From the IMG/VR virus record IMGVR_UViG_3300028048_000043: a stretch of DNA of 64,000 nucleotides, one strand, 5' to 3'. Positions 1-64,000 of this stretch are shown in pieces (within the stretch, counting starts at the first letter, position 1; every line of letters begins with the position of its first letter). Both the position numbers and the translations under genes were made by a program. The DNA is from a virus. Lineage: Duplodnaviria; Heunggongvirae; Uroviricota; Caudoviricetes. The notes under the pieces were generated by a model. That model searched no databases and was not told where the DNA came from. It was given only the letters and a program-made list of their open reading frames with translations.

Positions 1-54
1 GTACATATCTCTTTCGTAATCAGTCATATTATTTCTCCTTTCTTGTTTCTTATG

Positions 55-264
55 TTAATCTTCACTTGCGATTGCTTTTTGATATAGTTCCGCATTGTCT
101 GTATCTTGTAGTTCGCACTTTCCGGCAATCAGAACTGGGCAGTATTCATCACACCCACCAACCATTCCGTATGCCTCGCAGTCTGTCAAAATGCCATTCG
201 GCATTCCGTCGTCTACTTCTGCGAGTGTATGACCCAAAGCCAATTTGTCGTAATTAGGTATCAT
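55..264 (-). CDS. hypothetical protein, 69 aa, Cys-rich
   Basis: ORF overlapping the upstream stop in a minus-strand operon. Confidence 0.6.
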   Translation of the reverse strand: MIPNYDKLALGHTLAEVDDGMPNGILTDCEAYGMVGGCDEYCPVLIAGKCELQDTDNAELYQKAIASED

Positions 265-452
265 ATTCTATTTCTATTTCTCATTTTTGCTTTTAATCCA
301 AGTTCGTAGAAGTGGCGGGCGATTGACCTTCCAACAATACCATTTACGAGTTTTGAATACACAGGGTCTGACTCGACAAACTCTATATATTCTTTCTCAA
401 AATCAACCTCCGGCTGATCCTGTTCAATTTTTGTGTGATTGTTGCGTGCCAT
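261..452 (-). CDS. hypothetical protein, 63 aa (MARNNHTK...)
   Basis: Start moved to ATG 452; the longer ORF overlaps the 312-aa gene. Confidence 0.55.
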   Translation of the reverse strand: MARNNHTKIEQDQPEVDFEKEYIEFVESDPVYSKLVNGIVGRSIARHFYELGLKAKMRNRNRI

Positions 453-1362
453 GTTGTGTTTTGATATATTTTTTATAATTCTCAGCCTTTTTCTTCTCGG
501 CTTCCGTAATCTTTTCCTCAAGCACATCCTTTTCACATTTAACACACTCGCACATTCTGTCATACGAATGCACCACAACAATCTTTCCAGACTCTATCAT
601 ACCCCTGATGTCCCAGTCGAACTTATCGCTGTAATGCCTGGCGTATACGTTGTTCAGCATATAGTCGAAATCTCTTTCGCTTATCCTTATCGTATTCCTG
701 TATTTGTCTGACATCAGATAAACGGCTTCGCCTTTATCGTTCATGCATTGCATGAATGCCCTCGGCATCCTATTGTATATATAAACCACGCCGTCCATCG
801 CAACATTGCCTCCGCAGAAGAACCCGACGGTTCCGCCCGTTCCAGCCATATCCTTTTCAAACACGAAATCTTTCACGACGGATCCGAACCTGTCATAAAT
901 CACTATCCTCTTCCCAGCTACGCCGGAGCCGTGCTCATACCCGTCGATTTGATTCCTGAGCAGGGAATACAGATACGTGTTGAACATATACATACAATCA
1001 TATCCGTTCTCTATGTCGGCGATTTTTATCTTGCCTCCGTTATAAATGTTAATTATAGGGATAACTTTACAAATTTTACCGAAAGCGTTCCCTACTTCGC
1101 CGCAAGACAGTATGTCATATACGTTCATCAGTGGTGTGACGAATTCCCCTCCGTTGTCCGTCATGTAGTTGTAGTCCATGTTCACTGAGAACGCGGAGAA
1201 TTCCCTTGCGTCATCCTGATTGTCACCAAGACGAATATTCACAATGCTCCCATTGCTGAAATAATCCGTCACATAAAGATATTTCTTTTCATGTTCATCA
1301 TCCAAGAAGACGGAAATTCTGATGATATATTTTGCTCCGGTTATGAATCTGCCTTTTTCCAT
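424..1362 (-). CDS. hypothetical protein, 312 aa
   Basis: Long ORF with an A-rich start; no motif recognised. Confidence 0.8.
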   Translation of the reverse strand: MEKGRFITGAKYIIRISVFLDDEHEKKYLYVTDYFSNGSIVNIRLGDNQDDAREFSAFSVNMDYNYMTDNGGEFVTPLMNVYDILSCGEVGNAFGKICKVIPIINIYNGGKIKIADIENGYDCMYMFNTYLYSLLRNQIDGYEHGSGVAGKRIVIYDRFGSVVKDFVFEKDMAGTGGTVGFFCGGNVAMDGVVYIYNRMPRAFMQCMNDKGEAVYLMSDKYRNTIRISERDFDYMLNNVYARHYSDKFDWDIRGMIESGKIVVVHSYDRMCECVKCEKDVLEEKITEAEKKKAENYKKYIKTQHGTQQSHKN

Positions 1363-1396
1363 CGTATATTATTTTAGTTTAATATAGTTTTCATTA

Positions 1397-1606
1397 TCAT
1401 AGTTTGTTCTTGATTGAATCATAATATTCGTCAATCGTTTTGTATCGGTAAGGGCTCATCGGACCAAGAGCATCCCCGACATAGACGGCGTCTTCAGGAT
1501 CACCTTGAAAGACGGGACCGTATTTTATATAGAGCCCGTATGTAACACCGTTCTCATGATCACTGAGATATTTCTTGACGGCGTTTATTTTTTCTTCCTT
1601 CGTCAC
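1397..1606 (-). CDS. hypothetical protein, about 69 aa (GTG start, MTKEEKINAV...)
   Basis: Lies downstream of a minus-strand TATATTTG box at 1652-1659; start uncertain. Confidence 0.5.
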   Translation of the reverse strand: MTKEEKINAVKKYLSDHENGVTYGLYIKYGPVFQGDPEDAVYVGDALGPMSPYRYKTIDEYYDSIKNKL

Positions 1607-2106
1607 GTTCAATACATTTAAAATATAAAAGGCGTAAAATATTCTACGATGCAAATATACAGTAATTTTTTCAGATTTAAAAACATAGGTACAACAAATT
1701 ACTTGAAATGTTATAAATGTTATGCAGGATGTTATGGATACAATGCTTATAATATATGTAATATATGGATAACATGAATGAAATTTCTTGTGTTTTTGTG
1801 AAATTTTCCAGAGATTTCCATTTTCTTCCACTATATTACACCAGGATCACCGACTAAGAATATATTTGCAATTCTGATGAAATTTGCAAAGAAAGAGATT
1901 TTTGTCTAGAATGACAAAGAAGGAAGTGTAAGTTGTTGATTGTGAGAGATGTTTAATGAAAGAGATTTTGCTATAATGAAAAACGGCAAAAATTTAAAAA
2001 ATCGTCAATTTTTTGAAAAATGTGCCTTAGAAGTGTGTAGAATGGCGATTTTTTGCCAAATATTATGAATAAGGGTGAAATGGAATCTGGGATATAGTGT
2101 ATTAAA

Positions 2107-2176
2107 CCCCTCCCCTCCCAGACCCTCCTACAGACCCCCCAAAATACCCCCTCTCCCGACCCCTATTTCCGACCCC
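2107..2176 (-). other. tandem G-quadruplex-forming tract (G-rich on minus strand)
   Basis: Minus strand reads GGG-TCT-GGG-A-GGGG-A-GGGG (2107-2125) and GGGG-TC-GGG-AGA-GGGGG-TATTTT-GGGGGG (2135-2163); both fit G3+N1-7 x4. Confidence 0.7.
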
Positions 2177-2766
2177 ATTTTTCTTCGCCGCTCCCGACCC
2201 GCGACTCGAACCGTGACGATCGAAAATAATTGCGCCGCAATTATTTTCCTGTCTACATCATCGTCGCCTGGAAACGAATCCGATTTCTCTACCGAGTTCG
2301 CTAACGCATTTGCTACTGAAATTACTTCGGACGAGAAGTCTGAAGCATGGACAGTAAAATAATTGCGCCGCAATTATTTTTGCATGCATCAACCCGGGCG
2401 GCTCAAGATTTTCATCAGCCTTTTCGACAGCCATTTTCTCGCAAGCACCTGCTGTCAACCACCCGTATCCTCCCTGTATCCCCCAGTCTCCAACAGCCAA
2501 TAATTGCGTGGCAATTATCGCTCGACCCCGTCGTCAGATGGTCATCGAGCGATTTCATTTCACTAATTTATCACATCACGTGGATACTGTACTCCGGATC
2601 GCTCACATCCGGATAATTGCGTGGCAATTATTTGCCTATCCCCCGCCGCGAGCATCTCGTGCGAGCCGTATATCAAGAAAGTTACAACAAATTTCATCAA
2701 ACCTCTTGCTTTATTCAAAACTTTTCGCTATCTTTGTATCAGTTAAAGGAAAAGAAACATCACGTT

Positions 2767-2991
2767 ATGGATTACAAGTTCAAAATAGGCGACATTGTCC
2801 GCTTCAAGGAAGACAAACCCCACAATCTTCTCCCTATGAAGATAAATTCCATAGTGAATCCCGGAGATTGTCTTCCGAACGGAAAGGAAATCAACAATTC
2901 CGGCCAGCCTATTTATATTATGACAGCGCAGAGCGTACATTTCTTCGGAATAGACTTCTATGGTACCGAGAGTTCACTTATGCCAATATAA
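2767..2991 (+). CDS. hypothetical protein, 74 aa (KFKIGDIVRF, possible KOW/SH3-like barrel)
   Basis: Own promoter (2729) and terminator. Confidence 0.8.
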   Translation: MDYKFKIGDIVRFKEDKPHNLLPMKINSIVNPGDCLPNGKEINNSGQPIYIMTAQSVHFFGIDFYGTESSLMPI

Positions 2992-3025
2992 AATCAGGCA
3001 ATATCATCCAATAGTACATTTTTCG

Positions 3026-3061
3026 GAATCCTTCGTTGTGAAACGAGGGGTTTCTTTTTTT
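3026..3061 (+). terminator. intrinsic terminator
   Basis: GAATCCTTCG-ttgtgaaa-CGAGGGGTTTC followed by a T-tract. Confidence 0.8.
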
Positions 3062-3628
3062 GTTGTCCAATGATATTGCTCAGAAGCCTCGCATCTCCTT
3101 GATACAGAAATAATTGCGCGGCAATTATTTGGGGGCTGAGACGTCCATATTTCATTGGACACTGGTGATGTCCGAATACGAGTTCCGTTGATGAAGTCAT
3201 CGTCAATAAGAGTGCCGGTCATCGCCTGCGCGGATAATTGCACGGCAATTATTCAGCCATGGGAGGCAGGAAGGAGATGAGGACTCTGATTCATGTGCGT
3301 TGCCAAAGTGTCAGTCGTGGGATGTCAATCTGGCAGGTGCGTCTGGGGATAATTGCGCGGCAATTATTTCCCTGGTAGACCGTTGGATGAACCTGGGTTA
3401 GCAATCAACTCGTCTCGTGAAGAAGATGATTGGTCTGACGAAATGTATGACGAAGATGTCTGACGCTGCACGAGTGGATAATTGCGCGGCAATTATTTTC
3501 CCATGTGACGGCGCATACCCTGGTTGCGCGGCTGGAGGTTGTATGAAAAAAGTTTGAAGAAATTTTAGTTGGGTATTGTTTATATCAAAATAAAGTGTTA
3601 TATTTGTATCAACAAAAAAGGAAATGCT

Positions 3629-3940
3629 ATGAATGAAAAAGAAATCAAATCGGTATTTGACCGCGTTTTCAACGGATTGCCTAATCCTATGTTCCCCCAC
3701 CCTTATAAGTATTTCGAGCACAAGGGCTATCTCTGCGAGTGCGCGAGTTCGGAATCGGAGTACGAGTGTGCGGAGTATGTGAGGAAAAACCTGCACAAGA
3801 CACCGCTTGCCATTTTCGGAATGGCTTTTGCTGATTGCGGAAAAGCACTTACTGTGCTGACGGCTGACGGGGAACCGACACCTTTCGGTGGCCCTTTCAG
3901 GACGGAACAGGAATTTGAAGCCTTGCTTGCCGAAATATAG
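3629..3940 (+). CDS. hypothetical protein, 103 aa
   Basis: Own promoter (3599) and terminator. Confidence 0.8.
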   Translation: MNEKEIKSVFDRVFNGLPNPMFPHPYKYFEHKGYLCECASSESEYECAEYVRKNLHKTPLAIFGMAFADCGKALTVLTADGEPTPFGGPFRTEQEFEALLAEI

Positions 3941-3968
3941 AATTCTCTCGGTTAGTTTAGTAGTGTTT

Positions 3969-4004
3969 GAAACTCTGTGCCTTATGGTGCGGAGTTTCTT
4001 TTTT
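3969..4004 (+). terminator. intrinsic terminator
   Basis: GAAACTCTG...CGGAGTTTC followed by a T-tract. Confidence 0.8.
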
Positions 4005-4555
4005 GTATTCCGACTATCTTGAGTGTGATGATGCCCGTATCCGCCATCTGCGGAAGTAAAATAATTGCGGGGCAATTATTGATGACGTCTCATCTCAAGT
4101 GCTTCAGAATGAGGCACATAACGGTTGTGATGATTTCATACCCACTGCTGTCGTCGCGATCATGAGTCGAGCGATAATTGCGTGGCAATTATTTCGTTCC
4201 GGAGAGCTGGAAGCGATCCATAGAATTTGGGTTTTGCAAAAATTATTCTTATCGTTGTAACGGAAAGAAACTCGGAGAGAAAGTCGTACTCTGATGTTGG
4301 CCGGGAAAATAATTGCGCCGCAATTATCTGCCGCAGCGCTCAGGAAGGTGAGCCTATTTTAGGCATATGTTCAGGTTGATGATGATTGGCTTGAGACCAA
4401 TGGCGCCTTTAGCCGATTCGGATAATTGCGCCGCAATTATTGATGACACGTGAAGCCCGACGTCTGTGTCGAACGTCATCGTTATAGAAAGAAATCTCTA
4501 TAGAAAATTTTTTATATAGTTTGGAAATTTAAAAACAATTCCCTATCTTTGCATT

Positions 4556-4665
4556 GGATGAAGAACGAAAGTTCTCGCCCCCCCTCATAAGTTGGTGGTT
4601 GGTGTCCATAGCATTTTTCAAGTTTCGTTTGAACCCTGCGCTAAGAGAGCGTGGGGTTCGTTTTT
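4556..4665 (+). ncRNA. candidate small RNA of about 110 nt
   Basis: TATCTTTGCA promoter at 4544, GAAC-GAAA-GTTC hairpin, only a 10-codon ORF, terminator at 4631-4665. Confidence 0.5.
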
Positions 4666-5644
4666 ATATACACGTTGTGCGAAGTATTAGTTCTCCTGGA
4701 GGAGGCGGGGACCACGAGTGAATAATTGCGGAGCAATTATTTTTATAACTGAGTCAGGCTGAGGATGTTAAGTCAGGTGTCTTCAACAAAAGCATTAGAT
4801 GATGACAAGTACTCTACTCATTCTGAAGCACTTGAGATGAGACGTCATCAATAATTGCGGCGCGATTATTTTTTCACGAAGAAGGCAAACCCTGTACTTT
4901 TTGAAGATTTTTGTCTTTTCTTTCACTTTTGTAATCAATTGATAATAATATAGTTACAAGGGAGGTTTTACCAGATTTTGGGCGGTAGCCAGACTCGTCC
5001 GATCTAATAATTGCTCCGCAATTATTTCGGGTGGACGAAGCCCGACTCTGAGGTCGAGTTCATACCGCATCGTATGGTGTCCTCACAGAATTTCTTGAAA
5101 TTTATTTGTATAGTGCAAGAAATTGTCGTATCCTTGTACTGGGAGGAAGTTGAATAATTACGTCGCAATTATTTCCCTGATGGTGAACCGGCTGACGCTG
5201 AGGATAGCAGTCCTCTTTGGCAGGAGTACATCGATGAAGAAAGGGAAGTTCTCCTGGAAGAACAGACATGGTCGATTCGATAATTGCGGGGCAATTATTT
5301 AACGGGCAAGCGTTCGGGACCTTTCTCTTCACATCACATCGCTCAACCTATGCCTGAAATAGGCTCACCTTCGAGCATGGCGATCCAAATAATTGCGCGG
5401 CAATTATTGATGACCGACGTCTGGGACCTGAGCCAGAATTAGGCATATGTTCGGATTGCCCAAACGATTTCCCACTCGTGTGGTATCGACATGGACCGCA
5501 AAATAATTGCGCCGCAATTATTTTCACATGGCAGCGTGCCCAACGATGGTGGACATCAGTGGTAAAATAGTTTCGGTTTTTCTTGTTTATATCAGAATTT
5601 TTTTGTAACTTTGAAAAAGTTAAAGAAATAAAATACAATAAGTT

Positions 5645-5809
5645 ATGACAAAATCAAAGTGCATCGCAAAAGGGTGTCCGTTTTACAAACCTGCGCATTG
5701 GGGATTTTACCACGGACAGCCGAAATACATTGACGCGTGCTGCCGCCAACTCGACATATTCATAAAGAATTTGTCAACTTGTCCGATAGAACCAAAACAA
5801 AAACGATAA
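5645..5809 (+). CDS. small Cys-rich protein, 54 aa (MTKSKCIAKGCPFY...)
   Basis: Not in the ORF track; follows promoter 5606 and precedes the next gene by 4 bp. Confidence 0.6.
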   Translation: MTKSKCIAKGCPFYKPAHWGFYHGQPKYIDACCRQLDIFIKNLSTCPIEPKQKR

Positions 5810-5813
5810 CATT

Positions 5814-6131
5814 ATGGAAACAAAAATTCTCGGTTACAATGATGAAAACCAGCAGACTATTGAAATCCGAATTACGAAAAGCAAGTACCCTTTGCTTTGG
5901 GAACGCAAGGTAAAGGAACTCACCCAGCAGGGATTGAGCGAAAGCGATGCCGAAAGGATACTTGGGGATTGGGTTGTAACGCTTGACCTTTACTACGAAA
6001 TCGGTAGCGGATTGTTCGCAGTTGAAACTGATGCGGTTGAAAGCGGTGCTATCCACTCTCCGTACTCAAACTCCGACATAGTGCCAGCAGATATGCAAGA
6101 CCAAATCCCTTCCGATGCGGTAATCATATAA
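5814..6131 (+). CDS. hypothetical protein, 105 aa
   Basis: ORF followed by a terminator at 6152-6186. Confidence 0.8.
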   Translation: METKILGYNDENQQTIEIRITKSKYPLLWERKVKELTQQGLSESDAERILGDWVVTLDLYYEIGSGLFAVETDAVESGAIHSPYSNSDIVPADMQDQIPSDAVII

Positions 6132-6319
6132 ATTCACGTAGTAGTGCTTTTGAAAATCCTCGCCTTGTGGTGGGGATTTTCTTTTTGACTTGAGTAGAGT
6201 GGCAGTGACTGCCGATCGTGCCATGGCTAAATAATTGCGCGGCAATTATTCCCTGTATCCGGATCGCGTCGTACTTCAGAGTTTTGGATCTGTTTTGTGA
6301 AATAAATACTATGTGAAGT

Positions 6320-6526
6320 TCAATAAAGTATAAAGAAGTCAATAAAGTTTTCAAGCTTACATAATAAATAAAGTCAATAAAAATTTCAAAAAGTTTTGCA
6401 TTAAATAAAGTCAATAAATTCCCCAGAAAATTTTAGAAAGTTTTAAGCTTTTTATTTCAATAAAGTTTTAGAGATTTTTCATTAGTTTATTTTGCAGATT
6501 TAGTCTTCGGAGAAATTCAATAAAGT
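6320..6526. repeat. six TCAATAAA(GT) direct repeats in a very AT-rich non-coding tract
   Basis: Copies at 6320,6339,6374,6411,6457,6517. Confidence 0.75.
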
Positions 6527-6815
6527 TAAAAAATTATAAGCTTACATATTTAAGATACCAGCTTGCTCTCTCCGAGGACGAGTTGGCTTTGCATTTTATT
6601 TTTTAAGCTCAAACATCTTATTGGTACCGAGAGAAGATGATGTCCATCGGAACTGTTCCTTAGTATTGGCGTACAGAAATAATTGCGCGGCAATTATTTT
6701 AGCATGCCTCCGGAACGACGACTCGTGGTCAGCCGAGTACCATAATATGCATAAACAAAATCCCCCACCTAAGTATGGGCGAGGGAAGTTTCGTGGGTTG
6801 AAAGAGAGAGTTGGA

Positions 6816-6983
6816 TTATGATTCGAGTGCAAGCACTACATCGAGTGGTTCTTTCGGATTGAGTGATACGAGGTGGTCGAGGATTTCATCGTAATCTCCA
6901 TAGTGACCTGCCATTAGTCTTCCGTAAAATCCCTGTGACATAGCAAGTGATTTGATTGTGTTGTGGATTTGTTCGCGGTTCAT
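6816..6983 (-). CDS. hypothetical protein, 55 aa (LAMSQGFYGRL)
   Basis: Not in the ORF track; promoter at 7045-7052 and an A-rich start. Confidence 0.75.
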   Translation of the reverse strand: MNREQIHNTIKSLAMSQGFYGRLMAGHYGDYDEILDHLVSLNPKEPLDVVLALES

Positions 6984-7696
6984 TTTTCTATTTCGTTTAT
7001 TGAGTTTGACAATAGCGCTTGTTGTTTTATTCCTTTAACTGATACAAAGGTACAAAATGTTTTTCATATAAACAAGAGGGTTCAGAATTATTTTTTAACT
7101 AATTACAACAATACTGATGATACTGTTGGCCGCGGCGTCCTCCAGTAAATAATTGCGCGGCAATTATTGGATCGACCATGTCCCGATTGACGTCACTCGG
7201 CAGTTGAGTTCAGCAGTCTGCTGTCGCCTCTACATCATCGCCTGCGGGCTGCACAGCACATAATTGCGCCGCAATTATTTGGATCGCCATGATGTCCTGC
7301 GCTGGTTGACCATTGTCGGTGGGCGGATAACAAAAAGAAAAAGGGACACCTTATCGGTATCCCTTTGTGGGCGCGGCAAGCACATAGAAAATTAAGCGCC
7401 CTAATAGTTAAAGAAATAAATCCTGCATAGAAAGCAGGTATAGGTCTATCCTAATTCGGCTACATCTACATATCCTATCTCTCGCGTGACATCTCCGTAG
7501 TATATCCGTAGTTGTTTTTGTCTATAATAAACAATGACAACATACCATATTTATTTCATTCTTCAAGGTAGATAACGCAAACTCTCCGTGAGCTGATGAA
7601 CTCTTTCTGAATTTTTTCAGTCAGTGTAAGCATAGCGTTTCGTTTTTTATCCAATGCAAATATAAGGAAATTTCCTTATATTTCCAAATTATAACT

Positions 7697-7915
7697 CTAA
7701 TATTCCATAATGCCGGAAACATATTCCTCTATGAACTCCCTTACATCAATGTCGTTCGTGAGGTCGCAGTCTTCCCTGTGTATGCAGAAATCATCGTGCC
7801 TGTCTTCGTTCTGGTTGAGGTAAATCTCGCAGTAGTATCCACCTTCGTTTGGATCCACATCTTTTATGGCGTGTACCCACACCTTTGTTCCTCTGCCGGT
7901 AGTTGCTCTAACCAT
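7697..7915 (-). CDS. hypothetical acidic protein, 72 aa
   Basis: Promoter at 7938-7945. Confidence 0.75.
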   Translation of the reverse strand: MVRATTGRGTKVWVHAIKDVDPNEGGYYCEIYLNQNEDRHDDFCIHREDCDLTNDIDVREFIEEYVSGIMEY

Positions 7916-8209
7916 AATGCATTTTCTTTTCTCAAAACAAAGGTAGGAATTATTTCGGAATAAAACAAGGATTTTCTTCAAAATATTTCAAGGAATTTTA
8001 TGAGAAATAATATGAGAAATAATGTCAAAAAATAATCCGAGTTTCTTGAGAAGATCGGCTCCACTGTTCCGGGTGAAATAATTGCGCGGCAATTATTTTG
8101 GCATGCTCGATGGGCCCTCTTGGTTGCCCACCGTATGTCCGAGGTGGAAATAAAAAAGACCACCCCAAGTTTGGGGCAGTCTTCTATCCGTGTTGTGAAA
8201 GTGGTGTTG

Positions 8210-8752
8210 TCAGTCTTCGTTGAAGTAGTTTCCGTAAGGGGTGTCAGGAGTGAGGTCTTTGAACTGCAACTTGCGTACTGGCGGCTGTCCGTCAAAGTAG
8301 GTGTTGTATATTCTAATGGCATCGTCTTCGTTGAGGTCTCCGTCTTCGTACTGGTCGCAGTCTTGATAAAACTCGTTGACAAACTCTGGATTGTTTGCGT
8401 ATTCAGCGCAGAAATCGTTAAGCCCCATACAAGCCCAAGTCAGCTCGATATTCTTGTAGTCGGGGTCTCCCTTGTAAAGATAGCCGAGAATGTGAATGAC
8501 TTTGTTTCCGTTCGGGTCGTAGTAGATTTGATAAAAATCCCCAGTGACGGCTTTCGTGATAGGAGCGTTCGCTTCGTGAACTTCGTAGTTCCACGAAAGT
8601 CCTGCACCTTTAAGGAATCCGTATGCAATACTGCTCGCTTCTTCCTTTGTATCCGCCTTGATGTCAAGGGTTACTGGAACTTCCGTTTCCTTTCCATCGA
8701 TGTGGATTGTCGCTTTTGCGGCAACGATGAATTGTTTGAGTTCTTTTTCCAT
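8210..8752 (-). CDS. hypothetical protein, 180 aa
   Basis: Promoter at 8775; terminator near 8152-8181. Confidence 0.85.
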   Translation of the reverse strand: MEKELKQFIVAAKATIHIDGKETEVPVTLDIKADTKEEASSIAYGFLKGAGLSWNYEVHEANAPITKAVTGDFYQIYYDPNGNKVIHILGYLYKGDPDYKNIELTWACMGLNDFCAEYANNPEFVNEFYQDCDQYEDGDLNEDDAIRIYNTYFDGQPPVRKLQFKDLTPDTPYGNYFNED

Positions 8753-9079
8753 AATGTTATTTCTTTAACTATTACAAAGATAGTGATTTTCAACGAGAAA
8801 AACAAATGTTTCTGATATGAAATTTCATTTATTTGTTGAGGCGATTGCCCACAGATGAGGAGAGTGGCAGCACAGGTAATAATTGCGGCGCAATTATTTT
8901 TATGGCCCATGTCGAGTCCGCCGTCGATCGCTCTGGTGCCTTCGAGTCTCGCACAGGTAATAATTGCCGCGCAATTATTTGCCGCGCCCAGACGCCGTCG
9001 CCTCCTTGCCCAGTGCGGTGGTAAAAAAAAAGGACTGACAAATTGTCAGCCCTTTGTGTCTTGTGTGTCAGTCGCGGTG

Positions 9080-9949
9080 TTAGGCGGCAAAGAGTTTCTG
9101 TGCCTTGCCACGAAGTTTCTCGTAGCATTGCAGTCTTATCTGGCGCACCCTTTCGGCACTGCAACCGATAATCTCCGCTATCTGCTTGTCGTCCCTCTCA
9201 ATCCCGTCAGTCATACCGACCGAGAGTTCAAGGATTTTCCTGTCCCTTTCGGAGAGTGTGGAAAGCAGGCGGTCAAGGTTGTAGGCGGTGCTTTCCCTCT
9301 CTATCTCAATCTCCACCTCGTTCCTGCTTGCGGTCATAACTGCGATTTCTCCGCTTTCCTCAACGGTAGTACCGTCCTCGTCAATCGTGTTGTTGATTGA
9401 AGTGATTTTGTGGGTGCGAACATCCGAGCCAATCTTCGCCACATCCCTTCCGATTTCCGCGTTGATTGCATCCACAATCTCGTCATCGGTCATATACCTG
9501 CCGTTCTCTGCGAAGTATTTGTCCTGCATACGGCTTGCCCTCGCAGAAAGTCTGCAACCGACTTTGTTGCGTACGGTCTGCCCGTTTGCATCGTAGTATT
9601 CGCTGATTTCCTCGCGCATCCAGTGAACGGCATAGGAAAGAAAACGGAAACCCTTTGTGGGGTTGAAGTCCTGCATTGCGCGAATCATACCGATAGCGGC
9701 GCAGGAAATAAGGTCGTCCACATCGTTTCCCCTTGCGAACTTTGATGCAAGAGAATAGATGAAGCGCAGGTTGTGGTTCACGAGAGAATCCTTTGCGCTC
9801 TCGTCTCCCTCGCGCTGATAGCGGTCGATAAGTGCAAGTTCTTCCTCTGCGGAAAGAGTGGTGTACCGCTTTGCTTCCATAAGGAAAGCGTCAGTTGTGC
9901 GTGTGCGTGCCTTGATGCTGGTCTTGCAGACATTGATTGTTCGTGCCAT
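9080..9949 (-). CDS. RNA polymerase sigma-70 family factor (RpoD/sigma-ABfr-like, no region 1.1)
   Basis: Region 1.2 (LSAEEELAL), region 2 (NLRFIYSLA...GMIRAMQDFNPTKGFRFLSYAVHWMR), region 4 (LSERDRKIL...IAEIIGCSAERVRQI). Confidence 0.95.
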   Translation of the reverse strand: MARTINVCKTSIKARTRTTDAFLMEAKRYTTLSAEEELALIDRYQREGDESAKDSLVNHNLRFIYSLASKFARGNDVDDLISCAAIGMIRAMQDFNPTKGFRFLSYAVHWMREEISEYYDANGQTVRNKVGCRLSARASRMQDKYFAENGRYMTDDEIVDAINAEIGRDVAKIGSDVRTHKITSINNTIDEDGTTVEESGEIAVMTASRNEVEIEIERESTAYNLDRLLSTLSERDRKILELSVGMTDGIERDDKQIAEIIGCSAERVRQIRLQCYEKLRGKAQKLFAA

Positions 9950-10308
9950 AGTTGGTAAGTGTTTAGATGTTTTATTGTTTTTTTAACTACTGCAAAGGTA
10001 ATAATAATTTTTGAACTTACAAATATATATACGGATTAAATAACAAATTCTTTCAAAAAATTTTCACTTTTTTATCATTGCCTTGCATACCTTATAATAA
10101 CGAATAGTGTGCCAGTGAGACAAACCTGACAAATTGGCAGACTTGATGATACCCTGATGACCAGCCAAGTCGCGACTCGCATGGCAGAATAATTGCGCCG
10201 CAATTATCTTTACCCGGCTCTGGCGTTTGGATCCATTGGACAGTATATACCGGGAAACAAAAAAGGCTGACATAAAGCCAGCCCTTTCATAATGTGTTCG
10301 GTGTTGTA

Positions 10309-10908
10309 TTATTTTTCGCTGAACAAGTATTCGAGAAGACCTTTCAGGTCTTTTGTTGATAGCAGGGACATATCCCTCCATATAGGCTCTCCGTTGAACT
10401 CGTTATCGCGGTAGATGTGATACCACATTGTTCCGTCTCCCTCAACCTGAAACACCTTATCAACATAAGGGATTTCGAGGCTGCTGAGACCACAGGCTTC
10501 TTCTTCGTAGGACGGAAGTGTGTACTCAATCTCCTTAGGAGTTTCCTCGGAAGTTCCGTTAAGCAGAGCGGAAATCTGATGCCAATACTTTTCGTGTTCG
10601 CAGACATCTTCGTCGAACCAGCAGTCGCACTCGTGGCAGTGCCAATGATATTCATTGTAGCAGTCGTCGTCTCCCATCCATTCGATGTTCTCCGAACCAC
10701 AGTAGGGGCAAACCTTAGGAGTTTCCGGCAACGGCTCGCTTTTGACAAGGTCGCAATCGACGGTAGAGAAATCGTCTCCCCACTCATTCGTCGGAGTTTC
10801 AAGTGCAGTTTCGAGCGCCTTAGTCCTTGCCTCGGCTTCATCCTCAGCATCGACAGTTACCAAAAGTGATAACGGAAGTGTGATAGCAAAAGTGTAATTC
10901 TTTTTCAT
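10309..10908 (-). CDS. hypothetical protein with Zn-ribbon, 199 aa
   Basis: CPYC...CHEC; own promoter and terminator. Confidence 0.85.
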   Translation of the reverse strand: MKKNYTFAITLPLSLLVTVDAEDEAEARTKALETALETPTNEWGDDFSTVDCDLVKSEPLPETPKVCPYCGSENIEWMGDDDCYNEYHWHCHECDCWFDEDVCEHEKYWHQISALLNGTSEETPKEIEYTLPSYEEEACGLSSLEIPYVDKVFQVEGDGTMWYHIYRDNEFNGEPIWRDMSLLSTKDLKGLLEYLFSEK

Positions 10909-11172
10909 AATGTGCTTGCTTTAATTGGTTTCTTTAACTATTGTAAAGATAGTGATTTTCAACGAGAAAACCAAATAATTCGACAAGATTTTCAGCGAAA
11001 ACAGATCTGAAGAAGAGGTACTCTCCGACATTGAAATAATTGCGCCGCAATTATTTTCTGGTGCAGGACTCTCCTCATCTTTCTCTCCGCCTTTGTAAAA
11101 AATATTTGGAAATGAAATTCCTTTTACCTATATTTGCAAACAGAAACACAAATCAAAAAATCTCTTACTACT

Positions 11173-11604
11173 ATGGCTGTCAAAGATGAAATCTTAATCG
11201 TGAAAAGCGAGATGAACTTGAAATCATCGAGTATGAACTTCAAGACTTCGGCTGACGAACTCTATTCAGCTATCGTTGATTTCGTGAAGTACCGCAGGGG
11301 ATATATTAACTTCTGCGGCAATATGGAGCTTGACATCGAGACCGCTATCGGTGTTGACGCGACCAACGGGGTGTTCGAGAATATTATCCGTGCAGTAAAG
11401 GTCGAAGACGGATTACTATCCGTATTCATTGTGCCTATGGAAGACAGGAATGTGGTGTGGTCGAACGAAGACATCGCTTCCGAAGACTACAAGGACTATT
11501 GGTATTCAGTTACCAGAGGTTCTGAGCTTTTCTTCGAGCAGACGCTTTACCACCTTTCATATCTTCTCGAACGCTGGGAAGAATATTGGGTTGAAGAACA
11601 ATAG
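11173..11604 (+). CDS. hypothetical protein, 143 aa
   Basis: Promoter 11129; terminator 11657-11690. Confidence 0.8.
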   Translation: MAVKDEILIVKSEMNLKSSSMNFKTSADELYSAIVDFVKYRRGYINFCGNMELDIETAIGVDATNGVFENIIRAVKVEDGLLSVFIVPMEDRNVVWSNEDIASEDYKDYWYSVTRGSELFFEQTLYHLSYLLERWEEYWVEEQ

Positions 11605-12242
11605 ATGAAATTTCATTTGTAGGTTTCAGAATAGAACAAGGTATCATAATGTCATTAGGGCGTGGCTTCGGCTTCGCCCTTTTGTTTTTTATGGAATTTC
11701 ATTTTGCCGACAAAGAGATCTCATCAAGACACCAGGTATCCGGACGGTAATAATTGCCGCGCAATTATTTTGGATCGCCATCCAGAATCACGACTCTTTC
11801 TCTGGATCCATTTTCGTTTTTGTTTCAGGATTCAAATTCATTTTTAACGAATAATATTTTTGAAAAATTTTTACAAAACTTTTTCTTGTTTTATTTCATA
11901 AAAAATAGTATATTTACATTAGAAACTTTAATAGAAAATGCTATGAGAAAAAGACAATAAATTTTGTTGGGAAAAGCTCGCGAACTATTTTGACACATTC
12001 GTAGAAGTTTAAGGAATATGAAACTTTTCAAGAGAGGAAACATCGAAAGGTGTTTCCTTTTTTGTTGCCCAATGATATTGCTCAGAAGCCTCGCATCTCC
12101 TTGATACAGAAATAATTGCGCCGCAATTATTATTCGTCCGACGCCGTCGATCGCCGGTGGACACAGGTAATGAAATTTCTTCGTGTATGATTTTGAATTG
12201 TCAATATAATTCGCTATATTTGCAATAAGAAAATAAAACACT

Positions 12243-12536
12243 ATGGATAACAAGAAAATCACAGTAAGGGATATGGATAGGTTCAGCCTTACCATTCTCA
12301 AAAACAGAAAGGAAGTAGAGGTACACGGATACCTGCTTAACTATGAACGTGGCGCACAGGCAAAGGAAGACGGATACCACCGCTACGGAATACGTCACAG
12401 CGACTATGACGATTCCTGCCCCTCAACTCTCGAACCCAATGTAACGGTCAACTGGTACGGGGATTTTTTCTGCGAAGAAGAAATTTCTTTCGACGAGATT
12501 GATTGCATCACTATTGTAGATTGGAACTACGAATAA
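12243..12536 (+). CDS. LPD28-like (large polyvalent protein-associated domain) protein
   Basis: YGIRHSDYDDSCPSTLEPNVTVNWYG resembles the LPD28 pattern YxxRHxDxxxxxPxxxExxVxVNxxG (recalled, not searched). Confidence 0.55.
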   Translation: MDNKKITVRDMDRFSLTILKNRKEVEVHGYLLNYERGAQAKEDGYHRYGIRHSDYDDSCPSTLEPNVTVNWYGDFFCEEEISFDEIDCITIVDWNYE

Positions 12537-12786
12537 AATACTACCGCTAATATAACAAGCATTATCCCTCGCCCATTTCGGGTGGGGGATTTTGTTTTAC
12601 CAAACTCGCTGGTCAACCAGACGCCGTCTGAGGCATGCAGAAATAATTGCGCCGCAATTATTTACTGGTGCAGCACTCTCCTCATCCTGCTGAACAGTAT
12701 CACGAGATTTGTTAAAATTTGAACAATTCTTTATTTGGAAGTGTCAAAATAATTTCCTATCTTTGCAATAAGAAAAACGAAAAGTT

Positions 12787-13242
12787 ATGGAACACAATGA
12801 CGACATCATCAGCCTGTTCTCCTGTAATGTAAGGGGAAAGACATCAAAACTCTTTATCATCAACCGCAACCACACCGACGAGATCGTTTATGCGGTGTCT
12901 TGGAACGATGTGGTGGACTATGTAAAATCCCATCCGGGCTATCCTGTCGAAATCAAACCAATCAACGCTACATTCATTCCTCGCAGACTCAATGTTATGG
13001 CGGAAGGAAATGTAGTCAATGTGGTACGCACGGGAGACTACAAGTACGAAGTGGCGGACGATTTCAGCGAAAAGGAAACAGACCAGTACGGCTATACCAT
13101 TCAGCCATACGACTTCGTAAGAGTAAGCGGTTCTGCGGAGACATACGAAATCCAGTTCATCCACAGAGGCAGGCTGTTCCTGCTTGGGAACGACGGAAGC
13201 GAAATCGAAGTTCTACCGTCGCAGGTCTGGAAAGAAATTTAA
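12787..13242 (+). CDS. hypothetical protein, 151 aa
   Basis: Promoter 12758; terminator near 13287-13325. Confidence 0.85.
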   Translation: MEHNDDIISLFSCNVRGKTSKLFIINRNHTDEIVYAVSWNDVVDYVKSHPGYPVEIKPINATFIPRRLNVMAEGNVVNVVRTGDYKYEVADDFSEKETDQYGYTIQPYDFVRVSGSAETYEIQFIHRGRLFLLGNDGSEIEVLPSQVWKEI

Positions 13243-13629
13243 TTCCAATATCCAAACCATTTAACATTTTTTACTTCAATCATTGAAAGTCCCTCAACGG
13301 AAGTTGGGGGATTTTTTTTTTTTCATTCCCGTCGAGGTGAACCCCGTCTTCACCGGAGGCTTGGCGTAACGAAATAATTGCCGCGCAATTATTTGCCGCG
13401 GCCGATCGCACGAACAGTGTGGACAGTTATCCGATTTACGATTTATGAATCGTGAATTTCCTTTGTAACTTATTGAATATAAAGAAATCCCACGATGCAA
13501 GTTTTTGCAATTATATTGAAATTTTATTTCAAAAAATAAAATGAAATTTCTTTGTAAAAAAGTTTGGAATTTAATCAGAAATTTCCTACATTTGCAATAG
13601 GAAAAAGAAACAATAAAACTTTATTTGTT

Positions 13630-14124
13630 ATGGGTTACACACATTACTTCAATTTCAAAAACGACTGCGCGCCGCAGGACATCGACAACGCCTGCTCGAA
13701 ATTCAAGAGAGCCGTCGAACTTTTCAAGGAAGGTCTCAAACTTCAAGGGAATAAACTTCCCTACGAAAGAATCATTTACAACGAAGACTGGACTGTCAAG
13801 GAAAGGGTTCAGGAAAATGCGAACCTTGTTCTTACCGGCGGTGACGGAACAGGCGATCCTACCATTACGGACACCGATGTCATCTTCAACGGAAATCCGT
13901 CCTGTGAGACATTCGCTATCTGCATCGACAAGCCCGGCTGGGATTTCTGCAAGACCAATCGCCGGCCTTACGACTTCGCAGTATGTCTTGCGCTTCTCTG
14001 TTTCAAGGAAGCTTTCGGTGACGACTTCTCTTTCCGTTCAGACGGAGACATCGAGAACGGCGAGGAGGGCTGGGGTCGCGCAAAAGAAATCTTCCGTCTT
14101 CTCTTTGACGACAAGGAGGATTAG
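13630..14124 (+). CDS. conserved-type hypothetical protein, 164 aa (MGYTHYF...FCKTNRRPYD)
   Basis: Promoter 13587. Confidence 0.85.
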   Translation: MGYTHYFNFKNDCAPQDIDNACSKFKRAVELFKEGLKLQGNKLPYERIIYNEDWTVKERVQENANLVLTGGDGTGDPTITDTDVIFNGNPSCETFAICIDKPGWDFCKTNRRPYDFAVCLALLCFKEAFGDDFSFRSDGDIENGEEGWGRAKEIFRLLFDDKED

Positions 14125-14127
14125 GCT

Positions 14128-14403
14128 ATGAAAAAGTTCATTCTCTTAATAGTGGCAACGCTTCTTGTATCATCCTGTTTCTGCGACGGTTTCGGAGATT
14201 TCGGGTACGGATACAATCAGCAACCCGGAACAACGATCAACCAGAGTGTTGACGGAATTTCCCAAAGTGTCGTAACCGACAGCGGCTCAGACATCACGGC
14301 AATCATTTCTATACGGAGAGGAGTTGCCAATGATACGACTGTCGTCAATCCGCCTCAACAAAAGCAACAGTCAGAAAATCCGCCTCACCTAATTCCTATT
14401 TAG
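14128..14403 (+). CDS. putative lipoprotein, 91 aa
   Basis: MKKFILLIVATLLVSSC: signal peptide with lipobox. Confidence 0.65.
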   Translation: MKKFILLIVATLLVSSCFCDGFGDFGYGYNQQPGTTINQSVDGISQSVVTDSGSDITAIISIRRGVANDTTVVNPPQQKQQSENPPHLIPI

Positions 14404-14733
14404 GCTTCGGCTTCCATAGTAGTAGTGTTTCCTTTTTTCGAGACCCTCGGACATGTTCCGGGGGTTTCATTTTTTTTGTTGAACTCGGACTTCCGTCCAC
14501 GACATTCGTCCAGGTGGGCTGCAAAAATAATTGCGCCGCAATTATTTGTTCATGGGTACCCTTCGCTCTTGGCAGGCGCTCTCCTTCTTCGGATTCCGAT
14601 AATTGCGCGGCAATTATTTCCATTCGGGCATCTGACGATGTTCATCATCAACATCCCTCTTTCGGTACCGCGAAATTTCTTTTGGAATTGTCAGACCTTT
14701 TCACTATATTTACATTACAAAGGAAATTTCATT

Positions 14734-14928
14734 ATGGATTACATTAAACATATCAGCAAAAAGACATTTGAAGAAATGTACGGAAAGGTTGAACCTACAA
14801 CTCTTTCCCAGAGACCGATAAATAAGAAGACGGGAAAGCCGTACACGAAAAACTCTATCACCTATTGGCGTTGGTGGCACGGGTTGTCCTTAAACGACAA
14901 GTGTGTACTCGCTGACCTTGAAGCTTAA
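14734..14928 (+). CDS. hypothetical basic protein, 64 aa
   Basis: A-rich start after a promoter-like TATATTTAC. Confidence 0.7.
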   Translation: MDYIKHISKKTFEEMYGKVEPTTLSQRPINKKTGKPYTKNSITYWRWWHGLSLNDKCVLADLEA

Positions 14929-14947
14929 AATAAAAAGAAATTTCAAT

Positions 14948-15181
14948 ATGGCAAAGAACTACACCATACCTAATGTCGGAGACAAAATCCGCATTATCAA
15001 AATGGACGACAGCATCAACGGCGTACCCGGAAAGGACTGGCAGGTTCAAAAGATGAACGGAAATGTATATGAGGTTGAGGCTATCGAGCCTGCGCCGCAC
15101 GACGAAGTGAATATCAAGCTCGTCGGCACTGGTCTCCGTGTAATACCCGGAGTGGACGAATACGAAATCGTCAAGAAGTAA
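14948..15181 (+). CDS. DUF4314-like small beta-barrel protein, 77 aa
   Basis: GDKIRIIKMDD...LRVIPGVDEYEIV pattern; terminator 15206-15238. Confidence 0.55.
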   Translation: MAKNYTIPNVGDKIRIIKMDDSINGVPGKDWQVQKMNGNVYEVEAIEPAPHDEVNIKLVGTGLRVIPGVDEYEIVKK

Positions 15182-15467
15182 TTCCATAACATCTTTTCCT
15201 ATTGAAGTCCTCCACCTTGTCGGTGGGGGATTTCTTTTATTATGCGCATCGAATGGATCTACCGGCGTCGGGGCTGCGCGTACAAAAATAATTGCGCGGC
15301 AATTATTCGGATCGCCTGCTGTCGCTTCCAGGAAATCAAATCTCTTTTAAGAAAAAATTTCAAATTATTTTTCTTTATTTTTTCTTGAAAAAATTATGGG
15401 ATTTTATTTGGAAAATATCTTGAAAAATACTATATTTGCAATAGTTAAAGAAACAAAGACAACTACT

Positions 15468-15881
15468 ATGGCAACAAATGTATTAAAGTATTCTGCGGTG
15501 GCTGAGGCTAACTGGAAAGCAAATCTCGGCGATATGTCTTCCTACAAGCCGAAGTACACATTTTATTCGGACTTCGCAATAGCGGAATTTTATTTCGTTT
15601 ATGGAAAAGACAAAAACTCCATAAAGGAAACCTACGACAGAGTAATCAAATCGTGGTCGAGTTCCTATGAGGCGTTAACTGAAATCATTCTTGTCCTCAA
15701 CCACAAAATTTGGGCGTTCTTTCAGGATGTCGATACGCAATATCTCGGAATCGACAAGGAGAAAGGAAAGGAAATCGCAGGGATTTACAACGAACTCTGG
15801 AAGAAGACGGAAGATCTTTTCTTCAAGCTGTATGAGAACAACGACGATGCTATGAGCCACTACTACGAAGTGACTGACTGA
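15468..15881 (+). CDS. conserved-type hypothetical protein, 137 aa (TFYSDFAIAE...LVLNHKIW)
   Basis: Promoter 15431; terminator near 15912-15950. Confidence 0.85.
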   Translation: MATNVLKYSAVAEANWKANLGDMSSYKPKYTFYSDFAIAEFYFVYGKDKNSIKETYDRVIKSWSSSYEALTEIILVLNHKIWAFFQDVDTQYLGIDKEKGKEIAGIYNELWKKTEDLFFKLYENNDDAMSHYYEVTD

Positions 15882-16140
15882 CAAACTCACGGAATTTGCC
15901 TAATTCCCAAACCGATACCCTTTGATGCGAGGGGTGTCGGTTTTTGTTTTTGTACTACACAATGCCCACCACACTGGTCAACCAGACGCCGTCTGGGGCA
16001 TGCAGAAATAATTGCGGCGCAATTATTTTAATCGCGGCATCCGGCGATGCCCATTGGCCAAGTGTCTTGGGATAAATAAAATGAAATTTCATTTGGAAGT
16101 CTAACAAAGATTTACTATATTTGCATCAAAGAAAGAAGTT

Positions 16141-16842
16141 ATGGAAAACAAGCTCAACGAGAAATCAATATCGCAGAAGATAAGGGACAACAAAGACCTT
16201 ATCAACTTTATAACGAAAGGCAAGCCCGGCAGCAATAACATCCGCACCCTTACCATATTCACCGCGTTCAATCCAGACGGAGAATTGAGGGGTATAAAGG
16301 ACAACAGAAAGGACAACAGCGAACTTAAAAAGTACCTTAAATCCGCAGGTGTAGTCTGGATACCCGTACTCGGAAACTATGGAAATCCTGAGGAATCAAT
16401 AGCGGCTGTAAACATCGGAGTTGACTTCGCCAAAAAGATAAACGGAAAATACGAACAGGAATCGTTTGTGTTTACCGAACTCGGCGACGACGGCATCATA
16501 CATTATTTCTATGAAAAGAAGGATAAGGGTGTTCCGTATCATCCAGTAAAGAACGATTATGTCGTAAAGGATGTAAGCGACAAATACGAACTCGTGTCGG
16601 ACAGCGACGATGTAAACGGGTTTACCCTTATCGGAAAGAACTTCCGTTACAAAATCCTTTTTGCAAACCTTATAAATGTCAACGAAGGAATCATAAGGAA
16701 TTTCAACGATGAACTCGGAAGGAAACCATACTCCCTATTCGAGAACTCGACGATAGACAAAGAAGTGCAATACTCCATAAAAGGTACGGGAATGTCGTGG
16801 TTCTATCACAGGCACGCACTCTACAAGGGATTGTACGATTAA
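16141..16842 (+). CDS. SAM lyase (T3 SAMase)/DUF3293-like protein, 233 aa
   Basis: IFTAFNP...N...L..YL...GNYG..EES...KYEQESFVF parallels T3 SAMase LVSAF...GCY...EEKT...EWEQDCVLV. Confidence 0.6.
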   Translation: MENKLNEKSISQKIRDNKDLINFITKGKPGSNNIRTLTIFTAFNPDGELRGIKDNRKDNSELKKYLKSAGVVWIPVLGNYGNPEESIAAVNIGVDFAKKINGKYEQESFVFTELGDDGIIHYFYEKKDKGVPYHPVKNDYVVKDVSDKYELVSDSDDVNGFTLIGKNFRYKILFANLINVNEGIIRNFNDELGRKPYSLFENSTIDKEVQYSIKGTGMSWFYHRHALYKGLYD

Positions 16843-17107
16843 GGTTTCCATAACAAAATTTCTTTTTTCAATGTCTCTCTCGGACTTTTGTTCGGGGGAG
16901 ATTTCATTTTTGTACTCTACGGTTGACTGTGGTCATCGAAGGAGGAGAGCTGGTGCATGCAAAAATAATTGCGGCGCAATTATTTCCTGGACGACAATGG
17001 TTGACGCCGGTGGACACTTGTGATGAAATTTCCTTGAAACTTTTTACAGAAATGTTTTGTATTCTCGAACTAATTTCCTATATTTGCAACAAGAAACAAA
17101 ACGAGAT

Positions 17108-17500
17108 ATGAATATGGGACAATGTTATTCAGTCATCCTTAAAGTTAAGGTAAACGACGAAGCTGGTTTAGTCAAGGCACTGAAAGAAAAAATCTCCCGT
17201 GCCGGAGAAGAAAGGGTTGATTACAGCCTCGACCACTTCGCAGAACTCGGAATAGGAACTGACACTTCGTTAGACCTGTTCAAGATTTTCTTCGCTGGCT
17301 GGAAAGGAGTTTTCACATCAACGCCAGACGGAAAGCTGTTGGCTGACTTCGATTGCAGCTATGGGTGGGAAAATGTTATGATTACCGCCTTCAATGAAAT
17401 CGCGCCCTATCTCAAAGACAACTCCTATATCAAAATCTATCCCGATTCTGGCTGCGACTATGCAAAGGTGAAGGACGGGAAAGCCGTTTGGAAAGCATAA
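17108..17500 (+). CDS. hypothetical protein, 130 aa
   Basis: Promoter 17079. Confidence 0.85.
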   Translation: MNMGQCYSVILKVKVNDEAGLVKALKEKISRAGEERVDYSLDHFAELGIGTDTSLDLFKIFFAGWKGVFTSTPDGKLLADFDCSYGWENVMITAFNEIAPYLKDNSYIKIYPDSGCDYAKVKDGKAVWKA

Positions 17501-17505
17501 GAACT

Positions 17506-17922
17506 ATGGCAAACGAAATTGAAACAATCAAACTTCGTCTAATCGAAGACGCAAGCAGGATTGACAGGTATAAGCTACTCGGATTCATCGTTTCAAACGA
17601 CCCCGAATATGCAACCGTTATCGAACCCCTGCGAGGAAAATACGACATCAGCAAAGATTTCGCTGAATGGTTGCTCAACACTCACAACATGGACATCCGG
17701 CAGGATTTCATCGACGACTTCGGAATAGAAGACCTGCGCGTCTGCCACAACTGCGGAGAATTTCTTGCAGAGGGATATTATCTTGAAGGAGAATGGGCTT
17801 GCAGTTATGAATGTGCAGTTCAAATCTACGAAGGGTACGGAACTGGAAAATGGGAACTCGACGCGGCACTTGAAGCGGCTGAAACCTATGGTCAAGAAGA
17901 CACCTATTATAAAGAACTTTAA
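17506..17922 (+). CDS. hypothetical protein with CxxC...CxxxC motif, 138 aa
   Basis: CHNCGE...CSYEC. Confidence 0.8.
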   Translation: MANEIETIKLRLIEDASRIDRYKLLGFIVSNDPEYATVIEPLRGKYDISKDFAEWLLNTHNMDIRQDFIDDFGIEDLRVCHNCGEFLAEGYYLEGEWACSYECAVQIYEGYGTGKWELDAALEAAETYGQEDTYYKEL

Positions 17923-18308
17923 TATGGACTACGAAAAAGAATACGAATATCTCGGCGCAACGATCCATAAAAGTACAGCAGTTCTGACATTGAACTGACC
18001 TTGTCTCAAAAAGCACCGTTGAAAACGAAATCTCTTATGGGGTTTCGTTTTCTTTTTTGTTGCCCAACAATATGGTTCGAAGACTCGCATCTCATTGACA
18101 TCCAAATAATTGCGCCGCAATTATTTTTGCATGCAGCAGCCTCTCCTCCTTCATCAAGCTCGGTAGAAACTCAGCCAAAACGAAACTTTTTTGTTAATTT
18201 TGGCGGAATTTTTTCAATAAAATTTCAGAAAAAATAAATGAAATTTCTTTTGGAATTTATCCAGAAATTTCCTATATTTGCAATACAGAAACAAAAACAG
18301 AAATCGTT

Positions 18309-18557
18309 ATGAAACTCAGGTTTGAAAACAATTCCCTCAGCGACACTATCAAAAGTGTTGTCCGCAGCCTTATTGAAAACGATAAGGAAACCAACGGAAA
18401 CATCGTCGTAAAGTATGTGCCCTCCGACGAGCTTGAAAACTACGACAGCGAAATCCCGCTTGCCGAACTCCAATCCGCTACGGAAGTGTTCACTATCGAA
18501 CAGGTTGTCTGCGGTTCTTGGAACCAGCCCCTCGGTCTTGTAGCCGTCAACTATTAA
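18309..18557 (+). CDS. hypothetical protein, 82 aa
   Basis: Promoter 18273. Confidence 0.8.
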   Translation: MKLRFENNSLSDTIKSVVRSLIENDKETNGNIVVKYVPSDELENYDSEIPLAELQSATEVFTIEQVVCGSWNQPLGLVAVNY

Positions 18558-18569
18558 AATATACGCGCT

Positions 18570-18839
18570 ATGGAAACAAGAGAAGAACGGATTAACCGAC
18601 ACCTTGACGAGCATTTCAAGTCAAACAAGGGTAACTTTGCAGTTCAGGCTTATGCAAATCCAGACCTTGCTTCTTCCGTCTCGCTTTCTTATGACTGCCG
18701 TAACCGGGAGAACATCAACCCTAAATGGATCGCCCTATACATATTGAGGACTGAGCCTTCCGTTCAGTATGTTGACTACGGAACTACCGTCTATACGAGA
18801 AACACCCTGCGCCGTGCAGGACACAAAATTGAAAAATAA
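18570..18839 (+). CDS. hypothetical protein, 89 aa, paralog of 22365-22640
   Basis: Shared KSxKGN...IL...PSV...TVY...TL..G. Confidence 0.8.
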   Translation: METREERINRHLDEHFKSNKGNFAVQAYANPDLASSVSLSYDCRNRENINPKWIALYILRTEPSVQYVDYGTTVYTRNTLRRAGHKIEK

Positions 18840-18840
18840 A

Positions 18841-19224
18841 ATGGAAACAAAACTTGAAAAGCTGCGCGGTGAACTTATCGCCGACATCGAAAAGGAAATC
18901 CGCAGGCGCGGTGTAATCAACCACGAAAACAACGAGTGCATCGAACTCCCTTGTTATACTGGAAGCGACGGCTGCGGAATAGAACACAACAGCGAAGTGG
19001 TCTATATGGCACGCATCGTCTATGTACCTGCCACTTTGATTGGATTGAAGGACAAGACGCTCGTTACCCGTGTCTCCATAGAAACCGACAGTGATGAACA
19101 TGTTGCTGACGATCTTTATGCCGACGACCTCGAAGAAATCCTGAACTATATCAGGAATATGAAAGACCACGACATCTGCCTGTCAAGGAAATTCTACGAC
19201 GAGTACAACGGGCAATTCTTATAA
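18841..19224 (+). CDS. hypothetical protein, 127 aa
   Basis: In operon; terminator 19265-19300. Confidence 0.8.
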   Translation: METKLEKLRGELIADIEKEIRRRGVINHENNECIELPCYTGSDGCGIEHNSEVVYMARIVYVPATLIGLKDKTLVTRVSIETDSDEHVADDLYADDLEEILNYIRNMKDHDICLSRKFYDEYNGQFL

Positions 19225-19508
19225 GAGGTTTAACCAAATCAAGTTTCCATAGCTTTTCTGTCAGAACCGAACCGACGATATGTTGGCTCGGTTCGCTTTT
19301 TCATGTCATTCTGCATGGAATTTCCATGCGAACCCCATGCACAGCATGCAAAGAAAATAATTGCGGCGCAATTATTTCTGTACGCATCTCTGAGGATATT
19401 TTCCAAAATAAAATCCAAAAAATAAAATGAAATTTCTTTTGTAAAAAAGTTTGGAATTTAATCAGAAATTTCATATCTTTGCAATACAGAAACAAAAACA
19501 GAAAAGCT

Positions 19509-20117
19509 ATGCCAAACTGGAACTTTACAACTTATCATGTTACAGGCGACCCTAAGAAGTGCCTCGACCTCTACAAGAAAATCAAATCCCTCGACGAAAT
19601 GGAAACCTCTCTCTGTGAGAACGGTTTCGGAAAGCTCTGGTGCGGAAATCTCGTACACCTGCTCGGCGGCGACGAGACCGACGCAGAAAACTTGTATTGC
19701 AGGGGACAAATCGTCATATATGAGCTTAAACCGAACTTCGATGTTACGTTCTCGGTAGAATCCGCTTGGGGAGAACTCAGCCAGTTCAGACATTTTATCG
19801 AGGATCGAATCGGCGGTATCAAGATATACCACATATCCGAAGAACCCGGCATACAAATCTTCGTGTCGAATGACATCGAGGGAAAGTATTTCAAGTATAA
19901 CAAATACTACCTCGACATCTGCGACGATGAAAAGGAAATTTATGCGACCGATTACTTCGCAGACTTGAAGGGAGCGAAGAAACTCCTCAACAAAGTTTAC
20001 AAGGGAGTGAGGTTCGGAAAGACCTTCGAGGAAATCAAGGCGAAGATTGCAGAGTTGGAGGAAAACAATGAAGACATCTGCATCTGCTTCGAGAAATTTA
20101 AGTTAATCGACAACTAA
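19509..20117 (+). CDS. YubB/DUF1281 ferredoxin-like domain protein, 202 aa
   Basis: MPNW start, ESAW and EEPG motifs (recalled family pattern). Confidence 0.55.
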   Translation: MPNWNFTTYHVTGDPKKCLDLYKKIKSLDEMETSLCENGFGKLWCGNLVHLLGGDETDAENLYCRGQIVIYELKPNFDVTFSVESAWGELSQFRHFIEDRIGGIKIYHISEEPGIQIFVSNDIEGKYFKYNKYYLDICDDEKEIYATDYFADLKGAKKLLNKVYKGVRFGKTFEEIKAKIAELEENNEDICICFEKFKLIDN

Positions 20118-20362
20118 ACGATTTCTGACATAACTTTTTTGGAACTGCATAGGGAAACCTGTGCAGTTTCTTTTTGTACTCCGACGGCAATGACCAACAT
20201 CAAGGAGTGGGTACCCAAAGAAAAATAATTGCGGCGAAATTATTTGAATCGCGGCAGTGTCCAATGACCGGCATCAACATAAATGAAATTTCTTCTGCAT
20301 TATGTTTGGAACTTACAAACTTTTTGCCTATCTTTGCAGTACAGAAACAAAAAACAAAAGTT

Positions 20363-20761
20363 ATGTACCACGAGAAATCTTCCTATTACGAAGACCTGCT
20401 TTCCAAACTGCGGTCTGAACTCCCAAACGACATTATCGGCGCAATCAACTATCTCGGAAAGAAACGGATTTCCCTTCGTTTCTATCACGACGAAGGCATC
20501 GTTGACCGCTACACCTTTTTCGAGGTTGACGACGACGGATACGGGCGCGAACTTTTCATCGACACCGTAACAATCGACGAAAACAAGAAGGTTCATATCC
20601 TTCTCCACGACAGCGAAGACACCTACAACCCCATCTGGGATCTCAAAGACCTCACCACCACAGACGCGCTGTACTTCCTTACTGAGCTTGAAGCACTCTG
20701 CGCCTACAAGGACGAAAACCCTAACGAGGAAATTGTTTCAGACTACGAAGGAGACGATTAG
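20363..20761 (+). CDS. hypothetical acidic protein, 132 aa
   Basis: Promoter 20329. Confidence 0.85.
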   Translation: MYHEKSSYYEDLLSKLRSELPNDIIGAINYLGKKRISLRFYHDEGIVDRYTFFEVDDDGYGRELFIDTVTIDENKKVHILLHDSEDTYNPIWDLKDLTTTDALYFLTELEALCAYKDENPNEEIVSDYEGDD

Positions 20762-20762
20762 T

Positions 20763-20933
20763 ATGGAAAACTACACGACAAGTCAGCTCGAAAAGATTGT
20801 TTACGAAACCAGCGTTCCGTATAACGACAGCCCGGCTTTCCAGAGCGCACTGGAATTTATCAAGAATGTAGATAAGGCGCAGTACAAGAAACTTCTTTAC
20901 AAGGAAGCTGTTGACTGCGGTGCAATTAAATAA
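20763..20933 (+). CDS. hypothetical protein, 56 aa
   Basis: Tightly packed in operon. Confidence 0.7.
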   Translation: MENYTTSQLEKIVYETSVPYNDSPAFQSALEFIKNVDKAQYKKLLYKEAVDCGAIK

Positions 20934-20944
20934 AATTTCACACT

Positions 20945-21121
20945 ATGGCAACATACACGATTACCGCAAAAATCACAGTCAGCGGAAATCACATAAAAAC
21001 AAAGAACGACGCAATCGTCGAAGTGGCCGTTATGAAAAACGCCTATGAGGAAATGAACGATAAAGATTCATCCATTACTATCAGAATTGATGAAGTCGAG
21101 AGAAAGAAAGTTAAAAAATAA
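20945..21121 (+). CDS. hypothetical protein, 58 aa
   Basis: Not in the ORF track; ctATG start in operon. Confidence 0.65.
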   Translation: MATYTITAKITVSGNHIKTKNDAIVEVAVMKNAYEEMNDKDSSITIRIDEVERKKVKK

Positions 21122-21460
21122 GGCGTTTTAAGACACTTTAACTTTAAGACGGTAAATTACTCGTCTTTCTTCTTAAACGACGAACACGGGCGGTTTATGC
21201 CCCAAAGAAATGAAATTTCGGGAGGCTTCGGCTTTCCGAAATTTTCTTTTTGTCCCGACACGATGTTCATCACCTGTGTCCGCCTTCTGTCCAACAAAAA
21301 TAATTGCGCAGCAATTATTTGAATCGGCTCATCCGGACACTTATCGGCTCAAATTTCATATCTTTCGGCTCACGACACAAATTTATTACAAGTTTGTGGC
21401 AGAATTTTTTGGAAATTAAATTTCTTTTACCTATATTTGCGATAAGAAAGAAATAAACAT

Positions 21461-21622
21461 ATGGAAAGAGAATTTATCCTTACGGAAACTATCGTGAATA
21501 ACATTCTTCGCTTCTGCGAGGACAAGCAAGTGTATGATAAACTTGGTGCGTATGGCGATTTCTATTATAAGTTGAAAAAAGCCACGCAGAGCGATAACAA
21601 TGTGGGCGTTTATGTAGAATAA
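21461..21622 (+). CDS. hypothetical protein, 53 aa
   Basis: Not in the ORF track; promoter 21432. Confidence 0.7.
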   Translation: MEREFILTETIVNNILRFCEDKQVYDKLGAYGDFYYKLKKATQSDNNVGVYVE

Positions 21623-21640
21623 ATTTGGAAAAGAAAGAAT

Positions 21641-21808
21641 ATGAAACCGAAAAGATGCAAACTCATTCTCAACACATCAAGCGGCTACTGCTTAACGCAA
21701 TGTTTTTTTAGCATTGCAAGTGCCGTGAGATTCGCAAAGGAAAGCGGATTCTTCGCATACAGAATTTTCGTGGACGGACAAAAGGTACGGAGCGGATTTT
21801 GCGATTAA
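21641..21808 (+). CDS. hypothetical protein, 55 aa
   Basis: Not in the ORF track; A-rich start. Confidence 0.6.
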   Translation: MKPKRCKLILNTSSGYCLTQCFFSIASAVRFAKESGFFAYRIFVDGQKVRSGFCD

Positions 21809-21884
21809 AGTAAAGGTGCTAAAATAAATTTGGAAATGCCAATTTAATTCCCTATCTTTGTTTTGTAATAAAAAGAAAAGCATT

Positions 21885-22142
21885 ATGGCAAAGAAAGCTT
21901 ATATCGTTCAGTACACAGTCACCACGAGGATTATCGTTGACGCGCCTGACGGAGTTACGCCGGACAACAACGACAAACTGTTCAAGAAGTGTTCGGACGA
22001 AGCATATGAACGCATCAATCGCTTCGGGATAGACACCTATCTTGACGCTGAGAACGCGGAAATCACAGAGGATACGGAGTGTCCTTACGACGAGGAAAGT
22101 TCACTGGACGCGAACTTCCGGAACACGGTTTGCTTCGAGTAA
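21885..22142 (+). CDS. hypothetical protein, 85 aa
   Basis: Promoter 21853. Confidence 0.8.
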   Translation: MAKKAYIVQYTVTTRIIVDAPDGVTPDNNDKLFKKCSDEAYERINRFGIDTYLDAENAEITEDTECPYDEESSLDANFRNTVCFE

Positions 22143-22158
22143 AAAATAAAATCTCATT

Positions 22159-22368
22159 ATGGAAGACAAGGAAAAAGTATGGGAAATCGTATTCGTCCGC
22201 AACGACGGAACCGCCCACAGATCGGTAGTCAACTCACCAGCGAGCTTTGAATACTACCATAATCAGGTGTTCGCAGGAAACGGTGAGAAAGTCGCCCTTC
22301 TTCTTAACGGAGAAATCGCAAAGATGTACTCCCGTGAAAAGGGATTTGAAACATTCATCGAAGTATGA
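22159..22368 (+). CDS. hypothetical protein, 69 aa
   Basis: In operon; ATGA overlap with the next gene. Confidence 0.75.
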   Translation: MEDKEKVWEIVFVRNDGTAHRSVVNSPASFEYYHNQVFAGNGEKVALLLNGEIAKMYSREKGFETFIEV

Positions 22369-22640
22369 TTGCAGAGAACAAAGGTTTCCTTGCGAAGATT
22401 AACGCCGACATCGAAAAAAAGTACAAGTCGAGCAAAGGAAATCTCAGGGCAACATTCGTCGGCGGCAACACGGTTTATCTAAGGTATTTCGACAAACCGA
22501 AGTTCAATCTCGCTTTCGTGGCGAAGACGATCCTTGAACGATACCCTTCCGTATATTGGGTTCACATTCAGGGAGACGGAAGCTTCACTGCAACGGTGTA
22601 CTCCAAAGAAACCCTTTCCTACACAGGGTACATGAAATAA
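22365..22640 (+). CDS. hypothetical protein, 91 aa, paralog of 18570-18839
   Basis: Shared motifs. Confidence 0.8.
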   Translation: MIAENKGFLAKINADIEKKYKSSKGNLRATFVGGNTVYLRYFDKPKFNLAFVAKTILERYPSVYWVHIQGDGSFTATVYSKETLSYTGYMK

Positions 22641-22913
22641 CATTTCTCAGTCATAGTTTAATTTCTTGAATTTCCCTTTCCGATTTTTTCGGATTGGGAA
22701 ATTTTTTTGTTTGGTCTGGTTGAGGGATTTGGTTTCCTGGAAGGAGGGTATCAACAGAAAAATAATTGCGCCGCAATTATTTCTGAACGCAGGTCGTGAC
22801 CAATAATCTGGATAATTTCCAAAAAATAAAATGAAATTTCTTTTGTAAAAAAGTTTGGAATTTATTCTGGAATTTCCTATATTTGCAATACAGAAACAAA
22901 AACAGAAATCGTT

Positions 22914-23432
22914 ATGGCAAAATTTCAGAAAAACAATTCCGTTTTCACTATCTTTGAAAGCGACCGCGAAATCGAGTTCGATGAAGTCAAGGAAAGGTGT
23001 GAAATCAATGACCGCGACTGCCCGGAGGAAGACAGCCACGAATACTATTTGGAGTGCATGCGCATCCACGAGGGGGAAACGGAGGATTTCTATGCAAGCC
23101 TTGAAGACTGCAAGGCACTGAAAGTTCCCTGTATGGTTACTGGTGAACTTGGGTTGTGGAACGGACATCCTTCCGTCGTGCCTATGAAGTTTGACTGCGT
23201 TGAAGATGCAGTGAAACACTGCGTAAGCCGCGACATCATGGATATAGATGTGGTCTATAACAAAGGTGTAATTGAAATCAACTGCTATCACCACGACGGT
23301 ACCAACTGTTTCAACATCCGCAAGCTTTCAAAGAAAGGCAAAGCTGAGGTCGAGAAAGGAAAATATCTGTTCGAGGACTACGAGCCTAAGGATTGGTGGT
23401 TCTGCCAGTTCAAGCCGGAAGAAATTTTTTAA
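22914..23432 (+). CDS. hypothetical protein, 172 aa, paralog of 26803-27396
   Basis: Promoter 22878; YHHDG..F..RKL..KG motif. Confidence 0.85.
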   Translation: MAKFQKNNSVFTIFESDREIEFDEVKERCEINDRDCPEEDSHEYYLECMRIHEGETEDFYASLEDCKALKVPCMVTGELGLWNGHPSVVPMKFDCVEDAVKHCVSRDIMDIDVVYNKGVIEINCYHHDGTNCFNIRKLSKKGKAEVEKGKYLFEDYEPKDWWFCQFKPEEIF

Positions 23433-23500
23433 CGGATCGCTTGGAAGTCTCATCATTATTCCCTATATTTGCATAAAGAAACTACTAAACATTTACAGCT

Positions 23501-23713
23501 ATGTGGGATTTGTTCAAAATACTTATAGGAATTATCCTTCTTATCTTAATACTTCCTCTGCTCTGGCTTTTGATTAAGCTCTGCATCTGGTTCTTCGGCT
23601 GGATATTCGGAGGTCTTGCTATGGCAGGCTTGGGGTTCGCAATCGGCGACATACTGACGGTTCTGTTCATCATCGCTTGTGTGGTGTTCGTAATCTGGGT
23701 TATATGCAGTTAA
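23501..23713 (+). CDS. small hydrophobic membrane protein, 70 aa
   Basis: Almost entirely hydrophobic; promoter 23464. Confidence 0.75.
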   Translation: MWDLFKILIGIILLILILPLLWLLIKLCIWFFGWIFGGLAMAGLGFAIGDILTVLFIIACVVFVIWVICS

Positions 23714-24166
23714 TCATATTTTTATGAATAAATATAAAAAATAGGGAGCCGTACTCCCGAATTTACGCTTGTGGACTATCCAACTATGGATGAACCAAAC
23801 AGAAATGTTATGCTAAAAGGTAGCGATAGGTTGAAGCAAGAAATTGAAACTCATAAGTTTTTTATAAGTTTCTTTATACGGTTATCTGCTCGTAACAAAA
23901 AATAAACTAATTTCGGAAACGATGCGGAAATCTCTCTCGATTTTTCGGGAGAGATTTTTTGTTTATGTTCTGGTGTGCAACCCCGACTGCACACCATGCT
24001 TGGCGGATGAAAAATAATTGCGGCGCAATTATTTTAATCTGGAACATCTCGCGTTTGGTTCTGGAAATTTTCCTGAAAAAATAAAATGAAATTTCTTTTG
24101 AGATTTTTTTGGAAAATAAAAATGGATTTCCTATATTTGCAATACAGAAATAAAAAACAAAAGACT

Positions 24167-24448
24167 ATGGCAAATAAAATCTACAAAGTTGAGGTCGAAA
24201 TCAAGGAGACCTACAAGAGAACCTTTCTCGTTCAAGCCAGCAGCAAAGCTGCCGCCACGAGGAAAATCAACGAGAACATCTACAACAGCGACAGTAGGTT
24301 TAGCAGTTTTGTGTACGACCAGACAACCGAAGCTCTCGATAGCCAGAGAATCGCGGCAACCTGCAAAGGAATCGAGGAAAATCCTTCCAACTACGCAAAA
24401 TCCTGCTTCGAGAATAATCCCGAAGACATCATCACCGCCAACATCTAA
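24167..24448 (+). CDS. hypothetical protein, 93 aa
   Basis: Promoter 24132. Confidence 0.8.
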   Translation: MANKIYKVEVEIKETYKRTFLVQASSKAAATRKINENIYNSDSRFSSFVYDQTTEALDSQRIAATCKGIEENPSNYAKSCFENNPEDIITANI

Positions 24449-24461
24449 AACATTAAAGAAT

Positions 24462-24944
24462 ATGGAAAAGAAAACAACCGTAATCATCTTCTGCCCCCAG
24501 ACCGGCGAGACAAAGACCTTCACCAACATCAACTACGAGACCGCCTATGCGCTTCTGCAAGACGCGGAGGACAACGCAGCTATGGAGGAATCCGCTAACA
24601 GGACGACACCTGAGGACATCAAGGCACTCGCCGAACTCAGGGAGAAGCTGAGCCGAGACATCGAAGCTGACAGACCGGGAACGCTCGCTCTCGACACGCT
24701 GAACGCGGAACTCGAAAAGAATCCTCCAATCGTTCGGGACGTGTTCGAGAAAACAGTCGGTGTTTCGAGGCTTTCCGCGTTTACCCTCGAAAAGATTACC
24801 GACGGGATCGGCGGAATACCTTTCTTCTGCGAGCAGATCTCCGAGATGAACCCCCTTCTCGCGGCAACCGCCTTCATCCTTCTCAAAAGGGCTATGGAGG
24901 ACGTTGAGAAATCGATGCCGGCCGGAACCTTCAACGGTGAATAG
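24462..24944 (+). CDS. hypothetical protein, 160 aa
   Basis: In operon; terminator near 24991-25030. Confidence 0.8.
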   Translation: MEKKTTVIIFCPQTGETKTFTNINYETAYALLQDAEDNAAMEESANRTTPEDIKALAELREKLSRDIEADRPGTLALDTLNAELEKNPPIVRDVFEKTVGVSRLSAFTLEKITDGIGGIPFFCEQISEMNPLLAATAFILLKRAMEDVEKSMPAGTFNGE

Positions 24945-25220
24945 GAACATGACACGGAAGAAGTAAATCTCTCCGCGACATAAAAAAAAATGAAATCTCA
25001 CTTTTTCGGAAGTGGGATTTTATTTTTTTATACTCTCAGGTGGGGAAGGTACCCCCTGGAAGGCGATCCAAATAATTGCGCCGCAATTATTTTTAGACTG
25101 ACATCTCAGGACATTTTCCAGAAAAACTTTATAAAATTTTTTAAGAAATAAAATGAAATTTCTTTTTGGAAAATATCCGGAAATTCCGTATATTTGCACT
25201 GCAAACAAAATCCCAAAGAA

Positions 25221-25778
25221 ATGATTAAAGTTTCATACAATCAACTAATCGACATCCTGACTGTTTCGCAGGACAGCAAAATCCGCGTCCGCTACACTTC
25301 CGACGTGAAGATGAACAAGAAAGGAAATCCGTTTTTCATCAACTCCGAATTGCAGCACGAAGTAAAGAAGACTACGGAGTGCGTTTACGGGTTCGGTCAG
25401 AACTACGTCGAGCTTGTGCGAGAAGCCGCTAAGCAATCGGGTGTTCAGGATTCGAGTTTCGGCACGTCTGGAAAGTCCTGGGCTAAGGCTCTGGTCGCCG
25501 ACAAGGTTTACATCAACGAGACGACAAACGCTCTTTATTTGAGGGTTACTGTCATCAACGACGAACATCCTTCCTATGTAGGATACACCGTTGACGGAAA
25601 TCCGGCGGGAGAAGAAGACCTCGAAACAATAAAGACCTTTGAGCGCAAGACGGCAGGATCGGTCAAGAAGCAGAGCGAATACGGCGTTGACGACGAAAAG
25701 CAGGTAGTTCCTATCATGCTGTCGTTCGACAAGATTGATTTCGTTGAAATCGACGGTCAGCAGTTCACGCTGAAATAG
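25221..25778 (+). CDS. hypothetical protein, 185 aa
   Basis: Promoter 25189; terminator 25801-25838. Confidence 0.85.
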   Translation: MIKVSYNQLIDILTVSQDSKIRVRYTSDVKMNKKGNPFFINSELQHEVKKTTECVYGFGQNYVELVREAAKQSGVQDSSFGTSGKSWAKALVADKVYINETTNALYLRVTVINDEHPSYVGYTVDGNPAGEEDLETIKTFERKTAGSVKKQSEYGVDDEKQVVPIMLSFDKIDFVEIDGQQFTLK

Positions 25779-25919
25779 TATTCTGGTATGAGATTTCATC
25801 GACCGATACCATTGAGTTGGTGTCGGTTTCTTTTTTATTTTTATAAAAAACGGATAATCTTTTTTGGATAAAATTTTTGGAAATTATCTAAATAATTATT
25901 ACAGAATAAATTAAGAAAT

Positions 25920-25974
25920 TTTTCTACATTTTTTCGTACGAGTTTTTGCACTTTTTCTACATTTTTTCGTACGA
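25920..25974. repeat. 22-bp direct repeat TTTTCTACATTTTTTCGTACGA x2
   Basis: Lies in the gap where the plus and minus gene blocks converge. Confidence 0.7.
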
Positions 25975-26136
25975 TAAAGTGTTGTTAGCTCACATATTTC
26001 CGGGGAATAAACTGCGATAAAGTCACATTTTCAAGGATCGCGACAGCGATATTTTGCACGAAATCAAAAATGGAAGGCTCAGTCTTATCACAAGAGAGAA
26101 CCTTCCTGGAAAACAAAAAACCTTGCTGTTTTTGTG

Positions 26137-26562
26137 TTATTCGTCTGGATCGTTTCCGTCGCAGAGAGCGAACTTTACGAGAAGTTCATAAACGTTCACC
26201 TTGCTAACGATGTCAAGATCGTATTCGAAATCGAGTTCGATGTATTCGTCTGTGTCAGGATCGGTTTCGGCGACAACGACAACGATGTCTGGATATGTCA
26301 GGTTGTCCTGTTTGGAATAGCATTTCACGTCTGCGACGTTTGCTGCGTGGAGTTCACCATACCGATCGTTCCATTTGACTACTGGATTTTCTTCGAGGGT
26401 TGATACGAAGTCTTCCGGCACGCTTACGATAAGGTGAGGCGGCTCGTCGTTTTCACATTCACCGATGTCACCGTATTCCTGAACGATTAGCGTCACATCC
26501 CTTGCTACGTCCCTTGAAATCTGGTTGAGCTTGTTGTTGTAAACAGTTAAATCGAATTTCAT
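26137..26562 (-). CDS. hypothetical acidic protein, 141 aa
   Basis: ORF with an A-rich start. Confidence 0.8.
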   Translation of the reverse strand: MKFDLTVYNNKLNQISRDVARDVTLIVQEYGDIGECENDEPPHLIVSVPEDFVSTLEENPVVKWNDRYGELHAANVADVKCYSKQDNLTYPDIVVVVAETDPDTDEYIELDFEYDLDIVSKVNVYELLVKFALCDGNDPDE

Positions 26563-26574
26563 AACCGTATAATG

Positions 26575-26751
26575 TTAGTATCTGAAATATCCCGCAGCGG
26601 AACAGAACTCCTTGAAGGAAAGCACGCTGTGCAGACCATTCTCCTTCATCTCGTCCTGATATTTCACATAGTCGTCGTGTGCAGCCTGCATCCTTTCGTA
26701 CATTTTGCTGTTCTCAGGCTTGTTGTTGAAAATAGATTTGCTTTCTTCCAT
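26575..26751 (-). CDS. hypothetical protein, 58 aa (MEESKSIF...)
   Basis: Not in the ORF track; promoter near 26770. Confidence 0.7.
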   Translation of the reverse strand: MEESKSIFNNKPENSKMYERMQAAHDDYVKYQDEMKENGLHSVLSFKEFCSAAGYFRY

Positions 26752-26802
26752 AATGTTCTCTGTTGTAGTGCAAATATAGGAAAAAGAAATTCCATTTCCA
26801 AA

Positions 26803-27396
26803 TTAAAAGTCAATATCCCTTGCATAAATTTTCCCGAACCACCACCAGCGCGGAACATATTCCTCCATTCTGTTTTCAGTCCAGAACGCGGCTTTCTCCC
26901 CTTTCGGTCTTAGCTTGTGAAGTTCGAACCGTTTGAACGATCCGTCGGCATGGTATGCGTACATTGCGAGTACACCGTCTTCGTACCTGAGCATGAAGTC
27001 AACGGTGTCCCTGTGGTTTGCGATTGCCATTACAGCCTTCTGCAAACCTGTCTTTTCATATCCGTAGATGTTCATACCGTCCTTTGCGGTATATCTGATG
27101 TGGAAGTTCTCGCTGTGGAACACAGCCGCCCTTATAGGTTCGTATCCGTCCCAACCGTAAGTGCTGCCGGAAACGAGAACCGAATACACGTTCTTCGTCC
27201 ATTCAAGGTTTGAGAAAAGCAACGCCTTCCTGCTTTCTATCCTGTTCGACTTCCATTTCTCAAACGCCTTAGAATCCTTCCTTCCGTATTTTTCCTTGCG
27301 GCTTCTCTGCTCGATTTTGTATAAGGCGTAGTCTCCTTCGAAGCCGTGTCTTTCCCTTGTGTCAAGTATTGTTAAATCTCTTACTACCTTTGACAT
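26803..27396 (-). CDS. hypothetical protein, 197 aa, paralog of 22914-23432
   Basis: YHADG...F..HKL.PKG motif. Confidence 0.8.
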   Translation of the reverse strand: MSKVVRDLTILDTRERHGFEGDYALYKIEQRSRKEKYGRKDSKAFEKWKSNRIESRKALLFSNLEWTKNVYSVLVSGSTYGWDGYEPIRAAVFHSENFHIRYTAKDGMNIYGYEKTGLQKAVMAIANHRDTVDFMLRYEDGVLAMYAYHADGSFKRFELHKLRPKGEKAAFWTENRMEEYVPRWWWFGKIYARDIDF

Positions 27397-27897
27397 ATAA
27401 CAGATTGTATTATAACGATTTGTAATTCCAAAAATGTTTTGATTTGGAATTTAAGTATTTATCTGTTGCAGAAGTGATCCAGATTTCTTGGTCATCGCGC
27501 CAGGTGCGTCACTGAAATAATTGCGGCGCAATTATTAAAATCACAACATACCGTGATTTCAGGTCAAAACAATGAAAAAATAAAATCCCGTTATGTCTTT
27601 TTCACAACATAATGGGATTTTCAAAAACAAGGAAATTGCAGTCAGCATAGTTCCGAAAAATATAGAATCAACTAAATCTTTCGTTTATAGTTCAACAACT
27701 AATGGGTTAACTACTAAACCCTCTATCCCATGGCTGAATGCGCTTGGGATTGCTTTTCGAAGAATAAGGATGTTTTATTATTTATTTCAAAAATTTCAGT
27801 ACACTTGCAAATAGTGAAAAATTGCAGTTGGCGTAAGAGATACTACTACGCCAACTGCAATTCTGCAACCGTGTCACTGTCCCGGAAAAGGAAGCCC

Positions 27898-28128
27898 TTA
27901 CCTGTCGGTCGCGGCGTCGATTTCGTTCAGGATGTATTCGTCCGTGTCGGCAAGTGTGCCGTCAATGTCGCAGAGCCATTCGTAGCTCTCAGGCTCCTCC
28001 TCGTAATTGCCCGGCACGAGCCGCTTCACTTCAAGGAACTTCCCGCCCTTAGCGGCGTCGGTGACTTCCTCTACGAGATAGGTGTCGCAGATACCCTTTA
28101 CTTTCCTCTGTTTGTTTTCTTTTGCCAT
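27898..28128 (-). CDS. hypothetical protein, 76 aa
   Basis: In operon; hairpin at 27824-27860. Confidence 0.75.
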   Translation of the reverse strand: MAKENKQRKVKGICDTYLVEEVTDAAKGGKFLEVKRLVPGNYEEEPESYEWLCDIDGTLADTDEYILNEIDAATDR

Positions 28129-28152
28129 GATATTTCCTTTTATTTGGTTGAT

Positions 28153-28545
28153 TTATTCGAGACCATATTTATCCATAAATTCCTGGATAGACTTCACTTC
28201 GCCGTTCTCCCTTTCGAGAAGGTACTGGTTGCGACCCTGCTCCCACGTTTCGTGGAGATCGATTTCGAACTCCAACGGCTCCTCTACGTTGCGCTCGTAT
28301 TCGTCAGCCCACGCAGCGATTTCACCGTAGGACGGCCCGATTTTGTGTGTTGAGACACGACCGTTTTCGTCAACGTGCTTTTTCAGGAACTCCTCCTCGA
28401 CGAGAACATATTCGTCGTCCTCAGGATCGTTGATGATGTGTTCACGGATGTCGTGGATTTCCTCAACCTCCTGTGAATAGGGATAGGGAACTTTTACATA
28501 CCGGGGAAAAGTCTCGGTGTTGCTAAGGTCAATCGTATAGTTCAT
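28153..28545 (-). CDS. hypothetical acidic protein, 130 aa
   Basis: Promoter near 28575. Confidence 0.8.
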   Translation of the reverse strand: MNYTIDLSNTETFPRYVKVPYPYSQEVEEIHDIREHIINDPEDDEYVLVEEEFLKKHVDENGRVSTHKIGPSYGEIAAWADEYERNVEEPLEFEIDLHETWEQGRNQYLLERENGEVKSIQEFMDKYGLE

Positions 28546-28611
28546 GATGCAGATGTTTTAATGTTTCTGATGCAAATATAGGGAAAAGAAATTTCATTTC
28601 CAAAAAATTCC

Positions 28612-29025
28612 CTAAAATCTTTCTTCGATTTCGTCGAACATTTTGTCGGCGTTCTTTTCTCCGACGGAAAGCGCGATGTCCCTGTACCGAATACCAACCC
28701 TGTCCGTCAGCGTAAGTATGGCTCTGTGTTTCGTGTCGTCGTCAAGGCTGTCGTCGCTGGCGATGTTTTTCATACCGGCTTCGTATCCAACCATACTTCC
28801 GTTGGAGATAAAGCAAGGCTCAGTTTCGAGCGGAGAGCTTGCGGTCTTTCCCTTTTCGTATGCGTCGCGATCTTTGAAGACGTAAACCTTAGTTCCGTCC
28901 TTCTTTACATAATCGTCTCCTACGCGGTAAAGAACCATGTCCTTCTGTTCGGCGTCGTAAACCTTGTAACCTATTTCACAGTTTACTACGCGCTGTCCGA
29001 ATGGATTGATGTACTCCTTTTCCAT
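28612..29025 (-). CDS. hypothetical protein, 137 aa
   Basis: Promoter near 29050. Confidence 0.8.
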   Translation of the reverse strand: MEKEYINPFGQRVVNCEIGYKVYDAEQKDMVLYRVGDDYVKKDGTKVYVFKDRDAYEKGKTASSPLETEPCFISNGSMVGYEAGMKNIASDDSLDDDTKHRAILTLTDRVGIRYRDIALSVGEKNADKMFDEIEERF

Positions 29026-29268
29026 AATGAATTTTCGTTTTACATGGCAAATATAGGGATTTGATTTGACATTTCCAAATAAATGATTGTTCAAATTTGA
29101 ACAATTTGCGTTCATTGTTTTTGAACAGAGTGTTCACGATTTCACCGATGTTCACGAATCGTGAACACTGGCGATTTCATGAACACTGGCAAATAAAAAA
29201 GAAAGGATATAAAATTCCTTTCATATCCCTTCTCGTTTCATTATGGATTTGAGTTAACAGAGTTTCAA

Positions 29269-29922
29269 TCAGAATCCCGATGAATACAGATAAACCCTGT
29301 ATCCGTTTGCGATCTGCTGAATGAGTTTCTTGCAGACGCGGCGCGTTTCGAGCGCAATCCTGTTATTCTCGTGACGCCTGAAATTCTTTACGGTTGGCGG
29401 ATATTGCATGTGCCCCCTTTCGTCGATGCGCTGGAACATAATTCCCTTGTAGGTTCTGTCGCAGAGTTCAACCGTCTTTTGGAGTTCGGGAAGTGTGATT
29501 TCAGTGAAGAAACTTCCTGTGTCTCCTGTGAGATTTTTCTCGAAAAGGGATTTGTTTCCGAGCCTCGTGACTGCCGGCATTGTGTTAACCTTTTTGAGAA
29601 TGTTTTCCCTTTCCTTTTTCCACACATCGACTGGTACGGTGATGTAGAACGGAGTTTTCTTTCCGGCTTCGTTATATCCTGCGCCATATCCGAGCTTTGA
29701 AAGGGAATCTTCTGGAATGAAGAAATCCTTAGCGAGCCATTTCAGGCAACGTCTGTGTTCGGAAATGTATTCGGGGGCTGGAAGGTTAGCTGCCTTGTCG
29801 AGCCTCTTGATGCAGGCGTCATACTTCTTCTCGAAACCTTTTTTAAGGTTTGCTATGTCCTCGTTGACACACGTCAGCAGGTTGTCGCTTTTCTGCTTAG
29901 TCCTGAAAAAATAATATGCCAT
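29269..29922 (-). CDS. hypothetical basic protein, 217 aa
   Basis: ORF; terminator near 29196-29232. Confidence 0.8.
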   Translation of the reverse strand: MAYYFFRTKQKSDNLLTCVNEDIANLKKGFEKKYDACIKRLDKAANLPAPEYISEHRRCLKWLAKDFFIPEDSLSKLGYGAGYNEAGKKTPFYITVPVDVWKKERENILKKVNTMPAVTRLGNKSLFEKNLTGDTGSFFTEITLPELQKTVELCDRTYKGIMFQRIDERGHMQYPPTVKNFRRHENNRIALETRRVCKKLIQQIANGYRVYLYSSGF

Positions 29923-29933
29923 GATTTTTCTCC

Positions 29934-30227
29934 TTATTTCTTTTTCGGTTCGGGAAACTCGACACACACTTCCTCGATTGAAGCGCAGGCGTGGTTCTCC
30001 ACATAACGACCGTCCTCGTAAATCTGGAAAGACGTGTCGTAAACTTCGACGATGATGCTACCTTCCTCAATTTCGTCTTTGTCGTATTCCGAGATAAGCT
30101 CGTTATACTTCTCTTTAAGGCGAGCCTTAGCCTCTTTCATGGTGGCGAATCCGACCTGTTCGACCGAACTGGACTGTTCCATGTCGAAAGCGTTGTCCGT
30201 AGCGATTACAAAAATGTTCTTTTTCAT
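29934..30227 (-). CDS. hypothetical acidic protein, 97 aa
   Basis: Promoter near 30262. Confidence 0.8.
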   Translation of the reverse strand: MKKNIFVIATDNAFDMEQSSSVEQVGFATMKEAKARLKEKYNELISEYDKDEIEEGSIIVEVYDTSFQIYEDGRYVENHACASIEEVCVEFPEPKKK

Positions 30228-30423
30228 GTTTCGTTTCGTTTTAGTTGTTTAACTTCAACGCAAAGATAGCTCAAATGAATGATACTTCCAAATAAAATTT
30301 CGTCTATTTTCTATATTCATAATTAACAACTTGACAATCAAATAATTATCATAATTTTTGCACTATTTTCATATGTTATGAAAACAATGCAAATGTTATG
30401 ATAATATATTGTAAATAAGATTG

Positions 30424-30720
30424 TTATACAAGCGGAGTTCTGTCCTTTGCCCAGTAATACGCATCTTCCGGGTAGTCAGATTCCCTTATCCATTTTGAAT
30501 AAGGTCTGATCCATACCTCACAGTTTTCCATAAAGTTCATCGACTGCCTTATAAGAAACTCCGTAACGTCGTAGTCTTTCTTGTAGAATTTCCTGAAATC
30601 TACCTTTACGTCGTTTATCTTATATGTTACGTTTACACAGAACTCCTCCGGGCATGGTGAGATTGTAAGCTTCCTGTTCTCCTGACGTATCCATTTAGGA
30701 TAGCGGTATTTTGGCGACAT
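30424..30720 (-). CDS. hypothetical protein, about 98 aa
   Basis: Start uncertain; overlaps the upstream gene. Confidence 0.6.
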   Translation of the reverse strand: MSPKYRYPKWIRQENRKLTISPCPEEFCVNVTYKINDVKVDFRKFYKKDYDVTEFLIRQSMNFMENCEVWIRPYSKWIRESDYPEDAYYWAKDRTPLV

Positions 30721-30949
30721 CGCAAAGGGCGACGAGTATTTCCTTCTTGATACTTTTTTCGTTTGTTGCATATCTCCAACTTACTGTATTCCATTCAAAC
30801 CAGATTTCGTTTCCGCGTGCATACATCCTTTGAGCCTGCATACCAAACCTCGTGTTTATTCGCTCAACTGGATCAAACCCTTTCAAAGACATAGGAAACT
30901 TGTGCAGCTCAGCGATAAGAGCGTCGTACAGTTCTTTTTTGGTTTTCAT
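30695..30949 (-). CDS. hypothetical protein, 84 aa
   Basis: Promoter near 30975. Confidence 0.75.
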   Translation of the reverse strand: MKTKKELYDALIAELHKFPMSLKGFDPVERINTRFGMQAQRMYARGNEIWFEWNTVSWRYATNEKSIKKEILVALCDVAKIPLS

Positions 30950-31252
30950 ATTTATTATTCGTACAATTACCTTGCAAATATACAGAAAAATAAAATATCT
31001 TCAAAGCAAATTGAAAAAATAAACCTCACTTAATTCAAAAAAAATTCCAGTAAATAATCCTGACATTTTTTCATAAACAAACTGACATTTTGTCAGGTGC
31101 GTTTTTTAATAATTGCGGCGCAATTATTTTTTATACCCGAACGGGTACCATTTTACCGAGAGTAATCAATTTTAGACCTGATCGGGTATAAAAAATGAAA
31201 GGGAAATCCTTCACAGGGGTTCCCTTTCGCAGAAACATAAAACAAAATACCA

Positions 31253-31936
31253 CTACGGGTTTTTTCTAAATCTTATTTTGATTCCTTCCGGTGGAAGGAT
31301 TTTCAAACCAACGAAGTCCTTGAAGCTTTTCTCGAACTCAGAGAATGTTTTGTTGAAACCGCTCCTGTTGAACAGACTATTTGTTTTCATCTTCGCATAT
31401 TCCTCTACGGTGAGAAACTTGTCGCCTGGTCTGCCAAGAGATTTATTTTCCTTATTGAACACTTCTTTCGTGTTGCCGAAATCGTATTCACAGTAAGCAT
31501 CTTCGTATCCGAGGAACAGAGCGTATGACACTCTCACGTCCGTTCCGTAGAACAGCCCTCGTTTTTCCTCAACGTAGATTACGATTCCTCCGTTGCTGTT
31601 GAAAAGAAGGCGGTCGTTTATTTTCTGGACACCGGCCGGCGTATAATAGTCTTTCAACGCTGGAATGAACTTTCCTGTGGATCGCGGTTCATCGTTTCCG
31701 TCGTAGCCAGTTTCCTTGCTGTATTCAAACGTGTTGGTGCGTTTCAGGTTTTCGAGGTGGTCGAGCTTGAATGTAGTCGCGTTAAGCTGACGCGATGCGG
31801 CAAAGACCTGTATGCACATATCCATTAAGGACATGAAGGGTTGTTTTCCGATACCCCAACGATCTTCGTAAATTCTTACTTTTACTTTTCCGTCCATGTC
31901 CCTTGCGACAAGTATGACGTTTCCTCTCTGTGCCAT
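31253..31936 (-). CDS. hypothetical protein, 227 aa
   Basis: Downstream of the CAT-anticodon tRNA on the same strand; terminator near 31192-31227. Confidence 0.8.
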   Translation of the reverse strand: MAQRGNVILVARDMDGKVKVRIYEDRWGIGKQPFMSLMDMCIQVFAASRQLNATTFKLDHLENLKRTNTFEYSKETGYDGNDEPRSTGKFIPALKDYYTPAGVQKINDRLLFNSNGGIVIYVEEKRGLFYGTDVRVSYALFLGYEDAYCEYDFGNTKEVFNKENKSLGRPGDKFLTVEEYAKMKTNSLFNRSGFNKTFSEFEKSFKDFVGLKILPPEGIKIRFRKNP

Positions 31937-31964
31937 AATGAAATTTCGTTTTTTATTGTTTCTT

Positions 31965-32044
31965 TGGTGGTCCCGGCAGGGCTTGAACCTGCGACCCACA
32001 GATTATGAGTCTGTCGCTCTGACCAACAACTGAGCTACGGGACC
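31965..32044 (-). tRNA. tRNA-Ile2/Met (anticodon CAT), CCA encoded
   Basis: GGTCCCGTAGCTCAGTTGTTGGTCAGAGCGACAGACTCATAATCTGTGGGTCGCAGGTTCAAGCCCTGCCGGGACCACCA; resembles ileX-type tRNA-Ile(CAU); enlarged D-loop. Confidence 0.85.
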
Positions 32045-32089
32045 GATTTTATTATTGCAAATATAGGAAATTTATTTTTATTTTCCAAA

Positions 32090-32362
32090 CTAAATTCCGC
32101 AAAGCTCGTAAAAAATCGTGCTTTCAAGTTCTTTCACACGCTTGTTGTATTTGCGATCTGTTGATTTGTGGAGTGGCTTGTACTGAATTAGCTCGTTCTC
32201 GACAATACCGTCAAACACGCATCTTGCGAACGTATTCCTATCTCCGAACTGATCGAAGTCCCACTCCCTTGAACTCAGGAGTTTGAGAGCCTTTTCCTTA
32301 GCGGACTTGTATGATTCGTCAAGCATCTGGTTGACGATTTCAAGGGTTTCTTCTTTTGTCAT
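32090..32362 (-). CDS. hypothetical protein, 90 aa
   Basis: Promoter near 32392. Confidence 0.8.
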   Translation of the reverse strand: MTKEETLEIVNQMLDESYKSAKEKALKLLSSREWDFDQFGDRNTFARCVFDGIVENELIQYKPLHKSTDRKYNKRVKELESTIFYELCGI

Positions 32363-32423
32363 AGTTGTATTTGGTTTTTGTTTCTGTATTGCAAAGATAG
32401 GGAAAAGAAATCAGATTTCCAAA

Positions 32424-32879
32424 TCAATTTTGATTTCTTTTGTAATAGTGCATAGAAGAATAGTTGTCTTCCTGCGTGTCCTCGTCAATCCTTTCCTCAA
32501 CCTTTTGCCAGCCGATTATGGACATAAGGTAGTCGCAGCACATGTGGTCGTGCTTCCAGTCACCGCGACAGATATGGATTTCAAGTTTGTCGTCTTCCTC
32601 GAACCCTCCGTGAAGAACGCTGTCAACGAAGATTCCGTTTTCATAAAGGTACTTGTCTATCTCTGCGGATTCAGTGCCAATAGGCGTAATCTTGTGGAAA
32701 ACGTCTTTGTTCTTCACGAATACACAATCCGTGCTGCGGACTTCATAAAGTTCTCGCCCGTCAACAAGGATGTAATGATTGCAGTAATAATTGTTTTCCC
32801 TTGTCGGCTCGATTACGTCTGTAATCTTATAGAACTTTCCGGCATAATAAACCTGCCTTCCGACAATTTCCTTTTTCAT
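32424..32879 (-). CDS. hypothetical protein, 151 aa
   Basis: Promoter near 32897. Confidence 0.8.
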   Translation of the reverse strand: MKKEIVGRQVYYAGKFYKITDVIEPTRENNYYCNHYILVDGRELYEVRSTDCVFVKNKDVFHKITPIGTESAEIDKYLYENGIFVDSVLHGGFEEDDKLEIHICRGDWKHDHMCCDYLMSIIGWQKVEERIDEDTQEDNYSSMHYYKRNQN

Positions 32880-32934
32880 ACCTTTCTTTGTTTTTGCAAA
32901 TATAGAAAAAAGAATTGAGGTTTCCAAAGAAACC

Positions 32935-33144
32935 TCAATCAAACTTTTCAATTTTTTCACAGTATGCACAGTTCCGGCAACAAACGAAAGGGTATCCGCA
33001 CAGACCGTTCATGTCGTGCATACAAGGCAACCAAGAATTGTCACCGAACTCATCAACGTCAGGGTTCTCAGGACAGGTGCAACGGCGACCTTCCATTTCA
33101 TCTTCGGTTCTATCATAACCGATGTAAGCGTCGTAAAATGCCAT
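32935..33144 (-). CDS. small Cys-rich protein, 69 aa
   Basis: CTC...C...CG...CCRNCAYC. Confidence 0.7.
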   Translation of the reverse strand: MAFYDAYIGYDRTEDEMEGRRCTCPENPDVDEFGDNSWLPCMHDMNGLCGYPFVCCRNCAYCEKIEKFD

Positions 33145-33154
33145 AGATATTCTG

Positions 33155-33457
33155 CTATAAAATGTTTGTTGAAAATACTGCACGATAGGTAGTACACTTG
33201 CGTCCCCTGAACTCAGTGTTTGTCTCTACAACGTAGATCGCGTCCTGAAACTCGAAGCCGGGAACGGTAGGACAATTTTGTGATCCTTCGAACTCGAACT
33301 GAGATTTCACACAGTCGCCCTCAATCATTTTCTGCGCGTCTGCGTTGCTGTCGGCATGAGCCTTCGCTTTGTCGTAGTCGTCATAAACATCTACGAGCGT
33401 CTGGACATGTCCTTCCTCGTTTACGTTTTGTGTTACAAAAAGATAAACCTTTTTCAT
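33155..33457 (-). CDS. hypothetical protein, 100 aa
   Basis: Promoter near 33482. Confidence 0.8.
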   Translation of the reverse strand: MKKVYLFVTQNVNEEGHVQTLVDVYDDYDKAKAHADSNADAQKMIEGDCVKSQFEFEGSQNCPTVPGFEFQDAIYVVETNTEFRGRKCTTYRAVFSTNIL

Positions 33458-33538
33458 AATGTTTGCCTTTGTTTCTCTGTGCAAATATAGGAAATAATTT
33501 TCACAGTTCCAAAAAATTATCCGATAATCGGTCAACAA

Positions 33539-33799
33539 TTACTCCTGTTCAAGTTCAGTTTCGCATACAAATCCGTAGGCGTTTGCTGAGCAATCGCTGT
33601 TCTCAACGATAAATCCGTTTTCCATTTCGTCGAGAACCGGCTCCCCAGAATACACTTCTTTGAACTTCAACAGGGATTCGGATTTCAGCTCGTCAAGTTT
33701 GTTTAATGCGCTTCTTTTATTCGTTGTTGTCTTATGAACCTCAACCCCGTCTGTTCCGTTAACGTCCCACACGGTTCGTATTACTGTATAAACTTTCAT
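33539..33799 (-). CDS. hypothetical protein, 86 aa
   Basis: In operon. Confidence 0.75.
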   Translation of the reverse strand: MKVYTVIRTVWDVNGTDGVEVHKTTTNKRSALNKLDELKSESLLKFKEVYSGEPVLDEMENGFIVENSDCSANAYGFVCETELEQE

Positions 33800-33808
33800 G
33801 GTAGTCGA

Positions 33809-33976
33809 TCATTTTTCAAACTCGATTATTTCGTCGAAGAACTCTTGAAGTTCATCGTCTGTCATATTATCTTTCGGAAGACTGTAATAGCAATCGTCGT
33901 CCCAAAGAAGTATGGCGCGGTCTTCTACGATTCTGAACTTTTCTCCGTTCGATGCTGTGATGATTCTTTCTTTCAT
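33809..33976 (-). CDS. hypothetical acidic protein, 55 aa
   Basis: Not in the ORF track; fills the operon gap. Confidence 0.65.
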   Translation of the reverse strand: MKERIITASNGEKFRIVEDRAILLWDDDCYYSLPKDNMTDDELQEFFDEIIEFEK

Positions 33977-33988
33977 GGCTTGTGAAAA

Positions 33989-34318
33989 TTAGTCTCCGAT
34001 TTCTTCAAGGATTTCGTCGAAAGCCCAGGACGACAACTGTTCCTTGCAGGCTGCGAGATATGTTGTAAGCAGTTGATCGAGGTACATCTTGCTCAGCCAG
34101 ATTAGCGGAATATGGATGAAATTTTCGCCGCTTTTTCCGACGAGCATGTGATCTGCCGTGATGTCATAAAGAGTGTAATCCTCAGAAAAGGTTTTCTTAT
34201 TGAAAGCTACAATCATACGGTTGTTTTTCAGACTTACCGTAGTCCCTCCGAAGGAGTTGATTTTAGAACGGATCGCTATGATTTTTTCGAGAGACCCAAA
34301 GTTCTTTGCTTGTTCCAT
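33989..34318 (-). CDS. hypothetical protein, 109 aa
   Basis: Promoter near 34346. Confidence 0.8.
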   Translation of the reverse strand: MEQAKNFGSLEKIIAIRSKINSFGGTTVSLKNNRMIVAFNKKTFSEDYTLYDITADHMLVGKSGENFIHIPLIWLSKMYLDQLLTTYLAACKEQLSSWAFDEILEEIGD

Positions 34319-34379
34319 AATGAATTTGTTTTTTGTTTCTGATACAAAGGTAGCGATAAAAATCGAAACTTCCAAATTT

Positions 34380-34889
34380 TTATGAAATTATTTTACCAAC
34401 TTTCGTGTATTCGTTTATCAGATGAAAAAGATTTGAATAGTCAAGGTCAGAAAGTTCCGTACCATATTTGTATGGAGATTCGTCCGGCATCTGTATAGAC
34501 TCCTTATTTCTGCAACGGAAACGACACTCACTGCCTTCGCAGAAAAGCGAAGAACAATACTGAAATTCCGGAGCGTTGTCGAAATCGTGATAAAACAGCT
34601 TCGGGTCAGTCTCTCCGTTTTTCACTTCAAGGTATCCCTTAGTTTTATAGAATAGTATCCCTACGCTTCCAGCGTTAAAGATACGTACTTTTTTGCTGTT
34701 CCTTCCTGAACGGACTGGTCTGTTTACATATACGGCGATCCCAGGAATTGTCATAGCGTTTTTATATGTAACGCTGATAACATCCGGAAACGCCTTCTTT
34801 GCGAGAGACAGGACATGCTTTTTGATGTTCTTTATTTCTTCCTCAGTGAAAGGAACATACTCTGTTGTGACGTGATTCGGATATTTCAT
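34380..34889 (-). CDS. hypothetical protein, 169 aa
   Basis: Promoter near 34915. Confidence 0.85.
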   Translation of the reverse strand: MKYPNHVTTEYVPFTEEEIKNIKKHVLSLAKKAFPDVISVTYKNAMTIPGIAVYVNRPVRSGRNSKKVRIFNAGSVGILFYKTKGYLEVKNGETDPKLFYHDFDNAPEFQYCSSLFCEGSECRFRCRNKESIQMPDESPYKYGTELSDLDYSNLFHLINEYTKVGKIIS

Positions 34890-34994
34890 AATCTTTTGTT
34901 TTCTGTTTCCGATGCAAAGATAGGAAAAATAATTTTAACTTCCAAAAAATAAAGAAACAAAATGATAAAAAATATGTAACTAATTGATAATCAA

Positions 34995-35035
34995 CCTGAG
35001 CTATCATATAATAGAATATTATATGATAGCTCAGG
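34995..35035. repeat. perfect 19-bp-arm inverted repeat with a 3-bp spacer
   Basis: CCTGAGCTATCATATAATA-GAA-TATTATATGATAGCTCAGG. Confidence 0.9.
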
Positions 35036-35177
35036 CGTGAGTGATCTGGTAATGATGCAGAAAAAATAATTGCGCCGCAATTATTTTGAACACACGTTCA
35101 TCCCAACTCTGCGGTTAAAAATAAATTTGGAAATTGAAAAATTTATCCCTATCTTTACATTGATAATGTGTATAGAT

Positions 35178-35369
35178 AAAGTATCATATATTATAGTTTA
35201 AGTGTCAAAACGGCACTTAAAGTATCATATATTATAGTTTACGCTCAAACAAAAACTTCAATATAGTGAAGTAAATCTAACGAAAAAGTTTATTATATTA
35301 TACTTTTTGTTAAAACGAACATTGAAATCGGTAGTGATTCTAAGAAAAGTCTATTATATTGTACTTTTG
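35178..35369. repeat. iteron-like repeats: AAAGTATCATATATTATAGTTTA x2 plus two degenerate copies
   Basis: Exact copies at 35178-35200 and 35219-35241; variants near 35284 and 35345. Confidence 0.75.
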
Positions 35370-35433
35370 ATTAAGATTTGGAAATATCAAAATAAATCAG
35401 TATATTTGCATCTGAATTATAAATGTTATTTGA

Positions 35434-35946
35434 ATGGACAGATTAGAATTTGTTGAAACTCAGAAACTGTACGATAAGCAAATAGAGACACTGAAAGAAA
35501 ATTTCGCTATGATGTGTAACGCATACATCGCCGAACACAGTCCGTTTGAAGCGTCGTGGAAAAGCCCTGTATTGTGTGAAGTTACATATCAATATGTCAA
35601 TGATCCTTACGACAAGGAGAATCCTTCCGGAACAGTAAGTGGTCTTGTGTATGTGGTTGGTTTTGAGCTTGCTGACTTCTATGGGGAACAAGCTCACGGG
35701 TACATTATACCTAAAATGGTAAGAATATCTGAAAGCACCGGATACGTTAAGGAAGGTGTTCACTTCCGCGTAAGCACTGATTTCTCGACAGTCAAGGTTA
35801 TTCCAATGAATGAACTTAAAGACGAGAAAGAAGATGAACCTAAACCGCAGGATGATCACATACCTGGGCTGACTGCTGCTACGGTTGACGACGCAAATTC
35901 GATCACATCCGCAGAAGCCTCAGAAACCCACCCAATTTTAACTTAA
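35434..35946 (+). CDS. hypothetical protein, 170 aa, paralog of 36728-37126
   Basis: Promoter 35401; PVLCEVTY...VYVVGF versus PILCRVEY...VYVSGY. Confidence 0.85.
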   Translation: MDRLEFVETQKLYDKQIETLKENFAMMCNAYIAEHSPFEASWKSPVLCEVTYQYVNDPYDKENPSGTVSGLVYVVGFELADFYGEQAHGYIIPKMVRISESTGYVKEGVHFRVSTDFSTVKVIPMNELKDEKEDEPKPQDDHIPGLTAATVDDANSITSAEASETHPILT

Positions 35947-36002
35947 AAATAAAAGATGATATTTTCCTTAAATAATTTTCAAAAGTTTCTTAAAAATAAA
36001 AT

Positions 36003-36191
36003 ATGGAAAAATATCAGAAAATAAAACATCATATAGTTTCGATTTTGACAATTATTTTTTTGTGGAGTATTTGTGGCGTGATGTGGTATGATGTTTATGC
36101 GTCAGGGTTTATGACGGTTGGAATAATCTTGTTGATGATTCTATTCACCGCACTTATACTGATTTTTTCGTTGGATTTAATAATCAGATGA
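36003..36191 (+). CDS. small 2-TM membrane protein, 62 aa
   Basis: Two hydrophobic segments. Confidence 0.7.
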   Translation: MEKYQKIKHHIVSILTIIFLWSICGVMWYDVYASGFMTVGIILLMILFTALILIFSLDLIIR

Positions 36192-36194
36192 TAT

Positions 36195-36461
36195 ATGAAT
36201 AGAAAAATCTTAGATACGATTCAACAGGTTGCGTTAACTTTGCTTACTGTTTTCGGATCGGCGTTGCTGTTGCTGAGCGCAATCAGTATCCTGTCGATGT
36301 TCGACGAAATGATTAAAATTTTTTTGAAAGGCGGCACCATTCTTTCAGTGGCGTTCGGAATAGTTTTCGTATCTTTTATTGGAATCATTAGTATCGTGAT
36401 GTTATTCGGAAGCGTTTATTGTTTCATCATGGGACTAAAAGAAATTTGGAGAAAATGTTAA
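36195..36461 (+). CDS. small 2-TM membrane protein, 88 aa
   Basis: Two hydrophobic segments. Confidence 0.75.
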   Translation: MNRKILDTIQQVALTLLTVFGSALLLLSAISILSMFDEMIKIFLKGGTILSVAFGIVFVSFIGIISIVMLFGSVYCFIMGLKEIWRKC

Positions 36462-36463
36462 AT

Positions 36464-36724
36464 ATGAAAAACTTAACAAAAGTCAACAAAGTTTTTCTGT
36501 TGTTCAGGATCGTAATCAGCGTAGTGTCTATCGCGTTTATAGATTTGCTGACTTTCGTCTTGATGGTCGCAACTTTCAACAGCATATCTGTTCCAGAAAT
36601 GAAGACGTGCGCAGTTGTAATACTCGCTCCTATTATTCTCGTTGGTCTGTTCACTCTGACTGATGATTGTATTCGTGGTATAAAAGAAAAATTGAAAGAA
36701 ACCAAAGAAATAAATCAAAAATAA
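36464..36724 (+). CDS. small 2-TM membrane protein, 86 aa
   Basis: Two hydrophobic segments. Confidence 0.75.
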   Translation: MKNLTKVNKVFLLFRIVISVVSIAFIDLLTFVLMVATFNSISVPEMKTCAVVILAPIILVGLFTLTDDCIRGIKEKLKETKEINQK

Positions 36725-36727
36725 TTT

Positions 36728-37126
36728 ATGAAAAATTCAAAGAAACTTCTCGAAATAAAAGAGAAAACAAATCTCGTAAAAAAATTACAAAAAGAAATCG
36801 ATGATCTTCGTAATGAATTTTGCGAAAAATTTATCGAAGAAGTCGGATTTCCTGTTGTAGAAAACGGCAATCCAATTCTTTGCAGAGTTGAATACGAAGT
36901 AAAGAGATATGGCGGCATCCCGAACGAAAGGAAAGTAATTGATAAGGTCTATGTTTCCGGGTATTCGTTTAGAAAGGATCCAACATCGTTTCTTTCTACA
37001 TTTTATGATGTTCCATTTCCTATTCTTATGAAGGTTAAAAAGGATGGAACGTGTTCACTTATGAAAGAGTATCTTGAGTGGTCTTTCATTCCGGAATCCA
37101 TTGAAATCTATCCAATTCAAAAATAA
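36728..37126 (+). CDS. hypothetical protein, 132 aa
   Basis: In operon; paralog of 35434-35946. Confidence 0.8.
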   Translation: MKNSKKLLEIKEKTNLVKKLQKEIDDLRNEFCEKFIEEVGFPVVENGNPILCRVEYEVKRYGGIPNERKVIDKVYVSGYSFRKDPTSFLSTFYDVPFPILMKVKKDGTCSLMKEYLEWSFIPESIEIYPIQK

Positions 37127-37136
37127 ACACAGGAGT

Positions 37137-37385
37137 ATGGTTACGTATGCAAATTTCTTAACTGACGGTAGAGTTGAGTACAGAGACGAAAGCGGAATTC
37201 ATGTTTTTACGTCAAAGGAAGAATTCGAAAACTACAAAAAAGAGAAGTATAGCAAGTATCCAGTTCTTTGTGAAACGTGTGAATACACCTGTGCTAAAGA
37301 CTGTCCTATGGATAGAGGAAACAAAAACGGTATGTTTGGAAAAGCTATTGGTTGTACATACTACAACAAACGAGAACAAGATTAA
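37137..37385 (+). CDS. hypothetical protein with Cys cluster, 82 aa
   Basis: CETCEYTC...C...C. Confidence 0.75.
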   Translation: MVTYANFLTDGRVEYRDESGIHVFTSKEEFENYKKEKYSKYPVLCETCEYTCAKDCPMDRGNKNGMFGKAIGCTYYNKREQD

Positions 37386-37402
37386 CTTCTTTGTACACTG
37401 TA

Positions 37403-37440
37403 AAAAATAAATCCCTGGCTAATAACCAGGGATTTATTTT
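37403..37440. terminator. bidirectional terminator between convergent operons
   Basis: AAAAAATAAATCCCTGG-ctaataa-CCAGGGATTTATTTT. Confidence 0.85.
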
Positions 37441-37491
37441 ACAACATTTTTGTCAATATTTTCAAAAAAGTGACAGAATTTATATACTTTT

Positions 37492-37734
37492 TTACTCAGA
37501 GTTGAATATCAGATTAAATAGGAACAACAGCAAGCCACACACAAGTACGAGTCCTCCGACAACAGCAAACGTGATTGCTATCAGAACTAGCATCACCATA
37601 GCGAGAGCAACTACGACCGGCCAGAATATACCGATTAAAACCATAGTAAGACTATCAAATGCTACCCCGTATATAATTCCTGTCAGAGCGATTCCTGCAT
37701 ATAATGATATGAGAATTATTTCAAAAATAGACAT
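37492..37734 (-). CDS. membrane protein, 80 aa
   Basis: Hydrophobic throughout. Confidence 0.7.
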   Translation of the reverse strand: MSIFEIILISLYAGIALTGIIYGVAFDSLTMVLIGIFWPVVVALAMVMLVLIAITFAVVGGLVLVCGLLLFLFNLIFNSE

Positions 37735-37754
37735 AATTTTTTCTCAAAAATTTT

Positions 37755-38138
37755 TTAAGAATTTTCTTTAAAATAAGTTAAGGAATTTCCGTAAAAATCC
37801 TTTGCAAAATCTTCTATCTTTTTTACATCAGGATTTGAGATGAAATCATAATGACTTAGCATAAGATCAAACCTTCCAGTTTCGAATGGTTCTCCGCACA
37901 ACTGAATCACACCTGATATAGCCCAATCCTTATCTTCTTTTGTCTGTGGAGGAAGGTTCCAAAACAGAAAGAATATCTGATATTGAAGGTTTCCTTTAAA
38001 GTCATAGAACGCTTTGTAATAATCAAACTCCTCGCTGTTCTTACCGATGTTGAATTTTGTGCTAACAGTTTTACGATATCCGTGTTCAGACTGATATTCC
38101 TCTATCGATGTTATATCTTGTCGTGTCTTGTCGAACAT
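37755..38138 (-). CDS. hypothetical protein, 127 aa
   Basis: In operon. Confidence 0.75.
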   Translation of the reverse strand: MFDKTRQDITSIEEYQSEHGYRKTVSTKFNIGKNSEEFDYYKAFYDFKGNLQYQIFFLFWNLPPQTKEDKDWAISGVIQLCGEPFETGRFDLMLSHYDFISNPDVKKIEDFAKDFYGNSLTYFKENS

Positions 38139-38413
38139 TACTTTGGACTTTCTGGTTTTGGCTCTGCTGCACCTCCATCAACAAGATTATAAGGATCCGC
38201 ATTCGCCGAAGGATCTCCACCAAGCATCTGTTCGAAATCCTTGTTGTACTCAATAAGGAACTTGTCATGAAACGCTCCAAGAGCGTTTATGAGCTGAATT
38301 TTCTCTATATCCTTCAAGTCATCGAACAGGATCTGTTTCTCTCCGCGAAGGATGATAAGCGCGGCATCTTTTCCCTCAAACTGAATGCCAATCTGAATAT
38401 CTCTATTTTTCAT
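38138..38413 (-). CDS. hypothetical protein, 91 aa
   Basis: In operon. Confidence 0.75.
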   Translation of the reverse strand: MKNRDIQIGIQFEGKDAALIILRGEKQILFDDLKDIEKIQLINALGAFHDKFLIEYNKDFEQMLGGDPSANADPYNLVDGGAAEPKPESPK

Positions 38414-38427
38414 ATCTTTAACTTTGT

Positions 38428-38700
38428 TTATTCTTTATCTACATTGCATTCCTCACAATCAGGATCATCGATTACGGATATTCCTTTTGGTGTCGAGAAC
38501 ATAATGTAATCGTGCCCGTCGTAGTTGAATCTTTCTATTGAAATTGTTTTTCCAGATGGAAGATTGTACTCTACATTATATGTATTCGCAGTTTTATGAT
38601 CCACTGTTACAGCCAGATATATACCAAATGCAAACAATGCCATAGTAAGCACAAGCGTAAACAACGATATCTTTTGGAAAGCATCTAGATTTTTACACAT
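38428..38700 (-). CDS. membrane-anchored protein, 90 aa
   Basis: N-terminal TM segment. Confidence 0.7.
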   Translation of the reverse strand: MCKNLDAFQKISLFTLVLTMALFAFGIYLAVTVDHKTANTYNVEYNLPSGKTISIERFNYDGHDYIMFSTPKGISVIDDPDCEECNVDKE

Positions 38701-39049
38701 CTTTATGTTCATCGATTCCTTCAAATAGATTTTTCTTCAACTCTTCAAGTGTTCCGAAAAGTTCCCAGTCTGATTTACCCGTAACTATTCTAACCTCAGG
38801 AAGAGAATATTCGTCATAGAAATCCCCGTGAAGGGTCACATCATATTTAATATATGGAGTAAAGGGGCTGTATGACCATTTCAAATGAATCTCGGATACG
38901 CATCCAGAATATACTTTGTTGTTGTGGATTAGCCACACGTCGTCCCCAGGAACAAATTTTGGAGATCCCATTCCCTTGTAGAATGCCTCCGCAAGAGTTG
39001 GGTTGTCAGAGTAAGCAATTTCCCAGGGTTTTTTATTTTTATTATTCAT
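38693..39049 (-). CDS. hypothetical protein, 118 aa (KFxPGDxVW...FxTLEEL family)
   Basis: Shares motif with 41071 and 44886. Confidence 0.8.
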   Translation of the reverse strand: MNNKNKKPWEIAYSDNPTLAEAFYKGMGSPKFVPGDDVWLIHNNKVYSGCVSEIHLKWSYSPFTPYIKYDVTLHGDFYDEYSLPEVRIVTGKSDWELFGTLEELKKNLFEGIDEHKDV

Positions 39050-39593
39050 GTGATCTGTTGAATATGTTTGACGGTGCGTCTACGGACGTGTGTTCAAATT
39101 CAAGGCGCTCATAATCCTTTACTTCGTATCCGCGCAAAGAAAGAATCTGCTTATTCGGAAATACCCGGACGTATCTTTTGTAATTAGTAACGTTTAGATT
39201 GTAGAACTTCCTCATGTCTGCAATCTTGTTCTCCGTAATAGCAAGTTCGTTCATTAGTTCCTGATAATTCTTTTGGGATTTCAGGTCTGGATAACGCTCA
39301 GCGACGGCAGCGACAAGAGTTTTTATTTCGTTTGTTGTCGAGATATCACCGGTTCCGCGAGCTTTGATAACATCGACAAGAGTCTCGTATTCGTGCTTAT
39401 CGTATTCCTTGACGCAATCAACAAGGTTCGGGATGAGATCGAAGCGGCGCTTCTCCTCAACACGGATGTTTCCGGCGGTATTTTCAATTGATTCCTCGTA
39501 GGCAATAGCCTTGTTCTCTACACCCATTACGATAAAAATTCCAGTAAGGATTACGGCTGCAACAGCAGCGATAATGATAAGTGCTTTTTTCAT
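39042..39593 (-). CDS. lemA: LemA family protein
   Basis: N-terminal TM; RRFDLIPNLVDCVKEY...YPDLKS...ELAITENKIADMRKFYN..V.NY...VRVFPN. Confidence 0.92.
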   Translation of the reverse strand: MKKALIIIAAVAAVILTGIFIVMGVENKAIAYEESIENTAGNIRVEEKRRFDLIPNLVDCVKEYDKHEYETLVDVIKARGTGDISTTNEIKTLVAAVAERYPDLKSQKNYQELMNELAITENKIADMRKFYNLNVTNYKRYVRVFPNKQILSLRGYEVKDYERLEFEHTSVDAPSNIFNRSHE

Positions 39594-39621
39594 TGTTTTA
39601 CTTTTTTATTGTTATTGTTTT

Positions 39622-40344
39622 TTAATCTTCCAACCAATCATTCTCTATGTAATAGAACAAGACAACGAGACCTGCCGTTAAAATCATCCATAGAACCCAA
39701 AAAATAATTGGCGCCCTGTTTATATCCTTTTCAGCAGAATCGACAATCTTATCTATCGTAGCGTTTCTTGTAAATTCAAGGTCGTTGTACGATTTGTTGT
39801 CAGCTACACCAGTCATAACTCCTTCAACAACTGCCGGGTGTACTCTATACACATATCTTACATGAGAAGATTCGTTTATTGTTTTTAAGTAATCAAGTCG
39901 TGAATAATATTTTATTGAACTTAAATTAAAAGTTTTACTTAAAAAACGAACGCGATTTGAAGAATAATTCCATCTGTCTTTTTCATCCCAAGTCCAATAT
40001 GTTTCTATCCTTGTGGTTGTTGTCTTTCCGTTAGATACGACAACTGTTCTTGTGTGCATAGTATAGACTTCCTTCACCTTTCTAATCATAAGAAAGTTTC
40101 CTGGTATGTCTCGTATGGAAACAGGATCATCTGCAATGAGCTTTCCTTCGGCGAGGAAATCTCCAACGTTTGTTCTTTCTATGTAACTAAACTTTTCAGG
40201 ATCTGTCACCTTTGTGCTCGACGTCACCTTCATTGCGTTGTTCAGAACCTTTCCGGTTATAGCGTTACCGATTGGTATTCCTATCCCAATCATGATAGCA
40301 ATTATAACAGTGCTGAATATTATTTCGCGTTTTGTAATTTCCAT
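39622..40344 (-). CDS. membrane protein with N- and C-terminal TM segments, 240 aa (LemA-adjacent)
   Basis: Hydrophobic ends flanking a soluble domain. Confidence 0.85.
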   Translation of the reverse strand: MEITKREIIFSTVIIAIMIGIGIPIGNAITGKVLNNAMKVTSSTKVTDPEKFSYIERTNVGDFLAEGKLIADDPVSIRDIPGNFLMIRKVKEVYTMHTRTVVVSNGKTTTTRIETYWTWDEKDRWNYSSNRVRFLSKTFNLSSIKYYSRLDYLKTINESSHVRYVYRVHPAVVEGVMTGVADNKSYNDLEFTRNATIDKIVDSAEKDINRAPIIFWVLWMILTAGLVVLFYYIENDWLED

Positions 40345-40445
40345 TTAATATAATCTTGGATTGCTCGGATTTGTAATCAGTCTGTTTTGTATTGTTTTTC
40401 TACTATGCAAATATACGAATTGTTTTTTACAATTCCAAATATTTT

Positions 40446-41054
40446 TTACAAATCATAGTATGGCAGAAGATCAACATCGTTAATCTTTTTGTAGCAATCA
40501 GCAACGCCCAGCTTGTATGCATTTTGAACATCTTTCCATGTAGGAACTTCTTTCTCCCAATCATTTGAAAGTTTATATGCACAGTCATAAGCTGCCTCGT
40601 TTACACTCATATATGCAGGAACGCTTAATCCAAGCTTTTCCGCATCTTGATCTTCTATTACTTTTCCGTTCGAATCATAATATATTAACCGCTTGAAATC
40701 CTTTATAAATCTTTCTGTTCCAAGAGCTTTCATGTATTGTTCGTCTGTGTCTTCAGCTCCGGTGCCAATAACAGTTTCTTCCTCTCTGCTTTCACACATA
40801 AAATCATGACACCCGTCGCACTGCCCGTTACATCCGTTCGGCGGAAGAATTTCAACAAGATCAGCCGGAAGTCTCATCCACCTATTACCTCTTTTTATCT
40901 CTACAACTTCTTTTCCGTTGTTAACGTTTGGGTAAGTTGCGAACCGTTCGATGTACCACAACTCATCAAGTTTTGGGGTATCAATATCAAACAGACGTTT
41001 ATGTTGTTCAATGTAAGTTATCGCTTCCTTTTTAAGTAAAACTTGTCTACTCAT
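40446..41054 (-). CDS. hypothetical protein, about 202 aa
   Basis: ORF with an internal Cys cluster. Confidence 0.75.
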   Translation of the reverse strand: MSRQVLLKKEAITYIEQHKRLFDIDTPKLDELWYIERFATYPNVNNGKEVVEIKRGNRWMRLPADLVEILPPNGCNGQCDGCHDFMCESREEETVIGTGAEDTDEQYMKALGTERFIKDFKRLIYYDSNGKVIEDQDAEKLGLSVPAYMSVNEAAYDCAYKLSNDWEKEVPTWKDVQNAYKLGVADCYKKINDVDLLPYYDL

Positions 41055-41070
41055 ATTTCTATTGTTATTT

Positions 41071-41346
41071 TTATCGAGGAACGTATGCTGGTGCTGCGTC
41101 ACATTCTTCTTTTGTTGCATATGCTGAATTTGCTCCGAGGTCTCCTTCGATATTGGTTAAAGGTGATCCGTCTTCAGTGTGATAGATAATCAGTTTACTG
41201 ATTCTCCGCTCACCTTTAGAGTTAACATATTCGTTTACCATAGCCTGGATGTCCCTGACTGTTGTTTCGCGAGCTTCGTTGGTAACGAGATTTTTATGCC
41301 AGACTTTATCCCCTATTGAAAATTTGGCTTCTATTTCGTACTTCAT
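41071..41346 (-). CDS. hypothetical protein, 91 aa (KFSIGDKVW family)
   Basis: Shared motif. Confidence 0.8.
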   Translation of the reverse strand: MKYEIEAKFSIGDKVWHKNLVTNEARETTVRDIQAMVNEYVNSKGERRISKLIIYHTEDGSPLTNIEGDLGANSAYATKEECDAAPAYVPR

Positions 41347-41357
41347 ATCAATTAGCT

Positions 41358-41621
41358 TTAGCTTACATTCAATCGGTCGAGTTCGGCAGCTATAAACGCT
41401 CCGGCTTTTTTCAATGACTCCTCGTACCCTTCATATTTGTAATACTCTTTTTCGAACGGCCAATCTTCGTCTCCGACAGATTCACCATACAGCGCCGCAT
41501 TGATGTACGCTAACGCACCATACACAAGCTCCTTTCCTGTGTGTGCAGCGTCATGTCCTGGAGTATAACCTTTTGCGATTTGTTTGTCTCTTTCTTGAGA
41601 AATTTTTTCTATTCCTGTCAT
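41358..41621 (-). CDS. conserved phage protein, 87 aa (ERxxQ..GYT..HD...WP...AGAFIAAELDRL)
   Basis: Recognisable widespread phage family; function not assigned. Confidence 0.75.
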   Translation of the reverse strand: MTGIEKISQERDKQIAKGYTPGHDAAHTGKELVYGALAYINAALYGESVGDEDWPFEKEYYKYEGYEESLKKAGAFIAAELDRLNVS

Positions 41622-41669
41622 ATTATTAATTTTTTATTTTATACGCACTCTATTTAATAAATTGTTGCA

Positions 41670-41999
41670 TTATTCGTAAGCTATTTTTGTTTCTTTTCTT
41701 TCCAGTGAAGCATCTAGTCTAACTTTCAGAATTTCGAACGCAGTCTCAATGTCAGGAACATCTGCCGTGTTTACTGGACTAAGGTGATCCCTGTAAAATT
41801 CGATATCAACTTTGTCTTTGCTCATCTGTTTTTCAACAACTTCTGAAAACAACGTAGTCTTGTTGCTGAAAGGATCGTCAATCTTGAACATTGACTTGTA
41901 ACAAACACACAGTTTGTTCCAAGCAGTAACGTGAAGTTGGAGAGAATAATGGTTATCGTTATACTCAATAACCTTCGGTAATGATTCGATGTTAATCAT
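41670..41999 (-). CDS. hypothetical protein, 109 aa
   Basis: In operon. Confidence 0.75.
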   Translation of the reverse strand: MINIESLPKVIEYNDNHYSLQLHVTAWNKLCVCYKSMFKIDDPFSNKTTLFSEVVEKQMSKDKVDIEFYRDHLSPVNTADVPDIETAFEILKVRLDASLERKETKIAYE

Positions 42000-42003
42000 A
42001 CGT

Positions 42004-42282
42004 TTACATGTTTATAATCAATGAATCAGTAGGTATAAAAATCTTTGGTTTCGCTGATTTTCTTTCGCAATCAATCAGTTTATCAAAAAGATGGTCAATT
42101 GTCTGACACAAAACGTCTATCGGACCGCCGTCTGAGCAGAATACATCCATGAAAATTTTCTCAAAATCTTCCTCTCTTATATTTCCAACACCGGCATCAA
42201 TCAGCCGCTTTCTAAATTCAGGTATGTACCCAAGTTTCATAACCTCTTCGGTCATACATCTATAGCTACTCTTTTGTTTCAT
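42004..42282 (-). CDS. hypothetical protein, 92 aa
   Basis: In operon. Confidence 0.75.
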   Translation of the reverse strand: MKQKSSYRCMTEEVMKLGYIPEFRKRLIDAGVGNIREEDFEKIFMDVFCSDGGPIDVLCQTIDHLFDKLIDCERKSAKPKIFIPTDSLIINM

Positions 42283-42333
42283 ACGTAAAATTATCAGGAA
42301 AATGTTAGATATTTTGCTTATATCCGGAAAACT

Positions 42334-42780
42334 TTAGATATCTTCTGTGCAACCGTCTTCTCGAACGCCGATAAAATTTAGGAATTCTGGATTAAAATTT
42401 TCTTTTGTCATCTCTCTCCATTTCACAGGATTATTTTCTCGTGAACAGACGACGAATTTACCTGCATTCTTACCACGATTTACCTTGTAAAATCTTACAT
42501 ATTTGAACCATCCAGACGGATCAGAAACAGTTCTGAATTCCATGAACCTCCAGCTGCCTTTCCCACCCGTGATCGTTTCAAGGCTTTTAATGAAACTTTT
42601 TATTTCATCACGGTCGATAAGGTAATCATTTTTGTAGAATACACTAGTTAGTTCTTTGTGTTTTCCATCTTTCAAGTCGAGAACTTCATTGTTCTGCGTT
42701 ACATGAAAATCTCTCGTATCGACATGTATCTGTTCGGTGTCGTCTAATACGTTGAAGTCGTCTATATAAATCCAAGCCAT
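42334..42780 (-). CDS. hypothetical protein, 148 aa
   Basis: In operon. Confidence 0.8.
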   Translation of the reverse strand: MAWIYIDDFNVLDDTEQIHVDTRDFHVTQNNEVLDLKDGKHKELTSVFYKNDYLIDRDEIKSFIKSLETITGGKGSWRFMEFRTVSDPSGWFKYVRFYKVNRGKNAGKFVVCSRENNPVKWREMTKENFNPEFLNFIGVREDGCTEDI

Positions 42781-42781
42781 A

Positions 42782-43732
42782 TTATTTTTGCATCATTAAA
42801 TTGATAAGTTCGTTGTACTTTTCCTCCGCGCTCTCCTTGGTCAAGGAAAAAAGTTTCACCTTATTTTTGATGAATTTCCTGATAATAATAAGATCAATAA
42901 AGTGCGTTATACGCGTAAATCTCATAGATGCTGTCCTCCACCACTCAGGCTTACGGTTTCCATAAACCTTTTCCTTTCCGAATGCATCTTGAAGTTCGTT
43001 CTCAACAAACCGTCTCAAGATTTCAAAATTCTTGATTTTACAGTCATCGTCTAAGATGAGTTTCATGGCACGTTTAATAGTCGCATTGTTTTTTCTTACA
43101 CAATATCTGAACATGTGTATACCGGAAACGTACAAGTTGCAATACTCACCGCCCCTTATACTTTTGTCTTTTTTAAGATACTGAAGCCTCCAAGATTCGG
43201 AAACATACGTTCCATCTTCTTTATACACCGGATAAACCTCGATGAACGGACGCATTATTCCAAATCCGAGGATCGGATGAAGGTATATGCCGTAAGATTT
43301 CTCTCGTTCGAGTTTGCATGCAAAAGTATTGAGAGCGTTAGTGTAATAGTTTTTCTGAGATTCACAGATAAGCTCCCAGGCGCCTTCCCTCCACTCTCTC
43401 GTTCCGTCTTCCTTTTCAACGAAACAATATTCACTATTGTAGAAAGTTTCCCCTCCGTCGTCAAAAAAACTTTTTCCGTTCCACAGCCAAACTTTCCCGA
43501 ATTTGCATTCCGGATTTACGCAATAGAGCGCAGGTTTCTCAGATGGAGTTCCATTTGGATTTGACACATGTTCACACATAGTCTCCAAACGTTTTTTTCC
43601 TTTCTCCACAAGAGGTTGTCCGCAGAACGGGCAGCAGGGAACGCCTTCTACCAACGGTTTAACTATTGTTTTGTTTGGTTTCTCGCTGTGAACCAAAGGA
43701 TATCTTTTCAGAAATTCTACAAACTTTTTCAT
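42782..43732 (-). CDS. hypothetical protein with N-terminal Zn-finger, 316 aa
   Basis: CPFC...CVNPEC. Confidence 0.85.
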   Translation of the reverse strand: MKKFVEFLKRYPLVHSEKPNKTIVKPLVEGVPCCPFCGQPLVEKGKKRLETMCEHVSNPNGTPSEKPALYCVNPECKFGKVWLWNGKSFFDDGGETFYNSEYCFVEKEDGTREWREGAWELICESQKNYYTNALNTFACKLEREKSYGIYLHPILGFGIMRPFIEVYPVYKEDGTYVSESWRLQYLKKDKSIRGGEYCNLYVSGIHMFRYCVRKNNATIKRAMKLILDDDCKIKNFEILRRFVENELQDAFGKEKVYGNRKPEWWRTASMRFTRITHFIDLIIIRKFIKNKVKLFSLTKESAEEKYNELINLMMQK

Positions 43733-43738
43733 TATTTT

Positions 43739-44095
43739 TTATTTTTTAAGGTCATCAATCTTTTTCATCATGATTGCGCGTTCTTCCTCAAACTCGCGAT
43801 TTACTTTCTCAGCAAACTCTTTGTTAACTTTCTCACGGAATATATTGAAAACTTTTGCTCCAGTGTAGACGGATGCATCATAAATTTCGTTGTCAGCTTC
43901 GGTTATTACTTCTTCATTGATTCCATATCCCATACCATCGTCTTCCAAAAGTCTAGGATATGCATCAAGGAGTTCATTATTAGCGTCTATTGAAAACTTT
44001 CCATCCTTCTCTTCAAACCCTAGTTCTGTGAGAATCTCTCTAAGGGTTTTCGCATAAACCGGCCAGCCCTGAAAATCTTTACCTATTATCTGCAT
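43739..44095 (-). CDS. hypothetical protein, 118 aa
   Basis: Start moved to avoid overlap. Confidence 0.75.
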   Translation of the reverse strand: MQIIGKDFQGWPVYAKTLREILTELGFEEKDGKFSIDANNELLDAYPRLLEDDGMGYGINEEVITEADNEIYDASVYTGAKVFNIFREKVNKEFAEKVNREFEEERAIMMKKIDDLKK

Positions 44096-44097
44096 AA

Positions 44098-44583
44098 TTA
44101 TTCTGAAAACATTTTCTTTGCCATTCTGTTCATTTCTGCATACGTCATCGATTTCGGCATTTCGTTTCTGAACATACACCCAATCCTTCGCATTCCTTTT
44201 CCGTATTTAGGTGGAATCAGTTCTATCTGTTCTTTTGACAGGCATCCAAGTATTCCAAGCACAGTATAAACAATTGCTTCCTCATAAGTGTTTTCGTAAA
44301 AATGCATTCTGTGTTCTATTTGATCGAGAAACGATGAATGCGAACACAACCAGAAATTGTTCTTTTTGTCGTTTTCATCGAGGAAACTATAAATTTCATC
44401 CAGACACATCAGCATATATTTACAGATATCCCTCGGTTTCATGCCAGGCCACACGATATATTTGTTGTCGTGTTCAAGGCATTTCTTGAGATCTTCAAAC
44501 ACGTTATCTGTTCTTTCGTACCAACATTTTGCATAAAGAACGACGTCGTTGAAATGAAATTTGTCAGGAGTAATCTTTTTCAT
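44098..44583 (-). CDS. hypothetical protein, 161 aa
   Basis: In operon. Confidence 0.8.
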   Translation of the reverse strand: MKKITPDKFHFNDVVLYAKCWYERTDNVFEDLKKCLEHDNKYIVWPGMKPRDICKYMLMCLDEIYSFLDENDKKNNFWLCSHSSFLDQIEHRMHFYENTYEEAIVYTVLGILGCLSKEQIELIPPKYGKGMRRIGCMFRNEMPKSMTYAEMNRMAKKMFSE

Positions 44584-44587
44584 TTAG

Positions 44588-44803
44588 TTACGCTTTATAT
44601 GTTGCTTCATAATGTTCGATAGCACGCTTAAGCATGAACGAAACGTTTGATATTTCATCGTTTCTGTCGTTTTCAGGAACAGTGTCGATTACATTGTTCA
44701 GCGAATAAACTTCTCTGATTGTGAGAGGAATATCGTACTGAAAATCTTCAGTTACATCACCAAACCTAAAAAAATCAGTAATCTTTGATAAAATCTTTTT
44801 CAT
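44588..44803 (-). CDS. hypothetical protein, 71 aa
   Basis: Promoter near 44823. Confidence 0.75.
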   Translation of the reverse strand: MKKILSKITDFFRFGDVTEDFQYDIPLTIREVYSLNNVIDTVPENDRNDEISNVSFMLKRAIEHYEATYKA

Positions 44804-44885
44804 GTCTTTTTGTTCTTCTTTGCAAATATAGGATCTTTTTTTCAATTTTCCAAATACAAAGAAAAATTCCAAGCGAACTTGGAAT

Positions 44886-45422
44886 TTATGGCAATATTGT
44901 TTTTACGTTTGCTGCGAGATATTCAATCAACTCGTCCTTAGTTCTGAAAATCTCACATTCGTTATACATCTTACTTTGTGATGCATCAAGTTTATATCTG
45001 ATTTCTTTTTCTGTCCAACTAAGGTTGTCGTAGATTGACAAACTTATTGCTGTCGGTGAAGACTCCATGATCTTTTTTCCATCAGCATAAAACAAACGAT
45101 CGCCAAAATTATACTTCGTTTCATATTCCAAATAGTCATCGAAGTCTGTTTTGACTTTACTGTCCTTAGCCAACATAGGGTGATATAACTTTAATTCGTC
45201 AAGTGTCTTAAAAACGTATTCGGCTTCCAAAGACGCAAGAGAAACAGACGAACCTTTTTCATTCTTCTCGTCACTCAGACTAAAGAAGACGTTCGATTTC
45301 TGTTCGTTTTCGTTTACTGAATAAGCATATAAAGAAACGAAACCAACGGAAGTCTTATAAAAACTCCCGTTATAGAATACATATATCACGTCTCCTGGTT
45401 TAAATCTTGTTAGAAATTTCAT
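44886..45422 (-). CDS. hypothetical protein with an internally duplicated KFxxGD...FxTxxEL domain, 178 aa
   Basis: TRFKPGDVIY...VFKTLDEL and TKYNFGDRLF...IFRTKDEL. Confidence 0.85.
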   Translation of the reverse strand: MKFLTRFKPGDVIYVFYNGSFYKTSVGFVSLYAYSVNENEQKSNVFFSLSDEKNEKGSSVSLASLEAEYVFKTLDELKLYHPMLAKDSKVKTDFDDYLEYETKYNFGDRLFYADGKKIMESSPTAISLSIYDNLSWTEKEIRYKLDASQSKMYNECEIFRTKDELIEYLAANVKTILP

Positions 45423-45437
45423 TTCACATATTGTTCT

Positions 45438-45680
45438 TTATTTTAAAGCGGCATAAAACTCTTCAAGTTCTCTCTTGGACAACTCTTCAAGAGGATACAC
45501 GAACTGCTCTCCTATGGCACATAGTTCTCCGTCATCCATTCCGATTCCGATAACCTTTTCCATCAGTTTCTTTTTGTCGTCCGTGAACTTATACCAGATC
45601 TGAAAATCTTTCTTTGTGTTGGTCGCACCGTTCTTATCATAGAACCTGACGAGCTTGTTTATTGTTTCTTGTTTTGTCAT
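45438..45680 (-). CDS. hypothetical protein, 80 aa
   Basis: Promoter near 45700. Confidence 0.75.
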   Translation of the reverse strand: MTKQETINKLVRFYDKNGATNTKKDFQIWYKFTDDKKKLMEKVIGIGMDDGELCAIGEQFVYPLEELSKRELEEFYAALK

Positions 45681-45746
45681 AACCAATTCTTTTGTTTTGG
45701 CAAATATATGAAATAAATTTCAAAAATACAAATTATAGATTACTTT

Positions 45747-46202
45747 TTATTCCATAGTTTTTTTGTTCTCTTCGCTTGGCTCGCCTTCCATTTTAGCAGA
45801 AACCCTAAGGATTTCATCATAGAAAAGCAGAGCAGTTGCTGCGGCATGTGTCGCTATGAGAAGCGTAGCGTTGCCGGTTTCCTTCGCATCCGATGCAAAA
45901 GATGTACGCACACCATCAATAAGTTTGTTTGCGAGAGCTGCGTCAACCTCCTCCATCTTTGCTGAATCCTCCAGCTTGTCAGGAAGAACATCCTCGACAC
46001 TAAATCCGGAAACTTGAGAAAGCATTCCAGCTAAAGCCGTTTTTCCTTGGAACGAAAGATTTGCAATCAACAGGGCGGATTCCGCAGTTAATTCTTTAAC
46101 GAAATCTACTTCCGTCTTTTCGGATCCGTTCTGTGATGCTGCGTCGACTTGCTGCTTTTGCTCAGCTGTTGGAGCCGTATATTCTTTTTTATTTTTTGCC
46201 AT
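45747..46202 (-). CDS. hypothetical protein, 151 aa
   Basis: In operon after the sigma factor. Confidence 0.8.
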   Translation of the reverse strand: MAKNKKEYTAPTAEQKQQVDAASQNGSEKTEVDFVKELTAESALLIANLSFQGKTALAGMLSQVSGFSVEDVLPDKLEDSAKMEEVDAALANKLIDGVRTSFASDAKETGNATLLIATHAAATALLFYDEILRVSAKMEGEPSEENKKTME

Positions 46203-46222
46203 ATTATGTTCTTTGTTTAGAT

Positions 46223-46618
46223 TTAAAACACATCGTCATATTTGAGACCGTGCCCAATTTTATTGACGAACCATCTGTTCCTCCAAGCATACTCGTGGAG
46301 CATGTTGGCGCGTTCATCGCAGGCGGCCGCAAGTTTAACGTATTTGCTAGAAAGCTTTTTGAGGAAGTTTTCCGCCAATTCATAAGCCTTGTTTTCAGCA
46401 CGAGCGGCGGAAATCTTCTGACCGATACGCTCATCAAATTTGTCTTCTGGACTACACTTCGCGAATGCCGTTGTAACGAACTCCTTGCTCACCAAGTCAT
46501 CTACATGGAGAGTGGATGTAATCGTTGCATAGATCACGTTGTCCTTTGTTTTGTAAGTCTTCGTGTTAAACGTAAGATTTACGTCGCCGAGATAAAAATA
46601 CTTTCTTTTCTTTTTCAT
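46223..46618 (-). CDS. hypothetical phage protein, 131 aa (AKCSPEDKFDERIGQKISAARA)
   Basis: In operon. Confidence 0.8.
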   Translation of the reverse strand: MKKKRKYFYLGDVNLTFNTKTYKTKDNVIYATITSTLHVDDLVSKEFVTTAFAKCSPEDKFDERIGQKISAARAENKAYELAENFLKKLSSKYVKLAAACDERANMLHEYAWRNRWFVNKIGHGLKYDDVF

Positions 46619-46622
46619 GATA

Positions 46623-47519
46623 TTAAGCTGTTAACATAAATTTACACTTCTTCATCTTGTTGATTGAATTTTTATATATCTGTCGCACTCTTGTAGCCGA
46701 TGTATTATATTTTTCGGCAACATCTTCTGCGCTTATTTCGTTTTCGTATCCTATTCCCATAATCATACACACAATGTCTCTGTCTCTGGCATTTAATACG
46801 GATAACACATTGGAAACTTTTCTTTTCATGTCCTCTTTTTCCATTTGATCCACAATCCCGTTCATGCTGCAAGTTTCGTCATTGAATTCCTTTGAATCGA
46901 GCAATGTATATTTCTCGTCAGTCGAATCGTCCTTCATTGAAGAGTTTACGGATTCAACAGAAATTTTAGATATAACATCTTTTTTCTTTATGTTAAATCC
47001 ATATTTTTCGTTAAGGATTTTCATCACTTCATCGTCCTCCGCTATCCTTCCGTTTTCATTAGCGAATATAGCTTCCCTGATTTCATTCGCCTTTGACATA
47101 AATTTCATATCCGTAGGGCGTTTTACGAGTGAAGATTCGTAAATGTAGTTTGACATATATTTCTTCACCCACCACGACGCATAAGTCGTAAAACGTATCC
47201 CTCTCGTGAAATCAAATCCATCAAATGCCTTCATCATTCCGATTACACCTTCCGTTGTCAAGTCCATTATCGTTTCCGGGGAAGACGAATGCCGTTTCGC
47301 GACGGCGTAAATAAGCCTAAGATTACTTAGAACTATCTTTTCTTTTATTTCTTGTTTGCGTTTTTCATCTGTCGTCGCTGTATATTCGCTCGTTAGCTCA
47401 GCTTCTTCATCCGCATTAAGTGGTTTGTATGTCCTTACAATATTAAGAAATCTCTCAACGCCGCTAGTCCAGTTTGTAATTGCTGATGTTGTTTTTAATG
47501 TAACGTCTTTCGGTTTCAT
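46623..47519 (-). CDS. second RNA polymerase sigma-70 family factor
   Basis: LNADEEAEL, NLRLIYAVAKR, EGVIGMMKAFDGFDFTRGIRFTTYASWWVK, LNARDRDIV...VAEKYNTSATRVRQI. Confidence 0.95.
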   Translation of the reverse strand: MKPKDVTLKTTSAITNWTSGVERFLNIVRTYKPLNADEEAELTSEYTATTDEKRKQEIKEKIVLSNLRLIYAVAKRHSSSPETIMDLTTEGVIGMMKAFDGFDFTRGIRFTTYASWWVKKYMSNYIYESSLVKRPTDMKFMSKANEIREAIFANENGRIAEDDEVMKILNEKYGFNIKKKDVISKISVESVNSSMKDDSTDEKYTLLDSKEFNDETCSMNGIVDQMEKEDMKRKVSNVLSVLNARDRDIVCMIMGIGYENEISAEDVAEKYNTSATRVRQIYKNSINKMKKCKFMLTA

Positions 47520-47763
47520 ACTTTCTCTTCAATATTCGTTGCAAATATAGAAAATAAATTTCAATCTGCCAAACTTTGTATGATGTTTTTTCGTTTTTTA
47601 AAAAACGAAAGCATGAAAAATAATAAATAAAATGAACAGAAAGTTTGGTTTCTCAACCAAATTAATTCTGCGTTTTATTTTTCTTTACTACTTTTCCTGG
47701 AGAGGCTCCGCAGTGATGTGTAGCCTCTTTTTTGCAAATATACGGATAATTTTCAAAATCATT

Positions 47764-48969
47764 TCACTGTTTTTGAGTGATAAGAATGTCGTATTCCCAT
47801 GGATACGGATATTCAAACCTTTCAATCATAGAATTTACAATTGACTCGGTCTTTTCACCGAAATCATCCTTACGGCGGCGTATATTTTCCTCAATACTTG
47901 GAGCTTCAACATATATGTAAACCCATCTAATTTTGTGAATTGGATCCAGCAACCGATGATAATCCATTCGGTATCCGAGTTTGAGATTCATATTGTCGAT
48001 GACGAACGACTTCCCCTCGCCCGCCAATTCAATCATCTTGTTGGTTAGAGCGGTCGATACTTCATCCTCCTGCTCTTTCGAAAGGATTTTCTTTTCTCCG
48101 GGTTTGCAATACCCAAGTTCAGCACGCATAATGTCTCTTGAGATTACAGGTAGACCGCTTATGTTAGGTAGACCGTCGATGTTGTGCTCCTTGATATATG
48201 TTGATTTTCCTGACCCAGCCATTCCAATCATAACGAATACATCAATAGGATCTTCGTCATTATCTTTCTTTTCGCACAAATCAAAAAGCTCATTATATTC
48301 TTCCATTCTTAAAGGATGATCGTACGAAATCCCACATTTAACATAAGGGAGATCGATCAACTTCGCCTGACGATTATACTTTTCGAAGAAAGTTTCATCG
48401 AATCGTATCGAACCCATCTCATCGCAAAGAGACAGCGCACACATCATGTCCCAGGTAACAAGAGAATCCCTATAGAAACAAGCGTCAAAATACGCGAGCT
48501 CTTTTTTTATTTTTAAAGGATCCTTATAGTTTGAAAGGTTGTGCATTACCATATGCTTACGAACCATAAAACACACCGCTTCGCGAACGTCTATGTCTTC
48601 GTCAAAAAGAAGACGACGCGCTATACCTGAGCCGATTTCTCCATGGAACGGGCATGTATAGTCTCCGTTTTTCTCGATTGTTGCTTGCGGTTTTCCGATA
48701 TCGTGAAATAATGCAGCGAGGAGAAACACTTTCCCGCACTTTGATCCTTTAATCGGAACGTGCTCAGAGAATCCACCATGAGACAAATACCAGATGGCGT
48801 TTTTAAGAACCATCTTAGTATGTTCAAGCGGGGACCCTTCTTTATGCCACTTCTTGGAGTGAGGACATGTTTCCATATCCTTGAACTCTTTTATTGTCAT
48901 TATGTTATCCCATATCGGCTCGTAGTATGAGTCGATCGTAGGAGACTTAAAAAAGAAATCGAATTTCAT
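47764..48969 (-). CDS. HD-domain phosphohydrolase plus AAA_33/PNK-like P-loop kinase fusion, 401 aa
   Basis: H...EHTKMV...AALFHDIGKP; C-terminal MIGMAGSGKSTY and VIDNMN. Confidence 0.85.
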   Translation of the reverse strand: MKFDFFFKSPTIDSYYEPIWDNIMTIKEFKDMETCPHSKKWHKEGSPLEHTKMVLKNAIWYLSHGGFSEHVPIKGSKCGKVFLLAALFHDIGKPQATIEKNGDYTCPFHGEIGSGIARRLLFDEDIDVREAVCFMVRKHMVMHNLSNYKDPLKIKKELAYFDACFYRDSLVTWDMMCALSLCDEMGSIRFDETFFEKYNRQAKLIDLPYVKCGISYDHPLRMEEYNELFDLCEKKDNDEDPIDVFVMIGMAGSGKSTYIKEHNIDGLPNISGLPVISRDIMRAELGYCKPGEKKILSKEQEDEVSTALTNKMIELAGEGKSFVIDNMNLKLGYRMDYHRLLDPIHKIRWVYIYVEAPSIEENIRRRKDDFGEKTESIVNSMIERFEYPYPWEYDILITQKQ

Positions 48970-48973
48970 ATTA

Positions 48974-49177
48974 TTATAGGAAAATAAAATATGTTGCTAT
49001 GAGCAGAGAGAGAATACCTGCAAACCAAATCTGAGGGGTGAGGCTTACGTGGGCGTTGTTCTTTGCGATAGCCATCGCAACAAAAATCACAAGCTTTGAA
49101 ACGATCACAATGATGTCTACGAAAAGAAGGGCAATGGAAATCGCCAGGATAAGTTTTATAATTACTTCGTTTATCAT
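48974..49177 (-). CDS. small membrane protein, 67 aa
   Basis: Two hydrophobic segments; promoter near 49185. Confidence 0.65.
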   Translation of the reverse strand: MINEVIIKLILAISIALLFVDIIVIVSKLVIFVAMAIAKNNAHVSLTPQIWFAGILSLLIATYFIFL

Positions 49178-49231
49178 AACGATGCAAATATAGAAATTTT
49201 TTTCCTGACTTCCAAGAAATATCGAACAATT

Positions 49232-49669
49232 TTATAAAAAATAGATTGCATCAGATGCTAATCCGCCGTCAGAGACGTTTTGCTCATAATCAATACTTGC
49301 CTCAACCGACTCAGAAAGACTCCTCATGTAATTAGGATCGTCAATTGGTCCCTCGTAATGGTCAGGAACACTCTCTCGCTCATCAACATGAGCTATTTCG
49401 TAATTAACGTAATCCTCTGGTTCATTTGCATCATCGATGACCCCTTCATATAAATCGTATAGGTATTCGCACAGTTCCTTTGCTGCATTCAGCGCGTTCT
49501 TTGCCCCCCATACACATGAAGCCGCCTGACGAATGTCAGCCCGGTCATCTCTTTCTTTAGATAAGTTTATCAAATCCTTTGCTATATCAATCGACGAGTT
49601 TATTTCTTTGAGTATGTCCATCGTCTTAATGTGTTTTGATTCTTTAGGAGTTAGTCCGAAATCTAGCAT
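49232..49669 (-). CDS. hypothetical acidic protein, up to 145 aa
   Basis: Promoter near 49690; start could be 49621. Confidence 0.75.
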   Translation of the reverse strand: MLDFGLTPKESKHIKTMDILKEINSSIDIAKDLINLSKERDDRADIRQAASCVWGAKNALNAAKELCEYLYDLYEGVIDDANEPEDYVNYEIAHVDERESVPDHYEGPIDDPNYMRSLSESVEASIDYEQNVSDGGLASDAIYFL

Positions 49670-49735
49670 AAAAAAAGAATTATTTTCGCAAATATACGGA
49701 AATAATTCTTAAAAAGAAACCAAATATATGTTTGT

Positions 49736-50047
49736 TTAATAGATTATCAGTGACAATAAAGCTACGGCTATCAGGTACATAATCTTTGTAGCATATCCGC
49801 TCATCACTGACAAATAGAATTCCAGTTGAGTCGGGTTAATAGTTTTTACACCAGGCGTGGAACCTTTAGTAAAAAACATCGTGATAAATGCGCTTATTCC
49901 AACCCAATCTATATATGACGGAACCACGTTAAACAATCCTGATGGAGCTATCAATAAATTCCAAGACCACATATATATAAGTCCGTTGAAGAAACAACTT
50001 ATTATAATCAATATAATGGATATGAGAAACTGTGTATAGAATTTCAT
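49736..50047 (-). CDS. membrane protein, 103 aa
   Basis: Several hydrophobic segments. Confidence 0.75.
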   Translation of the reverse strand: MKFYTQFLISIILIIISCFFNGLIYMWSWNLLIAPSGLFNVVPSYIDWVGISAFITMFFTKGSTPGVKTINPTQLEFYLSVMSGYATKIMYLIAVALLSLIIY

Positions 50048-50067
50048 ATTGGATTGTTTTATTTTTG

Positions 50068-50138
50068 TTGCCCCGCCACGATTCGAACGCGGAATCCAAG
50101 GACCAAAACCTTGTGTGTTACCGTTACACCACGAGGCA
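50068..50138 (-). tRNA. tRNA-Gln (TTG), no encoded CCA
   Basis: Cloverleaf with CAAGG-tt-TTG-gt-CCTTG. Confidence 0.92.
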
Positions 50139-50142
50139 ATCT

Positions 50143-50466
50143 TTATTTTTCATAGAATACAGCCCTAAGAACTGTTTCTATCGCGTTAGCAAAACTGTAC
50201 ATATATTCCTCATCCTTGAATACGATTCGCAGCTTAGTTCTATCTTCATCAAGCATAAACGCTTTTACATAATAAGCAACATGATCTGCTGTCGCAAAGG
50301 TGAACACAGGATCTAATTCAATGTATATTCCGTGTTCCTCCTGTAAAAATTCAAGCGCATCTGCATATGTAACAAGTGGATACGGATATGTTTCTGTGCA
50401 AGGAACTTTCTTTAAAAAGTCTACTATGTCTTTCGGCATAGGTGATTCATATGTACGAACTTTCAT
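50143..50466 (-). CDS. hypothetical protein, 107 aa
   Basis: Lies between the two tRNA-Gln genes. Confidence 0.8.
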   Translation of the reverse strand: MKVRTYESPMPKDIVDFLKKVPCTETYPYPLVTYADALEFLQEEHGIYIELDPVFTFATADHVAYYVKAFMLDEDRTKLRIVFKDEEYMYSFANAIETVLRAVFYEK

Positions 50467-50484
50467 TCTGCGTCTTGTTTAGTG

Positions 50485-50555
50485 TTGGGGTGGAAGGATT
50501 CGAACCCTCACTGACAGAGCCAGAATCTGTAGTGCTACCATTACACCACACCCCA
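50485..50555 (-). tRNA. tRNA-Gln (CTG), no encoded CCA
   Basis: Cloverleaf with ACAGA-tt-CTG-gc-TCTGT. Confidence 0.92.
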
Positions 50556-50562
50556 ATTATTG

Positions 50563-50636
50563 AGCCGGTGGAGGGATTCGAACCCACGACCTGAGGTTTA
50601 CAAAACCCCTGCTCTGGCCAACTGAGCTACACCGGC
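50563..50636 (-). tRNA. tRNA-Thr (TGT)
   Basis: Cloverleaf with GGGGT-tt-TGT-aa-ACCTC. Confidence 0.92.
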
Positions 50637-50654
50637 AGAAAAATCCTTCAACAT

Positions 50655-50728
50655 CTGGTGTCGGAATTTAACCGACGACCTCCTAGTAAAATCCAGGGCT
50701 GTTTCTCCCAGCTCACCCGACATATCAG
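50655..50728 (-). pseudogene. degenerate tRNA-like sequence
   Basis: T-arm GTCGG-TTAAATT-CCGAC present; weak acceptor and anticodon stems; first in the tRNA transcript. Confidence 0.45.
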
Positions 50729-50840
50729 GATTAGTATTTTATTTATTCACGTTGCAAATATACGGAATTTATTTTTATAAAACAAATAATTCCCGGAAAA
50801 ATTCCGAGAATTATCATCTGCACCACATTATATCATAAAA

Positions 50841-51143
50841 CTAATCGATAAACCACATAGCAAAAAATCCTAAAACATTATACATCAACGTGATGTACCA
50901 TTTCTGTGGATAATTCAAATCAACATCCTTGCTATGGTCTCTTTTGACATTCCATTTATACGCGAGATTGTGAACAGCCCACTCTCTATCCATACTTTTG
51001 TTATCTCTATTTACTAGAACTGGATTGTCTTGGTACTTTATTCTCAAACTGTTTAGAAATGGATCAAAAACTTTTTTTGATACTTTGTAACTGTCAATAA
51101 CTTTTATGTTATCATATGAAATAGCATAGTCTGGGAATACCAT
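50841..51143 (-). CDS. hypothetical protein, 100 aa (EWAVHNLAY)
   Basis: ORF. Confidence 0.75.
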   Translation of the reverse strand: MVFPDYAISYDNIKVIDSYKVSKKVFDPFLNSLRIKYQDNPVLVNRDNKSMDREWAVHNLAYKWNVKRDHSKDVDLNYPQKWYITLMYNVLGFFAMWFID

Positions 51144-51190
51144 AGCCGGAAGATTATCTTTCTTTATTTATCAAATATTCCCGCTGAAAT

Positions 51191-51853
51191 CTAAACTGGC
51201 TTCGGCGCAAGGATAGCCAGCCTTGACCTTAATTCGTTGTATATAGGTTTATAGTTTTCTTTAAAGTATTCCCAATCTTTTTTATCAAGGAAAGCATTGT
51301 AAATATCCCACCAATAATGGTTTGCTTCTTTGAAATCTACTATCTTTCCGTGCTCGCATATTTGATTGGCAAACATCAATATCCTCAACGAATGAAACAG
51401 AGACTTTGCACCGCGATACATATCCAAGTCTTTCTCAACGGTCATCTTTTTGTGCGCCTTAGCCCAAGAATTCGATGCCGTCGACGAAAACGATTGACGA
51501 ATTTTCCATTTATCTAATGGAAGACTAACTCTTAGGTTACACTTTTCGTCTAATCCCAATATATGCTCTGTTGGAGTACATATCGTTTCGATTGCACTCA
51601 CATCATATTCATCAATTAGTTTTTGAAAATCACTCTCACAAACAAACTGTTCATCTATGACAACACCATCCATATGCTTGTATTCAAGTATTCCTTTTTC
51701 GTTTTCAAACAAAAAAGATTTGTACTTGTCTGGAACTATATGAAGGATATCCCTGTCTGAATACATCGTTGTTGTCTCAAACAGTGCGGATCCGCGCTCA
51801 ACCGTTAGCGTGGAATCAAACCTCATGTCATCTATAATTGTTCTTTCAAACAT
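51191..51853 (-). CDS. putative nucleotidyltransferase (Pol beta superfamily)
   Basis: RGSALFETTTMYSDRD matches GS-x8-SDxD; C-terminal helical KSLFHSLRIL. Confidence 0.65.
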   Translation of the reverse strand: MFERTIIDDMRFDSTLTVERGSALFETTTMYSDRDILHIVPDKYKSFLFENEKGILEYKHMDGVVIDEQFVCESDFQKLIDEYDVSAIETICTPTEHILGLDEKCNLRVSLPLDKWKIRQSFSSTASNSWAKAHKKMTVEKDLDMYRGAKSLFHSLRILMFANQICEHGKIVDFKEANHYWWDIYNAFLDKKDWEYFKENYKPIYNELRSRLAILAPKPV

Positions 51854-52058
51854 TCTCCAAATAATTAGACGCGAGTTCCTTTATCGTTTTATATTTTACT
51901 GACTCCGGATGAAGAACGATTGTCCCGTCTTCAACAATTTCGCCTATTGTCCATCCAACAACACGTTCATCTTCAACAAGAGCTACAACCTTATAATTTT
52001 TCTTAAGAGTTATCAGCTCTGTTAACTGATCGATTATTTCTTTAAGTTCAACCTTCAT
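51846..52058 (-). CDS. hypothetical protein, 70 aa
   Basis: In operon. Confidence 0.7.
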   Translation of the reverse strand: MKVELKEIIDQLTELITLKKNYKVVALVEDERVVGWTIGEIVEDGTIVLHPESVKYKTIKELASNYLENV

Positions 52059-52064
52059 ATCTTT

Positions 52065-52505
52065 TCATTTTTCTTCAAGAAGCATCAATTCGTCATACAT
52101 AGACTTCCACTCACTTGAGAAATATACATTATTTGGGAATTCGCCAGCATTCATAAACATAAGAAGCATTTCCAGTCCAGTATATCCGTTAAGGCTTTTT
52201 TCGTGCATACCGTTTCGATATGCTACCATAAACTTTTTATCTGGATTTGACTTGGCAACATCATAAAATCTTTCTATAGATTCCTGAATTTTCTGAGGGT
52301 GTATGCTTCTTGTTCCTTTTATTCTTAAATCTTTTGTAGGTATGGCGTATGAATTTCCCTGAAGACCTTCTCCAACGCCATATATCGCGCCGAACCTTTC
52401 TCTAGCAACCTTTGCTGCTCCAGCTCCGTGTCTTCCTTCGGGATTACTCCCAAAAACGAATATGACATCGTTGGCCGGTTGTATATCACCTTTATAAACG
52501 TTCAC
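52065..52505 (-). CDS. A1S_2505-family phage protein (macrodomain-like)
   Basis: IFVFGSNPEGRHGAGAAKVARERFGAIYGVGEGLQGNSYAIPTK. Confidence 0.75.
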   Translation of the reverse strand: MNVYKGDIQPANDVIFVFGSNPEGRHGAGAAKVARERFGAIYGVGEGLQGNSYAIPTKDLRIKGTRSIHPQKIQESIERFYDVAKSNPDKKFMVAYRNGMHEKSLNGYTGLEMLLMFMNAGEFPNNVYFSSEWKSMYDELMLLEEK

Positions 52506-52890
52506 TGTCTTTCAAATGTTTTGTTCCAATTTCTATTATTTGATTCGACTGTTTTACAAAATCTTCCTCACTAATCTCTTTCCAATCATCTTCGTTCAGA
52601 GAAAGATATCCATATGGACCATATGTAACAGATACAGAATACCAACCAATCAGCAACAACGTCTGGTGTACAGACAAAACAACATATGATTCATCAGCTT
52701 TTCGCACCCCAATGACTTTCATAAGCATCGTTTCGCCCATAGCTGTCCTTGTTTTCCTAAAACATTTTCCAACGTTGGACTCCATCTTATCATAGAGTAC
52801 TTTGTTCTTTTTCTCTGTTAGTATTTTCTTCAGATGATCTAAAGTTTTTTCAGTCTCTTCGATTTTCTGTTTTAATTCTTGCTCAGTCAT
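52492..52890 (-). CDS. hypothetical protein, 132 aa
   Basis: In operon. Confidence 0.8.
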   Translation of the reverse strand: MTEQELKQKIEETEKTLDHLKKILTEKKNKVLYDKMESNVGKCFRKTRTAMGETMLMKVIGVRKADESYVVLSVHQTLLLIGWYSVSVTYGPYGYLSLNEDDWKEISEEDFVKQSNQIIEIGTKHLKDSERL

Positions 52891-52893
52891 ATG

Positions 52894-53415
52894 CTATTTC
52901 GTTTCGTTTTTAAAAATAAATCTGTCCTTGTATCGTTCTATTGCGCTAGGGAGAATGCGTTTATAGTTCGGATCTTTGAACAACGGGGATGTTAATATCA
53001 TGTCAGCCGTTGTCCTGTTTGTGGCAAATGCTATATTGTATAATGAAGCAAGTCTTGTCAACGCCGACACGTCATTCTGGTGTCCTTGCATAATAAGATT
53101 ATCACAGAAGAAAATAAGTACATCAATCTTTCCTTCTGCAATCATTGCACCAATCTGCTGATCACCACCAAGAGGACCACTTAATAGGCAAGTAACGGTA
53201 TCTTTAAATGGAAACGTAACATCTTTAAAATCATATACCCATTCTCCATCATCAATATATCCAGAATTTGGGGTTCCAACATAAATTCCTTTAATCAACT
53301 TACCTGTTGTGCCGGTTGCAAACAAATTATGATTCTTTAGTTCTTCAATATTATATCTTACCCACTCTAGTAATTCCTTTTTACGCCCATCATGAGCCAC
53401 TAATGCTATATTCAT
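52894..53415 (-). CDS. mgsA: methylglyoxal synthase
   Basis: IALVAHD..KKEL, ATGTTG, SGPLGGDQQIGA, IFFCD...H..DV.AL.RLA.LYNI..ATN..TAD. Confidence 0.95.
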   Translation of the reverse strand: MNIALVAHDGRKKELLEWVRYNIEELKNHNLFATGTTGKLIKGIYVGTPNSGYIDDGEWVYDFKDVTFPFKDTVTCLLSGPLGGDQQIGAMIAEGKIDVLIFFCDNLIMQGHQNDVSALTRLASLYNIAFATNRTTADMILTSPLFKDPNYKRILPSAIERYKDRFIFKNETK

Positions 53416-53429
53416 ATCTAAATTTACTC

Positions 53430-53624
53430 CTATTTCTTTTCTATTTCTTCATCAATCAACTTCTTTGTTAAAAAAAGAGTTCCGCTGTGAGCAAAGCCGC
53501 AACCGGTTTCGTCAACTGCTTCCCACACATACTTATATCCTGGAAGGAATCCTTCATTTTTATATCTTTGGATCTCGAATCCTCTATAAAGATACTTTCC
53601 GTTACCTAACCTTTTTGCTTTCAT
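53430..53624 (-). CDS. hypothetical protein, 64 aa
   Basis: In operon. Confidence 0.7.
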   Translation of the reverse strand: MKAKRLGNGKYLYRGFEIQRYKNEGFLPGYKYVWEAVDETGCGFAHSGTLFLTKKLIDEEIEKK

Positions 53625-53871
53625 CGCACAGTTCTTTATATCTTTGCTTTGCTTTTTCTCTCAGGTCATCCGTCATTTCAGTATGGTTGTGCCCGATATG
53701 CCACATTCCACACTTCGAACATTTATACGCCACAAGTTTATGTATATCTTTTCCATATGCGTTAAACTTTGTTGCATTAAGAAGAGCATCCTTTTCCGAA
53801 GGATATGATACCTTTGCAACAGAATGCTCTTCTGAACCGACTTTGTACGTGTAGTAATGACTTCTTTGCAT
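53602..53871 (-). CDS. C2H2-like Zn-finger protein, 89 aa
   Basis: YKCSKCGMWHIGH. Confidence 0.75.
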   Translation of the reverse strand: MQRSHYYTYKVGSEEHSVAKVSYPSEKDALLNATKFNAYGKDIHKLVAYKCSKCGMWHIGHNHTEMTDDLREKAKQRYKELCDESKKVR

Positions 53872-54371
53872 CACCAGATGTATTTTAATTTGGCTCCATT
53901 GATGAACCTTGTATCTCCCCACCTAACCTCAGCGGCGAGTTTCGGAAATTCATTGTAGAACTTTTGCCAGGTTGAACGAGATCTTTTAAGGGATGGAACT
54001 CTGATTCTTGTATAACGCCCACCTTTATGCTCAGATGGTTTTCCTTTTACATATGAATTTGTTCGAGAATTCCAAGTGCCGTTACCAACAAATAGGCTAT
54101 CTGGTAAAGCGGCTCTTTCACTTGGTGACATCGTAAGAAACTTATAATACTCATCCTCATACAAATCAGGATCGATTGTTCCGTCTTCATTTTTGTAACT
54201 GTCTATAACCCATTGAAGAGTATTTTCTTTCTCTTTTGTATACCTTTTATATTGCTCTTCAACTCTATCTGACATATCGTAATTTGTCGCCCTGTTATCA
54301 CGTTTATCTCTGCCTGGCATCCATTTGATTCCGGCAGCTTTCATTTTTTGATACATTCTAAATGATGCCAT
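53871..54371 (-). CDS. hypothetical protein, 166 aa
   Basis: Start at MASFRMY, just after the upstream TM gene. Confidence 0.75.
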   Translation of the reverse strand: MASFRMYQKMKAAGIKWMPGRDKRDNRATNYDMSDRVEEQYKRYTKEKENTLQWVIDSYKNEDGTIDPDLYEDEYYKFLTMSPSERAALPDSLFVGNGTWNSRTNSYVKGKPSEHKGGRYTRIRVPSLKRSRSTWQKFYNEFPKLAAEVRWGDTRFINGAKLKYIW

Positions 54372-54388
54372 ATTATCAAAATATAAAA

Positions 54389-54631
54389 TTAAACATCTTC
54401 CATCCAATCTCCACCATTCCAACTGCAAGCACTCATCAAATCACCGATAATGAAGATCCACTTACCAATTTTCATTATACACCAGCAGAGACAAAGCCAC
54501 AACATAATGAACGGAAACATTATGACATATAGGATTTTTTTCCACAATGGATAGAACCACCATTCGCCTCACCCTTCGTTTTGATATCTCTGTAACCGTT
54601 CTATTTTTGTTTCTTTTTTCTTAACTCCCAT
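54389..54631 (-). pseudogene. 80-codon TM-protein frame interrupted by an in-frame TGA at 54569-54571
   Basis: MGVKKKETKIERLQRYQNEG*GEWWFYPLWKKILYVIMFPFIMLWLCLC...EDV*; fills the operon gap exactly. Confidence 0.55.
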
Positions 54632-54636
54632 ATAAC

Positions 54637-55746
54637 TTATTCTTCTTTTGAATCTTCCTTTACAAGTTGTTTCACAATCTTCCAAATTATGTTGTCATAA
54701 TTCTTTCCTTTCCTGATTGCAAAAAGTATGGAAGGATATTTACATGTCTTGAAATACATCGCCGCGTCCTTATCTGTATCGAAATCTCTGTATTCAAGCA
54801 TAGCGTCAAATTCAATTTCTGAGAACATTTTTTTGAATTCAACGATCATCTTTCTATAGTAAAGCACGGTTTCCTCATCCAATTCATGAATCATTTTCAT
54901 CATATTTAGAATATCTCCACACATGATAGATTCAAGCACAGCCTTTTTTGAAAGACCATTCAGAATGAAATTAAGTCTGAACCATGACTCATACTTCAGC
55001 TTTACACGGAAGTTGTTCTGAAATTTAACAACGAATCCCTCAGCGTTTTCTCCACTGAACTTATCCCTCACAGTCTTCCAATCGGTTATTCCGTCGTAAG
55101 ACTTGATGACATCAAAATATTTTGAAAGATTTTCCGGCTCTTCTTCGTCACCAGTCTCATTATCTATTATGGCGAGAAGGGTAAGGGACATTTCGTTTCC
55201 GTAATTAACAACATGCCTGTCTTCAGGATAAACTATTTCAAAAAGCAAAGTCTTTCTAACACGGATAAGTTTATCCGGAGTATCTCCGTCTCCACTTACG
55301 AAATCCAGCAGTTCTTCCCTTAGGTCAGCTTCGTCGTCAATCGATAGCACGTTATTGACTAGAAAATCTGAAGCGAATATGGACTGTTCGCTTTCAAAAG
55401 ATCCTCTTGTTGCTATATGAGGATGGCAGTTCTCGTCCCACCATAGTATTCCGAGAGAACCGTCCTTTTTATCAAAAACACGGAAAGGCATGCCTTCCGG
55501 AATAATACCCTTGTCCTGTATTTCTTCAATGTTGAAAAACTTTTTGAAAGGTCTTGCTATAATATTCCATTCTGCATCTACAATCATTCCTCGACACTCC
55601 ATCGTAGCGTCGTTCCACACTTTGTTCATTTGGCAGGACTTTGTGTAGTTGAGAATGTATATATCATAGATTGGGTGCTTCTTTTTAGAGATGTACCCTT
55701 GCTTGATCATTTCCTCAACAAGTTCTATGTTTTGTAACTTAGCCAT
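54637..55746 (-). CDS. RNA ligase, T4 Rnl1 (RnlA) family
   Basis: ECRG..D...IIARPFKKFFN, KKDGS (motif I KxDGS), ATRGSF, LLFEI, EGFVVKF...VKLK. Confidence 0.9.
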   Translation of the reverse strand: MAKLQNIELVEEMIKQGYISKKKHPIYDIYILNYTKSCQMNKVWNDATMECRGMIVDAEWNIIARPFKKFFNIEEIQDKGIIPEGMPFRVFDKKDGSLGILWWDENCHPHIATRGSFESEQSIFASDFLVNNVLSIDDEADLREELLDFVSGDGDTPDKLIRVRKTLLFEIVYPEDRHVVNYGNEMSLTLLAIIDNETGDEEEPENLSKYFDVIKSYDGITDWKTVRDKFSGENAEGFVVKFQNNFRVKLKYESWFRLNFILNGLSKKAVLESIMCGDILNMMKMIHELDEETVLYYRKMIVEFKKMFSEIEFDAMLEYRDFDTDKDAAMYFKTCKYPSILFAIRKGKNYDNIIWKIVKQLVKEDSKEE

Positions 55747-55786
55747 AACGATGCAAATATAGTAAATGTTTTTTAATATTCCAAAT

Positions 55787-55951
55787 TTATTCTACAATCT
55801 TGACGGCTTTAGATTTTGCATCTTTTCTTCCTGGATATTTCCAAGATACAGTATAGTCTGTTTGGCATATGTTCCAGAACGTAGGCTCGCCTTCATTGTT
55901 ATACAGAACAAATTCTGTATGTTTCTTATTGTTTACAAAATATCTAGCCAT
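55787..55951 (-). CDS. hypothetical protein, 54 aa, paralog of 56151-56318
   Basis: Not in the ORF track; NKKxTxFVxxNxxGE shared. Confidence 0.65.
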   Translation of the reverse strand: MARYFVNNKKHTEFVLYNNEGEPTFWNICQTDYTVSWKYPGRKDAKSKAVKIVE

Positions 55952-56154
55952 TACTCGATTATTTTATATTTCTCAAAAAGAAGTCTTACTGATTTTTCAG
56001 GCTCAGTTTTATAATATTTTGAATCCTTATAATCGTATGGTGCAAAAACAAATGTCACACGTTCTCCGGATCTTGTCATAGCGGAATGAATTTTCTGTAC
56101 AATATGTCTTTTTGGAATATAACGAATTCCTTTGTTATTATAAATACCACTCAT
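55951..56154 (-). CDS. hypothetical protein, 67 aa
   Basis: In operon. Confidence 0.65.
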   Translation of the reverse strand: MSGIYNNKGIRYIPKRHIVQKIHSAMTRSGERVTFVFAPYDYKDSKYYKTEPEKSVRLLFEKYKIIE

Positions 56155-56318
56155 TCTACAACAACTTTTCCAGATTTTATTCTTCTATTCTTATCAAAAT
56201 GAACATGACTTTTTGGATCTGACACATACGTGCAAACTGAATCTGGATAAGTTTCACCCAAACTATTTGTAAATACAAACACTGTAAATTTTTTGTTGTC
56301 AAAATTTATTCTTGACAT
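56151..56318 (-). CDS. hypothetical protein, 55 aa
   Basis: Not in the ORF track; ATGA overlap with the next gene. Confidence 0.65.
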   Translation of the reverse strand: MSRINFDNKKFTVFVFTNSLGETYPDSVCTYVSDPKSHVHFDKNRRIKSGKVVVE

Positions 56319-56399
56319 AGTACATCGATAAGTTTTTCAAACGTTTTGAAAGATTCGTCGATTCCGTTTACATATCCGTCGTGATATCCATCGTCAAAC

Positions 56400-57700
56400 G
56401 GAAGATACCGTATATGAAAATCTATAAAAACTTATGAATTTTCACTTCCTGATTCACAGAACCACAGTTTCTTAGGCTCCGAAGAGCGGTCGTCCACTGT
56501 TGGGTTCTCCGCAGGCTTTAATTCGGGAGTACGGCTCCCTATTATTCTTAATCCTTCGCTAAGGATGTTTATTGCGGCATTTTCATCCCTGTCGTGCTTC
56601 GTTCCGCATATAGGGCATTTCCATTCTCTTTCGCTAAGACGCAAATTGTCGTATTTATATCCACAAGTATGACAGAGTTTTGAACTTGGGTAGAACCTAC
56701 CAACCTCCACAACTACCTTTCCGTTAACGAACGCCTTATATTCAAGGATAGACTTGAACTTATACATCCCAACTTCCTGTACGGCATTTGCAATATGATG
56801 ATTTTTCATCATTCCCGATACATTCAAGTTCTCGATGCAAATGGTGTCGTAGTTGAAAAGCAGGGAATTAACAACCTCGTGGATATATGCTTCCTTCTGG
56901 TTCGCAATGTGTTCAGAAAGTTTTGCAATCTTTAAACGAATCTTGTTCCTGTTATTAGAGTCCAATTTCTTCCGAGATAGTTGCTGTTGCAAGCGAGCCA
57001 TCTTTTTTTTGTTGGCACGGTTGAAATGCTTGTTTTCAAAAACCTCCCCGTCGCTCGTTACCGCAAAGTCTTTAACCCCGATATCAACACCCACTAACAA
57101 TCCGGTTTGTTTGAACTTCACGAACGCCTCGTTTGGAAACTCCACAAGGACAGATAACTCGTACTTACCCGATTTGGTTTTCGTCAGGGTTGCACTTCTT
57201 ATTGCGTCATGGAAGTTCCTGAGGCGGTTCCAATACAACTTGGAGCAACGGAACGGTATGTTTTTGAAGGATTTCGTGAGAGTAATATGTCTTGTCTCAA
57301 AGGTATTGTTTCTTGAGATTGCCTCCAAGGGAAACAGGGCGGTCTGTGCATCCTTCTTAGATTTGAATTTAGGGTATCCCTTGTGGTTGTTGAAGAAATT
57401 GTCATATGCAGACATCATCTGTCTGATAGCCTGTTTCATCACCTTCGTGTTCTGTTCCTTCAGCCAAGAGAAGTTCTCGTCTTGGAGAAGTTCGCCATGA
57501 AAATGTTTGGACAAGTCTGTAATGGCAAGGTTTTGCTTTGTTTCCTTGTAGGCATTCATCTTGTAATCGAGCATGTGATTATAAACAAATCTGTAGCAGC
57601 CAAGGAGTTTGTTGAATTCAACTTCCTGTCGCTTATTAGGATATAGTCTTATTTTCACTGCTCTTAGCATAGAAAGTCAATTTGGGTTATACCCAATAAT
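56400..57700 (-). mobile_element. solo-TnpB (IS1341-like, no TnpA) element; ends approximate
   Basis: Hairpin TTGGGT-ATA-ACCCAA at 57681-57695 just upstream of the ATG; no transposase gene nearby. Confidence 0.6.
56432..57670 (-). CDS. tnpB: IS200/IS605-family RNA-guided endonuclease TnpB
   Basis: N-terminal HTH (KIRLYPN...GCYRFVYN); RuvC D (GVDIGVKD), E (IENLNV), D (HDRDENAA); CHTC/CPIC Zn finger. Confidence 0.95.
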   Translation of the reverse strand: MLRAVKIRLYPNKRQEVEFNKLLGCYRFVYNHMLDYKMNAYKETKQNLAITDLSKHFHGELLQDENFSWLKEQNTKVMKQAIRQMMSAYDNFFNNHKGYPKFKSKKDAQTALFPLEAISRNNTFETRHITLTKSFKNIPFRCSKLYWNRLRNFHDAIRSATLTKTKSGKYELSVLVEFPNEAFVKFKQTGLLVGVDIGVKDFAVTSDGEVFENKHFNRANKKKMARLQQQLSRKKLDSNNRNKIRLKIAKLSEHIANQKEAYIHEVVNSLLFNYDTICIENLNVSGMMKNHHIANAVQEVGMYKFKSILEYKAFVNGKVVVEVGRFYPSSKLCHTCGYKYDNLRLSEREWKCPICGTKHDRDENAAINILSEGLRIIGSRTPELKPAENPTVDDRSSEPKKLWFCESGSENS

Positions 57701-57884
57701 AAATAGTACAGTTTTTGTATTTATTTTACTTTTATTAAAAAATTTGCTATATTTGCGATTGTATAGTTTTTAATAAGATTTAATAGATTCTGAAGTAACA
57801 GTTCATAACCCGAATGAAACGGTTTCTCTTCCTAGAACTTTTTCTTTTGCTCCAGGAAGACAAGCTTTTAATTTAGTTACAAAA

Positions 57885-59360
57885 TCAGATGTGTTCAATA
57901 TACCCCAAATATTTTTTAGCTCGCGTTATTGCTACATATTCAAGATTCTTCTCCTGTGCAGCATAAACTTTGTTCTTCATTACCCATGGAAGATAGAATT
58001 TGTTCATCTCTATTATAAACACCCTATCACATTCAAGACCCTTAGCCTTATGTACGGTGCTCATACATATTCCTGAACCATTCTTATCGCTGAAGATTTC
58101 CTCGATCTTTTTAACGGCATCTTCAGTTTTATCAATTCCTTCACAAATAGATTTAATTGCATCTACCTTATCAAGGAATGTTTGATACATACTGCTGTTC
58201 ACAGCATCCTCTTTAGTATAATCCATTAGTTTACACATCTTGTCAAGAAGTTTCTCCTCCTGCTCATATATCTTTATCAGAGCATCTTCAACATATTCTT
58301 CATCTGTATCTTTCAGAAGCTTTATTAGGTTTGAACCAGTGTCCCAGCCTTTTATGTAAGCTTTCTTTCCATCCTTTATGAACCTCATGCACAATTTTAC
58401 AAGAGGAGCCGTCATCCTGCAAAGAACCATATCCCCGTCTTGTATATCATCAACGGTCGCGGTGTCTACAATCACTCCTTCTTCTGCTCCATCTTTAGCT
58501 TCTATTTGTGGAACTATTTTCTTTGCCTTTTCAATAATCTTTGCATCGCATCTATAGCATATACTGAGAGGCATAAGCTTCGTATCCGGTTGGTTTTTTA
58601 ATTTAGCGAAACTTTCTTCATCTGAACCGCTGAACCCATATATAGCCTGTTTCCCGTCACCTACAGCAACAAATCTTCCGAAATCCGGATCAACACACTT
58701 CAAGAACATTTCACGTTGTGCGCTGTTCAAATCCTGGCATTCATCTATGAATACAAAGTCAAACTGAGGAATGTCAACATTTTTAACGTTTGGGAAATAA
58801 ATCATGTCAGTGAAATCTATTTCAGCAACATTTGATTCCCCCCACTTTATAGCCTTGAACGCTAACTGAATCTCATTATCTTCTATTATTATGTCATGTT
58901 TCTCCGCTAACTTTTTAGCATCAGAATCAGTTTTAACGAGATTCAGACGGATAAGATTTATCATTTCTTTTATGTTATTTTTCCATTCAAGAAACTCGTC
59001 TTTTCCAAGCTTTTTTTCAGGTTGATATTTCTTTTCTCTGACCTGATGGTCTACATATTTTCTATACTTGTCAGCGTTTATGGAACTTCTAAAGTTCTTA
59101 TAACAAATGCTAGAGCCGAGGCTGTGTAACGTTTTAACAGTAACGTTCTTCTTATCCCCGATCTTTTCTTTAAGTTCGTCAACAATAGATTTGTTGAACG
59201 CAAGGAAAAGAACATCTTTATCTTCCGGTATGATGTTCAATGCATTTATGATCGTAGTCGATTTTCCGCTACCGGCAACAGCTTCGATAACAAGATTTCC
59301 ATCGCCGTTTTGAATGTAATCATAAATTGCTTGCTGATATTTACTTGGTACAAATGCCAT
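57885..59360 (-). CDS. UvrD/Rep-like SF1 helicase
   Basis: AVAGSGKS, DECQD, VGDGKQAIYGFSG, YRC, STVHKAKGLE, YVAITRAKK. Confidence 0.93.
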   Translation of the reverse strand: MAFVPSKYQQAIYDYIQNGDGNLVIEAVAGSGKSTTIINALNIIPEDKDVLFLAFNKSIVDELKEKIGDKKNVTVKTLHSLGSSICYKNFRSSINADKYRKYVDHQVREKKYQPEKKLGKDEFLEWKNNIKEMINLIRLNLVKTDSDAKKLAEKHDIIIEDNEIQLAFKAIKWGESNVAEIDFTDMIYFPNVKNVDIPQFDFVFIDECQDLNSAQREMFLKCVDPDFGRFVAVGDGKQAIYGFSGSDEESFAKLKNQPDTKLMPLSICYRCDAKIIEKAKKIVPQIEAKDGAEEGVIVDTATVDDIQDGDMVLCRMTAPLVKLCMRFIKDGKKAYIKGWDTGSNLIKLLKDTDEEYVEDALIKIYEQEEKLLDKMCKLMDYTKEDAVNSSMYQTFLDKVDAIKSICEGIDKTEDAVKKIEEIFSDKNGSGICMSTVHKAKGLECDRVFIIEMNKFYLPWVMKNKVYAAQEKNLEYVAITRAKKYLGYIEHI

Positions 59361-59362
59361 CA

Positions 59363-59536
59363 CTAAACCCTCTCGTCTATTTCTCTTTTAAGTATAGCCC
59401 TGCGGTTCTTTCTGCTAAACATCGTGCTTGTATCTACAACAGATATGGCTTCCCATCCCTCGCGTCCCAGGTCATTCAAAACTTTTTCTGTTTCGATTGA
59501 ACCGAACTCGATAATCTTATATTCAAATTTCTTCAT
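59363..59536 (-). CDS. DUF4177-like small protein, 57 aa
   Basis: Not in the ORF track; FEYKII...LNDLGREGWEAISV...LKRE. Confidence 0.7.
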   Translation of the reverse strand: MKKFEYKIIEFGSIETEKVLNDLGREGWEAISVVDTSTMFSRKNRRAILKREIDERV

Positions 59537-59538
59537 TG

Positions 59539-60141
59539 CTATTCGTTCACTTTATTTTCTTTATACCACTTTGCGAAATCTTTCAAGGAATGCATCCTTA
59601 TAATATCCTCACAGTTGCTCTTTACGAGCAATTCATCTATGTCACAGTTTACGTTGTATGGAGCATCGATGAGAACTCCGTGTGTTGAATTACATCCCTC
59701 GAAGTTCCAATCATTATCATCTATAAAATAATCACAGTGAATGAACGTCTTATCCTTCGTAAAACAGATCCCGTCATATTCAATTCCGTTAGACCATAAC
59801 CAGGATATGGTATCGGTCTTGTTCATTAATGTCTTTTGATATGTTATGATTATGACTTTTCCTACTTTGCGAAGTTCGTCTATAGCAGACTTTGCTCCGG
59901 CGATGAGATTTGATTTCGTAAACAGAACGTGCCCCCAACTCTGAAAGAACCATTCAGATGCACTTATTCCAAGACGTTCTTTCACCAGTGGGAAAGATTC
60001 ATCAACGCGGAAATCTAAAACATCCTCCTTCTTCTTGTCTGTTTCAAACTCCCTGTTGTATATGTAGATCATTGAATCGAGAAGTTCCCTAAGAACCTCA
60101 TCAACGTCTACACCGAATATAATTTCTTTATCTTTTGTCAT
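59539..60141 (-). CDS. 5'(3')-deoxyribonucleotidase (HAD, NT5C-like)
   Basis: GVDVDEVL (DxD), K...DYFIDDN. Confidence 0.85.
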   Translation of the reverse strand: MTKDKEIIFGVDVDEVLRELLDSMIYIYNREFETDKKKEDVLDFRVDESFPLVKERLGISASEWFFQSWGHVLFTKSNLIAGAKSAIDELRKVGKVIIITYQKTLMNKTDTISWLWSNGIEYDGICFTKDKTFIHCDYFIDDNDWNFEGCNSTHGVLIDAPYNVNCDIDELLVKSNCEDIIRMHSLKDFAKWYKENKVNE

Positions 60142-60421
60142 TTTCTTTTACGTTTCCTTTTAAATAGTTTATCCATCGCTCCTTTGTATCGTTAGAGATA
60201 TCATCACAATAAGGAAGATATCTTGCGATTTCTTCTTTGATCTTTGATTCCTCGTCATCCTTAAACCACTGATTAACAAATTCTTCAGCGATTCGAAGCG
60301 ATTCGGCAACAGCAAGCGACGGAATAACTTCACCAATTATTCCATGCTTCGCCTCCAATACACCTTGGATACAAGACAGCGCTACTTGAAATTTGATTTC
60401 TTCTTTAGTCATTTGTACCAC
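60128..60421 (-). CDS. hypothetical protein, up to 97 aa
   Basis: In operon. Confidence 0.7.
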   Translation of the reverse strand: MVQMTKEEIKFQVALSCIQGVLEAKHGIIGEVIPSLAVAESLRIAEEFVNQWFKDDEESKIKEEIARYLPYCDDISNDTKERWINYLKGNVKENDKR

Positions 60422-60457
60422 TTTTCATTTTTGTACCACCTATTTCTGTGGTACATT

Positions 60458-60925
60458 TTATTTTTTAACAATCCAGTCGGCCACACTTGTTACGAGAGGA
60501 CCTAGCGTTTTCCATCTTGCCTCATATCCCATACCAGTAACCATACCTTTCGCTGACGCGAATACGATATTGGATTTTCCATTTTGTGTAGGGTTTATGT
60601 CAATGTCTATGCAAGTCGGTTTCTTGATTCCCTTAGCGACAAGACTCTCAGCACACTCTATACTATAAGATACCTCGCTCAAAAGACGTGTTGACATATC
60701 TCTTTCCCTTGGCGTTTTCCACCTTTTGAATACACAGTGTGCGCCGTTTCCAGGACGGTACATCGCTATGACAGTTGACCACACGGTAAAATCTCCTCTA
60801 TTCTGAGAATCCGTACCTATCATTATCTCAAGATCCGGATTATCTTTCATATAATCCTTTACATACTCCTCTATATCCGGAATCTTTTCTCCGCTGAATT
60901 TTTTGAACGTGATACTATTGAACAT
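60458..60925 (-). CDS. RNase H-like YkuK family protein
   Basis: IGTDSQ...GNGA...RLLSEV..SI...IDIN...SN...ADW. Confidence 0.85.
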   Translation of the reverse strand: MFNSITFKKFSGEKIPDIEEYVKDYMKDNPDLEIMIGTDSQNRGDFTVWSTVIAMYRPGNGAHCVFKRWKTPRERDMSTRLLSEVSYSIECAESLVAKGIKKPTCIDIDINPTQNGKSNIVFASAKGMVTGMGYEARWKTLGPLVTSVADWIVKK

Positions 60926-61823
60926 GATTTAATCTTATATAAATTCTTCTATATTTTGTTTCACCATTAACTACGTTGTCTTGATTTCCTAAAGGTCCCC
61001 AATGATCCAATTGAACAAGTTCAAACTGTTCAGGATTCCACTTTTCGAGAAATGTTATAGGAACTCCTATATACCCTTTCCATCCTTCAGGAATATCCTT
61101 TACTTTATCTACACATATACAGTCTTCACTAAGACCTGATATTTCTTTGAAATTATCAAACGTTTGAAAATCTTCGATCGATTTGTTTGACAACTCAATG
61201 AACGGCTTATCGATTGATATGTTGAACGATGTATACCAAACTACACCGGAGACACGAATCATCCCCTCTTTATGATCACCGGCAGACGCGAAATCTTCAT
61301 AATGTTCAGGAACTATAAAATGTCCGGCTAATCCCTTGAACCCATAATCAACGTACGACTTTCCATCTTTGATGTACTCAAACATATATCTGTTTGTTAT
61401 TGAGTTCTGAGATCCTATTATAATATAGTCTCTCTTTGTCATTATTATCGCATCAATAAACTTGAGAAACAAACTGAACGGAGGATTTGTAACAACAACA
61501 TCACATTTATAAAGATGTTCTATAAACCTGTCGCCTCTTATGTCTATAGGACCGCCGATATTTGTTTCATTTTGTCCGTCGAAATAATACACTCCATCAT
61601 AAAGGTCGCTAATATAAAGACCAGCGAGCTCAAGTCGTCTGAAATTATTCCGAAAGTATAACGGAAAATTTGATTTTTCATGATGATCGCACGGACAATA
61701 TACAACTTTCCCGCGAAGGAACTTTTCGAATTTATCCATCTCAGATTCTATATCAGAATATTGTGTATAAAATTCATCGTTCCTTCCTCTTCTTGCGTTT
61801 ATGAGAAAGTTGTTTCCTGGCAT
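60915..61823 (-). CDS. adenine-specific DNA methyltransferase, EcoRI family
   Basis: NDEFYTQYSDIE, GKVVYCPCD, DVVVTNPPFSLF. Confidence 0.9.
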   Translation of the reverse strand: MPGNNFLINARRGRNDEFYTQYSDIESEMDKFEKFLRGKVVYCPCDHHEKSNFPLYFRNNFRRLELAGLYISDLYDGVYYFDGQNETNIGGPIDIRGDRFIEHLYKCDVVVTNPPFSLFLKFIDAIIMTKRDYIIIGSQNSITNRYMFEYIKDGKSYVDYGFKGLAGHFIVPEHYEDFASAGDHKEGMIRVSGVVWYTSFNISIDKPFIELSNKSIEDFQTFDNFKEISGLSEDCICVDKVKDIPEGWKGYIGVPITFLEKWNPEQFELVQLDHWGPLGNQDNVVNGETKYRRIYIRLNHVQ

Positions 61824-61891
61824 AACCAAAAATGTTTTTGCAAATATACGGAATTAAAACAAAAAAAGAAAGCCGGTTGGCCGGCTTTATA

Positions 61892-62323
61892 CTACTTTAC
61901 TCTTAATTGCAAATCACAATCTTCTATACAGAGATTTCCTGACCTGAATCCGATGCTTCTCCAGAACCGTTCGCTTCCATCATCAATACAGTACAAAACA
62001 AAATGTTTTACCTTTACTTTTTTCTTATAATAATCTTTAATCATCTGAAAAAACCAGAACCCCCGTCCTCGTCTTCTCAGCTTGTTTTTTATTTCAAAAA
62101 GATTTAGGTATCGATCTTCATCTATATCGTTCAATTCCTCATAAGGAGTCACGAATGCGATTCCTGTTGTTTTCCCGTTCTCGACAAACCTGAAAATATC
62201 TAGATTGTCATGCTTTCTGTAATGCCAATAGTTAGCAGATATCAGACCAAAATCTGTAGTCCGATCTACTCTATTGAACCATTTACAGAAAGATTCATAT
62301 GAACCAAATCTTATTATTTTCAT
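61892..62323 (-). CDS. GNAT-family acetyltransferase
   Basis: FEIKNKLRRRGRG (motif A) and SERFWRSIGF (motif B). Confidence 0.75.
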   Translation of the reverse strand: MKIIRFGSYESFCKWFNRVDRTTDFGLISANYWHYRKHDNLDIFRFVENGKTTGIAFVTPYEELNDIDEDRYLNLFEIKNKLRRRGRGFWFFQMIKDYYKKKVKVKHFVLYCIDDGSERFWRSIGFRSGNLCIEDCDLQLRVK

Positions 62324-62328
62324 TTTTG

Positions 62329-62411
62329 TGCCCGAGGCGAGAGTCGAACTCGCACGCCCTTTCGGGCGGCAGATTTTGAGTCTGCTGGGTCTACCATTCC
62401 CCCACTCGGGC
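62329..62411 (-). tRNA. tRNA-Leu (CAA)
   Basis: Cloverleaf with long variable arm; GCAGA-ct-CAA-aa-TCTGC. Confidence 0.93.
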
Positions 62412-62427
62412 TATTGTGTTATTTTCG

Positions 62428-62512
62428 TGCTCCTGGGGGGATTCGAACCCCCACGGGCATTTCTGCCCAGCGGATTTTAAGTCCGCAGCGTCTACCGTTC
62501 CGCCACAGGAGC
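62428..62512 (-). tRNA. tRNA-Leu (TAA)
   Basis: Cloverleaf with long variable arm; GCGGA-ct-TAA-aa-TCCGC. Confidence 0.93.
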
Positions 62513-62516
62513 TTTG

Positions 62517-62590
62517 GGTGACTAGTCGGGTTCGAACCGACGACATGCGGAACCACAATCCGCCGCTCTGCCAACTGAGCTATAGTCACC
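62517..62590 (-). tRNA. tRNA-His (GTG), G-1 encoded
   Basis: GCGGA-tt-GTG-gt-TCCGC; C discriminator. Confidence 0.93.
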
Positions 62591-62646
62591 ATATTACTCC
62601 GCAAATATACGGAGACTTTTTCAATTTTCCAAATGTTCAAGGATAT

Positions 62647-62790
62647 TTATCTTCCCTGACCGCGATATGCCTTTACGTAATGCTTAGAATTCTTGCATTT
62701 AGATGTTCTTTTCTTTGAAACAACACCTGGTCTTTTCTTTTTAGGATTAGCGTGATATGCTCTAACTTTTTGTATTTTTGTAATTGCCAT
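62647..62790 (-). CDS. very basic 47-aa peptide ending KAYRGQGR
   Basis: Not in the ORF track; MAITKIQKVRAYHANPKKKRPGVVSKKRTSKCKNSKHYVKAYRGQGR. Confidence 0.7.
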   Translation of the reverse strand: MAITKIQKVRAYHANPKKKRPGVVSKKRTSKCKNSKHYVKAYRGQGR

Positions 62791-62815
62791 TTATAGAAAT
62801 ATTAAATTTCTATAT

Positions 62816-64000
62816 TTATGCAATCGAGGAAGCTGATTTTCTTCGTTTTAAAAGCTCTTCTAGTTCATACTTAGTCTCTGCGGCTATGGTCATATTCTTT
62901 TTGAAGCTCTTTCTCTTAGCATAGAAGTCATCTAGAATCTTTGGAATGAATCCTTTGAATTTCCTCGTGTAAACAGATCCGTTTACGCAAACAATCTCAT
63001 CGTCAGCCCTTCTATGGTTTTTGTCTTTCTTTATGAATGTATCCGGAGAGATGTTAAACTGCCTCATTGTCGTTGGATAAAGTGATGCATAGTCAACCGT
63101 CCACACCTGCCTGAACACACCTGGAATAGGTTCGTACACAAACGCGCCCTCGTATTCCTGAACATTGTTTTCTGTCTTCGCCTTAGGGAATACTCTATTT
63201 TCTTTATAGAGATACTCTGCGTCAACAATTTCGATACTTTTTGTTGAGCTGAACGCTGTCAGCGCCGGAGTGTGCATAAGATTAGCGAGACCGAAGAAAG
63301 TAGATGCAGTTTTCAATCGCTTGTCGATTTCTTTAACAAGGATACTGTCGATTACGTTATAGAACACATAGTCTCTAGGCTTTTGTCTCCATAATTCCCT
63401 AAATCCAAGTTTGTGTGCTACCTTTTTTATTCCGAGAACTGTTTCTGCCACCCAATCCAGCTTGTTACTAATCTTCGGAGAAATGCTTTTATCCCACTTC
63501 CTATAAACTTCAAGGTAGTCATACATTCCTCTGTGCATAGGAACACGAATGTTATCGTCTTTTCCTTTAGCGTCCATAGGTCGATATGTTGCAAAAGTTT
63601 TTGTTGGAGAAAGACTACTAATATCTAGTCCAAATAACTTTGCCCTGTTTGTTAAGTATAACCAGTCGTATCCGAACCAGTTCCAACCAGTAACACAATC
63701 TGATGTCCCTATAAAGTTAAAGAAAATGTCATTAAGGAGACTTAACTCGTTTTCATGATACCTATACCTGAATGTATATTTTACACCAAGTTTCTCTACA
63801 TGTTTGTCAATTTCCTTCTGAATCCATTCAATGTCATCATCTGACAAATTTGCCAATCCTGTACACCAGGCTTCATCTCCCCTGACAAAAGAACATGTAT
63901 TCACTTGGTTTGTTGCATCTTCAGCTCTAGGAAAACCAGTCTCACCAACATCAACCTCAATATCAGAATAGGTTGTTTCAGGAATATACAACTCATTTAT
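62816..64000 (-). CDS. family B DNA polymerase, N-terminal subunit (exonuclease plus palm start); 5' end outside the window
   Basis: DIE (ExoI), WNWFGYDW (ExoII), YN..DS (ExoIII), DYASLYP (motif A); ends shortly after KRKSFKK; frame open to the window edge. Confidence 0.9.
   Translation of the reverse strand: MNELYIPETTYSDIEVDVGETGFPRAEDATNQVNTCSFVRGDEAWCTGLANLSDDDIEWIQKEIDKHVEKLGVKYTFRYRYHENELSLLNDIFFNFIGTSDCVTGWNWFGYDWLYLTNRAKLFGLDISSLSPTKTFATYRPMDAKGKDDNIRVPMHRGMYDYLEVYRKWDKSISPKISNKLDWVAETVLGIKKVAHKLGFRELWRQKPRDYVFYNVIDSILVKEIDKRLKTASTFFGLANLMHTPALTAFSSTKSIEIVDAEYLYKENRVFPKAKTENNVQEYEGAFVYEPIPGVFRQVWTVDYASLYPTTMRQFNISPDTFIKKDKNHRRADDEIVCVNGSVYTRKFKGFIPKILDDFYAKRKSFKKNMTIAAETKYELEELLKRRKSASSIA

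Follow-up and report, generated by a model that had tools for sequence, protein, structure and literature searches.

Large gut and rumen phages carry long, fast-turnover stretches of small genes without known role, and the manner in which these are organized and exchanged is puzzling. The question is raised anew by a 33-kb block (positions 2226-35084) of a 64,000-nt window, the whole stretch of DNA analyzed here, in which an almost perfectly symmetric palindrome recurs between small genes. The window comes from a metagenomic contig of 313,587 bp, on which the block lies at about 77-110 kb. What does the palindrome mark, and what might read it?

The palindrome and its confinement

The motif ATAATTGC-N3-GCAATTAT has 44 exact matches in the window and none in 100 dinucleotide-preserving shuffles, and three copies with one mismatch (4851, 5154 and 20225) bring the total to 47. 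All of these fall within 2226-35084, and matches with three mismatches (30963, 35402) are at chance level. An initial sequence-only reading had counted the same 47 sites, 44 of them with perfect arms and all in this interval, and the motif count and shuffles confirm it; the wider count that it had proposed, run on 19 kb of flanking genome, returned no palindromes, and none occurs in the remaining 31 kb of the window. The half-site 8-mer is found 92 times inside the block, as against a single copy each in the remaining 31 kb of the window and the 19 kb of neighboring genome.

The 19-bp consensus, ATAATTGCG-S-CGCAATTAT, has a 9+1+9 dyad format, with 8-bp arms around a central triplet. Such a dyad is the format of the classic HTH-dimer operators, namely tetO and the lambda operators. 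The arms are AT-rich and the central 7 bp GC-rich (GC-SSS-GC), the central triplets being mixed within this one genome (24 GCC/GGC, 13 GCG/CGC and 10 others). The weak symmetric G/C preference at the outward positions 9-10, taken together with flanks of 58-60% GC, suggests a protein footprint wider than 19 bp. The palindrome is probably the docking site of a dimeric DNA-binding protein.

Spacing ranges from 72 to 3957 bp; toward the left end the sites are dense (19 in 3.3 kb), and toward the right they thin out to one per 4 kb. Gene-free arrays of 4-7 palindromes are present. One of four sites (2226, 2359, 2500 and 2613; 2226-2631) precedes the promoter of gene 2767-2991; a second (3110, 3234, 3349 and 3478; 3110-3496) begins 56 bp past the terminator at 3025-3054 and ends with a site 103 bp before a -7 box; a third comprises 4061, 4174, 4309 and 4422 (4061-4440); and a series of seven (4722-5521) comprises 4722, 5007, 5280, 5389 and 5503 along with the one-mismatch copies 4851 and 5154.

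Placement between transcription units

In 2226-26800, for which the gene calls of the source contig were used, all 44 palindromes are intergenic though 52.5% of this stretch is coding (P ~6e-15), so that the earlier assertion that the motif never lies inside a credible gene stands wherever gene calls exist. The palindromes lie 57.6 +/- 4.5 bp (range 50-65 bp) past 18 strong terminators and 105 +/- 20 bp (range 58-162 bp) before 22 TAnnTTTG -7 boxes, in both cases on either strand. The promoters are of the Bacteroidota type (TTTG/TAnnTTTG), and each unit has its own. The example originally given for this arrangement also holds, with the site at 15288-15306 following the terminator at 15204-15234 by 54 bp and preceding the -7 box at 15431 by 125 bp.

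Similar distances past a terminator are seen at 12643-12661 (53 bp past 12564-12590), 13374-13392 (58 bp past 13285-13316), 16008-16026 (65 bp past 15909-15943), 16965-16983 (63 bp past 16873-16902), 18106-18124 (54 bp past 18021-18052), the one-mismatch site 20225-20243 (55 bp past 20141-20170), 21300-21318 (55 bp past 21212-21245), 24014-24032 (55 bp past 23926-23959) and 6231-6249 (50 bp past 6152-6181). On the minus strand, the site at 6679-6697 lies 64 bp beyond the terminator at 6761-6786, and that at 8078-8096, between minus-strand units, 58 bp beyond the terminator at 8154-8185. The sites at 19357-19375, 22762-22780 and 25072-25090 precede -7 boxes by 99, 98 and 99 bp, respectively; of the pair 7149 and 7260 (7149-7278), the former precedes the -7 box of the minus-strand gene 6816-6983 by 97 bp, and the site at 31109-31127 is 127 bp upstream of another minus-strand -7 box. 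Two palindromes 81 bp apart (8879 and 8960; 8879-8978) separate gene 8210-8752 from a sigma-factor gene (9080-9949, minus strand), upstream of which lies the site at 10189-10207; that at 27517-27535 is upstream of the minus-strand operon 26137-27396. The site at 11036-11054 lies between divergent units, and the last one, at 35066-35084, lies at the block's right border with divergent promoters on either side. The remaining sites are a motif match at 11750-11768, a pair 72 bp apart (14527 and 14599; 14527-14617), and 12112-12130, which together with its left flank repeats 3046-3129, the identity stopping at the site edge.

The units are cassettes consisting of a promoter, a leader, 1-3 small genes of unassigned role and a strong terminator, and the region follows a clear grammar in which a promoter module, a gene and a terminator are followed, 58 bp on, by the invariant palindrome. 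Twenty of the block's larger proteins lack a confident PHROG match. Promoter/leader modules are reused between cassettes with sharp borders at the start codon, and the repeated modules in the genome consist of one flank plus the site, ending at the site edge. The palindrome and these promoter/leader modules are the only sequences common to otherwise unrelated cassettes, which suggests that they are also the places at which cassettes recombine. In the minus-strand block at 26-35 kb there are promoter modules with no palindrome nearby, and promoter function therefore does not require the palindrome.

Divergence, junctions and their interpretation

Across the 12 palindromes shared with a 97%-identical strain there are no differences in 228 site positions, while the +/-45-bp flanks have diverged by 4.2%, other intergenic sequence by 1.75% and coding sequence by 2.8%. 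In 87%-identical relatives from several rumen samples all arms are kept except for a recurring one-base variant, GCAATTTT (found in the relatives L293 and L295), while the center is changed to TTG, CGG or TGA and the flanks can no longer be aligned. The commonest central triplet thus differs by lineage, being G/C-only in this phage as against TTG in these relatives. No compensatory arm changes were seen in the relatives, and the three one-mismatch copies break pairing. The invariance of the arms, while flanks and central triplet vary, argues that the sequence is read rather than a hairpin shape. Relatives with a sigma factor 50-54% identical have no equivalent repeat, so phages of this type can do without the element.

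The gene order of the homologous region differs in relatives, and several junctions fall at the sites. Strain X4 has a 2057-bp deletion (4173->6231) bounded by sites 4174 and 6231, and an extra 71-bp unit (a site plus 52 bp) at 11036; an X4 contig shows a mosaic junction (14547->35087) in which the flank to the left of 14527 continues into the one to the right of 35066. A replacement in X5 starts at 5408, at the edge of site 5389, and an X7 contig joins site 7149 to the right flank of 8078 (7168->8098), this junction comprising only 8 letters at the contig end. In L295 a stretch of 111 bp that separates two sites is missing, the overlap being the 19-mer. Homology to the 87%-identical relatives ends at site 6231 (at 6255 for the window and L293). 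Insertions, deletions and replacements between close relatives are hence bounded by the palindrome in the manner reported for PeSL motifs (see below), and in these natural variants it appears as a seam.

A search of the genes of 83 kb (the 64-kb window and the 19 kb of flanking genome) against PHROGs and Pfam found no HTH, ParB or recombinase proteins, the exceptions being two sigma factors and, in the window, one IS605 OrfB/TnpB. The sequence-only reading had likewise noted neither a recombinase nor a cognate binder in the window.

The explanation that best accommodates these observations, to which we give about even credence, is that the palindrome is an operator-like docking site for a dimer at cassette borders and also a recombination seam, in a hyperplastic accessory region. 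A two-fold symmetric, sequence-specific protein would dock on the palindrome as double-stranded DNA, the palindrome serving as a border element between the self-contained expression cassettes of this 314-kb rumen phage. The bound protein might affect neighboring promoters from a distance, silencing or insulating cassettes; looping repressors act similarly from a distance, as does KorB. Recombination at palindromes and promoter modules would add, delete, duplicate and exchange cassettes, the joining being most simply attributable to the general recombination of the phage on 19-25 bp of identity, as has been suggested for PeSL motifs. Several points weigh against this explanation: simple repressors and activators do not usually act from about 110 bp upstream of the start site, a plain operator model accounts for neither the gene-free arrays of 4-7 palindromes nor the GC-rich flanks, the genes of the 83 kb include no candidate binder, some promoter modules have no palindrome nearby, and relatives with a 50-54% identical sigma factor lack an equivalent repeat.

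A rival reading takes the palindrome for the core site of an integron-like cassette platform, at which a dedicated recombinase excises, inserts and inverts cassettes, the GC-rich 7-bp center being the overlap region, the AT-rich arms the binding sites, and the enzyme being supplied from elsewhere in the phage or by the host. Arms of 6-7 bp with a 7-bp center resemble tyrosine-recombinase core sites. At least seven independent junctions lie exactly at sites, 'empty' units of 71-156 bp are gained and lost between them, the site keeps a fixed distance behind the cassette 3' end, as does attC, and a lineage-specific commonest central triplet would be expected if partner sites must match. Furthermore, the gene table of a 329-kb relative places a tyrosine integrase gene at the border of the homologous region. 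However, no recombinase was found in the 83 kb, the near-perfect symmetry gives no direction, the centers are mixed within one genome, and the cassettes have their own promoters and no attC-like extended pairing. The reuse of promoter/leader modules with borders at the start codon can be produced by general recombination with no special enzyme, and short-homology recombination accounts for the site junctions equally well. We therefore consider a dedicated recombinase rather unlikely; of the earlier proposal of a recombination site, the part that stands is that gene content changes exactly at the sites. It is similarly doubtful that this is a large lytic Bacteroidota phage with an integron-like platform of its own, through which co-infecting phages trade ready-to-express early or anti-defense genes.

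The falling density from left to right and the gene-free arrays could alternatively point to the second option of the sequence-only reading, a parS/NBS-like scaffold, which would coat, protect, position or gate the region, for instance as first-entering DNA, rather than regulate individual promoters. The G/C center and AT-rich arms also resemble ParB-family sites such as the KorB operator OB (PMC11790492). Nevertheless, the 83 kb contain no ParB-family gene, and one site per unit at a fixed distance from the terminator links the palindrome to transcription units, making this reading improbable. The more specific suggestion that the sites serve the first-injected DNA finds no support, as the block lies 77-110 kb into the contig and nothing marks a physical end.

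It is very improbable that the palindrome works at the RNA level, whether by weakly backing up termination in both directions or as a hairpin that affects the processing or stability of read-through transcripts. The A-tract, 8-11-bp stem and T-tract around the palindrome have the shape of a bidirectional terminator, and the site is always downstream of a gene 3' end. However, the hairpin reaches a stability of only -6.5 to -9.3 kcal/mol (z -1.0 to -2.7) and lies behind true terminators of -11 to -22 kcal/mol, the A/T tracts are often missing in the 87%-identical relatives, the arms are invariant with no covariation, and series of 4-7 copies with no genes would be senseless for termination; the original view that the site acts as DNA rather than RNA is borne out on these grounds. 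Least probable of all are selfish REP/MITE-like elements spread by a transposase (e.g. HUH Y1) that reads a single-stranded hairpin: the sites are numerous, lie outside genes and are specific to the lineage, stand alone or, as BIMEs do, in clusters, form small site-plus-flank units that differ between strains, and share the window with the IS605-family gene, but they have no GTAG/CGTC tag, no Y1 transposase (Y1_Tnp) within the 83 kb, no sequence in common with the TnpB locus and no conserved flanks that would constitute an element body, and their confinement to one 33-kb block at a fixed 58 bp from terminators does not fit transposition.

Three known element types were rejected, in agreement with the sequence-only reading: a CRISPR array on the irregular spacing (72-3957 bp) and the lack of cas families in scans; attC on the mirrored complementarity of the flanks (0.27 versus 0.27 in controls) and because the cassettes are not promoterless; and an intrinsic terminator on the weak hairpin, the T-tracts lacking in relatives and the real terminators upstream.

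Comparison with known systems

The palindrome offers a 25-mer bait with which its binding protein could be fished out, and it makes the accessory cassettes of uncultivated Bacteroidota phages easy to delimit and compare. Should the binder prove to be a recombinase or a ParB-like silencer, this would reveal a novel way in which phages exchange cassettes or control their early genes globally.

Integrons resemble the block in having a palindromic site behind each cassette 3' end and cassette arrays that vary between relatives. The attC site is an imperfect palindrome of 57-141 bp, recognized as a folded single strand, with an adjoining IntI integrase and promoterless cassettes. In contrast, the site here is a perfect 19-mer with no extended pairing, each cassette has its own promoter and terminator, and no integrase, including an IntI-type tyrosine recombinase adjoining the array, was seen within the 83 kb.

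KorB, the ParB-family clamp of plasmid RK2, silences promoters from distal OB operators situated 45 bp to more than 1 kb upstream (PMC11790492). The OB sites share with the palindrome the many copies, the short palindromic form with a G/C center and AT-rich arms, and the position upstream of promoters. They differ in site number and in the link to terminators, and the 83 kb encode no ParB-family protein; the comparison is only an analogy of mechanism. The stoperators of Cluster A mycobacteriophages are dozens of copies of a repressor site in short intergenic gaps (PMC4351075), but these 13-mers of temperate phages are asymmetric and follow the direction of transcription, whereas the palindromes are symmetric and lie behind terminators.

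A closer parallel is the 17-bp repeat TGTTCGG-N3-CCGAACA of Cluster O mycobacteriophages, for which a dimeric binder has been predicted (Cresawn et al. 2015, PMC4351075). Invariant inverted arms of 7-8 bp, a variable 3-bp center, more than 30 copies and lineage specificity are common to both. The Cluster O repeat is more frequent in the non-structural arm and does not occur in the host; its sites are genome-wide, one third of them inside genes and most not near promoters, and according to the authors few if any lie at rearrangement borders (PMC4351075). By contrast, the palindromes here occupy only intergenic DNA within 33 kb, are linked to terminators and promoters, and occur at junctions.

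The promoter-early stem-loop (PeSL) cassettes of T4-like phages (Arbiol et al. 2010, PMC2839356; Comeau et al. 2014, PMC4122927) are likewise short conserved regulatory motifs between small ORFan genes in hyperplastic regions. Insertions, deletions and replacements among close relatives begin or end at these motifs, which also form gene-free clusters and have been proposed as points of homologous or site-specific recombination (PMC2839356, PMC4122927). Mini-circles excised between tandem motifs are a further trait of PeSL cassettes. The PeSL stem-loop, however, is the terminator itself, abuts the promoter and varies in stem sequence, whereas the palindrome forms a separate, third element that follows the terminator at 58 bp and precedes the promoter by about 100 bp, with invariant arms and GC-rich flanks, in a phage that is not T4-like and has Bacteroidota-type promoters. 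Since the PeSL cassettes and the Cluster O repeats are close precedents, the initial description of the array as a candidate new system was too strong.

Sequence, number and placement of the site

A 313,587-bp metagenomic contig (ENA ERZ27252073 k141_717600) contains the window, identical and in reverse orientation, and places the 33-kb accessory block at ~77-110 kb; the genome read here comprises the window and 19 kb of adjoining sequence from this contig. The public runs containing the stretch are from bovine, sheep and goat gut samples. Its promoters are of the Bacteroidota type (TTTG ... TAnnTTTG), and the right half of the window codes for DNA polymerase B, a helicase, an RNA ligase, a second sigma factor, tRNAs and an IS605-type OrfB, a combination that identifies the predicted source as a jumbo phage with a rumen Bacteroidota host. 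The two sigma-70 family genes, both with regions 2 and 4, lie at 9080-9949, inside the block with a site of its own upstream, and at 46623-47519. The IS605 OrfB/TnpB (Cas12f-like) gene (56432-57670) is part of the replication module, with the helicase on one side and the RNA ligase on the other. A single tRNA gene falls within the block (31968-32044) and six more lie at 50068-50636 and 62329-62589, these seven being the sole Rfam matches. Other than the sigma-70 factor, a DUF3293 protein and an LPD28 protein, the block proteins belong to no confident PHROG or Pfam family.

The palindrome ATAATTGC-N3-GCAATTAT has 44 exact matches in the window, as against none in 100 shuffles, and three further copies with one mismatch. 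All 47 lie within 2226-35084, bearing out the count and confinement reported by the sequence-only reading. The half-site 8-mer is similarly distributed, with 92 occurrences in the block, one in the remaining 31 kb of the window and one in the 19 kb of adjoining genome. The centres are GCC/GGC in 24 copies, GCG/CGC in 13 and other triplets in 10; with a GCC or GGC centre the site becomes a perfect 9+1+9 palindrome. A/T tracts usually border the site, there is a strong preference for G or C at outward positions 9-10, and the 15-45 bp beyond on both sides have 58-60% GC, compared with 40% for the genome and ~30% for other intergenic DNA. The two flanks lack mutual complementarity, and the centres of neighbouring sites match no more often than expected by chance (12/46, p = 0.09).

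By the gene calls of the source contig, all 44 sites in 2226-26800, a stretch that is 52.5% coding, are intergenic, in agreement with the earlier claim that the site never falls inside a credible gene. Its placement between the terminator of one unit and the promoter of the next, also proposed earlier, is now expressed in fixed distances: 50-65 bp from the stem of a strong intrinsic terminator to the palindrome edge (57.6 +/- 4.5, n = 18), and 75-162 bp from the palindrome edge to the -7 box of the next unit on either strand (105 +/- 20, n = 22). These distances define a repeating unit of site, GC-rich 45 bp, AT-rich promoter module, leader, one to three small genes, terminator, ~50 bp and next site. 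At the left end of the block there are four runs of sites (4, 4, 4 and 7) spaced at 109-156 bp, with just three genes among the runs, while the minus-strand block at 26-35 kb contains only three sites and several promoter modules that have none. Directly 5' of the first palindrome is a C-rich tract (2100-2215; CCCC runs, i.e. minus-strand G-runs), preceded by 450 bp of AT-rich sequence devoid of genes. A perfect 19+3+19 inverted repeat (34995-35035), flanked by divergent promoters, marks the block's right border and is followed by four AAAGTATCATATATTATAGTTT-like direct repeats at 35178, 35219, 35285 and 35345; the repeats in 34995-35374 look like a second, different operator set.

Conservation of the site and junctions located at it

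Comparisons between strains, based on assembled contigs, point to strong constraint on the site. A 7.1-kb contig (L301) of the public run X4, from a strain ~97% identical, has 12 sites in common with the window, and across these all 228 positions are identical; divergence is 4.2% in the +/-45-bp flanks, 1.75% in the rest of the intergenic DNA and 2.8% in coding sequence. If the arms changed as fast as the flanks, their 192 positions should show eight changes. One may speculate that the flanks, rich in GC and highly divergent, reflect GC-biased repair around a recombination hot spot, with which they are compatible. More distant loci from several rumen samples (L293-L300), with a copy of a 105-aa gene cassette 87% identical to that of the window, retain all arms bar one recurring one-base variant, GCAATTTT (L293, L295). 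Their centres are TTG, CGG or TGA, as against G/C-only triplets, their A/T tracts are often absent and their flanks are unalignable. Two loci reached through their sigma factor, which is only 50-54% identical (L159, L162), have no repeated palindrome, though they have similar rows of small genes. The site is thus specific to one lineage, within which its sequence is strongly constrained, and the pattern fits recognition by a putative sequence-specific, symmetric protein.

Contigs of related strains mapped on 2000-21999, together with fetched contigs, yielded among the differences listed several that end at sites. In X4, one contig passes from 4173 to 6231, a deletion of 2057 bp, both ends of which coincide with the first base of a site; another runs through site 14527 and continues in the right flank of site 35066; and an additional 71-bp unit (the site plus 52 bp) is present at site 11036. 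In run X5, replaced sequence begins with the base that follows site 5389, and a contig of run X7 connects site 7149 with the sequence to the right of site 8078, supported by only 8 letters at the contig end. Locus L295 is without 111 bp found between two adjacent sites of L293, the overlap being the 19-mer itself. Homology of the window to the 87% relatives begins at the start codon, takes in the gene, its terminator and the left flank, and stops at site 6231, beyond which the cassettes differ. Repeats internal to the window are built from a single flank and the adjoining site, and they break off at the far edge of that site (3046-3129 and 12048-12131; 4058-4113 and, inverted, 4817-4872; 16938-16985 and, inverted, 18104-18152).

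Differences also occur away from sites, namely a 55-bp replacement (3156-3212), a 269-bp skip (6760-7030) and a 71-bp deletion in L297. The last falls within a 54-aa cysteine-rich ORF (CxxxxC ... CC ... C; 5645-5809) that precedes the 105-aa cargo gene and is kept in the 87% relatives. Promoter/leader modules recur ahead of genes that are unrelated, the start codon forming the border; loose ends at such modules (16091/16127, 18311) were rejected as recombinants, being cross-mapping of paralogous modules. Given that a conserved sequence between unrelated cassettes always appears as a breakpoint, junctions at sites are no proof of a dedicated recombinase. General recombination on short identities, the logic proposed for PeSL cassettes (PMC2839356; PMC4122927), explains them, as well as the reuse of promoter/leader modules.

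Searches for a binder, a recombinase and other copies

PHROGs and Pfam searches of ~60 proteins, and an Atlas search with a 312-aa border protein, recovered no binder, and the former yielded no recombinase either, consistent with what had been noted for the window from sequence. A guide or target tie between TnpB and the palindrome was discarded, the TnpB locus having no sequence in common with the site. Mimicry of a host operator was likewise rejected: scans of genomes, metagenomes and viral contigs gave almost only single chance matches (for genomes and metagenomes, among the matches listed). At two multi-copy loci the 19-mer recurs by chance in perfect tandem repeats with no relation to the phage element: L171 (565-931; 116-bp units) of a Clostridia MAG and L210 (3041-3303; ~81-bp units) of a Paenibacillus genome. 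Four other multi-copy loci, L023, L151, L202 and L238, were left out of the reading. In five Bacteroidales genomes, most of the matches belong to a coding repeat (...DSRDNCNAII...) or to an unrelated element. The near-matches in seven loci of gut Bacteroidales (L302-L306, L309 and L311; genomes G001, G003 and G004) fall in a repeated coding motif, ...YDSRDNCNAIIE..., likely from leucine-rich-repeat surface proteins, and are not regulatory sites.

The 103-aa cargo gene provided no lead to the site: its homologues belong to a 58-kb phage that is unrelated and whose intergenic hairpins are of another kind. Besides integrases, this phage (L283, 9161-19037) has a homologue of the LPD28 gene along with that of the cargo gene. 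Spacers of a regular 56-64 bp stand between its small genes; they have a leader in common (AACCCAATCAAAATCA..ATG), and each has a GC-rich hairpin of its own, with a loop of the GAAC type. In a 329-kb relative (ENA ERZ27257207), the gene table, which is the form in which this genome was read, lists a tyrosine integrase of 381 aa (Arm-DNA-bind_5 + Phage_integrase), which lies 5.4 kb upstream of the 105-aa cassette gene and next to two gene-free gaps of 1.3-1.5 kb; these gaps may be site arrays.

Possible functions and known systems

The 9+1+9 dyad is the classic operator format of HTH dimers. This format, together with invariant arms that need a reader of sequence, favours an interpretation to which we give about an even chance: the site would be the docking point of a putative dimeric DNA-binding protein at cassette borders, from which the docked protein would influence promoters from afar, and would double, secondarily, as a seam for general recombination on short identities. 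KorB with distal OB sites provides a worked case of such action at a distance (PMC11790492).

An integron-like cassette platform would account for the fixed position of the site behind every cassette, for small units between sites coming and going, for centres that vary with the lineage and, on the gene table of the 329-kb relative, for the tyrosine integrase adjoining the homologous region; we nevertheless consider it unlikely. The scaffold proposed in the sequence-only reading, a parS/matS/NBS-like array coating, protecting or gating the first-injected DNA, appears distinctly improbable.

A role of the palindrome as RNA is very doubtful. Its hairpin (-6.5 to -9.3 kcal/mol) is weak beside the terminators just upstream (-11 to -22), and it is the letters of the arms, rather than their pairing, that are conserved. 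An attC-like long hairpin was rejected, there being no mirrored complementarity in the site flanks, as were small RNAs in the array spacers, ten of which fold no better than shuffles (z -1.8 to +1.4) and among which Rfam matches are lacking, tRNAs alone being matched. RNA-run contigs (X2) cover gene bodies, e.g. 9060-9954, 16142-16843 and 18298-19272, and leave the arrays 2000-2666 and 4001-5334 uncovered, although missing cover in contigs is not evidence. A REP/MITE-like element is the least probable of the readings.

The two closest precedents for the site are in other phages. The 17-bp repeats of Cluster O mycobacteriophages, to which a function is likewise not assigned, resemble the sites in combining invariant arms with a free 3-bp centre, but differ in distribution (PMC4351075). 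The PeSL cassettes have the same evolutionary role as the sites described here, while differing in anatomy (PMC2839356; PMC4122927).

Follow-up and report, generated by a model that had tools for sequence, protein, structure and literature searches.

A 21-bp palindrome separates the small accessory-gene units of a 313-kb rumen phage, in which it is present in 47 copies, and comparison with wild relatives supports recombination at these palindromes. The region analysed, called the window here, is a stretch of 64 kb of this genome. We consider it likely (probability roughly 0.6) that the intergenic palindrome is recognised by a protein and doubles as a short-homology crossover point.

The palindrome and its setting

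The motif AATAATTGC-NNN-GCAATTATT has a 9-3-9 architecture and matched the window 47 times, against 0 matches in 100 shuffles. A motif scan combined with gene calls placed all copies between 2225 and 35085, within the variable small-gene region, and all of them (47/47) are intergenic. The palindrome is absent from the replication-gene half of the window (35.1-64 kb) and from the 4.2 kb to the left of the window. Runs of A and runs of T border the palindrome.

The arm sequence is strictly conserved, while the central triplet and the flanks vary freely. Comparison of the window with strain X4, which is about 3% diverged, revealed 0 changes in 480 arm positions, 4 in 81 triplet positions, 64 in 1491 positions of the 30-nt flanks and 173 in 6405 gene positions. 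Arm variants that occur within the genome lack a matching change on the opposite arm, indicating that the sequence itself is kept and not just a potential for pairing. A more distant relative has identical arms with different triplets (CAA/CGA). The triplet repertoire thus differs by lineage (GCS/GYG versus CAA/CGA), which hints at homogenisation or copying of sites. The family is missing from a 242-kb relative that shares a 54+105-aa gene pair and a sigma factor (54% identity). Two inverted half-sites conserved in sequence around a free spacer are as expected of an operator; the palindrome is an element of the DNA level and most likely bound by a symmetric (dimeric) protein.

The position of the cores relative to transcription signals is regular. 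All 17 strong terminators surveyed between 2 and 22 kb, for example the intrinsic terminator at 15909-15943 (plus strand), are followed, along the direction of transcription, by a core at a distance of 48-63 nt (mean 56, sd 4.6). Promoters of the Bacteroidota type (TTTG-N19-20-TAnnTTTG) lie about 50-90 nt downstream of the palindrome, so that the cores are placed between a terminator and the next promoter. Most units have a promoter of their own and all units tested have their own terminator. In the spacer between self-contained expression units, the palindrome thus follows a terminator by about 56 nt and precedes the promoter of the next 1-3 small genes by about 50-90 nt. The cores bear GC-rich shoulders of ~30 nt, with a preference for S-S at +8/+9.

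Several sites are grouped in gene-free arrays. The first (2225-2632; sites 2225, 2358, 2499 and 2612) has a site spacing of 113-141 bp and lies upstream of the promoter for gene 2767-2991. The second (3109-3497; sites 3109, 3233, 3348 and 3477) is bounded by a terminator at 3025-3054 and the promoter for gene 3629-3940. A third and a fourth array, at 4060-5522 with 11 sites (4060 to 5502), surround a small promoter-terminator unit at 4544-4665, and the stretch from site 4173 to site 6230 is missing as a whole from strain X4.

Exchange between wild strains

Exchange at the cores had been inferred earlier from mosaics within this genome alone; natural variants now show it directly. Four clean indels between wild relatives (2057, 486, 111 and 71 bp) start and finish within palindrome cores, which identifies the palindromes as real exchange points, although all cores are alike and a break can therefore be placed only somewhere inside the 21 bp and not at one base. 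In the largest event, X4 carries a hybrid site (at 1844 of L161) composed of the left flank of site 4173 (4173-4193) and the right flank of site 6230 (6230-6250), with the intervening 2057 bp missing; at this joint (4173->6231) 9 letters fit either side. The gene pair of the missing segment is found in outgroups, so its absence from X4 is probably due to a deletion. Site 6230-6250 is also the exact end of a homology block (5644-6255) in common with a Ga0265301-type relative. At site 8077 (8077-8097) X4 has an extra 486-bp segment between two copies of the site, one with the left flank and the other with the right flank found in the window. Site 11035 (11035-11055), located between the divergent genes 10309-10908 (minus strand) and 11173-11604 (plus strand), is a doublet in X4 with an extra unit of 71 bp. 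The 111-bp event is the sole difference between two contigs from different samples that are 100% and 99.6% identical on its two sides, and was polarised as a deletion because both sites are kept in two other relatives.

Of about 9 structural differences between strains, 4 map to cores, and junctions elsewhere (in leader/promoter modules, at gene ends and in one gene replacement with ends outside cores) are no less common. A second class of mosaic junction is exemplified by the promoter/leader module at 19414-19504 (plus strand), which shares 94.5% identity with 22818-22908, and a leader-to-leader joint (19484->20340) has 14 letters in common. The proposal of the earlier note that breakpoints fall at the core is borne out by the four core-to-core indels; recombination at the sites is not exclusive, since promoter/leader modules and gene ends serve as junctions as well.

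Half-flank mosaics within the genome

The six instances of flank sharing on which the earlier note had based its proposal were all recovered by script and all exceed chance. Positions 3067-3119 are identical to 12069-12121 (53/53), with a break at the third triplet base and right flanks that match at random level. The likeness runs on leftwards to about 3050/12052, so that the left flank of site 3109 (3050-3108, plus strand) aligns with that of site 12111 (12052-12110) at 57/59 positions and abuts the core in both copies, whereas the right flanks are unrelated. The match of 12609-12651 to 15974-16016 (42/43) likewise has unrelated right flanks; its part outside the core, the left flank of site 12642 (12609-12641, plus strand), agrees at 32/33 positions with the left flank of site 16007 (15974-16006) and abuts the core. 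The right flank of the same site is related to another one: 12662-12686 and 11055-11079 match at 23/25 positions, corresponding to the right flanks of sites 12642 (12663-12686, plus strand) and 11035 (11056-11079). The two sites have unrelated left flanks, which makes 12642 a chimeric site. Inverted copies are found too. Positions 4072-4113 are the exact reverse complement of 4817-4858, by which the right flank of site 4060 (4081-4113, plus strand) corresponds to the left flank of site 4850 (4817-4849). Apart from one indel, the left flank of site 16964, once inverted, is similar to that on the right of site 18105. The sequence TGGATCGCC abuts the core on the right of site 7259 and, inverted, on the left of sites 25071 and 5388, and is found one T further out on the right of site 11749.

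Comparison of all half-flanks over the 12 nt beside the core gave 25 pairs matching at >=10 positions (shuffles: mean 1.0, max 5, n=200), and flank families are never common to both sides of any two sites. When cores were masked, 3 of the 42 repeat pairs in the window ended at distance 0 from the core in both copies. Families of half-flanks are found to the left and to the right of cores in outward orientation, which fits the reassortment in both orientations proposed in the earlier note, but an inversion with core ends was not seen directly between strains. Two successive pairs of sites with equal triplets have mirrored outer-base variants: A..C at 2499 and G..T at 2612 (both GTG), and A..C at 4308 and G..T at 4421 (both GCC).

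Proposed mechanism and alternative explanations

Stretches of 19-21 bp that are repeated 47 times and read the same on both strands constitute portable short homologies. It is proposed that the general recombination or replication machinery of the phage deletes, duplicates and inserts units at the palindromes, and probably inverts them too. Chimeric sites, gene-free arrays of 70-150-bp units and a fast turnover of accessory genes would be the outcome of such exchange. That other repeated modules are junctions as well matches the prediction of general homology-driven exchange, and no evidence favours an enzyme-catalysed site-specific reaction over short-homology recombination or slippage between 19-33-bp repeats. 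Against homology as the driving force, 21 bp is short for efficient homologous recombination, and still the cores supply 4 of the roughly 9 differences between strains when longer repeats (leader modules of 25-91 nt) could have been used. A simple combination of operator and homology leaves unexplained the GC-rich shoulders, the S-S preference at +8/+9 and the gene-free arrays, and the lineage difference in triplet repertoire, with its hint of homogenisation or site copying, also speaks against it.

Enzymes were searched for in the 64-kb window and the 4.2 kb upstream, out of the 313-kb genome. A dedicated recombinase was detected neither in the window, of which 30 proteins were searched with Pfam, nor in these 4.2 kb; HTH or other DNA-binding families were absent from the window proteins scanned, and none of the 30 proteins matched Y1_Tnp.

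This bears on a rather unlikely explanation, a dedicated site-specific recombination system or 'phage integron', in which a recombinase or nuclease would act on an 8-3-8 palindrome and, by cleavage within or close to the triplet, release cassettes as circles or insert them. Strict arm conservation and junctions precisely inside cores agree with it, and the mirrored outer bases with equal triplets (2499/2612, 4308/4421) are expected from integration of a circle with one site; in a relative, however, mirrored outer bases occur no more often than expected by chance, and many junctions lie outside cores. A candidate enzyme is encoded in the Ga0265301-type relative, where an IntDOT-like tyrosine recombinase of 381 aa is found 1.8 kb from the array edge, and in a 328-kb relative a gene of the same length adjoins a gene-poor stretch. 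Yet the 312-aa neighbour of the array in the window is unrelated to this integrase, and homologues of the latter (81% and 72% identity) reside in other jumbo-phage contigs that have no palindrome family within 10 kb. Tyrosine and serine recombinases require matching overlap bases (loxP/FRT/dif, Hin/Gin sites), whereas the central triplets are heterogeneous, and to our knowledge a spacer of 3 nt suits neither class.

It is unlikely, too, that a candidate phage or host protein nicks or cuts the palindromes and so actively starts cassette exchange. The AT-rich core would perhaps first be extruded between GC-rich clamps, the symmetric GC-rich shoulders of ~30 nt might be footprints of GC-biased repair of short heteroduplex tracts, and the 33-nt shared flanks (12609-12641, 4081-4113) could represent single conversion tracts. 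If true, this would be a self-contained jumbo-phage cassette exchange without an integron-type integrase.

Quite unlikely is a spread by copy-and-paste into intergenic DNA, in which core and ~30-nt shoulders together would make up a small mobile element (MITE- or REP-like) or the site that such an element prefers to enter, with mosaics arising by repeated insertion and not by exchange. The lineage-specific distribution of the family (absent from the 242-kb relative), the concerted triplet repertoire per lineage, shoulders that seem foreign within AT-rich spacers and the gain or loss of gene-free units of 71-150 bp between strains are in line with this. Recent copying would leave similar shoulders, though, and these are mostly unrelated among copies and change no more slowly than the remaining spacer DNA; moreover, the sole polarised event of unit size is a deletion. 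The only transposase-like gene of the window encodes TnpB (56432-57670), far from any palindrome, no Y1/RAYT gene was found, and a GTAG-type REP signature is lacking beside the cores.

An RNA hairpin (terminator, processing or stability element) with incidental flank mosaics is very improbable. The palindrome can be folded into a 9-11 bp stem with a triloop (-7.6 kcal/mol, z about -5 to -6.5) and has the A and T runs beside it, but the stem is weak and AT-rich and in every unit tested lies 48-63 nt past a strong GC-rich terminator and before the next promoter. In addition, arm variants are never compensated and the arms are invariant across strains and in the distant relative, while a pure structure would tolerate covariation. 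Finally, the repeated promoter/leader modules show that intergenic pieces do get duplicated in this genome, but shared flanks as relics of whole-cassette duplication and drift around a core without a role are contradicted by the abrupt fall of identity within the core (from 97-100% to random level, with no decay gradient), by the lack of any two sites with both flanks in common and by strain-level indels that terminate within cores.

Comparison with known systems

Large phages hold counter-defence and host-takeover genes in fast-changing regions, and the rebuilding of such regions is known in detail only for T4-type coliphages, which contain promoter-early stem-loop (PeSL) cassettes (Arbiol et al. 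2010, PMC2839356; Comeau et al. 2014, PMC4122927). Homologous recombination between these repeated intergenic motifs was proposed and no dedicated enzyme was found (PMC2839356); one crossover in RB49 was mapped to the loop (PMC2839356; PMC4122927). The palindromes of the rumen phage resemble this system. In both, the hyperplastic, ORFan-rich part of a large lytic-type phage is where the short conserved intergenic motifs accumulate. They bracket small-gene units with their own expression, the motif holds the junctions of indels or replacements by which close relatives differ (here 4 core-to-core indels), and homologous recombination is proposed with no dedicated recombinase found (here in the window and the 4.2 kb upstream). 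The PeSL motif itself, however, is a sigma-70 promoter plus a G/C-rich terminator hairpin, whereas in the rumen phage terminator, promoter and palindrome are three separate elements, and the palindrome is AT-rich, perfectly symmetric, 56 nt past the terminator, flanked by GC-rich shoulders and also present in gene-free arrays. The palindromes thus appear to be a PeSL-like system with different anatomy, a second solution in an uncultured 313-kb phage with Bacteroidota-type promoters, based on a discrete, strictly conserved palindrome that is separate from promoter and terminator alike. Exchange events were captured in wild populations with exact junction coordinates, the defined 21-mer is a possible bait for the putative binding protein, and the motif offers a simple sequence marker of cassette boundaries in related metagenomic phages.

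Integron attC/CALIN arrays are similar in having cassettes with palindromic sites between them, chimeric sites after exchange and some non-coding cassettes, but the array in the window is without an intI-like gene. The attC sites are imperfect, 57-141 bp long and built of R''/L''/L'/R' boxes, the outer ones conserved around a variable centre, while those of the rumen phage are perfect palindromes of 21 bp. Moreover, attC folds, whereas inter-site segments of the phage are no more structured than shuffled sequences (z between -2.4 and +1.2, mostly near 0). Integron cassettes are promoterless and depend on a common promoter, unlike the phage units, most of which have a promoter and all tested of which have a terminator.

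REP/BIME elements are implicated in the binding of gyrase and IHF. Together with RAYT they are also comparable as high-copy extragenic palindromes, often clustered and implicated in rearrangements (PMC3333891). The window, in contrast, has no Y1/RAYT gene and its cores lack a conserved 5' GTAG; as elements of chromosomes, REPs are transcribed within 3'-UTRs, whereas the rumen palindromes lie beyond terminators and in a phage. The stoperators of cluster A mycobacteriophages, dozens of copies of one short intergenic site bound by one phage protein, are asymmetric, oriented with transcription and found in temperate phages with a known repressor, and we know of no case in which they act as cassette junctions. 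What they have in common with the palindromes is the presence of dozens of copies of a single short site across the intergenic gaps of a phage.

Distribution and surroundings of the palindrome

The palindrome AATAATTGC-NNN-GCAATTATT (21 bp, two arms and a central triplet) is present in 47 copies between 2225 and 35085 when up to two mismatches are tolerated, and was found 0 times in 100 shuffles. No copies occur in the 35.1-64 kb part of the window or in the 4.2 kb to the left of it. All 47 copies are intergenic by the stored gene calls. Strong intrinsic terminators in the 2-22 kb part, on both strands, are followed by a core 48-63 nt beyond in 17 of 17 cases (mean 56, sd 4.6), and the -33 box of the next promoter is located 50-90 nt further past the core. 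The cores thus lie between self-contained units of one to three small genes each. GC-rich shoulders are symmetric about each core, with 53-67% GC at +5 to +31 and down to 26% by +45 (regional mean 42%); G or C is found at +8 in approximately 90% of the half-sites.

Gene-free arrays occupy the spacers of 2.2-5.6 kb, mostly with four sites each (seven at 4721-5502) at a spacing of 109-156 bp. Arithmetic on the site coordinates revealed no constant remainder modulo 10.5, and thus no helical phasing of these spacings. The arrays harbour no tRNA or known RNA families. The metatranscriptome contigs listed (X2) cover gene bodies, ending short of the sites, and leave the arrays uncovered, which is at most a weak hint and was left out of account. 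What looks like a small-RNA unit lies within the arrays at 4544-4665: ~110 nt lacking any credible ORF, bounded by a promoter (TATCTTTG box) and a strong terminator (4630-4660). A C-rich tract with CCCC/CCC runs (2107-2215) directly precedes the first palindrome, and the same array edge in a more distant relative, the Ga0265301 type, carries such a tract (contig L060, 6340-6447; 150 nt aligned at ~70% nucleotide identity). The variable region may have a fixed boundary at this tract. Near the other end a 41-bp near-perfect inverted repeat (34995-35035) is found between divergent genes, 30 bp from the last palindrome (35065). Site doublets 71-81 bp apart occur at 8878-8979 and 14526-14618, and at 1089-1180 of contig L162 of a related strain; their short spacers are mutually related, and the doublet seems to be a unit that moves or recurs as a whole.

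Mosaic flanks within the genome

It was proposed in the earlier note, with six examples, that identity between flanks breaks within the core and that half-sites have been reassorted by exchange at a near-symmetric site. All six examples proved correct on recheck. Comparison of the window with itself, with the cores masked, revealed 42 significant repeat pairs, three of which end at distance 0 from the core in both copies: 12052-12110 with 3050-3108, 15974-16006 with 12609-12641 and, inverted, 4817-4849 with 4113-4081. The remaining pairs are mostly promoter/leader modules that flank a site on one side at a distance of 36-130 nt. When the 12 nt adjoining the core are compared, 25 pairs of half-flanks agree at 10 or more positions (shuffles: mean 1.0, maximum 5). 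The half-flank family TTTGCATGCA has three members on the right and three on the left, and TGGATCGCC three on the right and two on the left; members stand on either side of the core in outward orientation. In a comparison of all sites no pair had flank families common to both sides. At the core, identity falls abruptly from 97-100% on one side to that of random sequence on the other, which excludes duplication followed by drift as the source of the common flanks.

Strain differences at and outside the cores

The window was compared with contigs L157, L161 and L162 of X4, a wild strain ~3% diverged from the window phage and derived from an independent bovine run of 2025 (Logan SRR32996067). In L161 one hybrid site, with the left flank of 4173 and the right flank of 6230, replaces two sites, and the intervening 2057 bp are missing, comprising ten sites, the small-RNA-like unit at 4544-4665 and genes 5645-6131. 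The joint has 9 letters compatible with both sides. This difference is probably a deletion in X4, since the gene pair is present in outgroups. L157 carries an additional segment of 486 bp between two copies of site 8077, one with the left flank of the window and the other with its right flank. L162 has an additional 71-bp unit at site 11035, whose spacer resembles, at its start, the right flank of window site 8878. In the Ga0265301 type, two sites lie 111 bp apart in L163, and a single hybrid site takes their place in L165. This is the sole difference between these contigs, which come from different samples and match at 100% over 1599 nt and at 99.6% over 771 nt; it represents a deletion in L165, as the two sites are likewise present in L060. 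Assembly chimerism at k=31 is unlikely, because in none of these events do both sites have 30 identical bases in common.

Four of the roughly nine structural differences are thus at cores, which make up ~3% of the region. The loose end at 14547, which runs on as the right flank of site 35065, was left out of this count. It may merely reflect core-based alignment of a 35-kb contig to a stretch lacking site 35065; the joint 22000->19354 was left out for the same reason. The reassortment of half-sites put forward from the mosaic flanks is supported, and these population-level events now form its basis.

Other junctions lie outside the cores. In L161 a 615-nt stretch containing a 177-aa gene stands in place of window 6768-7030 (a 55-aa gene); one end of this replacement is 70 nt away from a core and the other at a promoter module. 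In L157 a 148-aa gene is inserted at a gene end. Many joints and loose ends of the aligned contigs coincide with leader modules, with start codons or with the ends of genes, among them the leader-module joint 19484->20340 with 14 letters in common. Core and non-core junctions together indicate exchange at several kinds of repeated intergenic module. One metatranscriptome contig is circularly permuted over exactly window 19521-20162 (642 nt), joining 20162, inside a terminator, to 19521, 12 nt past the start codon of gene 19509-20117. Such a contig could derive from a circular RNA or DNA molecule, from a tandem copy or from an artefact of the library.

Sequence constraint and structure

Between the window and X4 the palindrome arms show 0 changes in 480 positions, where ~14 are expected at 3% divergence. 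Changes number 4/81 in the central triplet, 64/1491 (4.3%) in the 30-nt flanks, 173/6405 (2.7%) in genes and 116/3854 (3.0%) in other spacer. Arm variants within the genome show no compensating change on the other arm. The arm sequence itself is therefore retained, while spacer and shoulders are free. These patterns point to recognition by a symmetric protein or to constant homogenisation, and away from an RNA structure. The palindrome hairpin is weak (-7.6 kcal/mol) and sits past the terminators, and no conserved structure was found in the flanks or in the inter-site units. Extension of the hairpin by flank-flank pairing is not general (mean 12 pairs, many sites 0-6).

Proposed mechanism of exchange and candidate enzymes

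The PeSLs, promoter/stem-loop linkers between small-gene units of T4-type phages, have been proposed to provide, as motifs repeated in intergenic gaps, short homologies on which the recombination and replication machinery of the phage itself can act (PMC2839356). By analogy, the palindromes would be used as such short homologies, and this is the most economical mechanism. The anatomy is unlike that of PeSLs: the motif at which exchange occurs is a perfect palindrome, AT-rich and bordered by GC-rich shoulders, and forms an element distinct from terminator and promoter. Conservation this strict implies some primary function besides exchange; in the favoured reading the palindrome would be bound by a protein and act as a boundary or insulator between units. 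This reading does not cover the share of events at 21-bp cores though longer repeats are available, nor does it account for the shoulders, for the arrays without genes or for triplets that differ between lineages. An activity dedicated to cutting or recombining DNA may act at the palindromes; among the 30 window proteins, Pfam and PHROG searches found no recombinase, HUH enzyme or HTH protein.

An integrase was considered as the enzyme of the arrays. The Ga0265301-type relative encodes a 381-aa IntDOT-like tyrosine recombinase 1.8 kb past the array edge, and a gene of the same length adjoins a gene-poor stretch in a 328-kb relative. The 312-aa protein at the array edge of the window is unrelated to it, and no IntDOT-like recombinase is encoded within the 68 kb seen of the window phage. 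Homologues with 81% and 72% identity are found in other jumbo-phage contigs without the palindrome family within 10 kb; the integrase does not track the sites and was rejected. attC-like folding of inter-site units was dismissed, as these show no excess structure.

IntDOT-like tyrosine recombinases of 379-389 aa, with arm-binding, SAM-like and catalytic domains, are widespread in this jumbo-phage group (L060 8093-9238, the 328-kb relative, L292, L294). Paludibacteraceae MAGs encode homologues with ~50% identity, a hint at the host group.

Relatives, phage and host

A motif scan of metagenome contigs identified Ga0265301_10000195 (97.5 kb), with 22 sites in 9.7 kb, and further contigs of this type come from several samples (L163-L170). 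The arms ATAATTGC/GCAATTAT are retained in this type, with triplets CAA/CGA (TTG/CGG on the other strand) versus GCC/GGC/GCG/GTG in the window. Both phages are collinear outside the variable region, with a counterpart of site 35065 at the corresponding position. The palindrome family is absent from a more distant 242-kb phage, which has a 54% identical sigma factor and the same 54+105-aa gene pair; this makes the system lineage-specific.

The window is included in a 313,587-bp metagenomic contig (ENA ERZ27252073 k141_717600), and a bovine gut run was the best DNA source of the phage among the runs searched. No near relative was found in the INPHARED phage collection, and no IMG/VR contigs with several motif copies were found. 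The window encodes a family-B DNA polymerase, a UvrD-type helicase, an Rnl1-type RNA ligase, two sigma-70-like factors, TnpB and seven tRNAs. The TnpB gene (IS605 OrfB / Cas12f-like, 56432-57670) is intact and lies between the helicase and RNA-ligase genes, with no family palindrome nearby. The promoters are of the Bacteroidota type (TTTG-N19-20-TAnnTTTG).

Among 185,579 species genomes the motif gave no host clue, only scattered single matches and unrelated repeat families in one Ferruginibacter MAG, one Clostridia MAG and one Paenibacillus. The family dispersed in the Ferruginibacter (Bacteroidota) MAG (L190, L203, L219, L224, L239) carries the identical 8-3-8 palindrome ATAATTGC-NNN-GCAATTAT within its own conserved flanks, unrelated to the window family. 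The common palindrome is probably a coincidence, though proteins of one type might bind the half-site in both families.
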